Shown one piece after another: positions 1 to 64,000 of a stretch of DNA of 64,000 nucleotides. This DNA comes from Haliotis rufescens (Eukaryota). The stretch covers positions 24,676,001 to 24,740,000 of the forward strand of contig NW_025964334.1 in the NCBI RefSeq assembly GCF_023055435.1. The letters run 5' to 3'. Made by a program: the position numbers and the translations under genes. Positions within the stretch are counted from its first letter, which is position 1, and each line of letters starts with the position of its first letter. Under the pieces are notes generated by a model. That model saw nothing but the letters and a program-made list of their open reading frames with translations, was not told the origin of the DNA and did no database searches.

Positions 1-1237
1 CAAAACGTAGTCTGTGAAGGAAGCCGCCAGTTTGAAACTACTGCCCTAAAGCTCGCGAAACTTGCTTTCTGATTGGCTAATATCGACTTCATGTTTGTCA
101 TTTCATTGGTCGGTTTAAGTTCGCAAAATTCGTTCCGACGTGACCTACAATGGGATGACCTCAGATCATGGTGTAGTGGTAGCGGGCTCTGGGATCTGAT
201 ATTTATGAGATTGTTGCAAAGTTCTACCGATCCCCATTCGAGAGACCGGCTGGGGACCAACAACAGTCCTCATGTTATTACCCATAGAGTAATGTAGATG
301 TATATTTATTAAACAGTGAGTAAAACAGATGAATAATTACAATATCTTCTATAATTTTGCTATGCTTGATAATCGAACATTATTAAAATGGATATTCCGT
401 GTGCATGTATATCATTATCTGACTGAAATATTGCCTATATCTAGTTTGTTTAAAGAAGTATTCCAGCCATTTGACGTAAGTAATCGAATCTGGACCAGAC
501 AATCAAGTGATAGATACTTTGAGCAACGATCTACGCGTTCCGGGAACGCTGACTCGCAATCAACCAAGTCACCGCGCTTGACCACCCTGTTACGCGAGGT
601 ATGGTATTGGAGTTACTTCCCCTGATTGGTTACCGACAGCGCAAGGCGCAACCTCAAACGTTCTCGCGCCCTGTTTGTAACTTTGTATCCTGAAATAAAC
701 AGTTTTGAATATATCTCTTGTTTATCTACCCGCGGTTCCAGAACGTCCCATTCAGAGGCCTCCGTCAAACAAAATAAGATTAATAACTGTCAGCTGTCAA
801 CTAATTTCTCTTACGGCCGTCTATATAGAAAAAAATGATTTGACAATAACCCATCCCTATTTCGGCACGCCTAATGTCGAACCCTGTGGTATTCCGCATG
901 CCGACGAGCAGAACACATTGTCATAAAATGTGTATCTGGCACGCGGATGCCAATATTTAAAAAAAAATTCTTGCAAAGAGTGAAAATAAATAAAACAATA
1001 AAAAGCTTATGGACACGCATGTCGTGCATTATATGTGAAAATTCCGGTCTAATTTCCTTGTACCATCTGATTACACTGATATGACTCAAGAGTTATGAAA
1101 TTGCGTACAAAGACACATCAAGTGGTATGCCGGATGCCTTGGGGATGGGAGACGGGGGATGGGAGATGGGGGGGGGGGGGGGGGGGGGGGTAAGTAATGG
1201 CAGGTTACCGTAGTGATTTGTCATCCACACAAATATA

Positions 1238-1412
1238 CAGTAAACTACGGTTATAACGAACTCGAAGGGACCACTAATTTTAGTTCGTAATAACCGTGGT
1301 TCGTTATAGGCATACATACAGCATTTATACAACAAATGGTCGGGACTAAAAAATACGTTCGTTATATCGGTCAGTTCGTTACAAGCGTGTTCGTTATAAA
1401 CGTAGTTTACTA
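1238..1412. mobile_element. MITE, Tc1/mariner-pogo type
   Basis: TIRs CAGTAAACTACGGTTATAACGAAC and GTTCGTTATAAACGTAGTTTACTA, flanked by TA; internal GTTCGTTA repeats. Confidence 0.8.
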
Positions 1413-1764
1413 TAAATGCATGTGAAGTAAAACAACAATTTGCTCATTTGTAAAGATTGATGCTTCAAAATTGTGACGTTATTTTATGTCCGCTTAGTAT
1501 GATTATCCATCGTCGTGTTGAGAACCCTTGGCTTTCAATATACCCTGACGTTTTATGTTTCGGTTTATTGTGGGAGTCTCCCTGGGTGCCACACCTAAGT
1601 CACATGACTGATACTGATATTAGTAAAAGCAGTGTGTAACACAGTCAAGGGAGGTTTATCGTACAGAATGTCACATCAACTTACTGACGGCATTTCTTTG
1701 ATAGGCATTTAGAAGTTGGAGTACTAAGTAAGGATAAGAATTTATGGATGAACAATTTCTTTAT

Positions 1765-1823
1765 TACATTTAAGAGCGACGTTTCGGTGTAGGTTCTAAC
1801 ACCGTTATCAAGCAAGTGATGTA
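1765..1823 (-). ncRNA. Minimal type I hammerhead ribozyme motif (U3-A8 core variant), Penelope-like element type
   Basis: The minus strand reads TACAT-CACTT-GC-TTGATAA-C-GGTGT-TAGAACCT-ACACC-GAAA-CGTC-GC-TCTTAA-ATGTA: core, stem II, palindromic ACGT stem III, GUC triplet and an interrupted stem I. Confidence 0.6.
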
Positions 1824-1934
1824 CAGAGTGTGATTGGCAAGTATATATACAAGTAGGAGGCAATGTTTATACAGTAGAGTAGATATTGTTATACTGAAGT
1901 AGAGAAGCCTGTTATATACATACAAGGGTAGTGA

Positions 1935-2190
1935 TGACAATCATCGGTGAAGTCACATCCACAGGCCACACCCGTGACAACCAAAGCCACAGCATCAGGT
2001 TGAGGGAGTCACTGCCCTCACCACCAACCTCAAAGACTTCAAGATCAGGAAACTTCAAGATCAGGAAACTACAAGATCAGGAAACTACAAGATCAGGAAA
2101 CTACAAGAAGCCATCAACATCAAAAGACTCCAGAGTCAACCGTGACCAAGGCTATTACCCCGGCGTACCATCAACTCATCAAAGACCCCA
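1935..2190 (+). pseudogene. Degenerate Penelope-like element GIY-YIG endonuclease C-terminal remnant
   Basis: Frameshifted peptides IGEVTSTGH, KDFKIRKLQEAINIKRL and VNRDQGY match the RK.KEAI.I...LNRD.G pattern; a 16-bp internal repeat is present about 4 times. Confidence 0.65.
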
Positions 2191-2265
2191 ATCAGCCATA
2201 ATCCCGTTGTTTATATTAATGGCTTCATCCTTTGTTTTTTTCACTGACTTCACCGATGATTGTCA

Positions 2266-2266
<1 letters not shown>

Positions 2267-2349
<83 letters not shown>
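2267..2349. repeat. (CA)n microsatellite, in the 3' remnant of a SINE family C copy
   Basis: Perfect CA run, followed by the family C tail at ~2350-2420. Confidence 0.95.
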
Positions 2350-2351
<2 letters not shown>

Positions 2352-3700
2352 ACACACGTGCATATAAGTGCGAAAATCTTGAACGCGACGTTGAACCCTA
2401 TTTCACCTCACCGCACCTGTAAAGAGGATGGCCGATTTATAACGCCTTGATATAACTGGAATAATGTTAAAAGCGGCGTAAACCCAGCTCACTCACTCAC
2501 TAGTAGTGACAAGGGAGGAAAGCCTAAAGTGATGAATGCCATTTCAGTGAATCCAACGAGCAGGGATGAGATGATGACAGAAGGAGGACCGTAATCAGGG
2601 CAAATTGAGGATTCAAACTCACGGTTGAAGCTCTATACAGCGAATTGCATCACATTCGCCCACCGGGCCACCGGAGTAGGAAAAGTTAAGGGAAACTAAC
2701 TGACGCAGTTTAAGTATGTGACTTTTATTTGAAGTTTAATTAAAATGGTTCTTAGTTTGTCCTAAATCATAAATAATATAAGAGAACAATAAAGTGTATT
2801 TGTAGTTGGAACTCAGAGTGACATTTAGAGTGCCCTCGGGAAGTCCTCATGGTGATATGAGTAAAGGGTTAGTGTTGATTTCAACCGAGGGCTTTTCCCA
2901 CAGTTAATCGCTTTTTTGTAATTCATGGGTAGAGTTTTTATACAAACCTATTGAAAAAAATGCTGCTTACCTTTTTTCCCTCTGGACGTAAAGCTATTTC
3001 TATACTTAAATCAGTCAAATCACATCTCCGTAAGGTGTTCGTGATGACGCCATCAATAGCGAAGAGAATGGATGGCGTCACGTGATATCGACGCCATCTT
3101 GGGCGCAGGCTGGAGCTCACAATAAAAACGAACGATCGTTTCAGACAAAACATCACAAGTCGTATTCACATACCGTACAAAGGTATTATTAACTGAAATA
3201 ATTACAAGTCGTCGCAGGCGAGGTCGCACATCATGTTGAGATGTTTACAACGATGGAAAGAAACACGGAACAAGGATTGGTATTCGATTAACCCCAGTTG
3301 GGAGTTTTGCCCGGGGGTTGACAAGCTGATGAAACAGTCAAATTGTATGAAATAAACTCCAGGGCCTTGTTGACGCTTCACAATGTTGATGCACGATAAA
3401 ATGAACATATGGGACTCCGGCTTTGCAATTAGTCATCAACACGGGGATGGTTCTGTTGATTGAACCCTCGATTCATATCAGCACGTCACTTTTAGAAAAT
3501 CATACTTTCTAGAATTAATTACCTCGATATTCTCCAATTCAACTGCTCATCAAGTCAACATTGTTCATGTTTGTGTTGGCCACTGGATACATGCTTTGTC
3601 TTCTCGTATACTGTCACAAGTAACAATTTCATTAATATTTTTATCGTCAGTATTTTGGAGAGGTGAGGTGTAATCGGCTTTCAATAAATCTTCCAGAGGA

Positions 3701-3976
3701 GTGTGTGAGTGAGTGAGTTTGGTTTAACGCCGCTTTTAACAGTATTCCAGTTATATCACGGCGTGTCAGCTTAATGTGGGAGGAAAGCCCGAAGTGATGC
3801 AGGTCTCAGACGTTTACCACTTCAGTGAAACCCACGAGCATGGGTATGGTGCCTAGAAACATAATCGGGGCGAACCGGGATTCGAACCCACAATCATAGG
3901 TTTCTGGCGTGCCCAAGGGACGCAACTCTGCACAGCGAATCGCGGCGCTTTAGACGACTGGGCCACCCGTGCCCCC
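3701..3976 (-). mobile_element. SINE family B (tRNA-Leu-like head, ~280 bp, (CACT)n tail)
   Basis: A box TGGCCCAGTCG, B box GGTTCGAATCC; TSD CTTCCAGAGGA at 3690-3700 and 3977-3987. Confidence 0.9.
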
Positions 3977-4285
3977 CTTCCAGAGGAGGCACCAATGATA
4001 GGAAGACGTTATATGACTGAAACTAATTCAAACTCATCAATAATGGCTTTCACTCAATGTACCCATGTGTGGAATCGAACCGAGGCATTCGGCGTGACGA
4101 ACCAACGCGTTCACTGCTTGGCCTCCAACACATCTCAGAACTCTGGAGGATCCACAAGTGATTCCAAACGGCCGACCTTTCCCCAAATTTTCCCCTATTT
4201 GGTATCATTAATAATCAATCTATACCAATTACGGAATTGTTCATTTTGGTTCCAATAACCAAAGTGAAATCATCCTGAATGAAGA

Positions 4286-4450
4286 ATAAATAGAGGATCT
4301 CACCCGAGTGTCGTTTGATATCAAATATATCAACAAGAGTTGATAAAATGGAAAAATTCCGAGGCTTGTCGAGGATTTTTGCCACTTTTATCAACGAGTG
4401 TTGATATATTGGATGTCAAAAGACACGAGGGTGAGGTTTTATTTATTATC
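4286..4450. repeat. ~165-bp imperfect palindrome (foldback element)
   Basis: Arms ATAAATAGAGGATCTCACCCGAGTGTC...TATCAAC and GTTGATA...GACACGAGGGTGAGGTTTTATTTAT around the centre TCCGAGGCTTGTCGAGGA. Confidence 0.7.
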
Positions 4451-5913
4451 CAACATCATTCTTTTTCAATTTGTAGACAGTAATTAGCAGTGTCTTCAGT
4501 GTAAAAAGTACTGCTAACAGCTTCAGTAGCAGAGCCATTAGTGATGTCATTTGATTGTGACGTCATGGTAACCAGTGATGTCAAAATGGTCTGCAAAGCA
4601 TTGTGATGTAATTTCATTGCAGCGAGATCTACAGTGTAGATACCGCTTGATGTCATCCAAGCGATATCTCCCGTTTTGGATGATAAACCCAGATAATGTC
4701 CTCTGATGTCAATGCACTGGGACAGGGTGAATAATGAAATGACGTCACGAACACGACATTTCGATAATGACACGTGTGCAGGGTTTGCGCACTTAATATA
4801 ACACGTGCTAACTCTCTTTTCTACGCACCCCGATACTAGTGCAGTGGATAGTGTAATATGGTTAAGAAAAGTTTGAAATTTACAAATGTTTATATTTTTT
4901 TCTTAAGCCCACTGACCACCTCATTTAAAGAATCCGTGTTTCATTTTTTTCGACGCTATCATAGCAGCCGTCTGAGTTGTCAAAATGGACGCCAGCTGAA
5001 TATCGTTTTTTCTAAATTTTTCTATTTGACGATGACAATTATATTTAAAATTGTATTTTTTTAGCATTTTAGACATAAGCGTATTCTTTTGAAATACCTG
5101 TAAGGCTAAGTCCGAAAAAGAGTTATTGATAATCTGTTCAATGTAGGAGAGAGATTAACCCAAGTGGTATGAAATAATGTGTTCAGAAAAAGTATCTGTG
5201 TTACAGACTAAATTCCTGTGCATTTGAACTTTCATCGTCTCACACGTTAGTTGCCACGGTTACTTTAAAACTTAACTTCGTGTTTGTTTCACAGGTCAAT
5301 GGATGATTGAACAAAACAGAAACTAATTTGTCTTCATCAGTCTAAACACCCCTTAGGAACGTTAGACACTAAACCAACCCGGCGTTTCCAATCGGTTTGA
5401 GGAAAAAAGAAATCGCCGTGGTATCTGTTTCGACGTTAACCGCAATCTTCTTGACATTGATCAATTCTGATTCTCACTGGACGCAGATATCGGCGTGATC
5501 CATATCACTGCGCTTAGACAGCAGTTTCTGTATTATCAGTCGTTATGTTTATGATTGATGCAAGTTTGTCACATTCGTGAAAATGGCAAACTAGCCCCAT
5601 AAAATAATTATATCAACTACAGATTAGATCAAGAATCATAAACTAATAGCGTTTGCTGGAAACACATGAAAGTTATTATGAAGTTTTTCGTATTTCACGT
5701 GAAACTAATGGGATCTTAAACTCTCCTTGTTGACAATACAATGAAGGAATAGGTGTGGCAAGTCGTCGTACTGCAGAGTTGTGTCCCTTAGTCACGCCAG
5801 AATCCTATAATCGTACTTCCTACACAAGATATGCACGGATTTTGACGCTATGTTTGTAAGCGTGCTTATGGATTTCACCAAAGTGGTAAACGTCAAAGGC
5901 CTTATTCACTTTC

Positions 5914-6250
5914 GACCGCCTCCGTGGTCTAATGGTGGAGTGTCCACTCGGAGAGCGGAAGGTCCGGGATTCGATCCCCAGCCGCGTAATACCAAAAGAC
6001 GTTAAAAGATGGTACTTGTTGTTACTCTGTCTGGCGCTCGGTATTAAGGGGCTAAAACAAGGACTGGTCGGCTCGGAGTCAGTATACCGTGTCTGAGTGG
6101 GGTATTCATGTTAAACTGCGGCATGGTATCTCAGTGTGCTAGCACTATAAATCGGCATCAGTCCGGACTAGTACAAGCAGCCACACACACATACACGTCA
6201 TTGCACGTCGCTATATAAGTGCAATAATCTTAAACCCCATTTCACCTCAC
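5914..6250 (+). mobile_element. SINE family C (tRNA head, Meta-domain-like body, (CACCT)n tail), nested in an older family B copy
   Basis: A and B boxes; body GTAATACCAAAAGACGTTAAAAGATGGTAC; TSD CTTA(T/G)TCACTTTC; family B sequence on both sides. Confidence 0.88.
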
Positions 6251-8175
6251 CTTAGTCACTTTCCTCCCACATAATTTGTACAAGCCGTCGTATTACATAC
6301 CTGAAATAATGTTCAAAGCTGCGTTAACCACAATTTATGTTCTCACTCACTCATATTCAAAGTTGCTGATAAAAAAGCCAGGTCTATACACTTCAAACCC
6401 AGTTAGTGTACTGGCGGTGAAAATCGGCTTTAACGTACAGTATTTTTGGCTATTTTGTCCTTGGACCACATTTTTTAAACTTGGATTTTAAATCCCGCCG
6501 ATTCCCTTAAATTGAAATGTCAAACAAAATAAACATGAAAAGCAGTGGGATTATTTTTCTTTCGCCTAAGAGAATTAAGTAAACTGTTTAAAAAAAACTC
6601 ACATAATGTCGCTATCAACATAAAGATATTATTTAAAATGCTATATTATAATAACCTGTTGAAAATGTATCTTAACAACTTCAAAACACAACGAACTATG
6701 ACGAATCGCGAGCTAAACTTAACAAAAAATATTTCATATTTTCGACCTACCTACTTGAAATTTGGGGCCAAAAATCCGATACAACCCCCACCAACTCCAA
6801 TTGAAAATCATAACAATTGTCCTGTTCCTATTTGGTTTTTCTTATGCTCACTGGTGTTAAAGCGTTACGAATTTAGATAAACATACCAACCTTTCCAAAT
6901 ACCTGGTGTAAATTACAGAAAAATATAATATAAACATAATATTGTTTTTCTCGACATCATGACGTATCCACGACCAACGCAAATATTTTTGGTTGGCATT
7001 CACGATGAAAATTACTCAAACACATTATATTCTAAACATAACCCCTATTTTAATTCTATAAAGAAAATAGTAGTAGATATTGTGATGTCTCATAAAATGA
7101 CGCGACTGTCTATTTCTGTTTGTACAGCCAAGGGGAAACGTTCACGTTCCTGAAAACGTTTTGGAAATGTTTCAAGAAGCCCCAATGGACGAGTACATGA
7201 TTGGAAGATTTGATAACTGTTCCTAATCAGATTCCCCGTGATATTGGTCCTTTGATGGGGATACCTGAAACTTGCATTGCGGATATTATCATTTATTTAA
7301 TATTGTTATTAACGCCCATACATCTATTGCAAATACAATGCAAATACCGGTTCTAAGCAAACACAGATGTTGCAATAAGTCTTGACAGTTATGACCCTTT
7401 CCAGCGTATTTGATCTATAAATTTAAACTACACGTAAAACAGAAAACAAAAAAAGTTGGATAAAAAATAATGTATCACACTTCAACATTAACAATGATAA
7501 AAAAAGTATTTATTTATAATTTCATATACCTCCAGTCTGGTTTATAGGACATGTTCCTCCACGGGGATGCCGGGAAAAAGATGTGTTTCCAAGTAGCATC
7601 CACTGGGAGAAAACATCAGCTATGCTGGCGTGTTATTGCAGAAGCTCATAATATGAGAACGTATCATTATTTTCTTGAATGCATAAAGTACGACAACTAT
7701 CGATTTCAAATAAATCAGGACATGTCAAGAGTTGATGGTCGGCCTGAATTCAAACCACTTTAACCCTTTCTTTCCTAAAAGTACCAATGACACTCAATGC
7801 TGTACACAGACATTTATTCAATTTATCACTGTGATATATCGTAGAAGAATATTATCAATAATGCCTGTTGGTTCTGTTCTGTGTGAAACGTTATTTGCAG
7901 TTTATAGATATGACATTCTTTGTCAAACGCTTTTTGTTTCAGCATGTATTGGGAACTTCATGTGCCAATTGTTGTTATGCTCACGTTGGTATTTGTTTTA
8001 TGTTTTAAAGAAGTGAGCCCGGTATGGTAATTTTGTCAAATTATTCCTGACATCTATTTTATCAAGTTCTTGTATACAATTACCATTTTTTAATTCTGAA
8101 CATTAGGAATCACAGACATTCACAAGAATGGTAACTCAGAGATTGAGAGGAGACTGTGAATACGATTTATACACA

Positions 8176-8313
8176 GGTAAGGTAAGGTGAAGTGAGGTAA
8201 GGTGAGGTGAGGTAAGGTAAGGTAAGGTAAGGTAAGGTAAGGTAAGGTTAGGTAAGGTAAGGTAAGGTAAGGTAAGGTGAGGTGAGGTGAGATGAGGTGA
8301 GGTGAGGTGAGGT
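8176..8313. repeat. (GGTAA/GGTGA)n pentanucleotide microsatellite abutting a gap
   Basis: Direct reading. Confidence 0.95.
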
Positions 8314-8538
8314 NNNNNNNNNNNNNNNNNNNNNNNNNNNNNNNNNNNNNNNNNNNNNNNNNNNNNNNNNNNNNNNNNNNNNNNNNNNNNNNNNNNNNNN
8401 NNNNNNNNNNNNNNNNNNNNNNNNNNNNNNNNNNNNNNNNNNNNNNNNNNNNNNNNNNNNNNNNNNNNNNNNNNNNNNNNNNNNNNNNNNNNNNNNNNNN
8501 NNNNNNNNNNNNNNNNNNNNNNNNNNNNNNNNNNNNNN
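8314..8538. other. Assembly gap (others at 18109-18305, 34833-35133, 49264-49471)
   Basis: N runs. Confidence 1.
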
Positions 8539-9465
8539 TAGATGATCCTTTTTACCCGTTAGGGAATTCTTTTTACATCAGAGTGACACACATACATGAA
8601 CAAATAAATTGTGAATCCTAACAATAGAATGTTACGAAGACAAGGTGACAGACAAAACTAACTTAAGGAGCACACATAATACAAATGGAGAAATTCAAAA
8701 CTGATGATGTACAACAAAAAACGAAAAAATACAAAAAAACAACAACGAAAAAGCAGTTTCCTTTTTTTATAGGAAAATGATAACAGGAAAAAGACATCTT
8801 AGATCTATCGTGCATCAATGAACTGCTACCCAGGGTAAATGTATTGGCTTAATCCTGACAATAACCTAGGTACGGAGCTTGCAAAGTTTGCAGGTATCTT
8901 TGTGGGAATACCAGTCTCTCCTGCTTTAGAATATTGGAATATCTAAGGGAAATTGTTGTCTTGCCGGGACATTTTGCAACATGGATGTTCGGAAGCCAAA
9001 CATCGTCCCTGTAGCTCACCTGGTACAAGTATCCTTTAGGAGAAAGATCGTTGACAGGGGTCTTTAAAAATATTTACTGACAATAACATAATTATAAAAA
9101 GGGATATTAACCTGAGTCGTACAAGAGAAATGTTCGTAACCTTGTGGTTTTTAAACGAGTAGGTTTATAAAATGTATCTCCATTCTACTGTGACAATATA
9201 ATGTATTCTCCATTCTATCGTGACAAACACAATGTACGTTGGGCGTTTGTCCATACGTTAGTCATGGTGTTATGATGTTGTGAAGTGTAACCAATTTAGG
9301 GAAGAAAGCGGGTTTGGTTAGGGGCCCACGTTTAATATTCGGCGGGGGAACATTCAGCATTATCCAGCGACCAATTTATTTTGTATCAATTTTGTTGGTT
9401 CAAATAAATCCCCGCCACCCACACCTATCCACCCCGAATAGCAAGTGGTCGTTCCTTAAGCAAAA

Positions 9466-9687
9466 CATTCGTCTGCGATATTCCAGATATGACCGTACTG
9501 CGGTCTGTAAATAATCGATTCTGAACCAGACACTCCAGTGATTGACATCAGGAGCATCGATCTACGCTATTGGGATACGATGCCATGCATCAGCCAAGTC
9601 ACCGAGCCTGACCACCCGATCCCGTTAGTCGCCTCTTACGATACACATGGGTTGCTGAGACTTATTCTAAACCTGATCTTCACGGGT
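9466..9687 (-). mobile_element. Family D short retroelement (no tRNA head)
   Basis: Matches the 19958-20223 copy; single GTCGTAAGAGGCGAC hairpin. Confidence 0.8.
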
Positions 9688-9976
9688 CTGTTCGTCAAAC
9701 ACTCCCTAACGTATTACTAAGGTAATGAAAAGGTACGATGTCCTGTAGGTAGATGGCAAGATGGAGTAGCCTAGTATTAGAGCATCCGTTGTTTACACTG
9801 AATCCATTTCCAAAACGGGTGTAATATGCGTAGCTTATTATTACTGTCTTCCCTCGTATGTTGCTGGAATATTGCTGAAACGTGCGTTACCCTCTCCTCC
9901 ATCAAGATGATTATAATATGCGATTACGTGTATTGGAGGAATGTAGGTGTACAGCCTTACTCTTGACAGAAAACGA

Positions 9977-10232
9977 GTGAGTGAGTGAGTTGGGTTTAAC
10001 GCCGCTTTTAACAGTATTCCAGTTACATCAAGGCGTGTCAGCTTAATGTGGGAGGAAAGCCCGAAGTGATGCAGGTCTCAGACGTTTACCACTTCTGTGA
10101 TACCCACGAGCACGAGTATGGTGCTGACAAACCAAGGAACATAATCGGGCGAACCGGGATTCGAACCCACAATCATAGGTTTTCTGGCTTGCGAAACGCG
10201 GCGCCTTAGGCGACTGGGCCACCCGTGCCCCC
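9977..10232 (-). mobile_element. SINE family B, short-head variant
   Basis: TSD GACAGAAAACGA; lacks ~26 nt between the A and B boxes. Confidence 0.9.
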
Positions 10233-11653
10233 GACAGAAAACGAAAATATACAGGTGAAACAATGTACCGTGTTGTGGCCTGACCTATTTGTTTTAATCT
10301 TATTTTCCTTTGTTTGTTAGATTCAATTGTACAAGCCTTAGGAAAAGAGCTTCATGTGTAGGGTACAGCACGTCCGAGGTTTTTTTTAAATATTATAAAC
10401 CGTGGGGTGGCAGCCACGAGGTTTTATCCCAAGGATAACGGTTTTAAATATCATTAACACCAAAGAGGAAGTGTTTTATCTCATTTATAAACCGGAAAAT
10501 GAAACTTAAAACAACATATCTCAGCATTTTTCATCTTCTCGAGGCAAGAGCGTCCACTAGCCTTTTTATCAAAGTCCCATTCCCACCCGTGACACATCAA
10601 GCCAACTTTCCTGTGCTAAATATGATTGGACTATCGCACTTATCGATAGTCCAATCAGAGAACGTTTCACAAAATCAGCATCACCAACTGGTACACCTAC
10701 ATGTATGTATGAAAGTGATTTACCGCTATTGTTGACACGAATATGTCTTGTCTATGTTTTTTTTGTCAGGGATGAAATCGCGTTATCTCATCGACAAGGT
10801 CGTCGCTTATGGTAGTCGCCATCTTTGTGAAGCTATACGAGATACGCACATTACAAGGGACACAACTCGTGAGCAACGAAAAGTGGCCTTGGTGTGGCAA
10901 GGGTAGAAACTAGGCTTTGATATAGGCTGGTGGACACGCTTGTCTCGGGAAGTTGACATTTTTATGTTTCAAACAAACATTCCATGAACCTTAGGAAACG
11001 GGCGTAAAATATCTGTCGCTGGCATATGGTACTTGAAAAAGATATTCTTAAAAGCCTTGTGATTGATCAGTTCCTCCACGAAGGCTCAGTGTTCGATCCT
11101 CGGGAATATAAAGAAAACATTTGTCATTTGATTTTATATTTCATTACATTGTGTTACAATGCAAAATAAATTTCTAGCGAGAAATATTCATATGTTACAA
11201 ACTGACCGGAAGTTGTATGAATAAAAACACGGGAATATTATAACATCCTGTTAATGAGATTTCACCCGACTGAAGGACAATAGAATGACGTCACTGGAGG
11301 TTTAAGATTACTTGTGTGCACATGGATGTTCAATGCATGCAAATGTCTCATGGTCACATCGCGGCAAAGATGATGATTTTACGCCACTTGGTGGACTTTC
11401 TGTATTCAGTGAACCATTGTGCCAGCTTGAGGAGACGAAACAGGGTCTTTGGCGTGATAAGCGATCTCTTTGACTACAAGACTACCCCACCGCCCCTGCT
11501 GGCGTAAGGAAAGGACGTATACATGTTTCATATTAATTTTCCTAGTATTTAAACAGCCATGTTTAATATAATTGTTATGTTTCTTTAAACTAAAATGTCA
11601 ATACTGGTATTGAAATGCAGGAAAAAGAAAAGGACAAAGAAAGATGAATTTTT

Positions 11654-11659
11654 TTTATT
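11654..11659 (-). terminator. Candidate polyadenylation signal of gene A
   Basis: AATAAA on the minus strand ~100 nt after the stop codon. Confidence 0.4.
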
Positions 11660-11756
11660 TCAAGAACTTGTGACATGGAGGAAGGCATGGTTGCTGTGAC
11701 CATTAGAAGCGATATCTGGAGTTCTCACCCCTGAGCCACGCGTCATTTGTTAGTCA

Positions 11757-12014
11757 TTAGTTAAAGCAGGTTGTTACAGCGATGACAAAAAGTGCCACCA
11801 AGTACCCTGCTTTCAGACACACCCCGGAGCTCCCGAGCATGTTCATCAAGTTGAAGATGTTGTTGTCATCGCCGTCGCTGCCCTTAGTGGCGTTATCAGC
11901 TGTTTGCGCTGATGCAAAGACATCAACAGCAGCTGTAGCTTCGGTGGGTTCGACTTTGTCATCTTTTGCAGCATCTGGAACCGGACAAACATGCACGGTG
12001 AAACCATGCTAATC

Positions 12015-12074
<60 letters not shown>

Positions 12075-12300
12075 GGAGAGAGAGGAGAAGGAAAGAAGTG
12101 AGAAAGTGAGTGAGAGAGAAAAGGAGGGAAAGAGAAAGAGGAGAAAGTGTATGTGTGTGTGTGAGAGAGAGAGAGAAAGTGAGGAGAGAGAGTGAGAGAG
12201 AGAAAGAATGTGAGGAGGGAGAGGGAGAAGGAGAGAAGTGAGAAAGAAAGTGAGTGAGAGAGAGAGTGATGGAGGGAGGGAGGGAGAAAGAGAGGAGAAA

Positions 12301-12352
<52 letters not shown>

Positions 12353-15300
12353 TTGAGAGAGAAGGAATTTGGATTCCTCGTCAGCACACCGCCGTGTTTA
12401 ATTTCTTTTTGCTGGTTACCACAAGGATCACATGGCTTCCATCATAATAGTTTGTGTGAAATAACCAGACAGAAAGAACCTTGACCACATGTTGGCAATC
12501 TCCTATAACAGTGTAACTAAACTTCATGTTGACTGAAATTGGACTGTTTGACACGAAACAGTTTGTTTATCACAAGTTCCACGTGAACCCAGTACACAGA
12601 GCTAACTGAAATATAGTAATTACCCGCGGTAGATGAATTCGACTTGTCTGCAGTTGCTGTATTCGTTTCAGTACCGGAACCGGAACCGGAACCACCCAAC
12701 CAGCTCGAGCCTCCCCCACCGGACATGGTCGAGCCCTCTGAAATAGTAAACAAGGTGTTGAATACTAGTAGTATACAGTGAGTGAGTGAGTGAGTGAGTA
12801 AGTAGGGTTTAACGCCGCTTTTAACAGTATTCCGGTTATATCCCGGCATGTCAGCTTAATGTGGGAGGAAAGCCCGAAGTGATGCAGGTCTCAAACGTTT
12901 ACCGCTTCGGTGAAACCCACGAGCACGGGTATGGTGCTGACAAACCTAGAAACATAATCGGGGCGAACCGGGATTCGAACCCACAATCATAGGTTTCTGG
13001 CTTGCCCAAGGGACGCAACTCTGCACAGCAAATTGCGGCGCCTTAGACGACTGGGCCACCCGTGCCCCCAGTAGTATACAGAACGTTGTACATGGATGTA
13101 TACAAATGTAAGCCATTCGTGTCTGATACTTAAGCGGAACATGTTCATGTGCACGGCGGACAAGTCATACATATGTATACTGGTCATAAAACTTAAACCA
13201 CGACCCCTGTTGATAATTACTGTGGCATTTTGTACCCCTTGTGTCTATTTTGCATTCTTCCGGGGTTTGGGGCGGTCGGGTAGCCTAGTGGTTAAAGCCT
13301 TCGCTCGTCACGCAGAAGACCCGGGTTCAATTCCCGACATGGGTACAATGTGTGAAGCCCATTTCTGGTGTCCCCCGCCGTGATATTGCTGGAATATTGC
13401 TAAAAGCGGCGTAAAACCATACTCACTCACTCACTCACTCACTCTTCCGGGGTTTTGGAAAGGGGGAATGATTGATCCTAAGGGGGATTGATTATGTCAT
13501 GAAGGGAGTGTTTTGATCCTGACAGGGAATTGATAATTTCACTTCAGAGTGTGTCAGTTCTAGAATCAGGTCTTTATAGAATGTTTCTAGCTAAGAACAG
13601 AATCACTTAAGTGAGTGAGTGAGTGAGTGAGTATGGTTTTACGCCGCTTTTAGCAATATTCCAGCAATATCGCGGCGGGGGACACCAGAAATGGGCTTCA
13701 CACAGAATCACTTAAGAGTGAAGTTTAAGGGGGTGATTTAATCCTGTCAAACAATAGTGGGATTGGTGACCGCGCCTTCAAATTGAGCCCTGCTATGTTT
13801 TATGGTCCGGCCCTGCCCTACCATGAAATGCAGGTTATAGAAAAGAATGTGGCGTCTACATCGACAAAATGACATTCGCCCAACATTGTCGCACCTTAAA
13901 AACCTATGCAGTATTGGTGGGAATACACTTGAAATGCCCACTGTTGCGTTGACCGAGATAATGTTATCATGATGATGTTCCGAATTAATTTCATTGCTTG
14001 GATAATTTTGTTAGTGAAGACATCGGAGATTAAGACTTGGCTTAAGAGTGTGTTTATGAACTATGAACTTTCGTTAACTGTTTACTTGGCTGTTAACAAA
14101 CAAATAACTGTTTACTTGGCTGTTAACAAACAAAGTCACCTGTTCTCGGTTTTGGAGTTGTTGTAGTTGTGGTGGTGGTAGTAGTAGTAGGAGTGGTGGT
14201 AGTGGTAGTAGTAGTAGGAGTGGTGGTGGTAGTAGTAGTAGTAGCAGTGGTGGTAGTAGTAGCAACAGTGGTGGTAGTAGTAGTAGCAGTGGTGGTAGTA
14301 GCAGTTGTAGAAGTAGTAGTCGTAATGCCAAAGCCATCACACTCGCTACGAGCTACAGAAGAGAGTTATATGTTTCCATTGAATATGACACCAAAATAAA
14401 TCAATCGCAGATGAGGGCTTCAATACATCAACAGGATTTTTTTTCGAATCTCACTTTCACTAAACCTGCCAATTTCATTCTTACTCACTCCCCGTTGTAT
14501 ATAAATATAAATATCGTTTAAATATTTCAGCATATCAAGGCGTGGAAGATAGCCACATCGGAACACATGAGCACTAATATGGTGTTGACCCACCAAGGGT
14601 CATAATCAGGGCAAAACCTTGTATTCGAACCCACCACGCGCTGTTTTGAAAAACTATTTCTGAAATTTCCTATAATGGAAAACATAGTTAAGTTTCCCAA
14701 CATAAGATATAATCATTTTTCTGTAATTAGATTGTTATTGTTTGTTGTTTAACGCCGCACTCAGCAGTATTCCAGCTATATGACGGCGGTCTGTAAATAA
14801 TCGAGTCTGGGCCAGACAATCCAGTGATTGACATCACGAGCATCGATCCACGCAAATGGGATACGATGACAACAACCAAGTCAGCGAGCCTGACCACCCG
14901 ATCCCGTTAGTCGCATCTTATGACAAGCATAGTCGGCATTTACGGAAAGCATGGGTTGCTGAAGACCTATTCTACCCCGGATCTTCACGGGTCAGCATGA
15001 TCAGTCACTGTACGTGTATCAGTCTGAGCACGTGGACCGTTAGTAAAGATCAACCCAGCAGTGACCCACCCACAAGTGGTCCACACAGCAGTGACCCACC
15101 CACAAGTGACCCACCCAGCAGTGACCCATCCACAAGTGGTCCACCCAGCAGTGACCCATCCACAAGTGGTCCACCCAGCAGTGACCCATCCACAAGTGAC
15201 CCACCCAGCAGTGACCCACCCACAAGTGGTCCACCCAGCAGTGACCCATCCACAAGTGGTCCACCCAGCAGTGACCCACCCACAAGTGACCCACCCAGCA

Positions 15301-18300
15301 GTGACCCACCCACAAGTGGTCCACCCAGCAGTGACCCACCCACAAGTGGTCCACCCAGCAGTGACCCATCCACAAGTTGTCCACCCAGCAGTGACCCACC
15401 CACAAGTGGTCCACCCAGCAGTGACCCATCCACAAGTTGTCCACCCAGCAGTGACCCACCCACAAGTGACCCACCCAGCAGTGACCCACCCACAAGTGGT
15501 CCACCCAGCAGTGACCACCCCCAAGTGACCCACCTAGCAGTGACCCACCCACAAGTGGTCCACCCAGCAGTAACCCACCCAGCATTTCTGTAATTAGAGT
15601 CTTCTCGTTTGTCATATGTTCACCTACACAAAACAGTCAAGCATTGACTGTCACAGTTTGCAATCTTCTTATTCATTGCTATGTCGAATTCTGCATAGTG
15701 GTCAACTTGACAGACAACGGACGTCTCTCTGTAGCATCGATTGTAGGACTCCCAGTCTCTGAAAATAGCCAAAGCACGTAACAGTTAAAACCTGTTGGTC
15801 TTTATCTTACCTGTAGATTCCTCTGTGTGCGTGCGTGCGTGCGTGCGTGCGTGCGTGTGTGCAGGAGACCAAGTCGTCTAAGGCGCCGCATTTCGCTATG
15901 CAGAGTTGCGTCCCTTAGGTACCCCAGACACCTATGATTGTGGGTTGGAAACCGGTTCGCCCCGAATATGTTTCCAGGTTCGTCAGCACCTTACCCGTGC
16001 TCGTGGGTTTCACGAGGTGGATACACTCCTGACACCTGCATCAATTCGGGCTTTCCTCCAACATTTATACAACATGATACAACTGGAATACTGGTCAAAC
16101 TCACTCACTCACTCACTCACTCACTCACTCACTCACTCACTCACTCACTCACTCACTCACTCACTCACTCACTGAATGTCTGCATTTATCACTGGAAGAA
16201 CAATATACCTTTACGCAATCAGATGTTTACATATTTGTAAATAAAGACTTTACAAGCATAAACAATTGTCGCATGTATGATGGTTACAAGCATTAACAAT
16301 TGCTGTAAATATGATACACACAAGCATAAACAAGTACCACATATATGATATTTACTAGCATAAACAATTGTCGCATGTATGATGGTTACAAGCATTAACA
16401 ATTGCTGTAAATATGATACACACAAGCATAAACAAGTACCACATATATGATATTTACTAGCATAAACAATTGTCGCATGTATGATGGTTACAAGCATAAA
16501 CAATTGCTGTAAATATGATACACACAAGCATTAACAAGTACCACATATATGATATTTACTAGCATAAACAATTGTCGCATGTATGATGGTTACAAGCATA
16601 AAAAATTGCTGTAAATATGATACACACAAGCATAAACAAGAACCACATATATGATATTTACTAGCATAAACAATTGTCGCATGTATGATGGTTACAAGCA
16701 TAAACAATTGCTGTAAATATGATACACACAAGCATAAACAAGTACCACATATATGATATTTACTAGCATTAACAATTGTGTGTAAATATGATACTTACCT
16801 GGCTTAAAACTTGTTGTAAATCAGAAGATAAATATTAATTTTCATTCTTGAGGTAGGTTACCTGCATCTTTAACCGTGCTAAATTGAATTGGGAACAGAT
16901 CTAACTTAGAAAAACGCGAACTCTTTGGTGTAAGCAAATGTATTGAGTGAATCGGCACGGGTAGAGAGTCCAGGGTTTTGAGTAGGCTGTCGATCAGAAT
17001 TTACGGAATCACCTACAACAGCCTTTAAACTGAATATGGTGCTCTGTATGCTCAAGCAATGTGTTGCTACACATCCTTTGAACATTGTAGTAACCGCAAC
17101 TTTGCACTTTGTAGCCAATAATTGTACACATAATTATCTAAACATGCCTACCCACAATGACTATAAAAGAAGTACTATTCTAAAAATATAAGCTTCCGCG
17201 GTAAATGTATTCTTGTTTGTCTAATCATAAATGTCATCGATTGTGTCGTTATACCCTCAGGAAAGGGGCGGTCGGGTAGCCTAGTGGTTAAAGCGTTGGC
17301 TCGTCACGCCAAAGACCCGGGTTCGATTCCCGACATGGGTACAATGTGTGAAGCCCATTTCTGGTGTCCCCCGCCGTGATATTGCTGGAATATTTCTAAA
17401 AGCGGCGTAAAACCATACTCACTCACTCACTATACCCTTAGGTTGATCGCCGCATTCCTCTTGTGATGGTATCACCTGTCATCGGTAAATAAATTATGGA
17501 GCGAAAGCCTGACAGTGTTAGTCTGGACAATATTGAGTGAGTGAGTGAGGAAATTCATCCAGTATTTTACAAGCAGGCAACTGCTTCAGCACGAGACTGC
17601 ATCCGTGGTGTAGTGGACAGAGCGCCCGTCCAGAGAGCGAAAGGTTGTTCGATCCCCGGCCGCATCAAAACAAAACATGTAAAAAGATGTACTTATTACC
17701 TTACTACCGTTCGGCTTTAAGGGGTTTAAAGAACAACTGGTCGTCTCGGAGACAGTATGCTGTGTCAGAGTTGAGTATCCATGTTAGGCGCGGTCAGGTG
17801 AAATGGGGTTTACTGAACTTATATAGCGACGTGCTGCTTACACGTGTGTGTATGATTGTGCTTGCCCACCGAGATACTTTGCTGCAGTTTAACATGAATA
17901 CACAGTGCACTGACTCCGAGCCGACCAGTGCTTGTTTTATCCCCTTAATGCCGAGCGCCAGGCAGAGTAACAACAAGTACCGTCTTTTAACGTCTTCTGG
18001 TATGACGCGGCCGGGGACCAAACCCCGGACCTCCCGCCTGGCGGGTGGACGCTCTACCACTAGACCGGGTATCCATGTTAAACTGTGACAGGGTATCTCA
18101 GTGGGATANNNNNNNNNNNNNNNNNNNNNNNNNNNNNNNNNNNNNNNNNNNNNNNNNNNNNNNNNNNNNNNNNNNNNNNNNNNNNNNNNNNNNNNNNNNN
18201 NNNNNNNNNNNNNNNNNNNNNNNNNNNNNNNNNNNNNNNNNNNNNNNNNNNNNNNNNNNNNNNNNNNNNNNNNNNNNNNNNNNNNNNNNNNNNNNNNNNN

Positions 18301-19426
18301 NNNNNATTGACGACACAGCAGGTTTAGCCTTAAAGTGAACGGCAATAAAGTTAGCACGTCAATGAACTGACACACATTTTGGATGTACTAGTAACTCTGA
18401 CGTACTCGCAAGGCATGATGGGGTTGGGTCCTGTGAACGAGGCCGGTTTACAGGCGATCACATCTGGACAGAGCGACTTGATGTAGTCGTTCGCCTCTCT
18501 GACGCCGTCGCCCCTTCGCGCAGTGGCCACTGTCAATAAAAATTCCAGTTAATGAAAACATATTAAGCGTATAAAAAAACACAAAAAACTATAAACTCTT
18601 TATTCGATCTTAATGTAAAAGTAATCATAGACTATAAACGTTGATACGATGAGTAAGTAAGTAAAAAGACAAATCCATATATTGAAACGTTACGTCTTTG
18701 AAATATGAAACTTCAAAAGTCCACATTAATTTATCATCACAGCTATTGTTGGGCGTCATGGTCAAGTTTACAGTTTTAAAACGTATCTAACGAGCGAAGG
18801 CGAATCGATGCATAGCTTGTCTAATCGTAAGATCGAAGTGGCGCACTAGTACATTACAGCACGGTCATGGTTGACGCTATCCGGCTTAGTGCTTGCTATT
18901 GCTGAGTGCGATAAGAGAAACATATTTCCCCCGACACATGAAATATCCTACAAAATCAACTTTAACAAAAAATAAACTTAAAAACTACCGAACCGCTGCT
19001 GAAAGCGAAAAATACACGCTGCTCAAGTAACAAAAATGGCCCTTTGCGAAACGAACAGTCCGATTGAGTGAAGTGAGAAATTTACAGTTTATGACGAAAC
19101 ATTTTCAAGAGAATAACAAACAGCATGAAGCGATATTAACTCCATAAATGACTATCTGTCACTAGAGTGCCTTGTCGGTGTGGAAATAACTTCAAAAGGA
19201 AGTCAACAGTTTGTGTACGGGTCAGACACTCTTGTATGACAATAGTTCCGTCAAAGTGTTGTGTTAACTGCAGTGAAACATCAATTGTTATGTTCACTGC
19301 AATGAAAATATCCCTTTTCTCAACTTTGGAAAAATCAATCTTTCACACTTAAGTATATAATAGAGTCTGGTACTCACAGTGCACAATGCAGAGAAGCGTG
19401 GTTACTGTGAAGGTCGTCATGATCAT
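11757..19426 (-). CDS. Gene A: spliced, 282-aa predicted GPI-anchored protein (signal peptide, 8-Cys domain, Thr-rich mucin stalk, Gly/Ser linker, GPI signal). Exons 19426-19378, 18529-18406, 15758-15628, 14352-14140, 12737-12624, 11974-11757
   Basis: Six segments with GT..AG borders and compatible phases (1,2,1,1,1) join into one 849-nt stop-free frame: MIMTTFTVTTLLCIVHLATARRGDGVREANDYIKSLCPDVIACKPASFTGPNPIMPCEDWESYNRCYRETSVVCQVDHYAEFDIAMNKKIANCDSQCLTVLSRSECDGFGI-(~55 aa Thr-rich)-PKPRTEGSTMSGGGGSSWLGGSGSGSG...DGDDNNIFNLMNMLGSSGVCLKAGYLVALFVIAVTTCFN*. The N- and C-termini are hydrophobic, and Cys spacing and phases match gene C. An N gap lies in intron 2. Confidence 0.85.
12017..12362. repeat. 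(GA)n / purine-rich compound microsatellite in the last intron of gene A
   Basis: Direct reading. Confidence 0.95.
12779..13069 (-). mobile_element. SINE family B
   Basis: Full length; TSD AGTAGTATACAG. Confidence 0.9.
13269..13443 (+). mobile_element. SINE family A (tRNA-Asp-like head, ~170 bp, (CACT)n tail)
   Basis: TAGCCTAGTGG A box; CGCTCGTCACGC..AAGACCCGGGTTCAATTCCC resembles tRNA-Asp(GTC); TSD TCTTCCGGGGTTT. Confidence 0.9.
13612..13702 (-). mobile_element. SINE family A, 5'-truncated
   Basis: 3' half only; TSD ACAGAATCACTTAAG. Confidence 0.85.
14742..14992 (-). mobile_element. Family D short retroelement
   Basis: Full length, duplicated-hairpin variant. Confidence 0.85.
15052..15583. 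repeat. 30-bp (2x15) minisatellite, ~17 copies, intron 3 of gene A
   Basis: Unit CCACCCAGCAGTGACCCACCCACAAGTGGT. Confidence 0.95.
15866..16173 (+). mobile_element. SINE family B (diverged) with an expanded (TCAC)n tail
   Basis: Similarity to other family B copies. Confidence 0.8.
16250..16792. repeat. 102-bp tandem repeat (three ~34-bp subunits), ~5 copies
   Basis: Subunits begin AGCAT(A/T)AACAA; 102-nt periodicity. Confidence 0.92.
17265..17430 (+). mobile_element. SINE family A
   Basis: Full length; imperfect TSD TATACCCT(C/T)AGG. Confidence 0.9.
17595..18066. mobile_element. Two family C SINEs in inverted orientation (+ ~17595-17790, - ~17796-18066)
   Basis: Each arm matches the family C consensus on opposite strands. 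Confidence 0.75.
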
Positions 19427-19957
19427 GTCGAGCTGGGCAACGCAAGCGTTGTGATAAGCGTTCCTGTATTTATGTGTATTGGTAGGTAATTTCAATAAAG
19501 ACATCAAAGAGGATTATGTAGACCAACTATCTATATGGTTATGGCAGATGACACGCTCATGGCTCATACGTGTCACGTGATCTGAGATGAGATCTCTAAG
19601 CGGTTAATCGGTTAATCGACAGAACATCGATATCGTTTCACGGACAGCTAGACAAACAATGTATTATATATTGAGGAAAATAGAAAAGATGTTTTACATC
19701 CAGCACTATCTTGTCTTATCTGTTTCGGTAGATAATCTAGACTGGTTATTCTCTTGCATTGATACTACATTCTAAACGTCTCCATAAACTGCCGAAACAA
19801 ATTCCATTGGAAATGACAAACATTATAAACTTATAAATTGATTTGAGTTTGAGAGTCGATTGAAGCAAATCTAAAGCATGTTGGAAGTGAAAACATATAC
19901 GTATTGAGGATGGCGTTTTAGCATCATGTGAACAAAATTTACTCCATAAAAGCAGTT

Positions 19958-20223
19958 CCGTGAAGATCCGGGGTAGAATAGGTCTTCAGCAACCCGTGCT
20001 TGTCGTAAAAGGCGACTATGCTTGTCGTAAGAGGCGCCTAATGGGATCGGGTGGTCGGGCTCGCTGACTCGGTTGAAACATGTCATCGTATCCCAATTGC
20101 GTGGATCGATACTCATGATATTAATAACTGGATTGTCTGGTCCAGACTTGATTATTTACAGACCGCCGTCATACAGCTGGAATATTGCTGTGTGCGGCGT
20201 TAACCAACAAACCAAACAACCAA
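19958..20223 (+). mobile_element. Family D short retroelement, reference copy
   Basis: CCGTGAAGATCCGGGGTAGAATAGGTCTTCAGCAACCC head, duplicated GTCGTAA(A/G)AGGCG hairpin, tail GCTGGAATATTGCTG.GTGCGGCGTTAA plus (CAAA)-type repeats. Confidence 0.88.
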
Positions 20224-20240
20224 CCATAAAAGCAGAAACG

Positions 20241-21400
20241 TACGGGTAAAAAGAACACAAAGATAATGGGGGTCAAAATGAGATCTTTCACATCGTCATT
20301 GTCAAAACATCTGGTTACAACAGACTTGTAAGTCATAAGTCACAGGTTTAATATTGAGTATGTCCACCTCGTTCCTTAATCCGCACCGATGACGTCAAAC
20401 GCTTGATGACGTTAGCTGGAATCCGATGCTATTCCTCGGAGAGAAGTCCCGACGGCTGGCTGGTGGTAGTGGTCGCCTTCTGACTTGCCTGTCGAGATGA
20501 TCCTACAAATGTTTGGGTTCATGTCAGGAGGGGCGGTCGGGTAGCCTAGTGGTTAAAGCGTTCGCTCGTCACGCCGAAGACCCGGGTTCGATTCCCGACA
20601 TGGGTACAATGTGTGAAGACCATTTCTGGTGTCCCCCGCCGTGATATTGTTTGAATATTGCTAAAAGCGGCGTAAAACCATACTCACTCACTCACTCACT
20701 CATGTCAGGATAACAGGAAGGTCAGGACAAAACATTAACGTTCATGTTTAAGAGGATGTCCCGTGTCAGCCTTGCAGTATTGGATCCAGTGTTATCACGC
20801 TGGAAGATTTTACCGCGTGGTTGTAGTTAGATAAATGGCAGCACAGCCGAACGCAAAACGTCATTCCGGTACCTTTGTTCAGTAATGTTGCTTTGAAGGA
20901 TAACCAGCCTCTTCTTCAAGTCTCCACAGATTCCTCCCAAGGCCATGACACCACCGCCTTCAAAAGGCTGCACGTCCTGCACACAGTTGGGTGCTGGGCG
21001 CCATATTGACGTCTGTACACACGCTGCAGACCATCAGCTCGAAACAGGCAAAACATGCTCTGATCAGAAAACATGACTCGTCGATAGTATCAAACCTGAC
21101 AACGTCGAACCCGCCTGGCCCCCTGTATGGAACCTACTAACGTCGAACTCGCCGCCCCATATCAACCTGTTATGTCGATGTTGTGACGTCAACGTCATTC
21201 AAAGCTATCCGCGTGCTGTAGATGCCGTTGCTGTCGGAGGGATGAAGCGGTTTCAGAGATGAATTCAACTGATGAAACGCTCTTCAATGGGCGTGGCCCT
21301 ACTCCTAGGCCCGTGTGTAGTCTTCCAAGTTACACTGATTTCAGTATCTTTGACTATTGTGTTGATAACGATAACTCTTATCGGCCCAGTATCCCTGTAG
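20241..21400 (-). pseudogene. Degenerate Tc1-like transposon, interrupted by a SINE A copy
   Basis: Broken-frame peptides VFSDQSMFCLFRADG..RVYRR, QPFEGGGVMALGGI and IPANVIKRL..RGGHTQY; boundaries approximate. Confidence 0.75.
20530..20700 (+). mobile_element. SINE family A nested in the Tc1 remnant
   Basis: TSD TCATGTCAGGA. Confidence 0.9.
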
Positions 21401-21438
21401 TGTCTCCAGCCTCCCGATAGATAATTATAGCACATTAA

Positions 21439-21602
21439 TGAGTGAGTGAGTATGGTTTACACCGCTTTGAGCAATATTCCAGCAATATCACGGCGGGGGA
21501 CACCAGAAATTGGCTTAACACATTGTACCCATGTCGGGAATCGAACCCGGATCTTCGGCGTGACGAGCGAACGCGTTACCCACTTGGCTACCCCATCGCC
21601 CT
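21439..21602 (-). mobile_element. SINE family A
   Basis: Matches consensus; TSD CACATTAA. Confidence 0.85.
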
Positions 21603-24600
21603 CTGACACATTAAATTTACAAAGTCATTAGATAAACATCTTCTGAGTGTATTTCCTTTTGGACGTCAGTTGAATATAGGAAACGAATATCTGGTGAATG
21701 TTAATAAAAGCAACAAAAAACATTTTCATATTCACAAGAAGCCACCATATACAGTTATATCCTAATCATGTGTTAATGAATCACTATCAAATAGTGATGA
21801 CAACGAGTGTACAAGCAAAGGTAAAACCGTAAAACTAAATCTAAGCTCTTCATAAAGGTTGCATTCTGTTTTAATATTATTACAGAAAGGACATAACATG
21901 TCCTCAAGAGTAATGAGAGTCTATATTGTGGCGTCCTGTCTTCGCATGTGAGGATAGGCTTCCATGACGTGGTCCAGGTTCTTAAGTGTATGCTAGTTTA
22001 CTACGCATTGATAACTTTAGTCATCTAATTACATCAGTTTACAGTTTAGATTTTCGGGACATTATATATAAACTTAAAGAATAATAGCCGATTATCAACT
22101 TGAATCATGTAACCAATTCTAACATCAAAAGTAGGGTTCCGGCATATGGGATCTGTATACTGTCAGACTCGTATTGCAACAATCAACATTGTGGCTTCCT
22201 GAGGTTTAATTTCTTTTAAAGATTCATTTAATCATTTAAAACAAAATTTAGGTTTTTGCGGTAAACTACTTCTTGCGATATGATATACATTACAATCGAA
22301 ATCGTCACGGTTTCGGTTATGTTCAGTTCAAATAAGTAGTGAAGAGAATTTTAAAGAGGAATTATATGTTTGGGTGTCGCTTTCACCTTTACCCTATACA
22401 GGTAACACAAATTCAATGCATAGGGGCCATCTTTACAGCAGTTTGTCTATCTACATGGTTGTCATTCTGGCATGTATACTTAGGGGCAAAAGAAAGTATA
22501 CTGAGTTTGTTTTGCATGTCACTGAAAATTGAAAGAACTGTTGTTAAATTTGATTTTGTCTATTTAACCATCACTCATTCTTGAAAGGAATTTTCAAACA
22601 CACGACCACTACCATATTTGAAATATATTTATTTAATTTATTTTCAACGATAAGATTCTAAGATACCCATCGGCAGTTGTGTATTATGTGAATGGTTTGT
22701 TTCGTCTATGAAATCCAAATCAGTAATTCACAACTTAGTGCGTAGGTTTTTGCAGTTTGTATAAGATTAATCTAGTTTGGGATACAAGGTACACGTTTAA
22801 GTACATAAAGGTAATAGTTAGCATGTGTGTGTCCAGTATAGACGTTTGTATAGACGATGTCTTGTCAAGGCACGGTGTAGCAAAGAGTCTTAATCGTAAA
22901 GATCTGTGTTAGCCGTCAGTGTATATCGGTCACGGCATGGCTGAACGCCAGCACGTCCCTCTGTACACCAAAGACCGGATATACTGTCATGGATTATTAG
23001 AGTCAGGGTGAAGTCACCAAGGGTTCTGACAAGTTCTGGGTGGCATCGCTAATGACCATGGCAGAGTTAGAACGTCAAGGACAACGACAGTCAGTGTAAA
23101 GTCAAGGACAATGACCGATTCGGGTGGGATCTCAAAAGACTATGAGTTAGGTCACCAAGGACCATGAAAGATTCTTGATGGGATCGTCAAGGGTCACGAC
23201 AGGTACAGGGTATGTCACCAATAATCATGACAGAGTCTAGGTGGGGTCGTCAAGGAACATGACAGGTACAGGGTTATGTCACCAAGAATAATGACAGATT
23301 CCTGGTGGCATCGTCAAGGAACATGACAGGTACGGGGTCATTTCACCAAGATCCATGACAGGGTCTAGGTGGGGTCGTCAAGGACCAGGACAGGTACAGG
23401 GTTAGCTCACCAAGAACCATGACAGAGTCCAGGTGGCATCATCAAGAACAAGGAGAGGTACAGGGTATGGTCATCAAGGACTATGGATGTTAGCAGTGAG
23501 GGGGTTAAATTGTTCCTCACATAGGCGAACCGCCTCCTAGTAGCCCGGCTAGCAGTGAAAGGGTTAAATTGTTCCTCACATAGGCGAACCGCCTACTAGA
23601 AGCCCGGCTAGCAGTGAGTGGGTTAAATTGTACCTCACATAGACGAACCGCCTACTAATAGCCCGACTAGCAGTGAGTGGGTTAAATTGTACCTAACATT
23701 AGCGAACCGCCTACTAGTAGCCTGTCTGGTAGTGTTATCGCTGTCTGTACGTGGAGGCAGTGTACTTGGATGAGTGTATGATCTCCATGCCAAGTATTAC
23801 GGACAGAGACTCAAGCCGAGTATTGGCATCAGCATATGATTTTATAACGCTTCTGCTTCTTGAAACAGTCACTCTTGATTTAATTCATTTCGATCACAGA
23901 ACTGACGGTTTACTACCTATTGATAACTTGAGTCATCTAACTACATCTAACTACATCTACATTTTCTGGACATTATATATAAACTTTAAGAATAATAGCC
24001 GATTATCAACTTGAATTATGCAACCAATTCTAACATCAATAGTAGGGTTCCGGCATGTGGGATCTGTATACTGTCAGACTCGTATTGCAACAATCAACAA
24101 TGTGGCTTCCTGAGGTTTAATTTCTTTTAAAGATTCATGGAATCATTTAAAACAAATTTTAGATTTTTGCGGTAAACTTCTTCTTGCGATATGATATACA
24201 TTACAATCGAAATCGTCACGGTTTCGGTTATGTTCAGTTCAAATAAGTAGTGAAGAGAATTTTAAAGAGGAATTATAAGTTTGGGTGTCGCCTTCACCTT
24301 TACCCTATACAGATAACACAAATTCAATGCATAGGGGCCATCTTTACAACAGTTTGTCTATCTTCATGGTTATCATTCTAGCATGTATACTTAGGGGCAA
24401 AAGAAGGTATACTTAGTTTGATTTGCATGTCACTAAAAATTGAAAGATCTGTTGTTAAATTTGATTTAACCATCACTCATTCTTGAAAGGAATTTTCAAC
24501 CACACGACCACTAACATAATTTATTTATTTTATTTATTTTCAACGATAACATTCTAAGATACCCATCGGCAGTTGTGTATTATGCGAATTCGTTTTAACT

Positions 24601-25550
24601 TTTAAAAGTTCAAATCAAATTATATTTAAAAATTAAAACCTTGTAGAAGTATTCTTTGAGTGCAGACTAAGCATCAGTACCGTTCATTTTTGGGATATGA
24701 TATCGCTGACTTAGGAGATTTTAAATTGTAATTCAAACATATGATAAAATCAACTGAGAGGTATAGTTTGCTTCGTTCATGAAATCAAAATCTACTATCA
24801 ATTTCAGTGATTAAAAACCTAGTAAGTAGTTTTTTTTCAGTTTATATAAGATTAATCTAGTTTGGGTTACAAAGTCCAGGTTTAAGTTCATAAAGGTAAT
24901 AGTTAGCATGTGTGTGTCGAGTATTGCCGTTTGTCTTTCAAACAGGCTAAGACTTAACGATGTCTTGTCATTGCACGGTAAAGCAAAGAGTCTTAATCGT
25001 AAAGATCTGTGTTAGCCGTCAGGATATATCGGTCACGGCATGGCTAAACGCCAGCACGCCCCTCTGTACATCAAAGACCGGATATACTGCCAGGATTATT
25101 AGACAGCCTTGTCGTCCATGCGTCCCAATGCCATACTGTCCAGTTTTACTCTGATATAGTTCACTCTGGCGGTCATATAAGGGGTGTCAGTTGTCTGTGT
25201 TGTCAATGATATAGTCAGGGTGAGGTCACAAAGGGTTGTGACAAGTTCTGGGTGGCATCGCTAATGACCATGGCAGAGTTAGAACGTCAAGGACAATGAC
25301 AGTCAGTGTTAAGTCAAGGACAATGACCGATTCGGTTGGGATCTCAAAAGACCATGAAAGATTCTTGATGGGATCGTCAAGGGTCATGACAGGTACAGGG
25401 TTATGTCAGCAAGGACTATGACGATGGACCATGACAGATTCAGGTTAGGTCACCAATGACTATGGCATGTACAGGTCGGGGTTACAAAAGGTCTTGCCAT
25501 ATTCTGTGTGAAGCCACGAAGGGCCACGCCAGGGTGGGGTTCAGTAACGG

Positions 25551-27680
25551 CCATGACAGGTTCAGGTGGGGATCACAATCACCCTGACAGGTTCAGGTGG
25601 GGATCACAGTTACCATGGCAGGTTCAGGTGGGGATCACAGTTACCATGACAGGTTCAGGTGGGGATCACAATTACCATGACAGGTTCAGGTGGGGATCAC
25701 AGTTAACATGACAGGTTCAGGTGGGGATCACAGTAAACGTGACAGGTTCAGGTGGAGATCAAAATTACCATGACAGGTTCAGGTGGGGATCACAATTACC
25801 ATGACAGGTTCAGGTGGGGATCACAGTTAACATGACAGGTTCAGGTGGGGATCACAGTAAACATGACAGGTTCAGGTGAAGATCCAAATTACCATGACAG
25901 GTTCAGGTGGGGATCACAATTACCATGACAGGTTCCGGATGGAGATCACAGTTACCATGAGAGGTTCAGGTGGGGATCACAATTACCATGACAGGTTTAG
26001 GTGGGGATCACTGTAACCATGACAGGTTCCCGATGGGGATCACACTTGCCATGACAGGTTCAGGTGGGGATCATAGTTACCATGACAGGTTCAAGTGGGG
26101 ATCACAGTTACCATGACAGGTTCAGGTGGGGATCAAAGTTACCATGACAGGTTCAGATGGGGCTCACAGTTACCATGACAGGTTCAGGTGGGGATCACAG
26201 TTACCATGACAGGTTCAGGTGGGGATCACAGTTACCATGACAGGTTCAGGTGGGGATCACAGTTACCATGACAGGTTCAGGTGGGGATCACAGTTACCAT
26301 GACAGGTTCAGGTGGGGATCACAGTTACCATGACAGGTTCAGGTGGGGATCACAGTTACCATGACGGGTTCATGTGGGGATCACAGTTACCATGACAGGT
26401 TCAGGTGGGGATCACAATTACCATGACAGGTTCAGGTGGGGATCACAGTTAACATGACAGGTTCAGGTGGAATCACAATTACCATGACAGGTTCAGGTGG
26501 GGATCACAATTACCATGACAGGTTCAGGTGGGAATCACAGTTACCATGACAGGTTAAGGATCGGGATCATAGTTACCATGACAGGTTCAGGTGGGGATCA
26601 CAACTACCATGACAGGTTCAGGTTGGGATCACAATTACCATGACAGATTCAGGTGGGGATCGCAATTACCATGACAGGTTCAGGTGGGGATCACAATTAA
26701 CATGACAGGTTCAGGTGGGGATCACAATTACCATGACAGGTTCAGGTTTGGATCACAATTACCATGACAGGTTCAGGTGGGGATCACAATTACCATGACA
26801 GGTTCCGGTGGGGATCACAATTACCATGACAGGTTCAGGTTGGGATCACAATTACCATGACAGGTTCAGGTGGGGATCGCAATTACCATGACAGGTTCAT
26901 GTGGGAATCACAGTTACCATGACAGGTTCAGGTGGGGATCACAGTTACCATGACAGGTTTAGTAGGAGATCACAGTTACCATGACAGGTTCAGGTGGGGA
27001 TCACAATTACCATGACAGGTTCAGGTGGGGATCACAGTTAACATGACAGGTTCAGGTGGAGATCACAATTACCATGACAGGTTCAGGTGGGGATCACAAT
27101 TACCATGACAGGTTCAGGTGGGGATCACAGTTACCATGACAGGTTCAGGTGGGGATCACAGTTACCATGACAGGTTCAGGTGGGGATCACATTACCATGA
27201 CAGGTTCAGGTGGGGATCACAGTTACCATGACAGGTTCAGGTGGGGATCACATTACCATGACAGGTTCAGGTGGAGATCACAGTTACCATGACAGGTTCA
27301 GGTGGGGATCACAGTTACCATGACAGGTTCAGGTGGGGATCACGGTTACCATGACAGGTTCAGGTGGGGATCACAGTTACCATGACAGGTTCAGGTGGGG
27401 ATCACAATTACCATGACAGGTTCAGGTGGGGATCACAGTTACCATGACGGGTTCATGTGGGGATCATAGTTACCATGACAGGTTCAGGTGGGGATCACAG
27501 TTACCATGACAGGTTCAGGTGGGGATCACTGTAACCATGACAGGTTCAGGTGGGGATCACAGTTACCATGACAGGTTCAGGTGGGGATCACAGTTACCAT
27601 GACAGGTTCAGGTGGGGATCACAATTACCATGACAGGTTCAGGTGGGGATCACAATCACCCTGACAGGTTCAGGTGAATA
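25551..27680. repeat. 31-bp minisatellite, ~68 copies
   Basis: Unit CCATGACAGGTTCAGGTGGGGATCACAGTTA. Confidence 0.97.
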
Positions 27681-28185
27681 TCCCCATTTCCAGGTTAGAT
27701 GTTCAGGTGGGGGTCACCATTACCTTGTCAGGTTGAGAGTGAGATAAACAAAGACCAATGGTTTTTGTTTTGCGTTTCAAGATGGGATATCAACCTTTCT
27801 GATATATGCACTAAATGCCCAACGTATAAACAAGTGCGTAGAGGTAAGAGGTATATGTAAGTCAGTTGTGGTTGCGTTTTATTGCACCTTGTCAGTGCTG
27901 TCTGACGCATGTGGCTAATCACACGCAGTATCTCCATAGTTGTCAAATGTGGGTCCATGTCCGGAATTCAGCTAAGCTAGTATTTATCTCCACATCAAAC
28001 ACCTAACCACTAACGCATTGCAATCTACTTAAAGATGCATGAATGCTATTCATTATCGGGATTGACACAACAATGCGTCTACATTGAACATGGACGTTAT
28101 TGTAATTAATATAGATTTTTTTAGAGGGAAATACATAATGTTTGTTCTTTATATCACGTCGGAGTTATAATTACAGCATGATCAG

Positions 28186-28410
28186 TTTGTTTGTTTGTTT
28201 GTTGTTTAAAGCCGCACTAATTAAGCAATGTTTCGGGTATATGACTGCGGTCTGTAAATGTAAATCAGACCATCCAGTGATTGACATCATGAGTACTTGG
28301 GATACGATGACATGTATCAACCAGGTAACCGAGCCTGACCACCCGATTTCGTTAGTCGCCTCTTTCGACAAGCATAGTCGCCTTTTTACGGCAAGCATGG
28401 GTTGCGGAAG
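28186..28410 (-). mobile_element. Family D short retroelement (partial second copy at ~28540-28652)
   Basis: Similarity to the reference copy. Confidence 0.8.
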
Positions 28411-28884
28411 ACGTGTTTTAGTCACGCATTAAACAAGTATTACAGATGGAAGACGTGAGTGTTACATTTCGGGTCAACTAATCATAAAAGACTGAAACCC
28501 TTTCCAAAATCATAAGAAATCTCCATTGTACGATTCAATCCACGCAATTGGGATACGATGACATGCATCAACAAAATCAGCGAGCCTGACCATCTAATCC
28601 CGTTAGTCGCCTCTTACGACAAGCATAGTTGCCTTTTACGGCAAGCATGGGATTGTGTCTATAAACCACTATCAAGTAGATATGATACAAGGTGAGAGCA
28701 TCCTACCTCACTGGTGGCACCTGTCACCTCGCCTAGAAGTGGACCGCCTGGTAGTCAGCCTCGTCGTACCCAACCAGGGAGTGGTCCGCCCACATTCATT
28801 GGTAACCTGCCTTGAAGTTGTCCGCCACAAATGGCCCGCATAGTATTACACAACTCGGCACAGGTCCACCTACTTGTAGCCCGC

Positions 28885-29286
28885 CAGCGAGTGAGTTAAA
28901 TTGTTCTCACATAGGCGACCCACCTACTAGTAGCCCGGCTAGCAGTGAGTGGGTTAAATTGTTCCTCGCATAGGCGACCCGACAATTAGTAGCCCGGCTA
29001 GCAGTGAATGGGTTAAATTGTTCCTCGCATAGACGACCCACCTACTAGTAGCCCGGCTAGCAGTGAGAGGGTTAAATTGTTCCTCGCATAGGCGACCCAC
29101 CTACTAGTAGCCCGGCTAGCAGTGAGAGGGTTAAATTGTTTCTCACAAAGGCGAACCGCCTACTAGTAGCCCACCTAGCAGTGAACGGGTTAAATTGTTG
29201 TTCACAAAGGCGAACTGCCTACTAGTAGCCCACCTAGCAGGAAGTGGGTTAAATTGTTCTTCACAAAGGCGAACCGCCTACTAGTA
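28885..29286. repeat. 59-bp tandem repeat, ~7 copies (also 23490-23725, 31170-31285, 34190-34305)
   Basis: Unit TAGCAGTGAGTGGGTTAAATTGTTCCTCACATAGGCGAACCGCCTACTAGTAGCCCGGC. Confidence 0.93.
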
Positions 29287-32200
29287 ATGTGTTAATGAAT
29301 CACTATCAAATAGTGATGACAGCGAGTGCTCAAGCAAAGGTAAAACCGTAAAATTAAATCTAAGCTCTAAAGGTTGCATTCTGTGTCAATATTATTACAG
29401 AAAGGGCATAACATGTCCTCAAAAGTAATGAGAGTCTATATTGTGGCGTCCTGTCTTCGCATGTGGGGATAGGCTTCCATGCCGTGGTCCAGGTTCTTAA
29501 GTGTATGCTAGTTTACTACACATTGATAACTTTAGTCATCTAATTACATCAGAGAAATCAGATTTTATATATAAACTTAAAGAATAATAGCCGATTTTCA
29601 ACTTGAATTATGTAACCAATTCTTACATCAAAAGTATGTTTCGGGCATCTGGCCATGGGATCTGTATACTCTCAGACTCGTATTGCAACAATCAATGCAA
29701 GATTCATTTAATCATTTAAAACAAAATTTAGGTTTTTGCGGTACCCTTCTCCTTGCGATATGTTAAACATTACAATCCAAATCGACACGGTTTCGGTTAT
29801 GTTCAGTTCAAATAAGTAGTGAAGAGAATTTTAAAGAGGAATTATAAGTTTGGGTGTCGCCTTCACCTTTACCCTATACAGATAACACAAATTCAATGCA
29901 TAGGGGCCATCTTTACAGCAGTTTGTCTATCTACATGGTTATCATTCTGGCATGTATACTTAGGGGCAAAAGAAAGTATACTGAGTTTGTTTTGCATGTC
30001 ACTGAAAATTGAAAGAACTGTTGTTAAATTTGATTTTGTCTATTTAACCATCACTCAACAATTTATTTTCAACGATAAGATTCTAAGATACCCATCGGCA
30101 GTTGTGTATTATGTGAATGGTTTGTTTCGTCTATGAAATCCAAATCAGTAATTCACAACTTAGTGCGTAGGTTTTTGCAGTTTGTATAAGATTAATCTAG
30201 TTTGGGATACAAGGTACACGTTTAAGTACATAAAGGTAATAGTTAGCATGTGTGTGTCCAGTATAGACGTTTGTTTTGACGATGTCTTGTCAAGGCACGG
30301 TGTAGCAAAGAGTCTTAATCGTAAAGATCTGTGTTAGCCGTCAGTGTATATCGGTCACGGCATGGCTGAACGCCAGCACGTCCCTCTGTACACCAAAGAC
30401 CGGATATACTGTCATGGATTATTAGAGTCAGGGTGAGGTCACCAAGGGTTCTGACAAGTTCTGGGTGGCATCGCTAATGACCATGGCAGAGTTAGAACGT
30501 CAAGGACAATGAAAGTCAGTGTTAAGTCAAGGACAATGGCCGATTCGGGTGGGATCTCAAAAGACTATGAGTTAGGTCACCAAGGACCATGAAAGATTCT
30601 TGATGGGATCGTCAAGGGTCACGACAGGTACAGGGTATGTCACCAATAATCATGACAGAGTCTAGGTGGGGTCGTCAAGGAACATGACAGGTACAAGGTT
30701 AGGTCATCAAGGACTATGACAGATTCCTGTTGGCATCGTCAAGGAACATGACAGGTACAGGGTAAGGTCATCAAGGACTATGACATGGCTGAGTGGGATC
30801 GTCAAGGACCATGACAGGTACAGGGTATGGTCACCAAGAATAATGACAGAGTCTAGGTGGGGTCGTCAAGAAACATGACAGGTACAGGGTTAGGTCATCA
30901 AGGACTATGACATGGCTGAGTGGGATCGTCAAGGACCATGACAGGTACATGGTTATGTCACCAAGAATAATGACAGATTCCTGGTGGCATCGTCAAGGAA
31001 CATGACAGGTACGGGGTCATTTCACCAAGATCCATGACAGGGTCTAGGTGGGGTCGTCAAGGACCAGGACAGGTACAGGGTTAGCTCACCAAGAATCATG
31101 ACAGAGTCTAGGTGGCATCATCAAGGACCAGGAGAGGTACAGGGTATGGTCATCAAGGACTATGGATGTTAGCAGTGAGGGGGTTAAATTGTTCCTCACA
31201 TGGGCGAACCGCCTACTAATAGCCCGACTAGCAGTGAGTGGGTTAAATTGTACCTCACAAAGACGAACCGCCTACTAGTAGCCTGTCTGGTAGTGTTATT
31301 GCTGTCTGTACGTGGAGGCAGTGTACTTGGATGAGTGTATGATCTCCATTCCAAGTATTACGGACAGAGAATCAAGCCGAGTATTGGCATCAGCATATGA
31401 TTTTATAACGCTTCTGCTTCTTGAAACAGTTACTCTTGATTTAATTCATTTCGATCACAGAACTGACGGTTTACTACACATTGATAACTTGAGTCATCTA
31501 ACTACATCTAACTACATCTAACTACATCTACATTTTCTGGACAGTATATATAAACTTAAAGAATAATAGCCGATTATCAACTTAAATTATGCAACCAATT
31601 CTAACATCAACAGTAGGGTTCCGGCATGTGGGATCTGTATACTGTCAGACTCGTATTGCAACAATCAACAATGTGGCTTCCTGAGGTTTAATTTCTTTTA
31701 AAGATTCATTTAATCATTTAAAACAAAATTTAGATTTTTGCGGTAAACCTTTCTTGCGATATGATATACTTAACAATCGAAATCGTCACGGTTTCGGTTA
31801 TGTTCAGTTCAAATAAGTAGTGAAAAGATTTTTAAAGAGGAATTATAAGTTTGGGTGTCGCCTTCACCTTTACCCTATACAGATAACACAAATTCAATGC
31901 ATAGGGGCCATCTTTACAACAGTTTGTCTATCTTCATGGTTATCATTCTAGCATGTATACTTAGGGGCAAAAGAAGGTATACTGAGTTTGATTTGCATGT
32001 CACTAAAAATTGAAAGATCTGTTGTTAAATTTGATTTAACCATCACTCATTCTTGAAAGGAATTTTCAACCACACGACCACTAACATAATTTATTTATTT
32101 TATTTATTTTCAACGATAACATTCTAAGATACCCATCGGCAGTTGTGTATTATGCGAATTCGTTTTAACTTTTATAGGTTCAAATCAAATTATTTTTAAA

Positions 32201-33039
32201 AATTAAAACCTTGTAGAAGTATTCTTTGAGTGCAGACTAAGCATCAGTACCGTTCATTTTTGGGATATGATATCGCTGACTTAGGAGATTTTAAATTGTA
32301 AATCAAACATATGATAAAATCAACTGAGAGGTATAGTTTGCTTCGTTCATGAAATCAAAATCTACTATCAATTTCAGTGATTAAAAACCTAGTAAGTAAG
32401 GTTTTTTCAGTTTATATAAGATTAATCTAGTTTGGGTTACAAAGTCCAGGTTTAAGTTCATAAAGGTAATAGTTAGCATGTGTGTGTCGAGTATTGCCGT
32501 TTGTCTTTCAAACAGGCTAAGACTTAACGATGTCTTGTCATTGCACGGTGAAGCAAAGAGTCTTAATCGTAAAGATCTGTGTTAGCCGTCAGTGTATATC
32601 TATCACGGCATGGGTTAACGCCAGCACGATCCTCTGTACATCTAAGACCGGATATACTGTCATGGATAATTAGACAACCTTGTCGTCCAACACTGGTTGA
32701 ATCCCAAATGCCATACTGTTAGAATCCCAATGCCATACTGGCGGAATCCAAATGCCATACTGGCAGAATCCCAATGCCATACTGGCATTTCCCGGAGTAT
32801 TTCACTCTAGTATAGTTCACTGTGGCGGTCAAATAAGGGGTCCCAGTTGTCTGTGTTGTCCATGATAGAGCCAGGGTGAGGTCACCAAGGGTTGTGACAA
32901 GTTCTGGGTGGCATCGCTAATGACCATGGCAGAGTTGGAACGTCAAGGACAATGAAAGTCAGTGTTAAGTCAAGCACAATGACCGATTCGGGTTGGATCT
33001 CAAAAGACTATGAATTAGGCCACTAAGGACCGTGAAAGA

Positions 33040-34185
33040 TTCTTGATGGGATCGTCAAGGTTCATGACAGGTACAGGGTTATGTCACCAAGAATCATGAG
33101 AGAGTCTAGGTGGGATCGTCACGGACCATGACAGGTACAGGGTTATGTCACCAAGAATCATGACAGAGTCTAGGTGGGATCGTCAAGGACCATGACAGGT
33201 GCAGGGTTATGTCACCAAGAATCATGACAATCTAGGTGGGATCGTCAAGGACCATGACAGGTGCAGGGTTATGTCACCAAGAATCATGACAGACTCTAGG
33301 TGGGATCGTCAAGGATTATGACAGGTACAGGGTTAGGTCATCAAGGACTATGACATGGCTCAGTGGGATCGTCAATGACCATGACAGGTACAGACAGGGC
33401 ATGGTCACTAAGAATATAGACAGAGTCTAGGTGGGATCGTCAAGGACCATGACAGTCACATGGTTATGTCACCAAGAACCATGACAGGGTCTAGGTGGCA
33501 TAGTCAAGGAACATGAGAGGTACAGGGTTAGGTCATCAAGGATTATGACATGGCTGAGTGGAATCGTCAAGGACCATGACAGGTACATGGTTATGTCACC
33601 AAGAACCGTAACAGAATCTAGGTGGCATCGTCAAGGAACATGACAGGTACGGGGTTATGTCACCAAGAATCATGACAGATTGCCGGTGGCATAGTCAAGG
33701 AACATGACAGGTACAGGGTTAGGTCATCAAGGACTATGACATGGCTGAGTGGAATCGTCAAGGACCATGACAGGTACATGGTTATGTCACCAAGAACCAT
33801 AACAGAGTCTAGGTGGCATCGTCAAGGAACATGACAGGTACAGGGTTATGTCACAAAGAATCATGACAGATTGCCGGTGGCATCGTCAAGGAACATGACA
33901 GGTACAGGGTTAGGTCATCAAGGACTATGACATGGCTGAGTGGAGTCGTCAAGGAACATGACAGGTACATGGTTATGTCACCAAGAATCATGACAGGGTT
34001 TAGGTGGGGTCGTCAAGGAACATGACAGGTACAGGGTTATGTCACAAAGAACCATGACAGGGTCTAGGTGGGGTCGTCAAGGACCAGGACAGGTACAGGG
34101 TTAGCTCACCAAGAATCATGACAGAGTCTAGGTGGCATCGTCAAGGACCATGACAGGTACAGGGTATGGTCACCAAGGACTATGG
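33040..34185. repeat. ~62-bp (2x31) minisatellite related to the 31-bp array (also 23160-23485, 30590-31160)
   Basis: Alternating CATGACAGGTACAGGGTTATGTCACCAAGAA and CATGACAGAGTCTAGGTGGGATCGTCAAGGA subunits. Confidence 0.92.
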
Positions 34186-34732
34186 ATGTTAGCAGTGAGA
34201 GAGTTAAATTGTTCCTCACATAGGCTAACCGCCTAGTAGTAGCCCGACTAGCAGTGAGTGGGTTAAATTGTACCTAACATTAGCGAACCGCCTACTAGTG
34301 GCCTGTCTGGTAGTGTTATCTCTGTCTGTACGTGGAGGCAGTGTACTTGGATGAGTGTATGATCTCCATTCAACGTATTATGGAAAGAGAATGAAGCCGA
34401 GTATTGGCATCAGCGTATGATTTTATAACGCTTCTGCTTCTTGGAGCAGTCACTCTTTATTTAATTCATTTCGATCACAGAACTGACGGTCTTTAAAAAA
34501 AAACAAATCGAGAAAGACATTTATTGATCGATATTTTGGTAAATTACAATTGGTTCCTTTTCTGGTTGTGGTCCCAACTTTAACTCAGAAATACACAATG
34601 TGATTGAACCATCATAGTCAAAGCTGAGACACATACCGCGACTGCAACTAAACATGGCTTGTATGTCATTGGCGGAGTCCAGACTGCTGGCATGTCAATG
34701 AAGATAGTGAAGAGAATTGGTAATTGGTAATT

Positions 34733-34794
<62 letters not shown>

Positions 34795-34832
34795 GCTGGT
34801 GGTGGTGGTGGTGATGGTGGTGGTAATAATAA
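34733..34832. repeat. (GTA)n-(GTG)n-(TAA)n compound microsatellite abutting a gap
   Basis: Direct reading. Confidence 0.95.
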
Positions 34833-35577
34833 NNNNNNNNNNNNNNNNNNNNNNNNNNNNNNNNNNNNNNNNNNNNNNNNNNNNNNNNNNNNNNNNNNNN
34901 NNNNNNNNNNNNNNNNNNNNNNNNNNNNNNNNNNNNNNNNNNNNNNNNNNNNNNNNNNNNNNNNNNNNNNNNNNNNNNNNNNNNNNNNNNNNNNNNNNNN
35001 NNNNNNNNNNNNNNNNNNNNNNNNNNNNNNNNNNNNNNNNNNNNNNNNNNNNNNNNNNNNNNNNNNNNNNNNNNNNNNNNNNNNNNNNNNNNNNNNNNNN
35101 NNNNNNNNNNNNNNNNNNNNNNNNNNNNNNNNNAAAGTAATAATATTATTTGTTTCGCAGAAAATACTAAAAAATACTAAAGTTTTCTATTCACCTTTTA
35201 ATTTCCCACAATTACACGACAGAACACGACAACAGTACTTAAACTATACAGAGCGATGGTATGCCGACTATGATGGGCACGGTCAGTCTAGGGCTAAGTT
35301 CTAAAGCTAGACTCAACAAACATGTTTATAAGAAAAACTTATAAGGCAACGCATGTGGCATTTTAATGTTCTTACCGCGAAGCTGAATGCGTTCGCAAGC
35401 ACACTTCATTTTCTGAAAACAAAATAAACAAACGTCACTAAACAGTAATCCTTAACGTGCCTCCGCTACACATAGAAATCACGTGCACCGCAAAGTTCAA
35501 TCCGGAAAGTAGATTACATTGTTCTTGTATTTGAACCTGAGACACATGAGACAACCCATGAAAAGTTCTTCAGTCCA

Positions 35578-36010
35578 GTAGCAGTAGCAGTAGTTGCAGT
35601 AGCAGTAGCAGTAGCAGTAGCAGTAGTTGCAGTAGTAGCAGTAGCAATAACAGTAGCAATAACAGTAGTCGCCTTTAATACAGCAAAAACAGAAAACCGA
35701 TGGAAAAGCAGTAGTTGAATCAAATGTGGATTAGTTTGCATCAATATTACAGTACTCTGACGGAGGTTTTGAAACAATAGATCAGACAACCGGTGATTGC
35801 CATCCTTAGCAAGAAGTAGTATTAGCAGTAGCAGTAGCAGTCGTCCCCTTTAAAACAGCAAAAACAGAAAACCGATGGAAAAGCACTAGTTGAATCAAAT
35901 GTGGATTGGTTTGCATCAATATTACAGTATTTTGACGGACATCTCGATACAAAAGATCAGACAATCCGGTGATTGACATCCTGAGAAAGTATCTGTGGTA
36001 GCAGTAGCAG
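35578..36010. repeat. (GTAGCA)n runs with a ~170-bp tandem duplication
   Basis: ACAGCAAAAACAGAAAACCGATGGAAAAGC block at ~35680 and ~35855. Confidence 0.8.
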
Positions 36011-36398
36011 TCCGTGGATCCGTAAACAAGCTAATTATGAACCGACATGAAAACAACGTTTCTTGAGCCAAGCATGATGGCCTGGTCATATCGGTCGAGT
36101 CGTGACATAAGCGATTACAATGTTAAATGTGTTGTTAATATCCTCCTTATTACAGTAATATTTAAAACATATTCAAAACAAGTACGTGTAAATGTTAACC
36201 TGGGACACATCATTTACTGATCATGAAAAATTACAAATATTTTCTAATTATGTTATTAAATAACAACGGCTTTAATGTATAAACTAAATGGTTACTACAC
36301 ATCTTCGTGGTGACGTAATTCACTAGTTGCGTAACATATAAGTGCATTTGATGACGTCATGCATTTGATGCCGTTGTTATTCACGGTACTGCCTCTTC

Positions 36399-37605
36399 CT
36401 AAAACGTCAACGACATCTTCCCGACGGTGAGACAGAACAGCGTCATCGACGTAGATGTCAAGGTCGTTGCAGCGTCGTTACGAAGATATTTCGAGATCTT
36501 GCCCAGCATTCCCTCGGTCTTGTTGTCGTGGCCATGTTGGGAAAAGCCGTAATTGAGATATTCGTTCAGGATGTGCTCGTGGTCAGGGTTGGTGGTCAGA
36601 TTCGTCTCCACGTGGCCAAACATGTCCTCCCCTGAAAGTATGGGAACATGTCACTGACTATTTATGTAAATCAGATGGTCTAGGTTTAATTACCGCAAAC
36701 GCCAAGAGCCGCATTGTGTGTGTTTCCATTCGGGAAAAAAACGAATATTATCACTGGTGTGAAAGCGTCATAGTCGTATGTCTCGCCGAAGTGATAAATA
36801 TCTGCGACTTGGATCGCTACGGTCTTAAAACTACACACAACTCTGACACACCGTTTTACTACTGTTCAGACCGCCTCCGTGGTCTAGTTGTAGAGCGTCC
36901 GCCCGGAGAGCGGAAGGTCCGGGGTTCGATCCCCGGCCGCGTCATACCAAAAGACGTTAAAAGATGGTACTTGTTGTTACCCTGTCTGGCGCTCGGCATT
37001 AAGGGGCTAAAACAAGGACTGGTCCGCTCGGAGTCAGTATACTGTGTCTGAGTGGGGTATTCATGTTAAACTGCGGCATGGTATCTCAGTGAGCTAGCAC
37101 TATAAATCGGCATCAGTCCGGACTAGTACAAGCAGCCACACAAACACACACACGTACATGCACGTCGCTATATAAGTGCAATAATCTTGGACGAGACGTT
37201 AAACCCCATTTCACCTCTCATCAATGTTCAAATCGGTCGATCGAGCGAATAATCAGTCAATCGATTAATCATGCACAAGTTTATTATATACAGTTTCAGC
37301 AAACAATTCATAAGACTTTTCATGCTCATTACAAAATTAAAACATGTGATGCATATGTTTCTTTGTGTCATATTTATGTCATATTTACAAATATTATATA
37401 CTACCATGATGATCGTAGTCGTTGTGACCATAGTCGTTGCCGTAGTGGTGACCGTAGTAATGATTTCCGTAGTGGTTGTAGTGGTAATAATGTTTAGAGC
37501 CGTTGTCGGTGCCGTTGGCGTCCTTGTCGGTACTGTTGGTGCCTGTATCATAATCGGTAGAGTTACCAACAGGAGCCGCGTCGCTACCACAGAGGAGAAC
37601 ACAAC
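36399..37605 (-). CDS. Gene B (last two exons, 37605-37405 and 36631-36399): His/Tyr/Gly/Asn-rich, N-glycosylated, predicted GPI-anchored protein
   Basis: Acceptors ctgttcacag and tactttcag, both phase 1. Frame: GCVLLCGSDAAPVGNSTDYDTGTNSTDKDANGTDNGSKHYYHYNHYGNHYYGHHYGNDYGHNDYDHHGEDMFGHVETNLTTNPDHEHILNEYLNYGFSQHGHDNKTEGMLGKISKYLRNDAATTLTSTSMTLFCLTVGKMSLTF*. It has six N-x-S/T sequons and a hydrophobic C-terminus. The internal donor G|gtagta is weak. Confidence 0.62.
36869..37217 (+). mobile_element. SINE family C, in the last intron of gene B
   Basis: Full length, A and B boxes intact. Confidence 0.9.
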
Positions 37606-38879
37606 CTGTGAACAGAGTGGAGTGTTCAAAGAGGTTTTTCATTAGTTTGGACGGGTAGAATTCATTATGATCATATATATATTATTTTGTCCGTACAAAC
37701 GACACATTTGAAAGTGATTTCTCTTGCCATTCATCTCAAACATGCAGAGAACATTTCTATTTGAAGCATCAGCGACAAAAACTATGTCTGATGCAATTCG
37801 CTTCTTTGACTGTTAAGGTTTAACCACTTGACTTGCCTTTGCTTGTATTTGTGAAGGGTACCACCGGTGGCGCAGGATACGCTCACAGTTTTACACTTTG
37901 TGTTATTACTGTTTACTTTAAAGCATCCACATAAAATGTTCACGTCTGGCTTAAAGCTGAGTTTTTTCAATCAAGATTTCACCGTAAAAGGTTAGGTCAT
38001 CTCAGGATGTTTTGTAGATATTCAGAAGAATTTACAAATTATGACACGTTGCTTGTCAACATCATCTTTGTGTTCTTGTAATTGAACCAGGATTTCAAAA
38101 GCTATTCTGGACGTGCATTTTATCAAGTAACACTGAACCAAATATAGGTCATTATGCAAAATTATAGATGTATCTGTTAATTTAGGAAATAGAATCAACA
38201 TTTTTTCCTGATTTCTGTGTTACAGATTTCATATCTTACTCACCGGCACTTTCTGGTTTATAGAAAATTTGTGAGTGGTAGGTGCTACCGGTAGCATTAT
38301 GTTTACCCTTTTCAGTGAACACCTGGTGTCATTACTGATTTTCAGTGATCCGTTCATATTATTTTCATCACTAATTTGCTTTTTATAATTTTACACTTTA
38401 TCAATATGTATGGAATATGTTTCGGCAGATAGCCAAGACTAATAATCATCTGGCCAATGAATGTATTACTACATAAACCATTGTTAACGGAATGGAAAAT
38501 GACGTCACAGCTAATCATTGTTGACGTCATATAATATCATAATTGATGACATCAGATTAGCTGATCGGTGCACTCCCATTTGCAGTGATAGATAAAGAAC
38601 GGGGTAAAATAAAATGAGCTTATCTATAGAATAATTTTCTTGAATATTAACTTGCCTCTTGATTGTATGTTATCAGCATTTGACACAACGATTGCCGAGT
38701 TTAATGAATGGTTCGGAAATTTAAGAATTTGAAAAGACAAACAGCAGCTGGTTTTAGTGACACAACTTTCGGAGTATTTGGAAGAGAACCACTGCATATA
38801 AACATGTATAAATGCATTATCATTTTCTGGCTTGAAGCAAATATGAAATCCGAAAATTAACAAACATTTCATACCAGTC

Positions 38880-39125
38880 TATGACTCTTAATTGACCCCA
38901 TATTGTTGATAAACTTCCATGGATTTCTTTTGTGAAAGAAGATACTAACTGTGGACTTACTGAATGGTTTGATAACCCGTTTATATGTTCTGCACAATGG
39001 CTGGCCTCAAAGGTAAAATAAATATTAAAAGATCAATATCTGCAAAACTGGCGCAGTCCCTTTGTGGAAAGAGCAGAGGGTACTACAAAAAAATTAAAGA
39101 AACCATATATTTTGAAAAGTAACTT
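38880..39125 (+). pseudogene. LINE ORF2 C-terminal remnant
   Basis: WISFVK...WLASKVK*ILKDQYLQNW...YKKIKETIYFEK resembles the post-RT region of CR1/L2-group LINEs. Confidence 0.55.
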
Positions 39126-39419
39126 CCAACATGTCCTTCACTTGCTGAATAAATAAATGAATAAATAAATAAATGCTAACAAGGAAATATTTGTCCTTTT
39201 CCCATTTTGAATACTCCAACTCCTCATCGAACCTCACCTGGAAACATGCATAAGGGTGATATGTGGTAATCAGCAGTCCCTGAACCATTAATTATAGAAA
39301 CACGAGTCACAATGGGAAGTAGTCATAAAGGGAAGTACAATGTATGATACATATTTGTGGGTTTAAAACACATCCTTGACCAGTGCCAATATTACAGGTT
39401 AAACACTCAGATACACCTT

Positions 39420-39805
39420 TGGGAGTTCCAACACAAGCAGATAGATGGGATTATATAAAAAAAAATTACCCTTAACAACAACTTCACTCAATGAGTGCAG
39501 GAAAATATCATGTCTCAGAGTGTCAAATGGCTTGGAAAAATCAATGAAGAGGCAGTAAAATCTGCCTCTTTTCTTACCAATGTATTTTTTAACTATAGCC
39601 TGGAATGAAAATATTTTCAATAGTGGAGTAATGAGCCCTAAAACAGCTTGTTGTTCATTAATAATATTATGAATTTACACCAATTCTGTAGACATCTGTT
39701 CAAAATAGACGTAAATACTTTAGAATTTGAGTCTCTGGGAGAAATGCCTCTATAGTTGATGGGGTCAGTTTTACAGAAAGACTTGAAGAGAGGACATAAT
39801 TTACT
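39420..39805 (-). pseudogene. LINE reverse transcriptase remnant
   Basis: Broken-frame motifs PINYRGIS, SKVFTSILN, QQAVFRAHYSTIENIF and RFYCLFIDFSKPFDT. Confidence 0.8.
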
Positions 39806-39811
39806 TCCTTT

Positions 39812-40505
39812 ATCACTAGTCCCTTTATGACTACTTCCCTTGATGACTAATTCCCATTATCAATACTTCCCATTATCACTACTTCCCTTGATGACTACTT
39901 CCCATTATCACTACTTCCCTTGATGACTACTTCCAATTATCACTACTTCCCTTGATGACTAATTCCCATTATCACTACTTCCCTTGATGACTACTTCACA
40001 TGACTACTTCCCATTATCACTACTTCCGGTGATGACTACTTCCCATTATCAATACTTCCCATTATCAATACTTCCCATTATCAATACTTCCCATTATCAC
40101 AACTTCCCATTATCACTACTTCCCTTGATGACTACTTCCCATTATCACTACTTCCCTTGATGACTACTTCCAATTATCACTACTTCCCTTGATGACTACT
40201 TCCCATTATCACTACTTCCCTTGATGACTACTTCCAATTATCACTACTTCCCTTGATGACTAATTCCCATTATCACTACCTTAACACATCCCTTGATGAC
40301 TACTTCACATGACTACTTCCCATTATCACTACTTCCGGTGATGACTACTTCCCATTATCAATACTTCCCATTATCACAACTTCCCTTGATGACTACTTCC
40401 CATTATCACTACTTCCCTTGTTGACTAATTCCAATTATGACTACTTCCCGTGATGACTAATTCCCATTATCACTACTTCCCTTGATGACTACTTCCCTTG
40501 ATGAC
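39812..40505. repeat. 16-bp / 32-bp minisatellite
   Basis: Alternating CCCATTATCACTACTT and CCCTTGATGACTACTT. Confidence 0.93.
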
Positions 40506-42024
40506 CCTCTTTTTTCAAGCAAACAATCAACTGGACAGTGTCCGAAAGCAACGTTGACTGATGGCGGAAATCCCACACAGAGCCTGTAAAACCTGTGGGA
40601 AATTCCAGCTAGGGTAAGTACTCGTGCACTGAACAACGACAGTCACGCCATGTATAGTTGGTGAACTTCAAAGACTTAACAAAACTCATTGTAGACTGCT
40701 GGGGAAAAGAAATTACACACTCATATTTGATTTTGGTTAAAAAAGAAACAAAAAAGAAGTGGATGGTGATGTATTTTATTCGGGCATCATTGATGTGTGT
40801 TGGACCTTGCAGTGTTTTGGTGTTTTCAGCCACGTAACGTTTTGTTGACATTTGAAATATTTTGGTCAAATCCAATTTTCAAGTGTATACTAATGTTTGA
40901 CCGGCAGTTTATTTAGATATGCTGCATCTTGGATATCCAATAGGACGATGAGAGTTTTGCATCCATTTTGAACGAAAGTACTATATGCAAATATAAGACA
41001 ATATCGCGATTAATCGCAAAGAACAATGAAGAACGAAGTGTGGTTTATTTCAGGATAAAACATTGTTCGTACATGACGTTATTTCCGGAGATTTGAACAT
41101 GAGCTCCCAACTTGATGACTTCATAAATTGGCCGACGTTAGTATTGAGAGGGAAATGTCCAGTGAGTTGTTACCCATAGATAGCTTGGCTACGCAGATAG
41201 ACGCAGTGGCCCAACGATCGCATCCAAAAGTGGGAGAGGTGTATGACAATCGGTATTGAGAAAAAAGGTCCGGATAATCGACGTACAAATTAGAAGAATA
41301 TGCGGGAAAGACCAAATTTAAGCCCAATTGCCGAGGTGGGATTATTTATATGGGTAAATAATTTTATCTTACCTCCATGTCAGAATGATGAGATCTCTTG
41401 ATCCACGTGATCGTGATAAAATACTTTATAGCTTGTACATTCTATTAACATTCTTAGAAGCTGTACATAATATTGATAAGAAATAAACATACCTACTTAA
41501 ATGGGGGGAGGGGGGGGGGGGGGGGAGAGGAATTGTTAAAGTGTAAACGATCGGTTCGTTAGTATATTCCCTTATATCCCGCTTCAAAGCAAAACGCCGC
41601 ACGTTTTTTTTCCGAATCAGTGGAAGTCACGTAACCTCAGCTCTATCTAACAGCCGTTTTCTATCCATTTTGATTTTGTTTGAATTCTTTTACGATGTCA
41701 TATTAAAACATGTCGGTAAGATAAATTCGTTGTAGCAGGATCACTCGGTGTACATGGGGTTTTATGCGTCCCCCGAACACAGGACGCCTCCGGCTCATGG
41801 TATAAAACCTAACGTGGGAAGCATACAACCCCATGTTCCCCTCGTTTGCTGATGCAACTTTATAGATTGGCCCATTCGACTAAGACTGGCGGAGTAAGTC
41901 TGGATGCATGTACACAAACTGATGGTATCAACACCCATTCATTTATTTATAACAAATGTCTAAATACACAACAAACTACCGAACAATTGCCAACGTTACT
42001 AGACTGAAAAAAGTCGCCTGTTGT

Positions 42025-42262
42025 TTTTGTTTGTTTGCTTGTTGTTTAATGCCGCAATATTACGGCTATATGACTACAGTCTGTACATAATCGAGTCTGA
42101 ACCAGTCAATCCAGTGATTGACATCATGAGCATCAATCTATGCCATTGGGGTGCGATGACATGACACCAAGTCTTCGAGCCTGTCCACCCGATCCCGTTA
42201 GTCGCCTCTTACGGCCAGCATGGGTTGCTGAAGACCACTTCTAATCCAGATCTGCACAGGTC
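42025..42262 (-). mobile_element. Family D short retroelement (more diverged copies at ~42690-42905 and ~43298-43415)
   Basis: Similarity to the reference copy. Confidence 0.8.
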
Positions 42263-42973
42263 TCCCCTGTTGTAAGATACGCATTGATATGATACATGTA
42301 ATATCGTCTATAGTACCCGTATCAAATATATCACCATCGAAGAACCACTTGCTGTTTGTTTTATTTGTTGCCCGGCAGTTTTTTAGCCACTTCAGCTTGC
42401 TAAAAAAATTATCAATGTGTCCTGCAATAAGGACATACATATTTATCAATTCTTAATTCTATAATGTTGCAACGCATTGTTAAGATGAGTTTTTATACCG
42501 GTACATGTCAACAGTCTTGTTAGAGGCACTCCGGCTTGACCCTAACTGAAACAAGATGAGGTACAGGATCCGATGACAGTAGTTCGAATCCTCGATTCGT
42601 TCTGAAAATGATTCTTGGTTTAAGGGCTCCAAACCCGTGCTTTATATTAGATTTCACCAAAGCTGTAGACGTCTGAGATCTGTGTCACACTGTTTTGTTT
42701 GTTTGTTCAACGCCGCACTCGGCAATATTCCAGCTACATGAAGGCATCCTGTAAATAATCGAGTCTGGACCAAACAAATCAGTGATAGATATCATGAGCA
42801 TCGATCTACGCACTTGATATTATGTATAACTTCCTATTACAATAGCACACAACCAATTCACCGAGGAGGACCACCCAATCCATTTTGTTACCCTCTTACG
42901 ACGAACTTCGTGGGCACAAATCCCAACTCTCGATCCCCAGGGGGAGCAACTTTTCCAGATTAGGTTGACATAC

Positions 42974-43031
42974 CGTGAAAAAAAAGAACTGGAATACATG
43001 CAATGCTTAAGTCCCCATTCACACACCTCAT
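42974..43031 (-). CDS. Candidate first exon of gene B (N-terminal half of signal peptide)
   Basis: ATG...CAC G|gtatgt, phase 1, MRCVNGDLSIACIPVLFFH. Splicing to 37605 gives ...VLFFHGCVLLCGSDA|AP, a plausible signal peptide (163 aa total). An alternative phase-1 donor exists at 43981. Confidence 0.38.
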
Positions 43032-44291
43032 ATGATCACTCACTCTTTTATACGGTTTCCATCATCATTGTGCTGTAAGTTAAATACTTGGTTTAAGATA
43101 TATCTTCCATGCTTAGCTTGATGGTGTCAACTCAACCACGTCTTATCTTCGTTACCGCGTTCTCCCCAAGGTCACATATATCCTTAAGATGGCGGAATCG
43201 AGATTCAATATATTTAATATCATGTTACTTTCTTCTTCTTTTTTAAATCTGTCCAACACTCAGTGACCAATGTTTACGCACTCTTCATGATAATCCACCC
43301 GTGAGGAATCCGGTAAGAATATACTCCCGCTGCTTGTAAGGCTAAATGGATCGAGTGGTCAGGCTCGGTGACTTACAGCTGGAATATAACTGCGCGTTAA
43401 ACAACAAACAAAACAACGTTTGGTTAATACTTGTTTGTCCTACCTAGTGCAAAGTACCCAACGACATCCATCCTCACACGTCTATACAGCATCTTCCCCC
43501 GATAAGCTTTTCTCTATGTTGTTTCTCCTTACACATCCAGCACTGGAATGTTCACAAAGCCAACATATTTTTTACAATATCGATTTTGGGTTTTGTAGAA
43601 AAACAAGGACGAAATTCACGTTCCCCTTGCTTTGTGTAATCAATAACAATGGTTGTATTGTCCGAACAAATACATATGTTTACAATAGCAATAATTGACC
43701 CCTTATTAGACGATTGCGATCAACCGCTCCATATTTGTCTGATGTCAATGGCTGTTTCTTTGAAGCATAGCTTTTGTTGTATTGTCATTACACTTAAAAA
43801 GATGCCGATTGCGGTTCATATTTCATAGGTAGCCTTCAATAGATTGCCTTTGTCATAACACTTCCAGACCCAAGTACCACATTACGATTAGCAAACTAGA
43901 CTTCAATTACATTTGCATTTAAATTAAAACGACATTTTAAACATAATGCGTAATTGGCTACTTCTCCGTTCGGTACTTACTGGCCATTTTAAATAAAATA
44001 ATTAACGCCGCAGACAAAACAAATGTGTCCTTGTGTGCGTATCTGAACAATGTTCGTTCTGGGCTCAATTTGTCTCCGCCCATTATACTGTTTATAGCTT
44101 AACAAACAGTTCAGGTGTGCGGTTTATGGTACTTATTTGTCATGTGCTGAATTTATCGTCGTGCTAAATGTGGACGCTAATCATATTTTTTTTATAAGAA
44201 TGAACATGGAAGTCACCAACTACTAATTATTAAACGTATTCGGTTGTTTTAAATATGTTTAGATCTAAAAACACACCTCTAAATATGGACA

Positions 44292-44567
44292 GGGGGCACG
44301 GGTGGCCCAGTCGTCTAAGGCGCCGCGATTCGCTGTGCAAAGTTGCGTCCCTTGGGCACGCCAGAAACCTATGATTGTGGGTTCGAATCCCGGTTCACCC
44401 CGATTATATTTCTAGGTTTGTCAGCACCATAACCCGTGATCGTGGGTTTCACCGAAGTGGTAAACGTCTGAGACCTGCATCACTTCGGGCATTCCTCCCA
44501 CATAAAGCTGACACGCCGTGATATAACTGGAACACTGTTAAAAGCGGCGTTAAACCCAACTCACTCA
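44292..44567 (+). mobile_element. SINE family B
   Basis: Full length; TSD CTCTAAATAT(G/T)GACA. Confidence 0.9.
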
Positions 44568-45007
44568 CTCTAAATATTGACAAGGGGCGTTTTAGGTTTG
44601 TGCTTAAGACTGAAACACATTTTGTCAGTGTTTATACACACGGATGAGGATAGCCATGTGTCAGGGATCCATGACGTGTAGGAACAGTATTTGTATCATA
44701 ACACATATATGTAGTAACCGTGTGATTGGGCGTAACGTCCACCTGTGCGACCCTATACCCTTGACCAGCATGACAGTAACATTGCTACCCGTATTGAGAT
44801 AACATCTTCACGACTCTTTCCACCATTGACATTCCTCACGTTGTCGTCACAGTATAAGGTGTGATAAGCCCATTAAGATTCACCTCTAATAGTTAACAGC
44901 CAAATTGTATACCCTGTTCAAGGCCGTGCACCTAGGAAATGACGTGTCCATATACCTTGAACACCATGAAGGTGCTTGTACTTTGTCAATGATGATGTTG
45001 AAGACAA

Positions 45008-45458
45008 TGAAGATCCGGGTAGAGAACAGGTCTTAATCAACCCATGCTTGCCCTGAGAGGCGACTAACGGGATCGGGGAGTCAGGATCGCTGGCTTGGTA
45101 AGCATGTCCACGTATCCCAATTGCGTGGGTCAATGCTCATGATGTCAATCCCTGGATTGTCTGGCCAAGACTCGATTATTTACAGACCGGCGTCATACAG
45201 CTGGAATATTGCCGAGTGCGGCGTTAAACAACAAACAAAGCAAAGCAATGGATGTATTGATATTGATCAGTGTTTCATTATTATCTATGCATTGATGGGT
45301 GTGTAAGTAGGGGAGGGGGTAACTACTCTGTAAGAGGGCGGTTTCGAATCTTGGTGCCTCGGCACCCCACACCGCTCACTTGTACACTGCTAATCATTAT
45401 TTGAATGTATACTGATATTGATCCTGTATTCATAACAAGGGTTACGGGTGGTCAAGTG
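45008..45458 (+). repeat. Family D copy plus ~215-bp flank; left arm of an inverted duplication
   Basis: Reverse complement present at 53605-53988. Confidence 0.85.
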
Positions 45459-45932
45459 ATATAATATTGCGGGGTAATCATCCCTAGTGGTTAGGACTAC
45501 AGGGTTCCATGGTCGAGTCGCTGGTATGTCAGCACCAGACACGTCTGTTTAACTGTCTACGACGTCTCTCCTTTTCCTCCCATATCAAAAACAGCCCTTG
45601 GGTCGCAGATATGACTGGAATATCGTTAAAATGCAAATGTACCCTAAACCCATCATCACATACTCTCTAATGTTTGTATTAGTGAGAATCTGGTACGTTT
45701 TTTCTGTCGATGATATCAATATTCATTAATATTCCATGTCACATAATAATTTCATTTCAATGGAGAAATCCGTATTAAATTATTATTTTGAGTGAAACAA
45801 TGTTAAATCATAGGCAGTGCGGGTAGGCGGGTGGGGGTTTGGGGGTCTCAGGGATGGGTAGGGGAGAAGGGATAATCTATCTGTGGAACACTTTCTAGAA
45901 TGGCTGTCTGTCAACGTTAAACCCTACTTCAG

Positions 45933-46057
45933 ATCACCTCACCTAACCTCACCTCACCTCGCCTCACCTCGCCTCGCCTCGACTCGACTCGACTCACTTC
46001 CCCTCACCTCACCTCACCTCACCTCACCTCACCTCACCTCACCCCACCTCACTTCAC
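45933..46057. repeat. (CACCT)n pentanucleotide repeat (family C-type tail)
   Basis: Follows CGTTAAACCC. Confidence 0.85.
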
Positions 46058-46783
46058 CGGTGCTCTCTCGAGGTACCAGGTGTTAATGTCTCGATTACTA
46101 TACATGCTAGATGTTTGTATGGTTTTTCGGTTAAGCAGTGTGCTTTCTTTTCCCGATGTTCACGGTCGTGTGTCCCCTAGGCGTGCCTGGAATCTGTGAT
46201 TGAGGTGTTCGAATCCCTGTTAGCCCTGATTAGGTGTTTAGGTTCCTAGCACCAAACCTGTGTTCGTGGGTTTCACCAAAGTAGTAAACGCCTTAAATCA
46301 GCATCAGTTGGGGCGTTCCTCTTCTCACCTCACAGTTTACCACTTCCGTGCGACCAACGAGCATTGGTATGGTGCTGACAAACCTAGAAACAAAATCAGG
46401 ACAAGTGTACCTTGGTTACATACTGGCAATATTACCAGCAACCTTGACCCCTTTGAATAGAAGACATGCATATCGTGAACGTGTGACGTCGAAATCTCTC
46501 CTTTTCATGAATAGATCATTAATCCTTAAATCAAAGAAAGGAAATTGTAAGATTCAATCTATCATCCTGTTGGCTCACGCCAACCGTCACAATTATCGCC
46601 ACCTTATCTCTGTTTTATCGGCTAAGGTTTGTTTCTGATCTGCTTTCTGAGGCGGTGATGGTCATGACACGCGGTAATAACCAGTGAATCACATTCAGGG
46701 ATCAGCGGTATATATCAGAATACATCACGCCAGATGACGGGTATATTAACACACAGTGCCCTGTGTGTTGGACACTGGGCTTC

Positions 46784-47848
46784 ATGAGAAAGATGTTCAG
46801 TCGACTTTTGAACATTCTGATCGGCGCTGCTCTTTTCGGGCAGATCGGCGCTTTATGGTTCGGTAAGTTGATTTTACTGTAGAAATGTACGTAAAAGTTA
46901 AATTGGTGTTCCAGAATAATTTTACTGAAGGAGGGGTGATTTGTTTGTTTGTTTGTTTAACGCAGCACCCAGCAATATGCCATCTTTGTGACGGTTGTCT
47001 GTAAATAATCAATTATGGGCCAGACAATCCAGTGATTGACACATAATCATCGATCTACACAACTGGTATACGATGACATGCATCAGCGAGCCTGACCACC
47101 CGATCCCGATAGTCGCCTCTTACGACAAGCATGGATTACTGAAGTCCAATTCTAACCCGGACTCTTCACGGGTCGTACGAGGCATGGGCGAGGTATGAAA
47201 TCCACGATAGCCTTGGAAACAAGACGTTCTCATTAGATTATTGTTTTCCCATTTTACATGTCAAAAAGCATTGTGTTTGCTTGGTTTCGTCATTTTCTTT
47301 TTTTTTGATATATTGACAATCACCAGAAACAGATTGTGCATATGCGCATGACGACTGGATTTCATTTCAATTTTCCTACTCGCCTCTCGGGGCAATTTTC
47401 CTAATGCCTACTATAGACCTTTAAGGTGTCAATATTATGTATCTATTTTGAAATTCTACATGTTTGAGACAGTGTAGTGAGTCGCCCTAAATCTGGTTTT
47501 CGTTCGTCTTTGGAATTTTCACCACTTAACTCACCATCGTTGAATGGTCCAGACCTCATAGGTGATGGTGAAAAGGAGTGTTCCTTACGGTGTCATCGTT
47601 GCATCAGGGGCGATGTTGTTGCCTTGTGGATAAAGTGTTCGTTCGTCACGCCAAAGACCCAGGTTCGATTCCCCACATGGGTACAATGAGTGAAGCCCAT
47701 TTCTGTAATCCCCTGCCTTGATATTGCTGGAATAATCCTGAAACTATACACATTTACTTTTTGCAAAGACACTTGGCGTTCGTATAATCACCCCAACTCG
47801 ATGTCATTTTAACTTACATTTGTGCTGTGGAGATTTAAGCTGGTATAC

Positions 47849-47888
<40 letters not shown>

Positions 47889-50800
47889 GACGTCGAGTTT
47901 GTTCTTGTCTTCATGTTCATAGTCTTCATCATCATGTCATTATTTTAAATGAATGAATAGCTCCTCCAGACCCGGATGAAATTGATGTTCGGTGTCCCAC
48001 GTTCCGCAGCTGCAACACAGATTATTTCAAAGATCACAGAGAGGATCCAAATAAGCTTGTGGCATGCGCGTAAGTAGCACTTTCAGAAATAGTGTGGGAG
48101 TGAGTGATTTAAAATTTATTGCCGCTTTCTACAGTATTCCTGTTACATCCCGGTGTGTCTACTTAACGTGGAAGGAAAGTTCGAAGTGATGCAGGTCTCA
48201 GAGATTTACCACCTTTGTGAAACCCTAGAGAACGGGTATGGTTCTGACAAACCCAGAAACATCATCGGGACGACCAATGATCATAGGTTCCTTACGTGCC
48301 CAAGGGACGCAACTCTGCACATCGAATTGAGAAAACTTGGCCACCAGTGCACCCACTTTCAGAAATAAGTTTAAAATCGACCATCCTTTTTTGGGGCATG
48401 GCATTATGCGCGTCTGCTTGTGTACAGTTAATCATCGTTTACTCAAAGTCCTAATCACTATCGTTAGTACAGGTTAAAAATGATATTTTAGTTTAATACT
48501 TGTTGCACACGTAATGAGACATGTAAATAATATGTAAAGTAAGATAATTATGATAGGTGTTAATGTTATTTTTCTCATCACATTGGAGGATTTATACAGA
48601 TCAAAAAAGCTGTATCCGCCCATGTTATGTATCTAGTCTGGTTTTCGTTCGTCTTTGGAATTTTCATAACTTATCTCGCCATTATTGAACGGTTCAGACC
48701 TCATAGGTGATTGTGAAAAGGAGTCTTCCTTACTGTGTCATCGTTGTATCAGGGGCGATGGTGTTGCCTTGTGGTTAAAGTGTTCGTTCGTCACGCTAAA
48801 GACCCAGGGTCGATTCCCCACAATGGTACAATGTTTGAAGATCATGTTTTATCCTAAAAGCTGCATTAATATAGATACGTAGGTTTGTGTGCGTGCGTGT
48901 GGTGAGGTGAGGTGAAATGGGGTTTAACGTCGCGTCCAAGATTAGTGCACTTATATAGCGACGTGCATGCACTTGTGTGTGTTTGTGTGGCTGCTTGTAC
49001 TAGTCCGGACTGATGCCGATTTATAGTGCTAGCTCACTGAGATACCATGCTGCAGTTTAACATGAATACCCCACTCAGACACAGTATACTGACTCCGAGC
49101 CGACCAGTCCTTGTTTTAGCCCCTTAATGCCGAGCGCCAGACAGGGTAACAACAAGTACCATCTTTTAACGTCTTTGGTATGACGCGGTCGGGGATCGAA
49201 CCCCGGACCTTCCGGCGGACGGTCTAAAACTAGACCACGGAGGCGGTCGTGTGTGCGTGTGTGNNNNNNNNNNNNNNNNNNNNNNNNNNNNNNNNNNNNN
49301 NNNNNNNNNNNNNNNNNNNNNNNNNNNNNNNNNNNNNNNNNNNNNNNNNNNNNNNNNNNNNNNNNNNNNNNNNNNNNNNNNNNNNNNNNNNNNNNNNNNN
49401 NNNNNNNNNNNNNNNNNNNNNNNNNNNNNNNNNNNNNNNNNNNNNNNNNNNNNNNNNNNNNNNNNNNNNNNATAAAACGTCAACGCGAGAGAATAACCAG
49501 TCTCGATTATCTGCCGAAACAGACTCCATTTGGCGTAAAAGGCACTACAGTAGTGAAAATAGTCTAACATTTAGTCTCTGTAATCTTATATTACACAATA
49601 TCCTTCTTGACTCTAAAAATATATTTAAAAAATTCCCTATGCTGATTTCTAGCTTGAGCTGGCTAGACTTGCTTTTGTATGTGTTTCTGGATTATTTTTT
49701 TCATAAAATAAATTTATTCCAAGGTCATGGTGTAGGACTATAGTGAAAATTATAGGAAAGTATCTCAAATCGGTGGTGACACCAGGTGTTCGCGAAAAGG
49801 GTAAGCATGCACCCGCCACTCAAAGAAGTTTGCTGTCTGCATTTGTTGCCTGACGCGACACAGCAGAACTCCTGCCATGCGATGGCGATCTGTAAACAAA
49901 CCAGACAATCAAGTGATCGATGGACCAAAACATCTACTGACACGATAGCGCATTTTTTTTACGAAAAGCAAAAACAAATAAACACGTCGAAGATGTAGTA
50001 AATAGTGAACTTTAGGCTTTAAATATACGTTCCAAGTATCTCAATCTCATTAAATTCAGAAGCCCGTGAAGAATCCGGGGCAGAATAGGTCTTCAGCAAC
50101 CTATGCTTACCGTAAAAGCGACAATGCTTGTCGTAAGAGGCGACTAACGATATCGGGTGGTCAGGCTCGCTGACTCAGTTGATGCATGTCAACATATCCC
50201 TTTTGCGTAGATCGTAGACAATTGCGTCACTGGATTGTCTGGTCCATCGATTATTTACAGACCGCCGTCATATAGCAGGAATATTGCTGAGCGCGGCGAT
50301 AAACAACGAATGCCATCTTCGAACCGTTAAGGACGATGGAGCATCCATTAATCAAACCCTGTTTATGTGTTTTCAGTTATGATGAATTTCTTACCACCTG
50401 CTGTTTTCTCTAGGGCACAAGAGACACATATGTCATGTGTTTACAACCAAGGGGTAATATGCGATCTATTCGACTTTGAGGACTATCTGCGCCGGTACGA
50501 AAACAAGCAAGAGAAGTGTTTTGCCCATTGCGTGGATGGTACGTACTGATTGCCCCAGTCACTGTTCACTCACTTCTAAGAATAAGAGGAAGAAGTTAGA
50601 TTATTTATTACAAATCTTTACACTTCCATGTCTCAGGGTGGTGTGTGTGTGTGTGTGTGTTTGTGTGTGTGTGTGGGGGGGGGGGGGGGGCACGGGTGGC
50701 CCAGTCGTCTAAGGCGCCGCGAATCGCGGAGTGCAGAGTTGCGTCCCTTGGGCATGCCAGAAAACTATGATTGTGGGTTCGAATCCCGGTTCTCCCCGAT

Positions 50801-52891
50801 TATGTTTCTAGGTTTGTCAGCACCATACCCGTGCTCGTGGGTTTCACCGAAGTGGTAAACGTCCGAGACCTGCACCACTTCGGGCTTTCCTCCCACATTA
50901 AGCTGACACGCCGCGATATAACTGGGATACTGTTAAAAGCGGCGTTAAACCAAACTCACTCACTCGCTCCATGTCTCAGAGTTCGAAAATTATATTCCAG
51001 ACCACGTATTGCCTTAAAGTGAGTGAGTAAGTATGGTTTTACGCCACTTTACGAACACTTTAAGATATACGAGTAAACGTATACAAGGAAACGTATAATC
51101 GTAATAGTTTGAAAACATATTCAACGGCCACGACAGTGTCTGCAGTGGTGTGGCTATAGTACTGTGTTGTGAGTGAGTGTGTAAGGTTTTACGTCACTTT
51201 TAGCAATATTCCGGTATTACCACGACAGGGGACACCAGAAATGGGGTTCACACATTGTACCCCATCTTCCTGAGGTAAGGGAGTTAACTGACTGTAAAAG
51301 TCCAGTTTCCACCCTTGCTTAACAAAGCTGAAAATTCTGAGCTCGATCGTAGCGCCACCAGTGGCTATTACGATTTATGTCCCTTCTATGTCCCTCCTGT
51401 TGACCAATCAGATTCCATCTCTGATATCACTTATCACTTCTTCAAACAAAATGGCGGCGCCCAGTGAAGGCGGTCTGAGCGATAACCAAAATCTATATTG
51501 TAGTAAAACGGGTCTTACTTCGCGAAGTGCTTCATATCACGTGAAATGTCTGTGGACGCTTAGTTGACGGTACAAATGCGTTGCAAATCCTGCAATCGAC
51601 CGAAGTCTGCACGGCAGTTTACGAACCGGATGTCGATTTTGTTACGCGAGTTTGATTGGGCTATACAAAAACTCGTTAGTCGAGACAACATATAGCTCCA
51701 TAATTCCAGCCTAGTTCGGCAAGGGTGGCAAATTGACTTTTATAGTAAGTTAACTTTCTTGGTTCGGGAAGATGATTGTACCCAGGTAGGTCTCAACCGA
51801 AAACATTATTTATCACAAACCTGTAGACGTTGTTACAAGGTGATTTCCGATTTGAAACGCGAAGGTCCGCCCAGAACTAAATTGTTGAATTAGCAAATAA
51901 CCCCCACACAAGATCAACGAATAATAAATTATATTGAAACTCACAGGGCGAGATTTACAATCACATGAGTCAATACAATGGTTCAAATGTGTGGAAGCAT
52001 TATTCAATGCTGATGCCATATTTACATATGGTTCCCAGGACGACATGTGACACTATCGAATGCCTTGAAAGTGGCACGTTATCCGTTTTTGAATTCGGTA
52101 AACAGTGTTGGAAGCTGGAAATGTTTTCAGTTTGGTATCCAATCCGCACTGGACAAGTAGATGAGACGCAAGTGGGGTCGTAGAATGCCACGAATTGTCT
52201 TTATAGGTACAGACAGAATTCTAGTGACTGTCGAAACTATTCGGATGATGTAGGCCATTGTATCAACTAAGGGAGGAAACTCTAATGTACAAAGGTGCAT
52301 AACTCTCAGGAACTCAGATCACTCAGATCACTACCAAAGATTGGTATTTTATTTTATTTTCTGCGGCAAATATAGATATAATTCAAGACGTCAACGCCAG
52401 AGAACAATCTCGACTATCTGCGGAAACAGAATCCAAAGACAAACTGGTGGTGAAATCATAGCTTGATATGATTGTCTATGGTATTTTCTTTAACTGCCAT
52501 TGATTGGTTTACTATAGGTTATTCCGAGATATGTGGTAGGGAGCCGAAACTTACCACAACAACCACCACCACAACTACCACCACTACTACAACCACTATA
52601 ACCACTACCACCACTACCACCACTACCACCACCCCTACAGCTACTGGAGACATCGTGGGTGGATCTGACAGCATCACTCAGACGGAGCCAGACAACACTG
52701 GGTCGCCTGGAGCTGGTGATGCGCTGAGGGGAGACAACTCTACTTTGTCGGACAACAGTCAGGATGAGGATGGGGATTCGGGCTTCAACCTAATGGATTT
52801 GTTTGACAACAACGGGAGTGACAGCATGGCGGCGTCTCTGGTAGTCACGATGTTTCTTCTTGTTTCACATCTCGTCCCAACCATTATGTAA
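46784..52891 (+). CDS. Gene C: spliced, 228-aa predicted GPI-anchored paralog of gene A. Exons 46784-46862, 47961-48069, 50414-50538, 52518-52891
   Basis: Donors gtaagt, gtaagt, gtacgt; phases 1,2,1. Translation MRKMFSRLLNILIGAALFGQIGALWFAPPDPDEIDVRCPTFRSCNTDYFKDHREDPNKLVACAAQETHMSCVYNQGVICDLFDFEDYLRRYENKQEKCFAHCVDGYSEICGREPKL-(poly-Thr)-...EDGDSGFNLMDLFDNNGSDSMAASLVVTMFLLVSHLVPTIM*. Exon 3 has the same C-x7-C-x18-C-x3-C spacing as gene A. Exon 2 could alternatively start in frame at 47970. Confidence 0.85.
46940..47174 (-). mobile_element. Family D short retroelement, intron 1 of gene C
   Basis: Similarity to the reference copy. Confidence 0.82.
48098..48355 (-). mobile_element. SINE family B (diverged)
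   Basis: Similarity to family B; flanked by CACTTTCAGAAATA repeats. Confidence 0.75.
48901..49247 (-). mobile_element. SINE family C
   Basis: Near full-length reverse-complement match. Confidence 0.9.
49472..49850 (+). repeat. Unclassified dispersed repeat family E (pieces also at 38270-38455 minus, 52385-52450 and 58025-58520)
   Basis: Shared blocks CGTCAACGC.AGAGAA..A.C.GTCTCGA.TATCTGC.GAAACAGA and GACACCAGGTGTTC...GAAAAGGGTAA.CAT. Confidence 0.6.
50064..50308 (+). mobile_element. Family D short retroelement
   Basis: Full length, duplicated hairpin. Confidence 0.85.
50686..50967 (+). mobile_element. SINE family B
   Basis: Full length; TSD TCCATGTCTCAG at 50625-50636 and 50968-50979. Confidence 0.9.
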
Positions 52892-53086
52892 ACAAGGCAT
52901 AAGCACTGATTGTGTCATGTAAGCATACATTACATCACGTAAGCACATATTACATCATGTGAGTACTGGTGACATCGTTTAAGTACTGATACTATCCTAC
53001 AAGCAATGGAAATGTGTAATTTATGTTTTATTATGACGTAATCATACCAATACAGATACATAATAACGAAGCAGTCTATTTCTACT

Positions 53087-53252
53087 GGGGTGACGGGGTA
53101 GCCTAGTTGTTAAAGCGTTCTCTCGTCACGCCAAAAACCCGGGTTCGATTCCCAACATGGGTACAATGTGTGAAGCTCATTTCTGGTGTCCCCGCCGTGA
53201 TATTGCTCGAATATTGCTAAAAGCGGCGTAAAACCATACTCACTCACTCACT
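53087..53252 (+). mobile_element. SINE family A in the putative 3' UTR of gene C
   Basis: Matches consensus. Confidence 0.88.
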
Positions 53253-53464
53253 CTGTTTCTGCTCTGTTTCAACACCATGAGTGTTTAAGACTCGTCTTCC
53301 AGCATCTGTTCGATAATTGAAGTGATAGCTCTCATACTGGGGCATGGGGTTGGTTACACGTCTGAAAACTGCTAGCATATAAAATTACTAACCCGAGGGT
53401 ATGTGATACAATCATTAACACATTAAGTTAAATGCATGATTACAATGAATCTGTAAACATTGAA

Positions 53465-53470
53465 AATAAA
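53465..53470 (+). terminator. Candidate polyadenylation signal of gene C
   Basis: AATAAA ~575 nt after the stop, followed by GT/T-rich sequence. Confidence 0.35.
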
Positions 53471-53604
53471 CAAAGGAAGCCTGTCCCCTCACTGCACTGC
53501 ATTATTTGATTGTGTTATTATTTTCGTATTTAGTTTTGTTTGTTTGTTTGTTTATTGTTTAACGCCGCACTGCCGTAAGGATGACACCTCTGCAAAACTT
53601 ACAC

Positions 53605-53988
53605 CACTTGACCACCCGTAACCCTTGTTATGAATCCAGGATTAATATCAGTTTAAATTCAGCGGTGTGGTGCTGAGACACCAAGATTCGAAACCGCCCT
53701 CTTACAGAGTAGTTACCCCCTCCCCTTCTTACAAACCCATCAATGTATAGATAATAATGAAACACCGATCGATATCAATACAACCATTGCTTTGCTTTGT
53801 TTGTTGTTTAACGCCGCACTCAGCACTATTCCAGCTGTGTGACGCCGGTCTGGTAATAATCGAGTCTTGATCTGACACTACAGTGATTGACATCATGAGC
53901 ATCGATCTACGCAATCGGGATACGATGACATGTATCTACCAAGTCAGCGTGCCTGACCACCCGATCCCGTTAGTCGCCTTTTACGGAC
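53605..53988 (-). repeat. Family D copy plus flank; right arm of the inverted duplication
   Basis: Reverse complement of 45050-45458 with a short internal deletion. Confidence 0.85.
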
Positions 53989-54169
53989 AACGCCCATGAA
54001 GATCCGGGTTAGAACACTAGGTCTTCAGCAACCCATGCTGGTCGTACAAAGCGACTATGCTTGTCGTAAGAGGCGACAAATTAAGTGACCGAGCCTGACC
54101 TCTCGATCCATTTAGTCTTCAGCTACCCATGCTTGGCGACTCTGCTTGTCGTAAGAGGCGACTAACGGC

Positions 54170-54535
54170 ACCACTGAGAGAGGGTCGTCTTCACTGCTGA
54201 AAGCCGGTTCTGTCTGTACAGAGCTGATGGAAGGCAGCGTATTTACCGATGATGGGGAAAACGAACGGTGGTATGTTGAGTTCGGAGGTCGTGCCGTATG
54301 ATGGAGGGGGTGTTATGGTGTGTGGAAAAAATTTTGGACAGGAGAGAACACTACAGGTCATCGTTAACGGAAATTACATGGATGACAGTCTTCGTCCGAT
54401 TTCCTACCATTTCTGCAACAACTGCTTTATCAGCATGACAACGCCAGGCCCCATACAGCACGAATCGTTCCGGAATTCCTTGCAGCCAACAACGTCAACA
54501 TGTTGCCGTGACCAGCACGTTCCCTAGACATGGGA
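54170..54535 (+). pseudogene. Degenerate Tc1-like transposase fragment
   Basis: RVVFTAESRFCLYRADGRQRIYR, YDGGGVMVCG and QHDNARPHTARIV motifs with deletions and frameshifts. Confidence 0.8.
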
Positions 54536-54536
54536 C

Positions 54537-54762
54537 CCTAGTGGTTGTAGTTGTAGTAGTGGTGGTTGTTGTGGTGGTGGTTGTTGTCGTGGTGGTTGTT
54601 GAAGCGTTCGCTCGTCACGCCGAAGACCCGGGTTCGATTCCCGACATGGGTACAATGTGTGAAGCCCATTTCTGGTGTCCCCCGCCGTGATATTGGTGGA
54701 ATATTGCTAACAGCGGCGTAAAACCATACTCACTCACTCACTCACTCACTCACTCACTCACT
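54537..54762 (+). mobile_element. SINE family A with a (GTN)n expansion in its head
   Basis: CCTAGTGGTT, then 54 nt of GTN triplets, then GAAGCGTTCGCTCGTCACG and a normal body. Confidence 0.85.
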
Positions 54763-55069
54763 ATACCGACGGCGTGGGACGTTGTTCATTATATCAATCT
54801 CTGGATTATCTTCTGCATACTCGCTTATTTACAGACCGCCCTCAAATATTTGGAATATTGCTGAGTGCGGTGTTAAAAAAAATAAAAGATGGACGATCAA
54901 CTTTAACCTCACCGGTTTCCTGTTCTTGTTGTATTTAAGGGGAAGAGGATATACTATATCCCGTCTAGATATATAGTGTTTTGTAACAAGGATAACTGTA
55001 TGTGCTATTACGTCACAATGCGAAACAAATATGTTAATAATCCATGGAGTAGTTACCTAAGTATAGTTT

Positions 55070-55125
55070 AGTATAGTATAGTATAGTATAGTATAGTATA
55101 GTATAGTATAGTATAGTATAGTATA
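55070..55125. repeat. (TATAG)n microsatellite
   Basis: Direct reading. Confidence 0.95.
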
Positions 55126-56030
55126 TCAGGTGTTTTGTATACCCCTGGGATCATTACTATTTAATAGTGATTCATAAACACAAGCTTATGATATAATCGG
55201 AATCTGCTTTCAGTGATTTCTTATGATAATGGAAATGTTTTTGTCACTTCTATTACCTTTAGCAAAACATTTGTATTCCAATGTATTGCGATGCATGTAT
55301 CTGTATGCGATACGTATTGTGGTAGATTGGGAGTTAAAATGTCTGACAGTGATTGAACCTGAATGTACATGCAGATCCAATTTCAACATACTAAAGTAAA
55401 TACTACACTGCATTATCAGTCGCCGCCATTTTGTAGTCATGGAACCAGGGGAGATAACAATGTGAGAGAAAATTCATTTCCGCAGTTTTGTCAATAAATT
55501 TCGAAGGAAAAACATCATTTGTGAATTTAAATATGTTAGGTTAAACCATACAAGTGATAGTGAAACTTGTTTTATTTGTTTTATCCAATATACCAGAACA
55601 CAGAGAATATATTGCAATACCTATTTAAAATCGTATCGCAGTATACAGATAGTACGATGTAGTCCTAAAGTACTACATGTAGGAGTGTCCTAAAGATGCA
55701 TTTGAAGGAAAAGCAATATTTGTTACTTGAAATGGTCTTGATAGTTTGATGACTTGTACCAGTAGCACGTTATCCGGTGGGTTATGTTTAACAGATGAAA
55801 GTTTGTCCTTTTGAAAGTCGTTGCCTGTGAGTACCTAACCGTGTAAAATAAGAAGTATTGACCTCATTGTTTTGTGAAAGACATTTTGTTGTTAAAAAAC
55901 GTGATCAATACTGACCCAGATATGATCACTCGGGAGACAAGAGTGTCCTTAGTTTCTGTCGTCAGTATCTGTTACATAGTTTGTAAGTAAGGGTGTCCCG
56001 CGAAGATTCCGGGTTAGAATTGGTCTTCAG

Positions 56031-56386
56031 GTGAGGTGAGGTGAAATGGGGTTTAACGTCGCGTCCAAGGTTATTGCACTTATATAGCGACGTGCATGCA
56101 CGTGTGTGTGTTTGTGTGGCTGCTTGTACTAGTCCGGGCTGATGCCGATTTATAGTGCTAGCCCACTGAGATACCATGCCTCAGTTTAACATGAATACCC
56201 CTCTCAGACGCAGTATACTGACTCCGAGCCGACCAGTCTTTGTTTTAGCCCCTTAATGCCGAGCGCCAGACAGGGTAACAACAAGGACCATCTTTTAACG
56301 TCTTTTGGTATGTCGCGGCCGGGAATCGAGCCCCGGACCTTCTGCTCTCCGGGCGGACGCTCTACCACTAGGCCACGGAGGCGGTC
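56031..56386 (-). mobile_element. SINE family C nested inside a family D copy (55997-56553)
   Basis: TSD TGGTCTTCAG at 56021-56030 and 56387-56396. Confidence 0.92.
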
Positions 56387-56554
56387 TGGTCTTCAGCAAC
56401 CCATGCTTGACGTAATTGGCGACTAATGGGATCAGATGGTCAGGCTCGCAGACTTGGTTGATGCAAGTCATCGTATTCCAATTGCGCAAAGCGATGCTCA
56501 TGATGTCAGTCACTGGATTGTCTAGTCCAGATGCGATTATTTACAGACCGCCGT

Positions 56555-57243
56555 TATGTGAAGATCGGTTCGGGGGCGGCAGCGTTATGGTATGGGGTGG
56601 GATTACAGCAATACAGAGGACCCGTTTGGTAGTGGTAGAGGGAAATCTCAATGGACAGTGTTACTGCGACGAGATCATCGGCCCTGTTGTTCTACCGTTT
56701 TTGCGTCGTCATGGCCCAGGCATTACCTTTCAACATGACAACGCCCGGCCTCATATTGCTCGACTTGTTCAGGATTCTCTTCAACAAAACAACGAGAATG
56801 TCATCCCCTGGCCGGCCCGCTCCCCTGATCTCTCACCAATCGAGCACATGTGGGGTGAGAAGCATCGGCGCCTTCGACGTCAACTACGTATTCCACAGAC
56901 ACTCCAGGAACTTCGAAACATGCTCCAGCAGATATGGACAGATATCCCACAGGACATTGTGCGACGCCTGGTCCATTCCATGAGACGAAGATGTGTTGCT
57001 TGCATCGCAACCATAGGTGGACACACGCTATTGATTTGTAAAATGACATTTTGGCATGTTCATGGTTTGTTTTATTTTATGAAATCACGCATTTTCTGAA
57101 GTCATTATGGCAAATTAGACCAGTTAAACACTTACAGGGGTCTTTTATCTGATGCAAACCGAAATTGTTTCCGATTTGGTAAAAAAGATAACTTTGCATT
57201 AAATCTTATTCAATGTCACAGGTACTTTTGTTGTTCAGTATAT
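56555..57243 (+). mobile_element. Tc1-like (DD34E) transposon, 3' half only
   Basis: FGGGSVMVWGGI, FQHDNARPH, WPARSPDLSPIEHMW and GGHT motifs; no DNA-binding domain or first catalytic Asp; probable right end ...TTCAGTATA near 57243. Confidence 0.88.
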
Positions 57244-57871
57244 ATCGCACATGGCAAACACTATTTAAAAACATGCCATACACGTCATACACATGTCATA
57301 CACATGTCAAACCAATGACAAAAGCATGTCACACATGTTATACACGCTACACGTCACATAAATTTGTCCTACCATTAGGTTTCTTGGTTGTTCTTGAAAA
57401 CCTGTTTTGGAGTCTATATTCTTCATTGTTGTTTATCAAGATCCCTGAATTTGCAAAATACGCTTACGTTAGAAATTGGTTTTTAATGGAACCTGATATT
57501 TCATTTACATTTACATTAAATCACGGTCGGAAAATATGCTTAGAAAAAACGACCGTTACTTCACAGTGACCCCTTCACAAAATTGTCACCACTATTTGGC
57601 TTTTTACGCCCAATGGAATTTGTTTCGACAGATCGTTGATATTCTCGGGCGTTGACCTTATAAATTCAACATTAACAGGTTTTTGTTCAATTTTGAAACA
57701 TTCTCTGTACTAACAAACAACAACACGCACCAGAATGTTTTGTTCATGTTGCAAATGACTTTTATTTTTGAATAGAAGTTGGTTTCATGACACAAAATAT
57801 AAGCAGGAATAGTAACGTGGGAATTACTGGGTTCAGCATTAATGTTTTCCATCACGCTGTTCAGGATCACC

Positions 57872-57878
57872 TATAAGA
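57872..57878 (+). promoter_or_regulatory. Candidate TATA box of gene D
   Basis: TATAAGA ~45 nt upstream of the exon-1 ATG. Confidence 0.35.
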
Positions 57879-57922
57879 TTCCAGAAGCGGTTTGCTAGTT
57901 CACATGTGATGGTTCCAGCGAT

Positions 57923-59515
57923 ATGACTACCTCGCAGTATCTTCATTCCCTTTGCTTATTTTGGATCGGAATAGGTGAGTAATGCAATTAATAACCATGT
58001 CAGAATAACCTGCCATACACTGAAATATAAACCGTCAACGCCAGAGAATAATCAGTCTCAACTGTTACGGTCAAAATAACCTCTCTAAAATAATTCCTAT
58101 TTATTTTTCCAAATTATTAAAGTTTAAATTTTTCTTAAATTTTCATTCAAAATTTAGCATGTAGAAGATTATTATTGTATGCATGCTTCAGGAGTTTAGC
58201 CTGTTTAGGCTGCATGCCATGTATGCTTTTTAGTTTCTCGAAGGAGAGAATGAGGACCCATGTGGTCAGTGACAAAAAAGCAAAAAGTAAAGGTTAGAGA
58301 AGAATATGGGTCTACCAAAATGGTATGTTGTCATGCATTTGTATTTCTTTTCCATTGTCAATATATTTCTGTATATATCTGCCGAGACAGATTCCATTGG
58401 GCGTAAAGGGCAAAATAGTCGTAAAAGTTATATGAAAGTATCATTGAAAATCTGTCATGACATTGTTTGCGAAAAAGGAAGCATGCCTGCTCTACCGGAA
58501 GAACCCGCCACTCACAATTTGCATATAAATGTAAGCGTTTACATTTGTTACCTAACCTCGCACAGAAGTACTCCTGCCATACGATGGCGGCCTGTAGAAC
58601 GATCGACTTTTGACCAGACAATCCATGGATGGACCAGCCAATCCAGTTATCCGATAGCATGTTTACAGATTTTGTTGTAGCTAAAACGATCTGGTAATTT
58701 TTTGTAACGTCTACTGCGTATAAGTTCAGATATTCTGATGCTTACAAGTAAAGAAAAACAATTAGGAAATTTAACCTGTGTTTTCTGAAGACGTAAGAAC
58801 TCTCGCGATGCAAGCTGCCGAACACAGTGCCACCCACCCACTCTCCGCAACCGTAACTTGTACAATGGGCGCGGTATACAGGACCACGGGCCATGATAAA
58901 GTCAGTCAGTGCAAAACAAATTTGTCAAAAGATGTCCAGATCTTTTTGAAGAATTTATGGTGTCCCTGAGCGGATGCCATTATATGACCTTTCAAATCAC
59001 TTGGTTTATTGGGTCAATGGTAGAAATATATACAAAAATAAAACGATTCCCATAACGTGTTTAGTTATGTTTTTAGGAATAATTGTTTGATGGCAGTTAA
59101 AAAGAACAATTTACTCTCCTCATGGGGGGGGGGGGGGGGGGGGGCGGCGGCGTGTGTGGCGCAGGGGTTCAGAAATAATTAGGCTCATAGTCTTATCTTG
59201 CAGCTATAGCTGATTAAATATTTAGTCTCAACCTCTCCATCAACCACCAAGAATATCATAAGTTCAGTGCCTTACTGACAATATTTCAAAGTCTGCCTGT
59301 GGTGTAACCAGTATCTATGTTTCAGTGCTAGTACTGCCGTGTCGTGGGCAACATCGTGGTTCCTGGAGGTCTAAACCAACAGCGGCATCACGATGGGGGA
59401 CTGTGGGTGTTCGCCAAACTAAAACATTCAGCCAACCACCCAGCCCTTATTGTGATCATTACCAGAACTGTCTGACGACTCACACCACCCACAGAAGGAC
59501 GGGTCAACGGTGCAG
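57923..59515 (+). CDS. Gene D (5' part only): third paralog of the 8-Cys family. Exons 57923-57974 and 59326-59515; the rest is presumed beyond the window end
   Basis: Exon 1 MTTSQYLHSLCLFWIGI ends G|gtgagt (phase 1). Exon 2 follows tatgtttcag and reads VLVLPCRGQHRGSWRSKPTAASRWGTVGVRQTKTFSQPPSPYCDHYQNCLTTHTTHRRTGQRC, ending AG|gtatag (phase 2). It has the same C-x5-C...C-x| exon-2 pattern as genes A and C. TATAAGA lies at 57872-57878. Confidence 0.72.
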
Positions 59516-59595
59516 GTATAGCTCCATTTTCTCATGTGTTGGTTGCAGGAAAAATAATCCATCTAATCACGGCATATATTTATGCAGTTCCATAA

Positions 59596-62500
59596 GGCTC
59601 TACAACATTCCACAGCCGGCATGTATGGTAGTCCAAGTCAGTATTCAGGTGGCTCTACAACATTCCACAGCCGGCATGTATGGTAGTCCAAGTCAGTATT
59701 CAGGTGGCTCTACAACATTCCACAGCCGGCATGTATGGTAGTCCAAGTCAGTATTCAGATGGGCCTACAACATTCCACAGCCGGCATGTATGGTAGTCCA
59801 AGTCAGTATTCAGGTGGCTCTACAACATTCCACAGCCGGCATGTATGGTAGTCCAAGTCAGTATTCAGATGGGCCTACAACATTCCACAGCCGGCATGTA
59901 TGGTAGTCCAAGTCAGTATTCAGGTGGCTCTACAACATTCCACAGCCGGCATATATGGTAGTCCAAGTCAGTATTCAGATTGGCCTACATCATTCCACAG
60001 CAGTCATGTATGGTAGTCCAAGTCAGTATTCAGATTGGCCTACATCATTCCACAGCCGGCATGTATGGTAGTCCAAGTCAGTATTCAGGTGGCTCTACAA
60101 CATTCCACAGCCGGCATGTATGGTAGTCCAAGTCAGTATTCAGATGGCTCTACAACATTCCACAGCCGGCATGTATGGTAGTCCAAGTCAGTATTCAGAT
60201 TGGCCTACATCATTCCACAGCCGGCATGTATGGTAGTCCAAGTCAGTATTCAGGTGGCTCTACAACATTCCACAGCCGGCATGTATGGTAGTCCAAGTCA
60301 GTATTCAGATGGCTCTACAACATTCCACAGCCGGCATGTATGGTAGTCCAAGTCAGTATTCAGATGGCTCTACAACATTCCACAGCCGGCATGTATGGTA
60401 GTCCAAGTCAGTATTCAGATGGGCCTACAACATTCCACAGCCGGCATGTATGGTAGTCCAAGTCAGTATTCAGGTGGCTCTACAACATTCCACAGCCGGC
60501 ATGTATGGTAGTCAAAGTCAGTATTCAGATGGGCCTACAACATTCCACAGCCGGCATGTATGGTAGTCCAAGTCAGTATTCAGATGGGCCTACAACATTC
60601 CACAGCAGTCATGTATGGTAGTCCAAGTCAGTATTCAGATGGGCCTACAACATTCCACAGCCGGCATTTATGGTAGTCCAAGTCAGTATTCAGGTGGCTC
60701 TACAACATTCCTCAGTCGGCATTTATGGTAGTCAAAGTCAGTATTCAGATGGCTCTACAACATTCCACAGCCGGCATGTATGGTAGTCCAAGACAGTATT
60801 CAGGTGGCTCTACAACATTCCTCAGTCGGCATTTATGGTAGTCAAAGTCAGTATTCAGGTGGCTCTACAACATTCCACAGCCGGCATGTATGGTAGTCCA
60901 AGTCAGTATTCAGATGGGCCTACAACATTCCACAGCCGGCATGTATGGTAGTCCAAGTCAGTTTTCAGGTGGCTCTACACGATTCCACAGCCGGCATGTA
61001 TGGTAGTCCAAGTCAGTATTCAGATGGGCCTACAACATTCCACAGCCGGCATGTATGGTAGTCCAAGTCAGTTTTCAGGTGGCTCTACACGATTCCACAG
61101 CCGGCATGTATGGTAGTCCAAGTCAGTATTCAGGTGGGCCTACAATATTCCACAGCCGGCATGTATGGTAGTCCAAGTCAGTATTCAGGTGGCTCTACAA
61201 CATTCCACAGCCGGCATGTATGGTAGCCCAAGTCAGTATTCAGATGGGCCTACAACATTCCACAGCCGGCATGTATGGTAGTCAAAGTCAGTATTCAGGT
61301 GGCTCTACATCATTCCACAGCCGGCATGTATGGTAGTCCAAGTCAGTATTCAGATGGGCCTACAACATTCCACAGCCGGCATGTATGGTAGTCAAAGTCA
61401 GTATTCAGGTGGCTCTACAACATTCCTCAGTCGGCATTTATGGTAGTCAAAGTCAGTATTCAGATGGGCCTACAACATTCCACAGCCGGCATGTATGGTA
61501 GTCAAAGTCAGTATTCAGGTGGCTCTACATCATTCCACAGCCGGCATGTATGGTAGTCAAAGTCAGTATTCAGGTGGCTCTACATCATTCCACAGCCGGC
61601 ATGTATGGTAGTCCAAGTCAGTATTCAGATGGGCCTACAACATTCCACAGCAGTCATGTATGGTAGTCCAAGTCAGTATTCAGGTGGCTCTACAACATTC
61701 CTCAGTCGGCATTTATGGTAGTCCAAGTCAGTATTCAGATGGGCCTACAACATTCCACAGCCGGCATGTATGGTAGTCAAAGTCAGTATTCAGGTGGCTC
61801 TACATCATTCCACAGCCGGCATGTATGGTAGTCAAAGTCAGTATTCAGGTGGCTCTACATCATTCCGCAGCCGGCATGTATGGTAGTCCAAGTCAGTATT
61901 CAGGTGGCTCTACAACATTCCACAGCCGGCATGTATGGTAGTCCAAGTCAGTATTCAGATGGCTCTACAACATTCCACAGCCGGCATGTATGGTAGTCCA
62001 AGTCAGTATTCAGATGGGCCTACAACATTCCACAGCCGGCATGTATGGTAGTCCAAGTCAGTATTCAGGTGGCTCTACAACATTCCACAGCCGGCATGTA
62101 TGGTAGTCAAAGTCAGTATTCAGATGGGCCTACAACATTCCACAGCCGGCATGTATGGTAGTCCAAGTCAGTATTCAGATGGGCCTAAAACATTCCACAG
62201 CAGTCATGTATGGTAGTCCAAGGCAGTATTCAGATGGGCCTACAACATTCCACAGCCGGCATTTATGGTAGTCCAAGTCAGTATTCAGGTGGCTCTACAA
62301 CATTCCTCAGTCGGCATTTATGGTAGTCAAAGTCAGTATTCAGGTGGCTCTACAACATTCCACAGCCGGCATGTATGGTAGTCCAAGACAGTATTCAGGT
62401 GGCTCTACAACATTCCTCAGTCGGCATTTATGGTAGTCAAAGTCAGTATTCAGGTGGCTCTACAACATTCCACAGCCGGCATGTATGGTAGTCCAAGTCA

Positions 62501-64000
62501 GTATTCAGATGGGCCTACAACATTCCACAGCCGGCATGTATGGTAGTCCAAGTCAGTTTTCAGGTGGCTCTACACGATTCCACAGCCGGCATGTATGGTA
62601 GTCCAAGTCAGTATTCAGATGGGCCTACAACATTCCACAGCCGGCATGTATGGTAGTCCAAGTCAGTTTTCAGGTGGCTCTACACGATTCCACAGCCGGC
62701 ATGTATGGTAGTCCAAGTCAGTATTCAGGTGGGCCTACAATATTCCACAGCAGTCATGTATGGTAGTCCAAGTCAGTATTCAGGTGGCTCTACAACATTC
62801 CACAGCCGGCATGTATGGTAGCCCAAGTCAGTATTCAGATGGGCCTACAACATTCCACAGCCGGCATGTATGGTAGTCAAAGTCAGTATTCAGGTGGCTC
62901 TACATCATTCCACAGCCGGCATGTATGGTAGTCCAAGTCAGTATTCAGATGGGCCTACAACATTCCACAGCCGGCATGTATGGTAGTCAAAGTCAGTATT
63001 CAGGTGGCTCTACAACATTCCTCAGTCGGCATTTATGGTAGTCAAAGTCAGTATTCAGATGGGCCTACAACATTCCACAGCCGGCATGTATGGTAGTCAA
63101 AGTCAGTATTCAGGTGGCTCTACATCATTCCACAGCCGGCATGTATGGTAGTCAAAGTCAGTATTCAGGTGGCTCTACATCATTCCACAGCCGGCATGTA
63201 TGGTAGTCCAAGTCAGTATTCAGATGGGCCTACAACATTCCACAGCAGTCATGTATGGTAGTCCAAGTCAGTATTCAGGTGGCTCTACAACATTCCTCAG
63301 TCGGCATTTATGGTAGTCCAAGTCAGTATTCAGATGGGCCTACAACATTCCACAGCCGGCATGTATGGTAGTCAAAGTCAGTATTCAGGTGGCTCTACAT
63401 CATTCCACAGCCGGCATGTATGGTAGTCAAAGTCAGTATTCAGGTGGCTCTACATCATTCCGCAGCCGGCATGTATGGTAGTCCAAGTCAGTATTCAGGT
63501 GGCTCTACAACATTCCACAGCCGGCATGTATGGTAGTCCAAGTCAGTATTCAGGTGGCGCTTCAACATTTCACAGCAGTCATGTATGGTAGTCCAAGTCA
63601 GTATTCAGGTGGCGCTTCAACATTTCACAGCAGTCATGTATGGTAGTCCAAGTCAGTATTCAGATGGGCCTACAACATTCCACAGCAGTCATGTATGGTA
63701 GTCAAAGTCAGTATTCAGGTGGCTCTACAACATTCCTCAGTCGGCATTTATGGTAGTCAAAGTCAGTATTCAGATGGGCCTACAACATTCCACAGCCGGC
63801 ATGTATGGTAGTCCAAGTCAGTATTCAGGTGGCTCTACATCATTCCACAGCAGTCATGTATGGTCGTCCAAGTCAGTATTCAGGTGGCTCTACAACATTC
63901 CTCAGTCGGCATTTATGGTAGTCAAAGTCAGTATTCAGATGGGCCTACAACATTCCACAGCCGGCATGTATGGTAGTCCAAGTCAGTATTCAGGTGGCTC
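59596..64000. repeat. 55-bp satellite, ~80 copies, running off the window; within predicted intron 2 of gene D
   Basis: Unit TACAACATTCCACAGCCGGCATGTATGGTAGTCCAAGTCAGTATTCAGGTGGCTC. Confidence 0.98.

What the first reader, a model, noticed from the sequence alone, without database searches (positions are those of the whole stretch)
11757..59515. Hidden cluster of a divergent GPI-anchored 8-Cys plus mucin-stalk gene family (genes A, C, D)
Seen: three spliced genes, not recovered by the ORF track, share a signal-peptide exon (phase 1) and an exon 2 with C-x5-C-x13/17-C ending in phase 2. Genes A and C continue with an exon 3 of exactly C-x7-C-x18-C-x3-C ending in phase 1, then a last Cys, a poly-Thr stalk and a GPI-type tail. 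Outside the cysteines, identity is very low. Inference: an old or fast-evolving, locally expanded family displaying a small variable disulfide-bonded head on a glycosylated stalk, as expected for recognition molecules (neural, immune, gamete or mantle surface). I do not recognise it as a named family.
Basis: partly seen in the sequence, partly recalled or inferred. Interest (0 to 1): 0.85.

Follow-up and report, generated by a model that had tools for sequence, protein, structure and literature searches.

The report
Unannotated abalone cysteine-head, stalk, GPI genes
Three neighbouring, apparently unannotated red-abalone genes encode small surface proteins, each a four-disulfide helical head on a long spacer with a lipid-anchor signal; sequence analysis supports them, but no RNA or functional data could be obtained.

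Summary
Genes A (minus strand, 11757-19426) and C (plus strand, 46784-52891) have canonical splice sites and identical intron phases (1, 2, 1). Both show C-x5-C-x13/17-C-x8-C-x7-C-x18-C-x3-C plus a last Cys, a poly-Thr stalk and a GPI-type tail. The three N gaps lie in introns or between genes.

Gene D is also real. Its missing exons lie just beyond the window: exon 3 (C-x7-C-x19-C-x3-C, same phases) and a 491-codon last exon with a GPI-type tail. D's stalk is not mucin. It is about 330 residues of Lys/Glu-rich 41-residue repeats, predicted as a long alpha-helix.

The exon-3 pattern with its splice phases occurs 3 times in 264 kb and 0 times in 40 simulations. A whole-genome profile search finds only these three copies.

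No match was found in Pfam, PDB sequences or two very large protein collections, so the genes appear unannotated. The head's six-Cys core has the spacing of abalone's own RGM N-terminal domain, and of neuritin as I recall it. Statistical support for that link is only suggestive.

No RNA evidence could be obtained and function is inferred. Earlier scan notes concern this same window only, not other DNA.

The parts
19378..19426 (-). Gene A, candidate exon 1 (start codon plus short hydrophobic signal peptide, phase-1 donor GTGAGT)
   Evidence: Scan for ATG, hydrophobic core and phase-1 GT donor. It joins exon 2 in frame. Not verified by RNA.
18406..18529 (-). Gene A exon 2: C-x5-C-x13-C, enters in phase 1, leaves in phase 2
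18109..18305 (.). Assembly gap inside intron 2 of gene A
   Evidence: It starts 100 bases beyond the exon 2 donor and touches no exon.
15628..15758 (-). Gene A exon 3: C-x7-C-x18-C-x3-C, phase 2 in, phase 1 out
   Evidence: AlphaFold2 on this exon alone gives helix-loop-helix, pLDDT 79.
14140..14352 (-). Gene A exon 4: eighth Cys, then a Thr-rich (Thr/Ala/Pro) stalk of about 60 residues; phase 1 out
   Evidence: Thr codons are mixed: ACT 28, ACC 15, ACA 5, ACG 1.
11757..11974 (-). Gene A exon 5: acidic segment, FNLM motif, small-residue site (GSSG), hydrophobic C-terminus, TAA stop at 11759-11757
46784..46862 (+). Gene C, candidate exon 1 (signal peptide, donor GTAAGT, phase 1)
47961..48069 (+). 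Gene C exon 2: C-x5-C-x17-C, phase 1 in, phase 2 out
49264..49471 (.). Assembly gap inside intron 2 of gene C
50414..50538 (+). Gene C exon 3: C-x7-C-x18-C-x3-C, phase 2 in, phase 1 out
52518..52891 (+). Gene C exon 4: eighth Cys, poly-Thr stalk, acidic region, FNLM motif, NNGS site, hydrophobic tail, stop at 52889-52891
58333..58420 (+). Gene D, candidate exon 1 (hydrophobic N-terminus, phase-1 donor GTAAAA); uncertain
59326..59515 (+). Gene D exon 2: C-x5-C-x13-C at 59451-59513, then TGC AG|GTATAG (phase 2). The acceptor is at 59326 or 59383. The gene continues beyond the window: exon 3 at L006:1853-1977 (window-equivalent 65853-65977) and exon 4 at L037:3642-5116 (72642-74116).
59596..64000 (.). 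55-bp satellite that fills intron 2 of gene D; it runs on to window-equivalent 65756

Best explanation
A, C and D are three functional, anciently diverged paralogous genes. Each encodes a secreted protein that is probably GPI-anchored and built on one plan:
- a signal peptide;
- a head of about 75 residues held by four disulfides;
- a long spacer;
- a short acidic segment;
- a GPI-attachment signal.

At least the second half of the head is alpha-helical. The spacer differs between paralogues. A and C have a poly-threonine stretch that would be heavily O-glycosylated. D has about 330 residues of Lys/Glu-rich 41-residue repeats, predicted as a long alpha-helix.

I infer that the proteins hold a small binding head tens of nanometres above the outer leaflet of the cell membrane. 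There it would act as a ligand or co-receptor, and it could be shed by cleavage of the anchor.

The head belongs to no family that sequence searches recognise. Its six-Cys core has the spacing of the RGM N-terminal domain and of neuritin, and both of those are GPI-anchored. A distant relationship, and a similar ligand-binding role, is possible but not shown.

Shown here: the exon structure, the Cys skeleton, the C-terminal signals, the copy number and the lack of database matches. Inferred: expression, glycosylation, the GPI anchor and the function.
For: - All splice sites are canonical and the phases (1, 2, 1) are the same in the three genes. The joined models close in frame.
- The exon-3 pattern with its phases occurs 3 times in 264 kb, against 0 in 40 simulations. 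The exon-2 pattern, apart from two microsatellite artefacts, is found only at A, C and D.
- The three copies share only 16-29% identity. Yet all keep open frames, 8 aligned Cys, the splice sites and the tail. This argues for long purifying selection.
- Each C-terminus has an acidic run, small residues (GSSG, NNGS, NNSGAS), then 14-17 hydrophobic residues ending 0-6 residues before the stop, with no charged cytoplasmic tail.
- In D's repeat region only the Lys/Glu frame is open: 0 stops, against 15 and 24 in the other two frames.
- AlphaFold2 of D's exon 4 gives helices 24-187 and 200-357 at pLDDT about 85, a disordered acidic part, and a terminal hydrophobic helix.
- AlphaFold2 of A's exon 3 gives helix-loop-helix at pLDDT 79.
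- Abalone's own RGM_N domain reads C-x4-C-x20-C-x8-C-x7-C-x21-C. The family reads C-x5-C-x13/17-C-x8-C-x7-C-x18/19-C.
- An HMM of the three heads scores the abalone RGM_N domain at 10.2 bits, aligned in register over the third to fifth Cys. That score is reached by 8 of 5000 full shuffles and by 109 of 5000 shuffles that keep the Cys positions fixed.
Against:
- No protein like A's exon 5, C's exon 4 or D's exon 4 is in the 5.8-billion or 1.84-billion protein collections. The genes are therefore absent from the annotations held there, which could mean very low expression.
- The exon 1 assignments, and D's exon 2 acceptor, are predictions only.
- The Pfam RGM_N and NRN1 models do not pick up the exons.
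- hhalign of exon 3 against RGM_N gives a P-value of only 0.017 and a probability of 2.7%.
- RGM was chosen after its Cys spacing had been seen, so the shuffle statistics are partly circular.
- The GPI signal was judged by eye, not by a trained predictor.
Confidence: 0.6

Rival explanations
1. The genes are real, but the head is a lineage-specific new fold unrelated to RGM or neuritin, and the shared C-x8-C-x7-C spacing is coincidence. Function could be anything typical of fast-evolving surface proteins, such as gamete, immune or shell-epithelium recognition.
For: No Pfam, PDB-sequence or Atlas hit. The Pfam RGM_N and NRN1 models miss the exons. Two extra Cys (C-x3-C and a last Cys) are absent from RGM_N. 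Abalone RGM_N lies in a single exon, whereas this head is split after its third Cys. The best PDB profile hit is an unrelated helix plus CX3C motif, Tim9.
Against: Six Cys fall in the same order as in RGM_N, with identical central spacing. Non-Cys residues add some score: 109 of 5000 Cys-fixed shuffles reach it. Both comparison families are GPI-anchored, as this one appears to be.
Confidence: 0.4
2. The loci are unexpressed relics or chance exon-like patterns, not functional genes.
For: No matching protein in very large collections. No RNA data. The region is full of satellites and carries a transposase fragment. The exon-2 pattern alone is not rarer than chance.
Against: The exon-3 pattern with phases occurs 3 times against 0 expected. 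Three copies below 30% identity all keep intact frames, splice sites, 8 Cys, N-terminal hydrophobic exons and tails. D keeps a 491-codon open frame while the other two frames hold 15 and 24 stops.
Confidence: 0.12
3. The C-terminal hydrophobic segment is a transmembrane anchor, or the proteins are simply secreted, and no GPI is attached.
For: No trained GPI predictor was run. D's terminal segment is predicted as a 23-residue helix.
Against: All three proteins end 0-6 residues after the hydrophobic stretch, with no basic cytoplasmic residues. Each has a cluster of small residues 6-10 positions upstream of it. This is the classical GPI signal layout, from general knowledge.
Confidence: 0.2

Closest known systems
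RGM (repulsive guidance molecule) N-terminal domain, Pfam PF06535; abalone's own copy is at G000:C1:83852242-83852442
   Same: Both proteins carry a signal peptide and a GPI anchor (for RGM: PMC8063088). Both have a small N-terminal Cys-rich domain. The six Cys are in the same order, with identical C-x8-C-x7-C in the centre, similar outer spacings and an aromatic residue three positions before the fourth Cys. In RGM this domain binds BMP ligands (PMC8063088, citing Healey 2015).
   Different: There is no significant HMM match. The family has two extra Cys. It lacks the von Willebrand D-like domain and the GDPH cleavage site that follow RGM_N in abalone RGM; a stalk follows instead. The head is split by a phase-2 intron, whereas abalone RGM_N lies in one exon.
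Neuritin / CPG15 (Pfam PF15056 NRN1)
   Same: Neuritin is a small protein with a signal peptide, a single six-Cys domain and a GPI anchor, and it can be shed (PMC10123642). From memory, its spacing is C-x9-C-x24-C-x8-C-x7-C-x27-C. Only the Cys at residue 83 and the peptide 47-61 are anchored by PMC10123642.
   Different: No match to the NRN1 model, either exon by exon or genome-wide. Neuritin has no mucin or helical stalk and no seventh or eighth Cys. To my knowledge it is known only from vertebrates.
Mucin-stalked GPI or membrane glycoproteins with a Cys-rich head, for example fungal Wsc-type sensors (8-Cys WSC head plus Ser/Thr-rich stalk; PMC9024836)
   Same: The architecture is the same: a disulfide-rich head projected on an O-glycosylated Ser/Thr-rich rod from the membrane.
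   Different: The head domain and the kingdom are unrelated. Wsc1 is a transmembrane protein, not GPI-anchored. This is an analogy only.
ER/K-type single alpha-helix spacers (known to me from myosins and other intracellular proteins)
   Same: D's 41-residue Lys/Glu-rich repeats are predicted as helices of about 160 residues each.
   Different: Here the helix would be extracellular, between a Cys-rich head and a GPI signal. No experiment shows that it is a stable single helix and not a coiled coil.

Membership tests
RGM N-terminal domain (PF06535) | Score above the Pfam gathering threshold for RGM_N | tested here: not met
   Exon-wise hmmscan gave no hit at E up to 10. A genome-wide search with PF06535 finds the true RGM gene at 64.5 bits but none of A, C or D.
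RGM N-terminal domain (PF06535) | Six-Cys skeleton C-x4-C-x~20-C-x8-C-x7-C-x~21-C | tested here: inconclusive
   The family has C-x5-C-x13/17-C-x8-C-x7-C-x18/19-C plus two more Cys. The heads HMM against abalone RGM_N scores 10.2 bits; empirical P is 0.0016 with full shuffles and 0.022 with Cys fixed. hhalign P is 0.017.
RGM N-terminal domain (PF06535) | Followed by a von Willebrand D-like domain with a GDPH autocleavage site | tested here: not met
   Abalone RGM has GDPH about 30 residues after the domain. In A, C and D a poly-Thr or Lys/Glu stalk follows directly.
Neuritin (PF15056) | Score above the Pfam gathering threshold for NRN1 | tested here: not met
   The best genome-wide hits have E above 1 and lie elsewhere.
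Neuritin (PF15056) | Small protein made of a signal peptide, one Cys-rich domain and a GPI signal | tested here: inconclusive
   The layout is present, but with a long stalk added. The signal peptide and GPI signal were judged by eye only.
Ly6/uPAR three-finger domain | N-terminal C-x2-C and C-terminal CC-x4-CN motifs, 8-10 Cys (from memory) | tested here: not met
   Neither motif is in the heads, and there is no Pfam hit. Exon 3 is predicted helical, not beta.
GPI-anchored protein | C-terminal signal: small omega-site residues, a polar spacer, then a hydrophobic end with no cytoplasmic tail | tested here: met
   Read directly from the three C-termini. D's tail is predicted helical. Actual attachment cannot be tested with these tools.
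Mucin-type O-glycosylated stalk | Long uninterrupted Thr/Ser/Pro-rich tract in a secreted protein | tested here: met
   A has about 60 residues and C about 27 Thr in 28 residues. D lacks it. Glycosylation itself cannot be tested here.
Small Tim (twin CX3C) proteins | Two CX3C motifs in a helical hairpin, in a mitochondrial protein without a signal peptide | tested here: not met
   There is only one CX3C. The Tim9 match (E 0.0056) covers one helix and one motif. These proteins have secretory signals.

The most novel reading that the evidence does not exclude
The three genes are invertebrate stand-alone relatives of the RGM N-terminal and neuritin helical domain. That would make neuritin-type proteins older than vertebrates. 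It would also define a bilaterian superfamily of GPI-anchored three-helix ligand binders, possibly BMP/TGF-beta co-receptors. In abalone the head would be projected on interchangeable rigid spacers: a mucin rod, or an extracellular ER/K-type helix about 50 nm long.
Probability: 0.25. Interest if true: 0.65.

Novelty: new variant of a known kind. Interest (0 to 1): 0.4.

Why it matters
If expressed, these are abalone surface proteins that the annotations in the protein collections searched here have missed. Their head domain has no family assignment.

The paralogues give a natural experiment in spacer design. The same head and anchor are joined by a glycosylated poly-Thr rod in two genes and by a long charged alpha-helix in the third. 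This argues that distance from the membrane is what selection keeps.

If the head is related to the RGM N-domain and neuritin, it bears on the origin of neuritin and on BMP co-receptor evolution in lophotrochozoans. Without expression or binding data it remains an orphan gene family, of which molluscs have many.

Tried and rejected
- Protein databases: C exon 4, A exon 5 against 1.84 billion representatives and the D exon 4 C-terminus all gave nothing.
- A search with abalone RGM_N, meant to collect RGM sequences for a deeper profile, also found nothing. Only one RGM sequence was therefore available.
- Pfam exon by exon: only noise.
- ESM Atlas with A exon 3: no usable hit.
- PDB sequence profiles: exon 3 gave Tim9 at E 0.0056 (one helix plus CX3C, judged an analogy); exon 2 gave ephrin-A at E above 0.6 (noise).
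- Foldseek with the exon-3 model: nothing.
- Complex prediction on the exon-2 and exon-3 halves of the head as two chains: no verdict, score 0.01. This is not evidence either way.
- Own-genome searches with single exons found only the exons themselves. The weak extra hits of the exon-3 profile are repeat-derived.
- Literature searches for an invertebrate neuritin, or for a named abalone family of this build, found nothing relevant.
- Joined spliced proteins have no reference. They were not sent to any search, fold or database tool, and that step was left out. Joined models were built only inside local scripts from the session's files, to check frame and length and to compare with abalone RGM_N.
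- Considered and rejected on Cys pattern or predicted secondary structure: Ly6/uPAR, saposin or swaposin, GFR-alpha, and insect chemosensory or odorant-binding proteins.


Full report
**Setting.** Earlier notes of this scan identify the genome as red abalone. The window is G000:C556:24676001-24740000. It is rich in satellites and has four N runs. I tested the gaps first. Gap 18109-18305 lies in intron 2 of gene A, 49264-49471 in intron 2 of gene C, and 34833-35133 between genes. No exon touches a gap, and the reading frames close across the introns without needing anything from the gaps. Gene D has no N between its exon 2 and exon 3, so the exon-2-then-exon-3 order is also seen on uninterrupted sequence. 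I did not try to fill any gap.

Gene A is on the minus strand:
- Exon 2, 18529-18406: enters in phase 1, has C-x5-C-x13-C, ends TGC GA|GTACGT.
- Exon 3, 15758-15628: C-x7-C-x18-C-x3-C, donor T|GTAGGT, phase 1. The alternative AG|GTGAAC donor runs into a stop in exon 4.
- Exon 4, 14352-14140: an eighth Cys, then about 60 Thr-rich residues.
- Exon 5, 11974-11757: acidic segment, FNLM motif, GSSG, hydrophobic end, TAA stop.

Gene C is on the plus strand:
- Exon 2, 47961-48069: C-x5-C-x17-C.
- Exon 3, 50414-50538: the same C-x7-C-x18-C-x3-C.
- Exon 4, 52518-52891: eighth Cys, poly-Thr, acidic segment, FNLM, NNGS, hydrophobic end, stop.

A scan for ATG, a hydrophobic core and a phase-1 donor gives good first exons at 19426-19378 (A, GTGAGT) and 46784-46862 (C, GTAAGT). 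Assembled locally, the models are in frame, at 244 and 228 residues.

**Observation: gene D.** I first doubted D, because its exon 2 is Arg-rich. Three results changed that:
- A DNA-level pattern for 'C-x5-C-x10..20-C, two bases, GT' hits only A, C and D in 264 kb on both strands, apart from two microsatellite artefacts.
- At 6.3 kb downstream, just past the window end, lies an exon with acceptor TTGCAG, one base, seven codons, C-x7-C-x19-C-x3-C, then G|GTAAGA (L006:1853-1977). Its layout and phases are exactly those of exon 3 in A and C.
- At window-equivalent 72642 (L037:3642) a strong acceptor (TTTTTTATTGACAG) opens a 491-codon last exon in the required phase. It has a Cys at position 6, then about 7.5 copies of a 41-residue Lys/Glu-rich repeat, an acidic region, NNSGAS and a hydrophobic end.

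Only that frame is open: 0 stops, against 15 and 24 in the other two. Introns 2 and 3 of D are filled by 55-bp and 21/63-bp satellites. D's exon 1 (candidate 58333-58420) and its exon 2 acceptor (59326 or 59383) remain uncertain.

**Chance.** The exon-3 pattern with both splice phases occurs 3 times in the 264 kb and 0 times in 40 first-order Markov simulations. The exon-2 pattern alone is not significant (5 observed, 2.9 expected). Its three real copies, however, sit 2.3-6.3 kb upstream of an exon 3 on the same strand, which by my arithmetic has a joint chance of about 1e-5.

**Family size.** Single exons find only themselves in the 1.33-Gb genome. A profile of the three exon 3 sequences finds A, C and D at 80-86 bits; the next hit is 23 bits and lies in a repeat. 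A relaxed scan of 100 kb on each side finds no further copy. The family therefore has three members, all in this cluster.

**Are they functional?** The copies share 16-29% identity. Yet all keep open frames, canonical sites, eight aligned Cys, hydrophobic N-termini and the C-terminal signal. I read this as long-standing purifying selection.

Two points weigh against that reading. No RNA evidence could be obtained. And no protein resembling A exon 5, C exon 4 or D exon 4 exists in the two large collections, even though C's full length (228 residues) lay inside the length limits of its search. The genes are therefore not among the annotated proteins held there.

**Anatomy and likely mechanism.**
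- AlphaFold2 on A's exon 3 alone (three-sequence alignment) gives helix 2-11, a loop, and helix 21-40, at pLDDT 79. The best PDB profile hit is likewise a helix ending in CX3C, Tim9 at E 0.0056, which I take as an analogy.
- D's last exon is predicted as two helices, 24-187 and 200-357, at pLDDT about 85. A disordered acidic part and a terminal hydrophobic helix follow.
- All three C-termini have small residues, a short spacer and 14-17 hydrophobic residues, and they end with no cytoplasmic tail. This is the layout of a GPI signal, from general knowledge.

I conclude, by inference, that these are GPI-anchored proteins that project a small helical four-disulfide head far from the membrane. The spacer is an O-glycosylated poly-Thr rod in A and C, and a charged alpha-helix in D, about 50 nm long if it is a single helix. 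The most likely role is as a surface ligand or co-receptor that can be shed.

**Comparison with known families.** Pfam gives nothing exon by exon. NRN1 gives only noise. RGM_N finds a true abalone RGM gene at 64.5 bits but not A, C or D.

The abalone RGM_N domain reads C-x4-C-x20-C-x8-C-x7-C-x21-C. The family reads C-x5-C-x13/17-C-x8-C-x7-C-x18/19-C, followed by -x3-C-x6..8-C. Further tests gave:
- hhalign of the exon-3 profile against RGM_N aligns the fourth and fifth Cys in register, with a P-value of 0.017.
- A local HMM of the three joined heads scores RGM_N at 10.2 bits, in register over the third to fifth Cys. That score is reached by 8 of 5000 full shuffles and 109 of 5000 shuffles with the Cys positions fixed.

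This is suggestive, not proof, and RGM was chosen after its pattern had been seen. The family also lacks the von Willebrand D-like part and the GDPH site of RGM.

Neuritin's spacing (C-x9-C-x24-C-x8-C-x7-C-x27-C) is from my memory. Only Cys83 and peptide 47-61 are anchored by PMC10123642. RGM's N-domain binds BMP ligands, and RGM is GPI-anchored (PMC8063088).

I therefore do not file the family under RGM or neuritin. I state a working resemblance with about one chance in three of true homology.

The joined spliced proteins have no reference, so they were not sent to any search, fold or database tool. This is why the fold of the whole head could not be predicted or compared. Joined models were handled only in local scripts.

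**Verdict.** This is a new variant of a known kind of surface protein. It is of moderate interest, limited by the absence of expression and functional evidence.

Noticed in passing
L037:3644-5113 (window-equivalent 72644-74113, + strand): Gene D's stalk is a 123-bp coding tandem repeat giving about 7.5 copies of a 41-residue Lys/Glu-rich unit. It is predicted as very long alpha-helices. An ER/K-type helix in a secreted, GPI-signal-bearing protein is unusual.
   Followed up: partly
window 36402-36650 and 37397-37681, minus strand: Gene B, from another note (s1-811198). Its open segments are rich in His, Tyr, Gly and Asn and end in a hydrophobic C-terminus. It has no Pfam match and no Cys head. 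It may be a headless relative or unrelated.
   Followed up: partly
window 56416-57096, + strand: An ORF of 227 residues matches the DDE_3 transposase family (E 3e-08). It is a transposon remnant between genes C and D.
   Followed up: partly
L028:1237-1731 (G000:C1:83852242-83852442, minus strand): Abalone has a bona fide RGM gene. The RGM_N domain (64.5 bits) and the GDPH autocleavage motif lie in one 165-codon open stretch.
   Followed up: partly
window 59596-64000 continuing to L006:1756; L006:3273-8525: Two large satellites fill introns 2 and 3 of gene D: a 55-bp unit of about 110 copies in all, and a 21/63-bp unit spanning about 5.2 kb. The window holds further satellites at 15053-15581, 25551-27676 and 33033-34184.
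   Followed up: no
window 18500-18520, minus strand (gene A exon 2): Gene A has an RGD tripeptide right after the predicted signal-peptide cleavage site (..ATA|RRGDG). It is absent from C and D, so it is probably chance.
   Followed up: no
window 11844-11855 (minus strand) and 52784-52795 (+ strand): The motif FNLM, followed by an acidic or Asn residue, sits just upstream of the GPI-type signal in both A and C. D has a looser version (WDIL). Its role is unknown.
   Followed up: no

Follow-up and report, generated by a model that had tools for sequence, protein, structure and literature searches.

Gene models and coordinates

The window (the whole stretch of DNA analyzed, 64,000 nucleotides) holds two genes, A and C, that share a common plan of signal peptide, eight-cysteine head, Thr-rich stalk and GPI-type tail. 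Gene A lies on the minus strand with 6 exons and a product of 282 aa; gene C lies on the plus strand with 4 exons and a product of 225 aa. Exons are given below with the support for each.

Gene A exon 1, 19378..19426, minus strand: start codon and hydrophobic signal peptide, phase 1 intron; GT donor, hydropathy >1.5 at residues 1-20, without a separate RNA-contig trace.
Gene A exon 2, 18406..18529, minus strand: Cys1-x5-Cys2-x13-Cys3, phase 2 intron in the codon after Cys3; gene model, contig depth low in 4 of 4 runs, low-confidence AF2 model of the piece.
Gene A exon 3, 15628..15758, minus strand: Cys4-x7-Cys5-x18-Cys6-x3-Cys7, predicted helical hairpin; gene model and AF2, with X18 and X20 contig pieces ending at 15628 and 15758.
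Gene A exon 4, 14140..14352, minus strand: Cys8 and Thr-rich stalk; AG/GT and open frame, no contig cover.
Gene A exon 5, 12624..12737, minus strand: Gly/Ser/Thr linker; a contig piece ends at 12740, 3 bases past the border because of an ambiguous CAG.
Gene A exon 6, 11757..11974, minus strand: an acidic linker, then a candidate omega site for GPI addition at residues 258-259 and a hydrophobic tail up to the stop; in 4 of 4 runs the contigs break off at 11974 and continue elsewhere.
Gene C exon 1, 46784..46862, plus strand: start codon and signal peptide, phase 1; gene model.
Gene C exon 2, 47970..48069, plus strand: Cys1-x5-Cys2-x17-Cys3, phase 2 after Cys3; gene model.
Gene C exon 3, 50414..50538, plus strand: Cys4 to Cys7 with spacing as in gene A, phase 1; gene model.
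Gene C exon 4, 52518..52891, plus strand: Cys8 and the Thr stalk, then an acidic linker, omega-site candidates (199-206) and a hydrophobic tail up to the stop; gene model.

In translation, the cysteine spacings were 5,13,8,7,18,3,8 for gene A and 5,17,8,7,18,3,7 for gene C. Cys8 of gene A is encoded in exon 4 (from 14352), beyond the interval 15628..18529 to which an earlier note on this DNA had assigned the domain. Past the head, Thr makes up 61 of 176 residues in gene A, and 34 Thr follow the head of gene C. A neighboring gene, B, apparently encodes a Thr-rich protein without a head.

All 8 introns of the two models were GT-AG, and the first three intron phases were identical (1,2,1). The heads aligned at the 8 Cys and at 8 other identities, with a score that was reached by 0 of 2000 full shuffles and by 4 of 2000 shuffles with Cys held fixed; the tail alignment score was reached by 2 of 2000 shuffles. 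Genes A and C are diverged, intron-split paralogues. No further paralogue exon was found within the 64-kb window, and the 'expanded family' of the earlier note comes down to these two genes. GPI addition was judged by hydropathy and an omega-site heuristic: both proteins begin and end in hydrophobic segments, have small residues as omega candidates 19-26 positions before the C-terminus, and carry no more than one basic residue among the final 25.

Contigs of probable RNA runs and sequence differences

Gene A was compared with contigs from runs that carry three species labels and whose RNA nature is a guess. All 10 contig-piece ends fell at modeled borders, 7 of them exactly, or 6 exactly and 4 displaced by a shared 3-base CAG if that ambiguity is scored separately, and contigs of the probable RNA runs terminated at four modeled exon borders. 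The joint table of probable RNA contigs listed no exon junction, exon 4 was covered by no contig in any of the 4 runs, and none of the 24 runs listed was on record as holding RNA. There are hints that gene A may be under weak constraint: 11 of the 13 coding differences listed alter the residue, with a neutral expectation of 77% (P = 0.001 among the differences listed, if dN/dS were 0.2).

Predicted structure of the cysteine head

For the exon 3 piece, AF2 predicted a helix at 2-11, a short loop with Cys5 and a second helix at 18-40 (best model pLDDT 82; five models ranging from 82 to 45, with an input alignment of two sequences). The exon 2 piece gave a pLDDT of 54 and a predicted helix that precedes Cys1. 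As this helix lies ahead of Cys1, and as 4 prolines lie between Cys2 and Cys3 of gene A, a long first helix like that of RGM would be doubtful. The even Cys count, fixed spacing and common intron phases argue for a folded monomeric domain and not for free thiols, and we infer a head with four disulfides that forms a small bundle, built broadly like neuritin or the RGM N-domain but with a further Cys pair. The same features speak against a reading of A and C as plain mucus or glycocalyx surface mucins, in which the head would merely fold, cross-link or dimerize with no specific recognition. That reading draws on the Thr content (one third of gene A past the head), on the headless, apparently Thr-rich gene B and on poorly kept surface residues, and it was considered unlikely.

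Comparison with neuritin and RGM

The earlier note had likened the heads to neuritin/CPG15 and to the N-terminal helical domain of RGM. The two stretches that it quoted were present (the gene A head in exons 2-3, the gene C head in exons 2-4), as was the C-x8-C-x7-C spacing in both translations; neither translation has a visible GDPH or room for a vWD domain. The residue matches fared worse, having been pooled over two genes and two targets, with only a Glu common to both paralogues. Against the neuritin letters quoted, gene A matched 3 of 7 (chance 0.09) and gene C 2 of 7 (chance 0.29); against the RGM letters quoted, gene A matched 5 of 9 (chance 0.003) and gene C 0 of 9 (chance 1), all uncorrected and over 18 non-Cys columns, at 2 of which A and C agree with each other. 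The matches at the domain end also differ in register, the RGM-like 'NC' falling on Cys6 of gene A and the neuritin-like 'E-x-CG' on Cys8 of gene C. Under a geometric null, roughly one random 8-Cys protein in 100 would show C-x8-C-x7-C for each family compared, so that the spacing match is weak when many families are tried. Nor do spacing and helicity fix the family, because the snail protein CRASP (Achatina) has similar spacing (4,30,9,6,28) and is all-alpha, with measured disulfides C1-C2, C3-C6 and C4-C5 and no homologue according to its description (PMC4596865).

What survives of the proposal as a lead is the predicted helix-Cys5 loop-helix order, the signal peptide and the GPI-type tail, while the six-Cys likeness is lost to a head of 8 Cys. 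Neuritin has six Cys; the second intron of vertebrate NRN1 is probably of phase 2 and in the codon after the corresponding Cys, the place it has in genes A and C. True remote homology at the fold level, with a Cys pair added, was graded as a tentative reading that falls somewhat short of probable: the shared spacing, the RGM-like helix-linker-helix order, the five RGM letters of gene A, the neuritin-like termini and the intron position favor it, and the Cys number, the absence of RGM letters from gene C, the end alignments on different Cys and the example of CRASP weigh against it. A review also states that no other family is reported to have RGM domains (PMC10084454).

The note's further suggestion, of BMP co-receptors or decoys, finds no support, given what both genes lack. 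Neogenin binds the C-terminal domain of RGM, which is auto-cleaved and vWD-like; such a domain was not found in the A and C translations, where only a Thr/Ser/acidic stretch follows the head. The RGMB-GDF5 contact involves Arg100, Gly101, Leu103 and His106, directly past helix 2, and BMP2 binding is impaired in RGMC by Gly99Val, Gly99Arg and Leu101Pro (PMC7354924). At the four contact places, counted from Cys5 in the earlier note's CRGD register, gene A reads Gln, Val, His and Glu, and gene C reads Asp, Leu, Asp and Asp; the RGD/RGN loop with its following Leu and His is absent from both. With this loop and the neogenin-binding domain missing, an RGM-like action as BMP co-receptor, decoy or neogenin ligand is very improbable, even though the tail is of GPI type and the helical head may resemble that of RGM.

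Homology searches and CRNF

Sequence, Pfam and fold searches were run with single-exon pieces of 32-65 residues, among which the Cys motif is split by introns, so that blanks from such pieces say little about kinship. With these pieces, no NRN1, RGM_N or PF01579 (DUF19) match was found in Pfam, no NRN1/RGM_N signal in PDB sequence and fold searches, and no match in a word-index protein search (0 hits in 3 of 3) or in the ESM Atlas (0 of 2); in Pfam, the last exons yielded no match that passed the cut-off, and single-exon queries found a homologue in 0 of 113 candidate metagenome contigs. An HMM search of 1.84 billion representatives returned a lone match, an 11-fold repeat protein over 13 columns, which was rejected. 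A scan of metagenome contigs for neuritin-type exons gave 43 matches, of which 0 read as neuritin. As the genes' own proteins were also missing from the search results, these blanks are no sign of novelty.

Kinship with the gastropod neurotrophic factor CRNF was weighed separately. The Cys frame of Lymnaea CRNF would be about 6,11,8,7,20,3 with Pro after Cys1, and would fit 7 of the 8 Cys (5,13/17,8,7,18,3 in A/C, Pro after Cys1 in both). A Cys-x3-Cys occurs in both genes, and in gene A only it is preceded by Ala-Asn, so that Cys6 and Cys7 reproduce the Ala-Asn-Cys-x3-Cys which is followed by a hydrophobic residue in the apCRNF epitope (PMC3966541, PMC7079570). CRNF also belongs to the likely animal class of this DNA, the gastropods, and its two orthologues are themselves only 22% identical (PMC3966541). 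Set against this, identities to the epitope counted by eye over about 20 non-Cys positions stood at chance level, with 2 for gene A and 1 for gene C; the epitope has no Cys at the expected place of Cys8; CRNF has 11 conserved Cys in about 123 aa, is released and forms a cystine knot in its authors' model (PMC3966541); and the exon 3 profile search of the 1.84 billion representatives returned no CRNF. A head that is a membrane-anchored relative of Lymnaea and Aplysia CRNF, serving as a contact-dependent ligand for neurite growth, would be compatible with the preferred reading below and would name the family, and it was held to be possible but not probable.

Interpretation

Because the single-exon searches found no homologue, the function of A and C was inferred from anatomy alone. 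Both are probably GPI-anchored surface glycoproteins, as predicted, whose disulfide-braced, likely helical head would bind a partner protein on a neighboring cell, and not BMP. The Thr-rich stalk, predicted to be O-glycosylated, would hold the head out from the membrane. The head would then act in trans, in recognition or as a trophic ligand, and might be released by GPI cleavage. Since the exposed surfaces of A and C differ almost throughout, each gene likely has its own partner. The best reading is of recognition proteins that evolve fast, are lipid-anchored at the cell surface and have a helical head braced by disulfides, and as now known A and C are a real case of an ordinary kind, a GPI-type surface protein restricted to its lineage, with a mucin stalk that bears a Cys head.

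A bolder proposal is that A and C are membrane-anchored members of the CRNF family with a neuritin/RGM-N-type helical bundle as head, and that neuritin, the RGM N-domain and CRNF make up a single bilaterian family, of ancient origin, of helical ligands for neurite growth; it was judged improbable. If it were true, CRNF would be the invertebrate counterpart of neuritin and not a cystine-knot neurotrophin. Were A and C linked to CRNF as well as to neuritin, neuritin would gain an invertebrate origin, neuritin-type signaling could be tested in snail neurons, and the RGM N-domain would extend beyond the RGMs, outside which, according to the review, it is not reported (PMC10084454). The literature search turned up no published tie of neuritin with either RGM_N or an invertebrate family; the CRNF-neuritin link is not claimed to be unpublished.

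Comparison with known systems

A and C share with the RGM N-domain (RGMA/B/C and C. elegans DRAG-1) the C-x8-C-x7-C spacing, the predicted helix-Cys linker-helix order (alpha2-linker-alpha3 in RGM) and a GPI-type tail, but the RGM domain is a three-helix bundle with 6 Cys in three disulfides, and A and C have 8, lack the RGD/RGN-Leu..His loop and carry a Thr stalk in place of the vWD-like domain and GDPH. DUF19/T20D4.11-like and related invertebrate domains are small secreted or anchored Cys-helical modules, usually two to a protein and expanded in single lineages; A and C resemble them as small Cys modules with predicted helices, with no Pfam match on the exon pieces. Neuritin/CPG15 (NRN1, NRN1L) is alike in its single small Cys domain and C-x8-C-x7-C, and its Trp-Glu is matched in gene A only. 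Neuritin has a signal peptide and GPI tail, as is predicted for A and C, but is a compact 142 aa (PMC12715718), whereas A (282 aa) and C (225 aa) have a mucin stalk and an extra Cys pair. CRASP, likewise gastropod, all-alpha, Cys-braced and without homologue according to its authors, resembles A and C in early Cys spacing but is a secreted protein of 158 aa with 10 Cys and spacings of 9 and 6 where A and C have 8 and 7 (PMC4596865). CRNF is likewise gastropod and shares the Ala-Asn-Cys-x3-Cys of gene A and a Cys frame that would fit seven Cys; it is a released protein with 11 Cys and no stalk, whereas the 8-Cys heads of A and C stand on a stalk with an anchor tail.

Gene models and paralogy

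The window is animal DNA with sparse genes, satellites and tRNA-derived SINEs; the appearance of the SINEs suggests an abalone-type gastropod. Two paralogous genes were modelled.

Exons of genes A and C, in order
Gene A, exons 1-6, minus strand, 282 residues: 19426-19378, 18529-18406, 15758-15628, 14352-14140, 12737-12624, 11974-11757
Gene C, exons 1-4, plus strand, 225 residues: 46784-46862, 47970-48069, 50414-50538, 52518-52891

GT-AG borders were present in 8/8 modelled introns; introns 1-3 have identical phases in the two genes (1, 2, 1), and intron 2 of both interrupts the codon following Cys3. Each protein runs from a hydrophobic signal through an eight-Cys head (Cys1-Cys8), a Thr run and an acidic Gly/Ser linker to small-residue omega candidates and a hydrophobic tail, with no cytoplasmic part. 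Cys spacing was 5,13,8,7,18,3,8 in gene A and 5,17,8,7,18,3,7 in gene C. The alignment score of the heads was matched by 4/2000 shuffles with cysteines fixed, and that of the tails by 2/2000 shuffles. Kinship of the heads extends past the cysteines. No further paralogue was found within the window. Genes A (start 19426) and C (start 46784) are transcribed divergently, 27 kb apart, and are not tandem.

A candidate gene B lies between them (37605-37336, minus strand; possible first exon near 41378-41373). One frame combines a signal-like start with Thr-rich sequence (27 of 89 residues are Thr) and lacks a Cys head; another (69 residues) is rich in His, Tyr, Gly and Asp and is probably a shifted reading of the Thr run. 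The candidate had no match in Pfam. Repeats in the window were as follows.

~21750-24900 and 29290-32700: multi-kilobase block, apparently duplicated (by eye) ~7.5 kb apart, holding nested 64-, 59- and 31-base satellites
25551-27676: satellite array, 31-base unit, 69 copies
59596-64000: satellite array, 55-base unit, 80 copies
17270-17341, 20535-20606 and 56311-56382: Rfam tRNA matches, each part of a dispersed repeat and interpreted as the head of a tRNA-derived SINE
~54200-54530 and 56560-57040: sequence resembling, by eye, decayed Tc1/mariner transposase

Probable transcript evidence and variation

Contigs from 4 of the 24 listed sequencing runs (presumed RNA) were compared with gene A. In all four, contigs broke off at the border of exon 6 (11974) and continued with sequence from elsewhere. 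Ten contig-piece ends were taken from the difference table: six fell exactly at 15628, 15758 or 11974, and the remaining four at 12740, three shared letters beyond the border of exon 5. In two runs (X18 and X20) a single contig depth was repeated over exons 6, 5 and 3, the pattern expected of a spliced transcript. Against this reading, no exon junction of gene A was found among the joins listed for the four runs, where repeats dominate; exon 4 had no contig cover in these runs, and some intron bins showed low cover.

Among the differences listed, 14 lay in coding exons, and one in the stop codon was left out. Non-synonymous changes made up 11/13 of those counted (within 11757-15758; neutral expectation 77%), and the listed differences give only a hint that the coding sequence may be weakly constrained. 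All three listed differences inside the Cys head were non-synonymous; the contigs come from related runs.

Comparison with neuritin and RGM

The earlier note had likened the head to neuritin (NRN1) and the RGM N-terminal domain. The claimed C-x8-C-x7-C spacing is present, but by a simple null it has a chance of ~1% per family compared. Residue comparison was restricted to the motif letters quoted in that note: gene A agreed with neuritin at 3/7 and RGM at 5/9, and gene C at 2/7 and 0/9, respectively. Over all 18 non-Cys columns, gene A versus RGM alone stood out (P = 0.003, uncorrected). Of the residues named in the note, Glu alone is common to both paralogues. The end anchors chosen there do not correspond to one cysteine: that of gene A is Cys6 and that of gene C is Cys8.

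Single-exon queries returned no NRN1, RGM or other homologue from Pfam, PDB sequence, Foldseek, VIA-align or ESM Atlas, nor from four large protein searches. Every query was a single exon and an intron splits the motif, so fold kinship may exist despite these results. The Cys-x3-Cys helix in exon 3 of gene C (50415-50537) accounts for two weak PDB sequence matches, one to Tim9 (E 0.03) and one to OBP69a, an odorant-binding protein of insects (E 0.21).

AF2 predicted helices at 2-11 and 18-40 of exon 3 from a two-sequence alignment (best pLDDT 82; other four models 45-66); exon 2 was modelled with low confidence (pLDDT 54), and gene A has four prolines from Cys2 to Cys3. The order helix 2, Cys linker, helix 3 of RGM matches the exon 3 prediction, as any hairpin would. 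The resemblance described in the earlier note is partly confirmed. The fold half of the neuritin/RGM-N reading is partly supported, and its functional half is not.

According to the available text of PMC7354924, the RGM N-domain has three helices and three disulfides, and its residues Arg100, Gly101, Leu103 and His106 mediate GDF5 binding; RGMC Gly99Val, Gly99Arg and Leu101Pro weaken BMP2 binding, and neogenin binding resides in the C-terminal domain. Counted from Cys5, the binding positions are Gln, Val, His, Glu in gene A and Asp, Leu, Asp, Asp in gene C, and the RGM C-terminal domain is absent from both proteins. With these residues and this domain missing, the proposed BMP co-receptor or decoy role appears very improbable. 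The available text of PMC10084454 states that no other family has been reported to contain RGM domains.

Proposed mode of action

In the most probable mode, a signal peptide would direct the protein into the ER, and the C-terminal tail would be exchanged for a GPI anchor. What the sequence shows is the arrangement of exons and cysteines and the kinship of the two genes; helicity and anchoring are predictions. The Thr run would carry O-glycosylation and form an extended stalk, and the disulfide-braced helical head would be displayed beyond the glycocalyx. We infer that the head would bind a partner protein on the opposite cell.

Relation to known Cys-rich proteins

CRNF, a gastropod cysteine-rich neurotrophic factor, is a nearer candidate for comparison. 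In the available text of PMC3966541 and PMC7079570, an epitope of Aplysia CRNF contains Ala-Asn-Cys-x3-Cys, as does gene A at Cys6/Cys7. By eye the epitope shares 2 further identities of ~20 with gene A and has no Cys at the Cys8 position; this match by itself is at chance level. The Cys frame of Lymnaea CRNF, taken to be ~6,11,8,7,20,3 and to have a Pro following Cys1, would suit seven of the eight head cysteines, and the second intron of vertebrate NRN1 presumably has phase 2 and directly follows the equivalent Cys. A bridge between CRNF and neuritin through these heads is doubtful.

The available text of PMC4596865 gives the snail protein CRASP as all-alpha, with spacing 4,30,9,6,28, measured bonds C1-C2, C3-C6 and C4-C5, and no known relative; such helical Cys proteins therefore need not be one family. 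Genes A and C are not classed as neuritin, RGM or CRNF: for each of these, one or more of the defining features tested did not fit. Neuritin has 142 residues with a signal peptide and GPI anchor (PMC12715718, available text). It is an anchored, releasable small ligand, and the products of genes A and C may act likewise.
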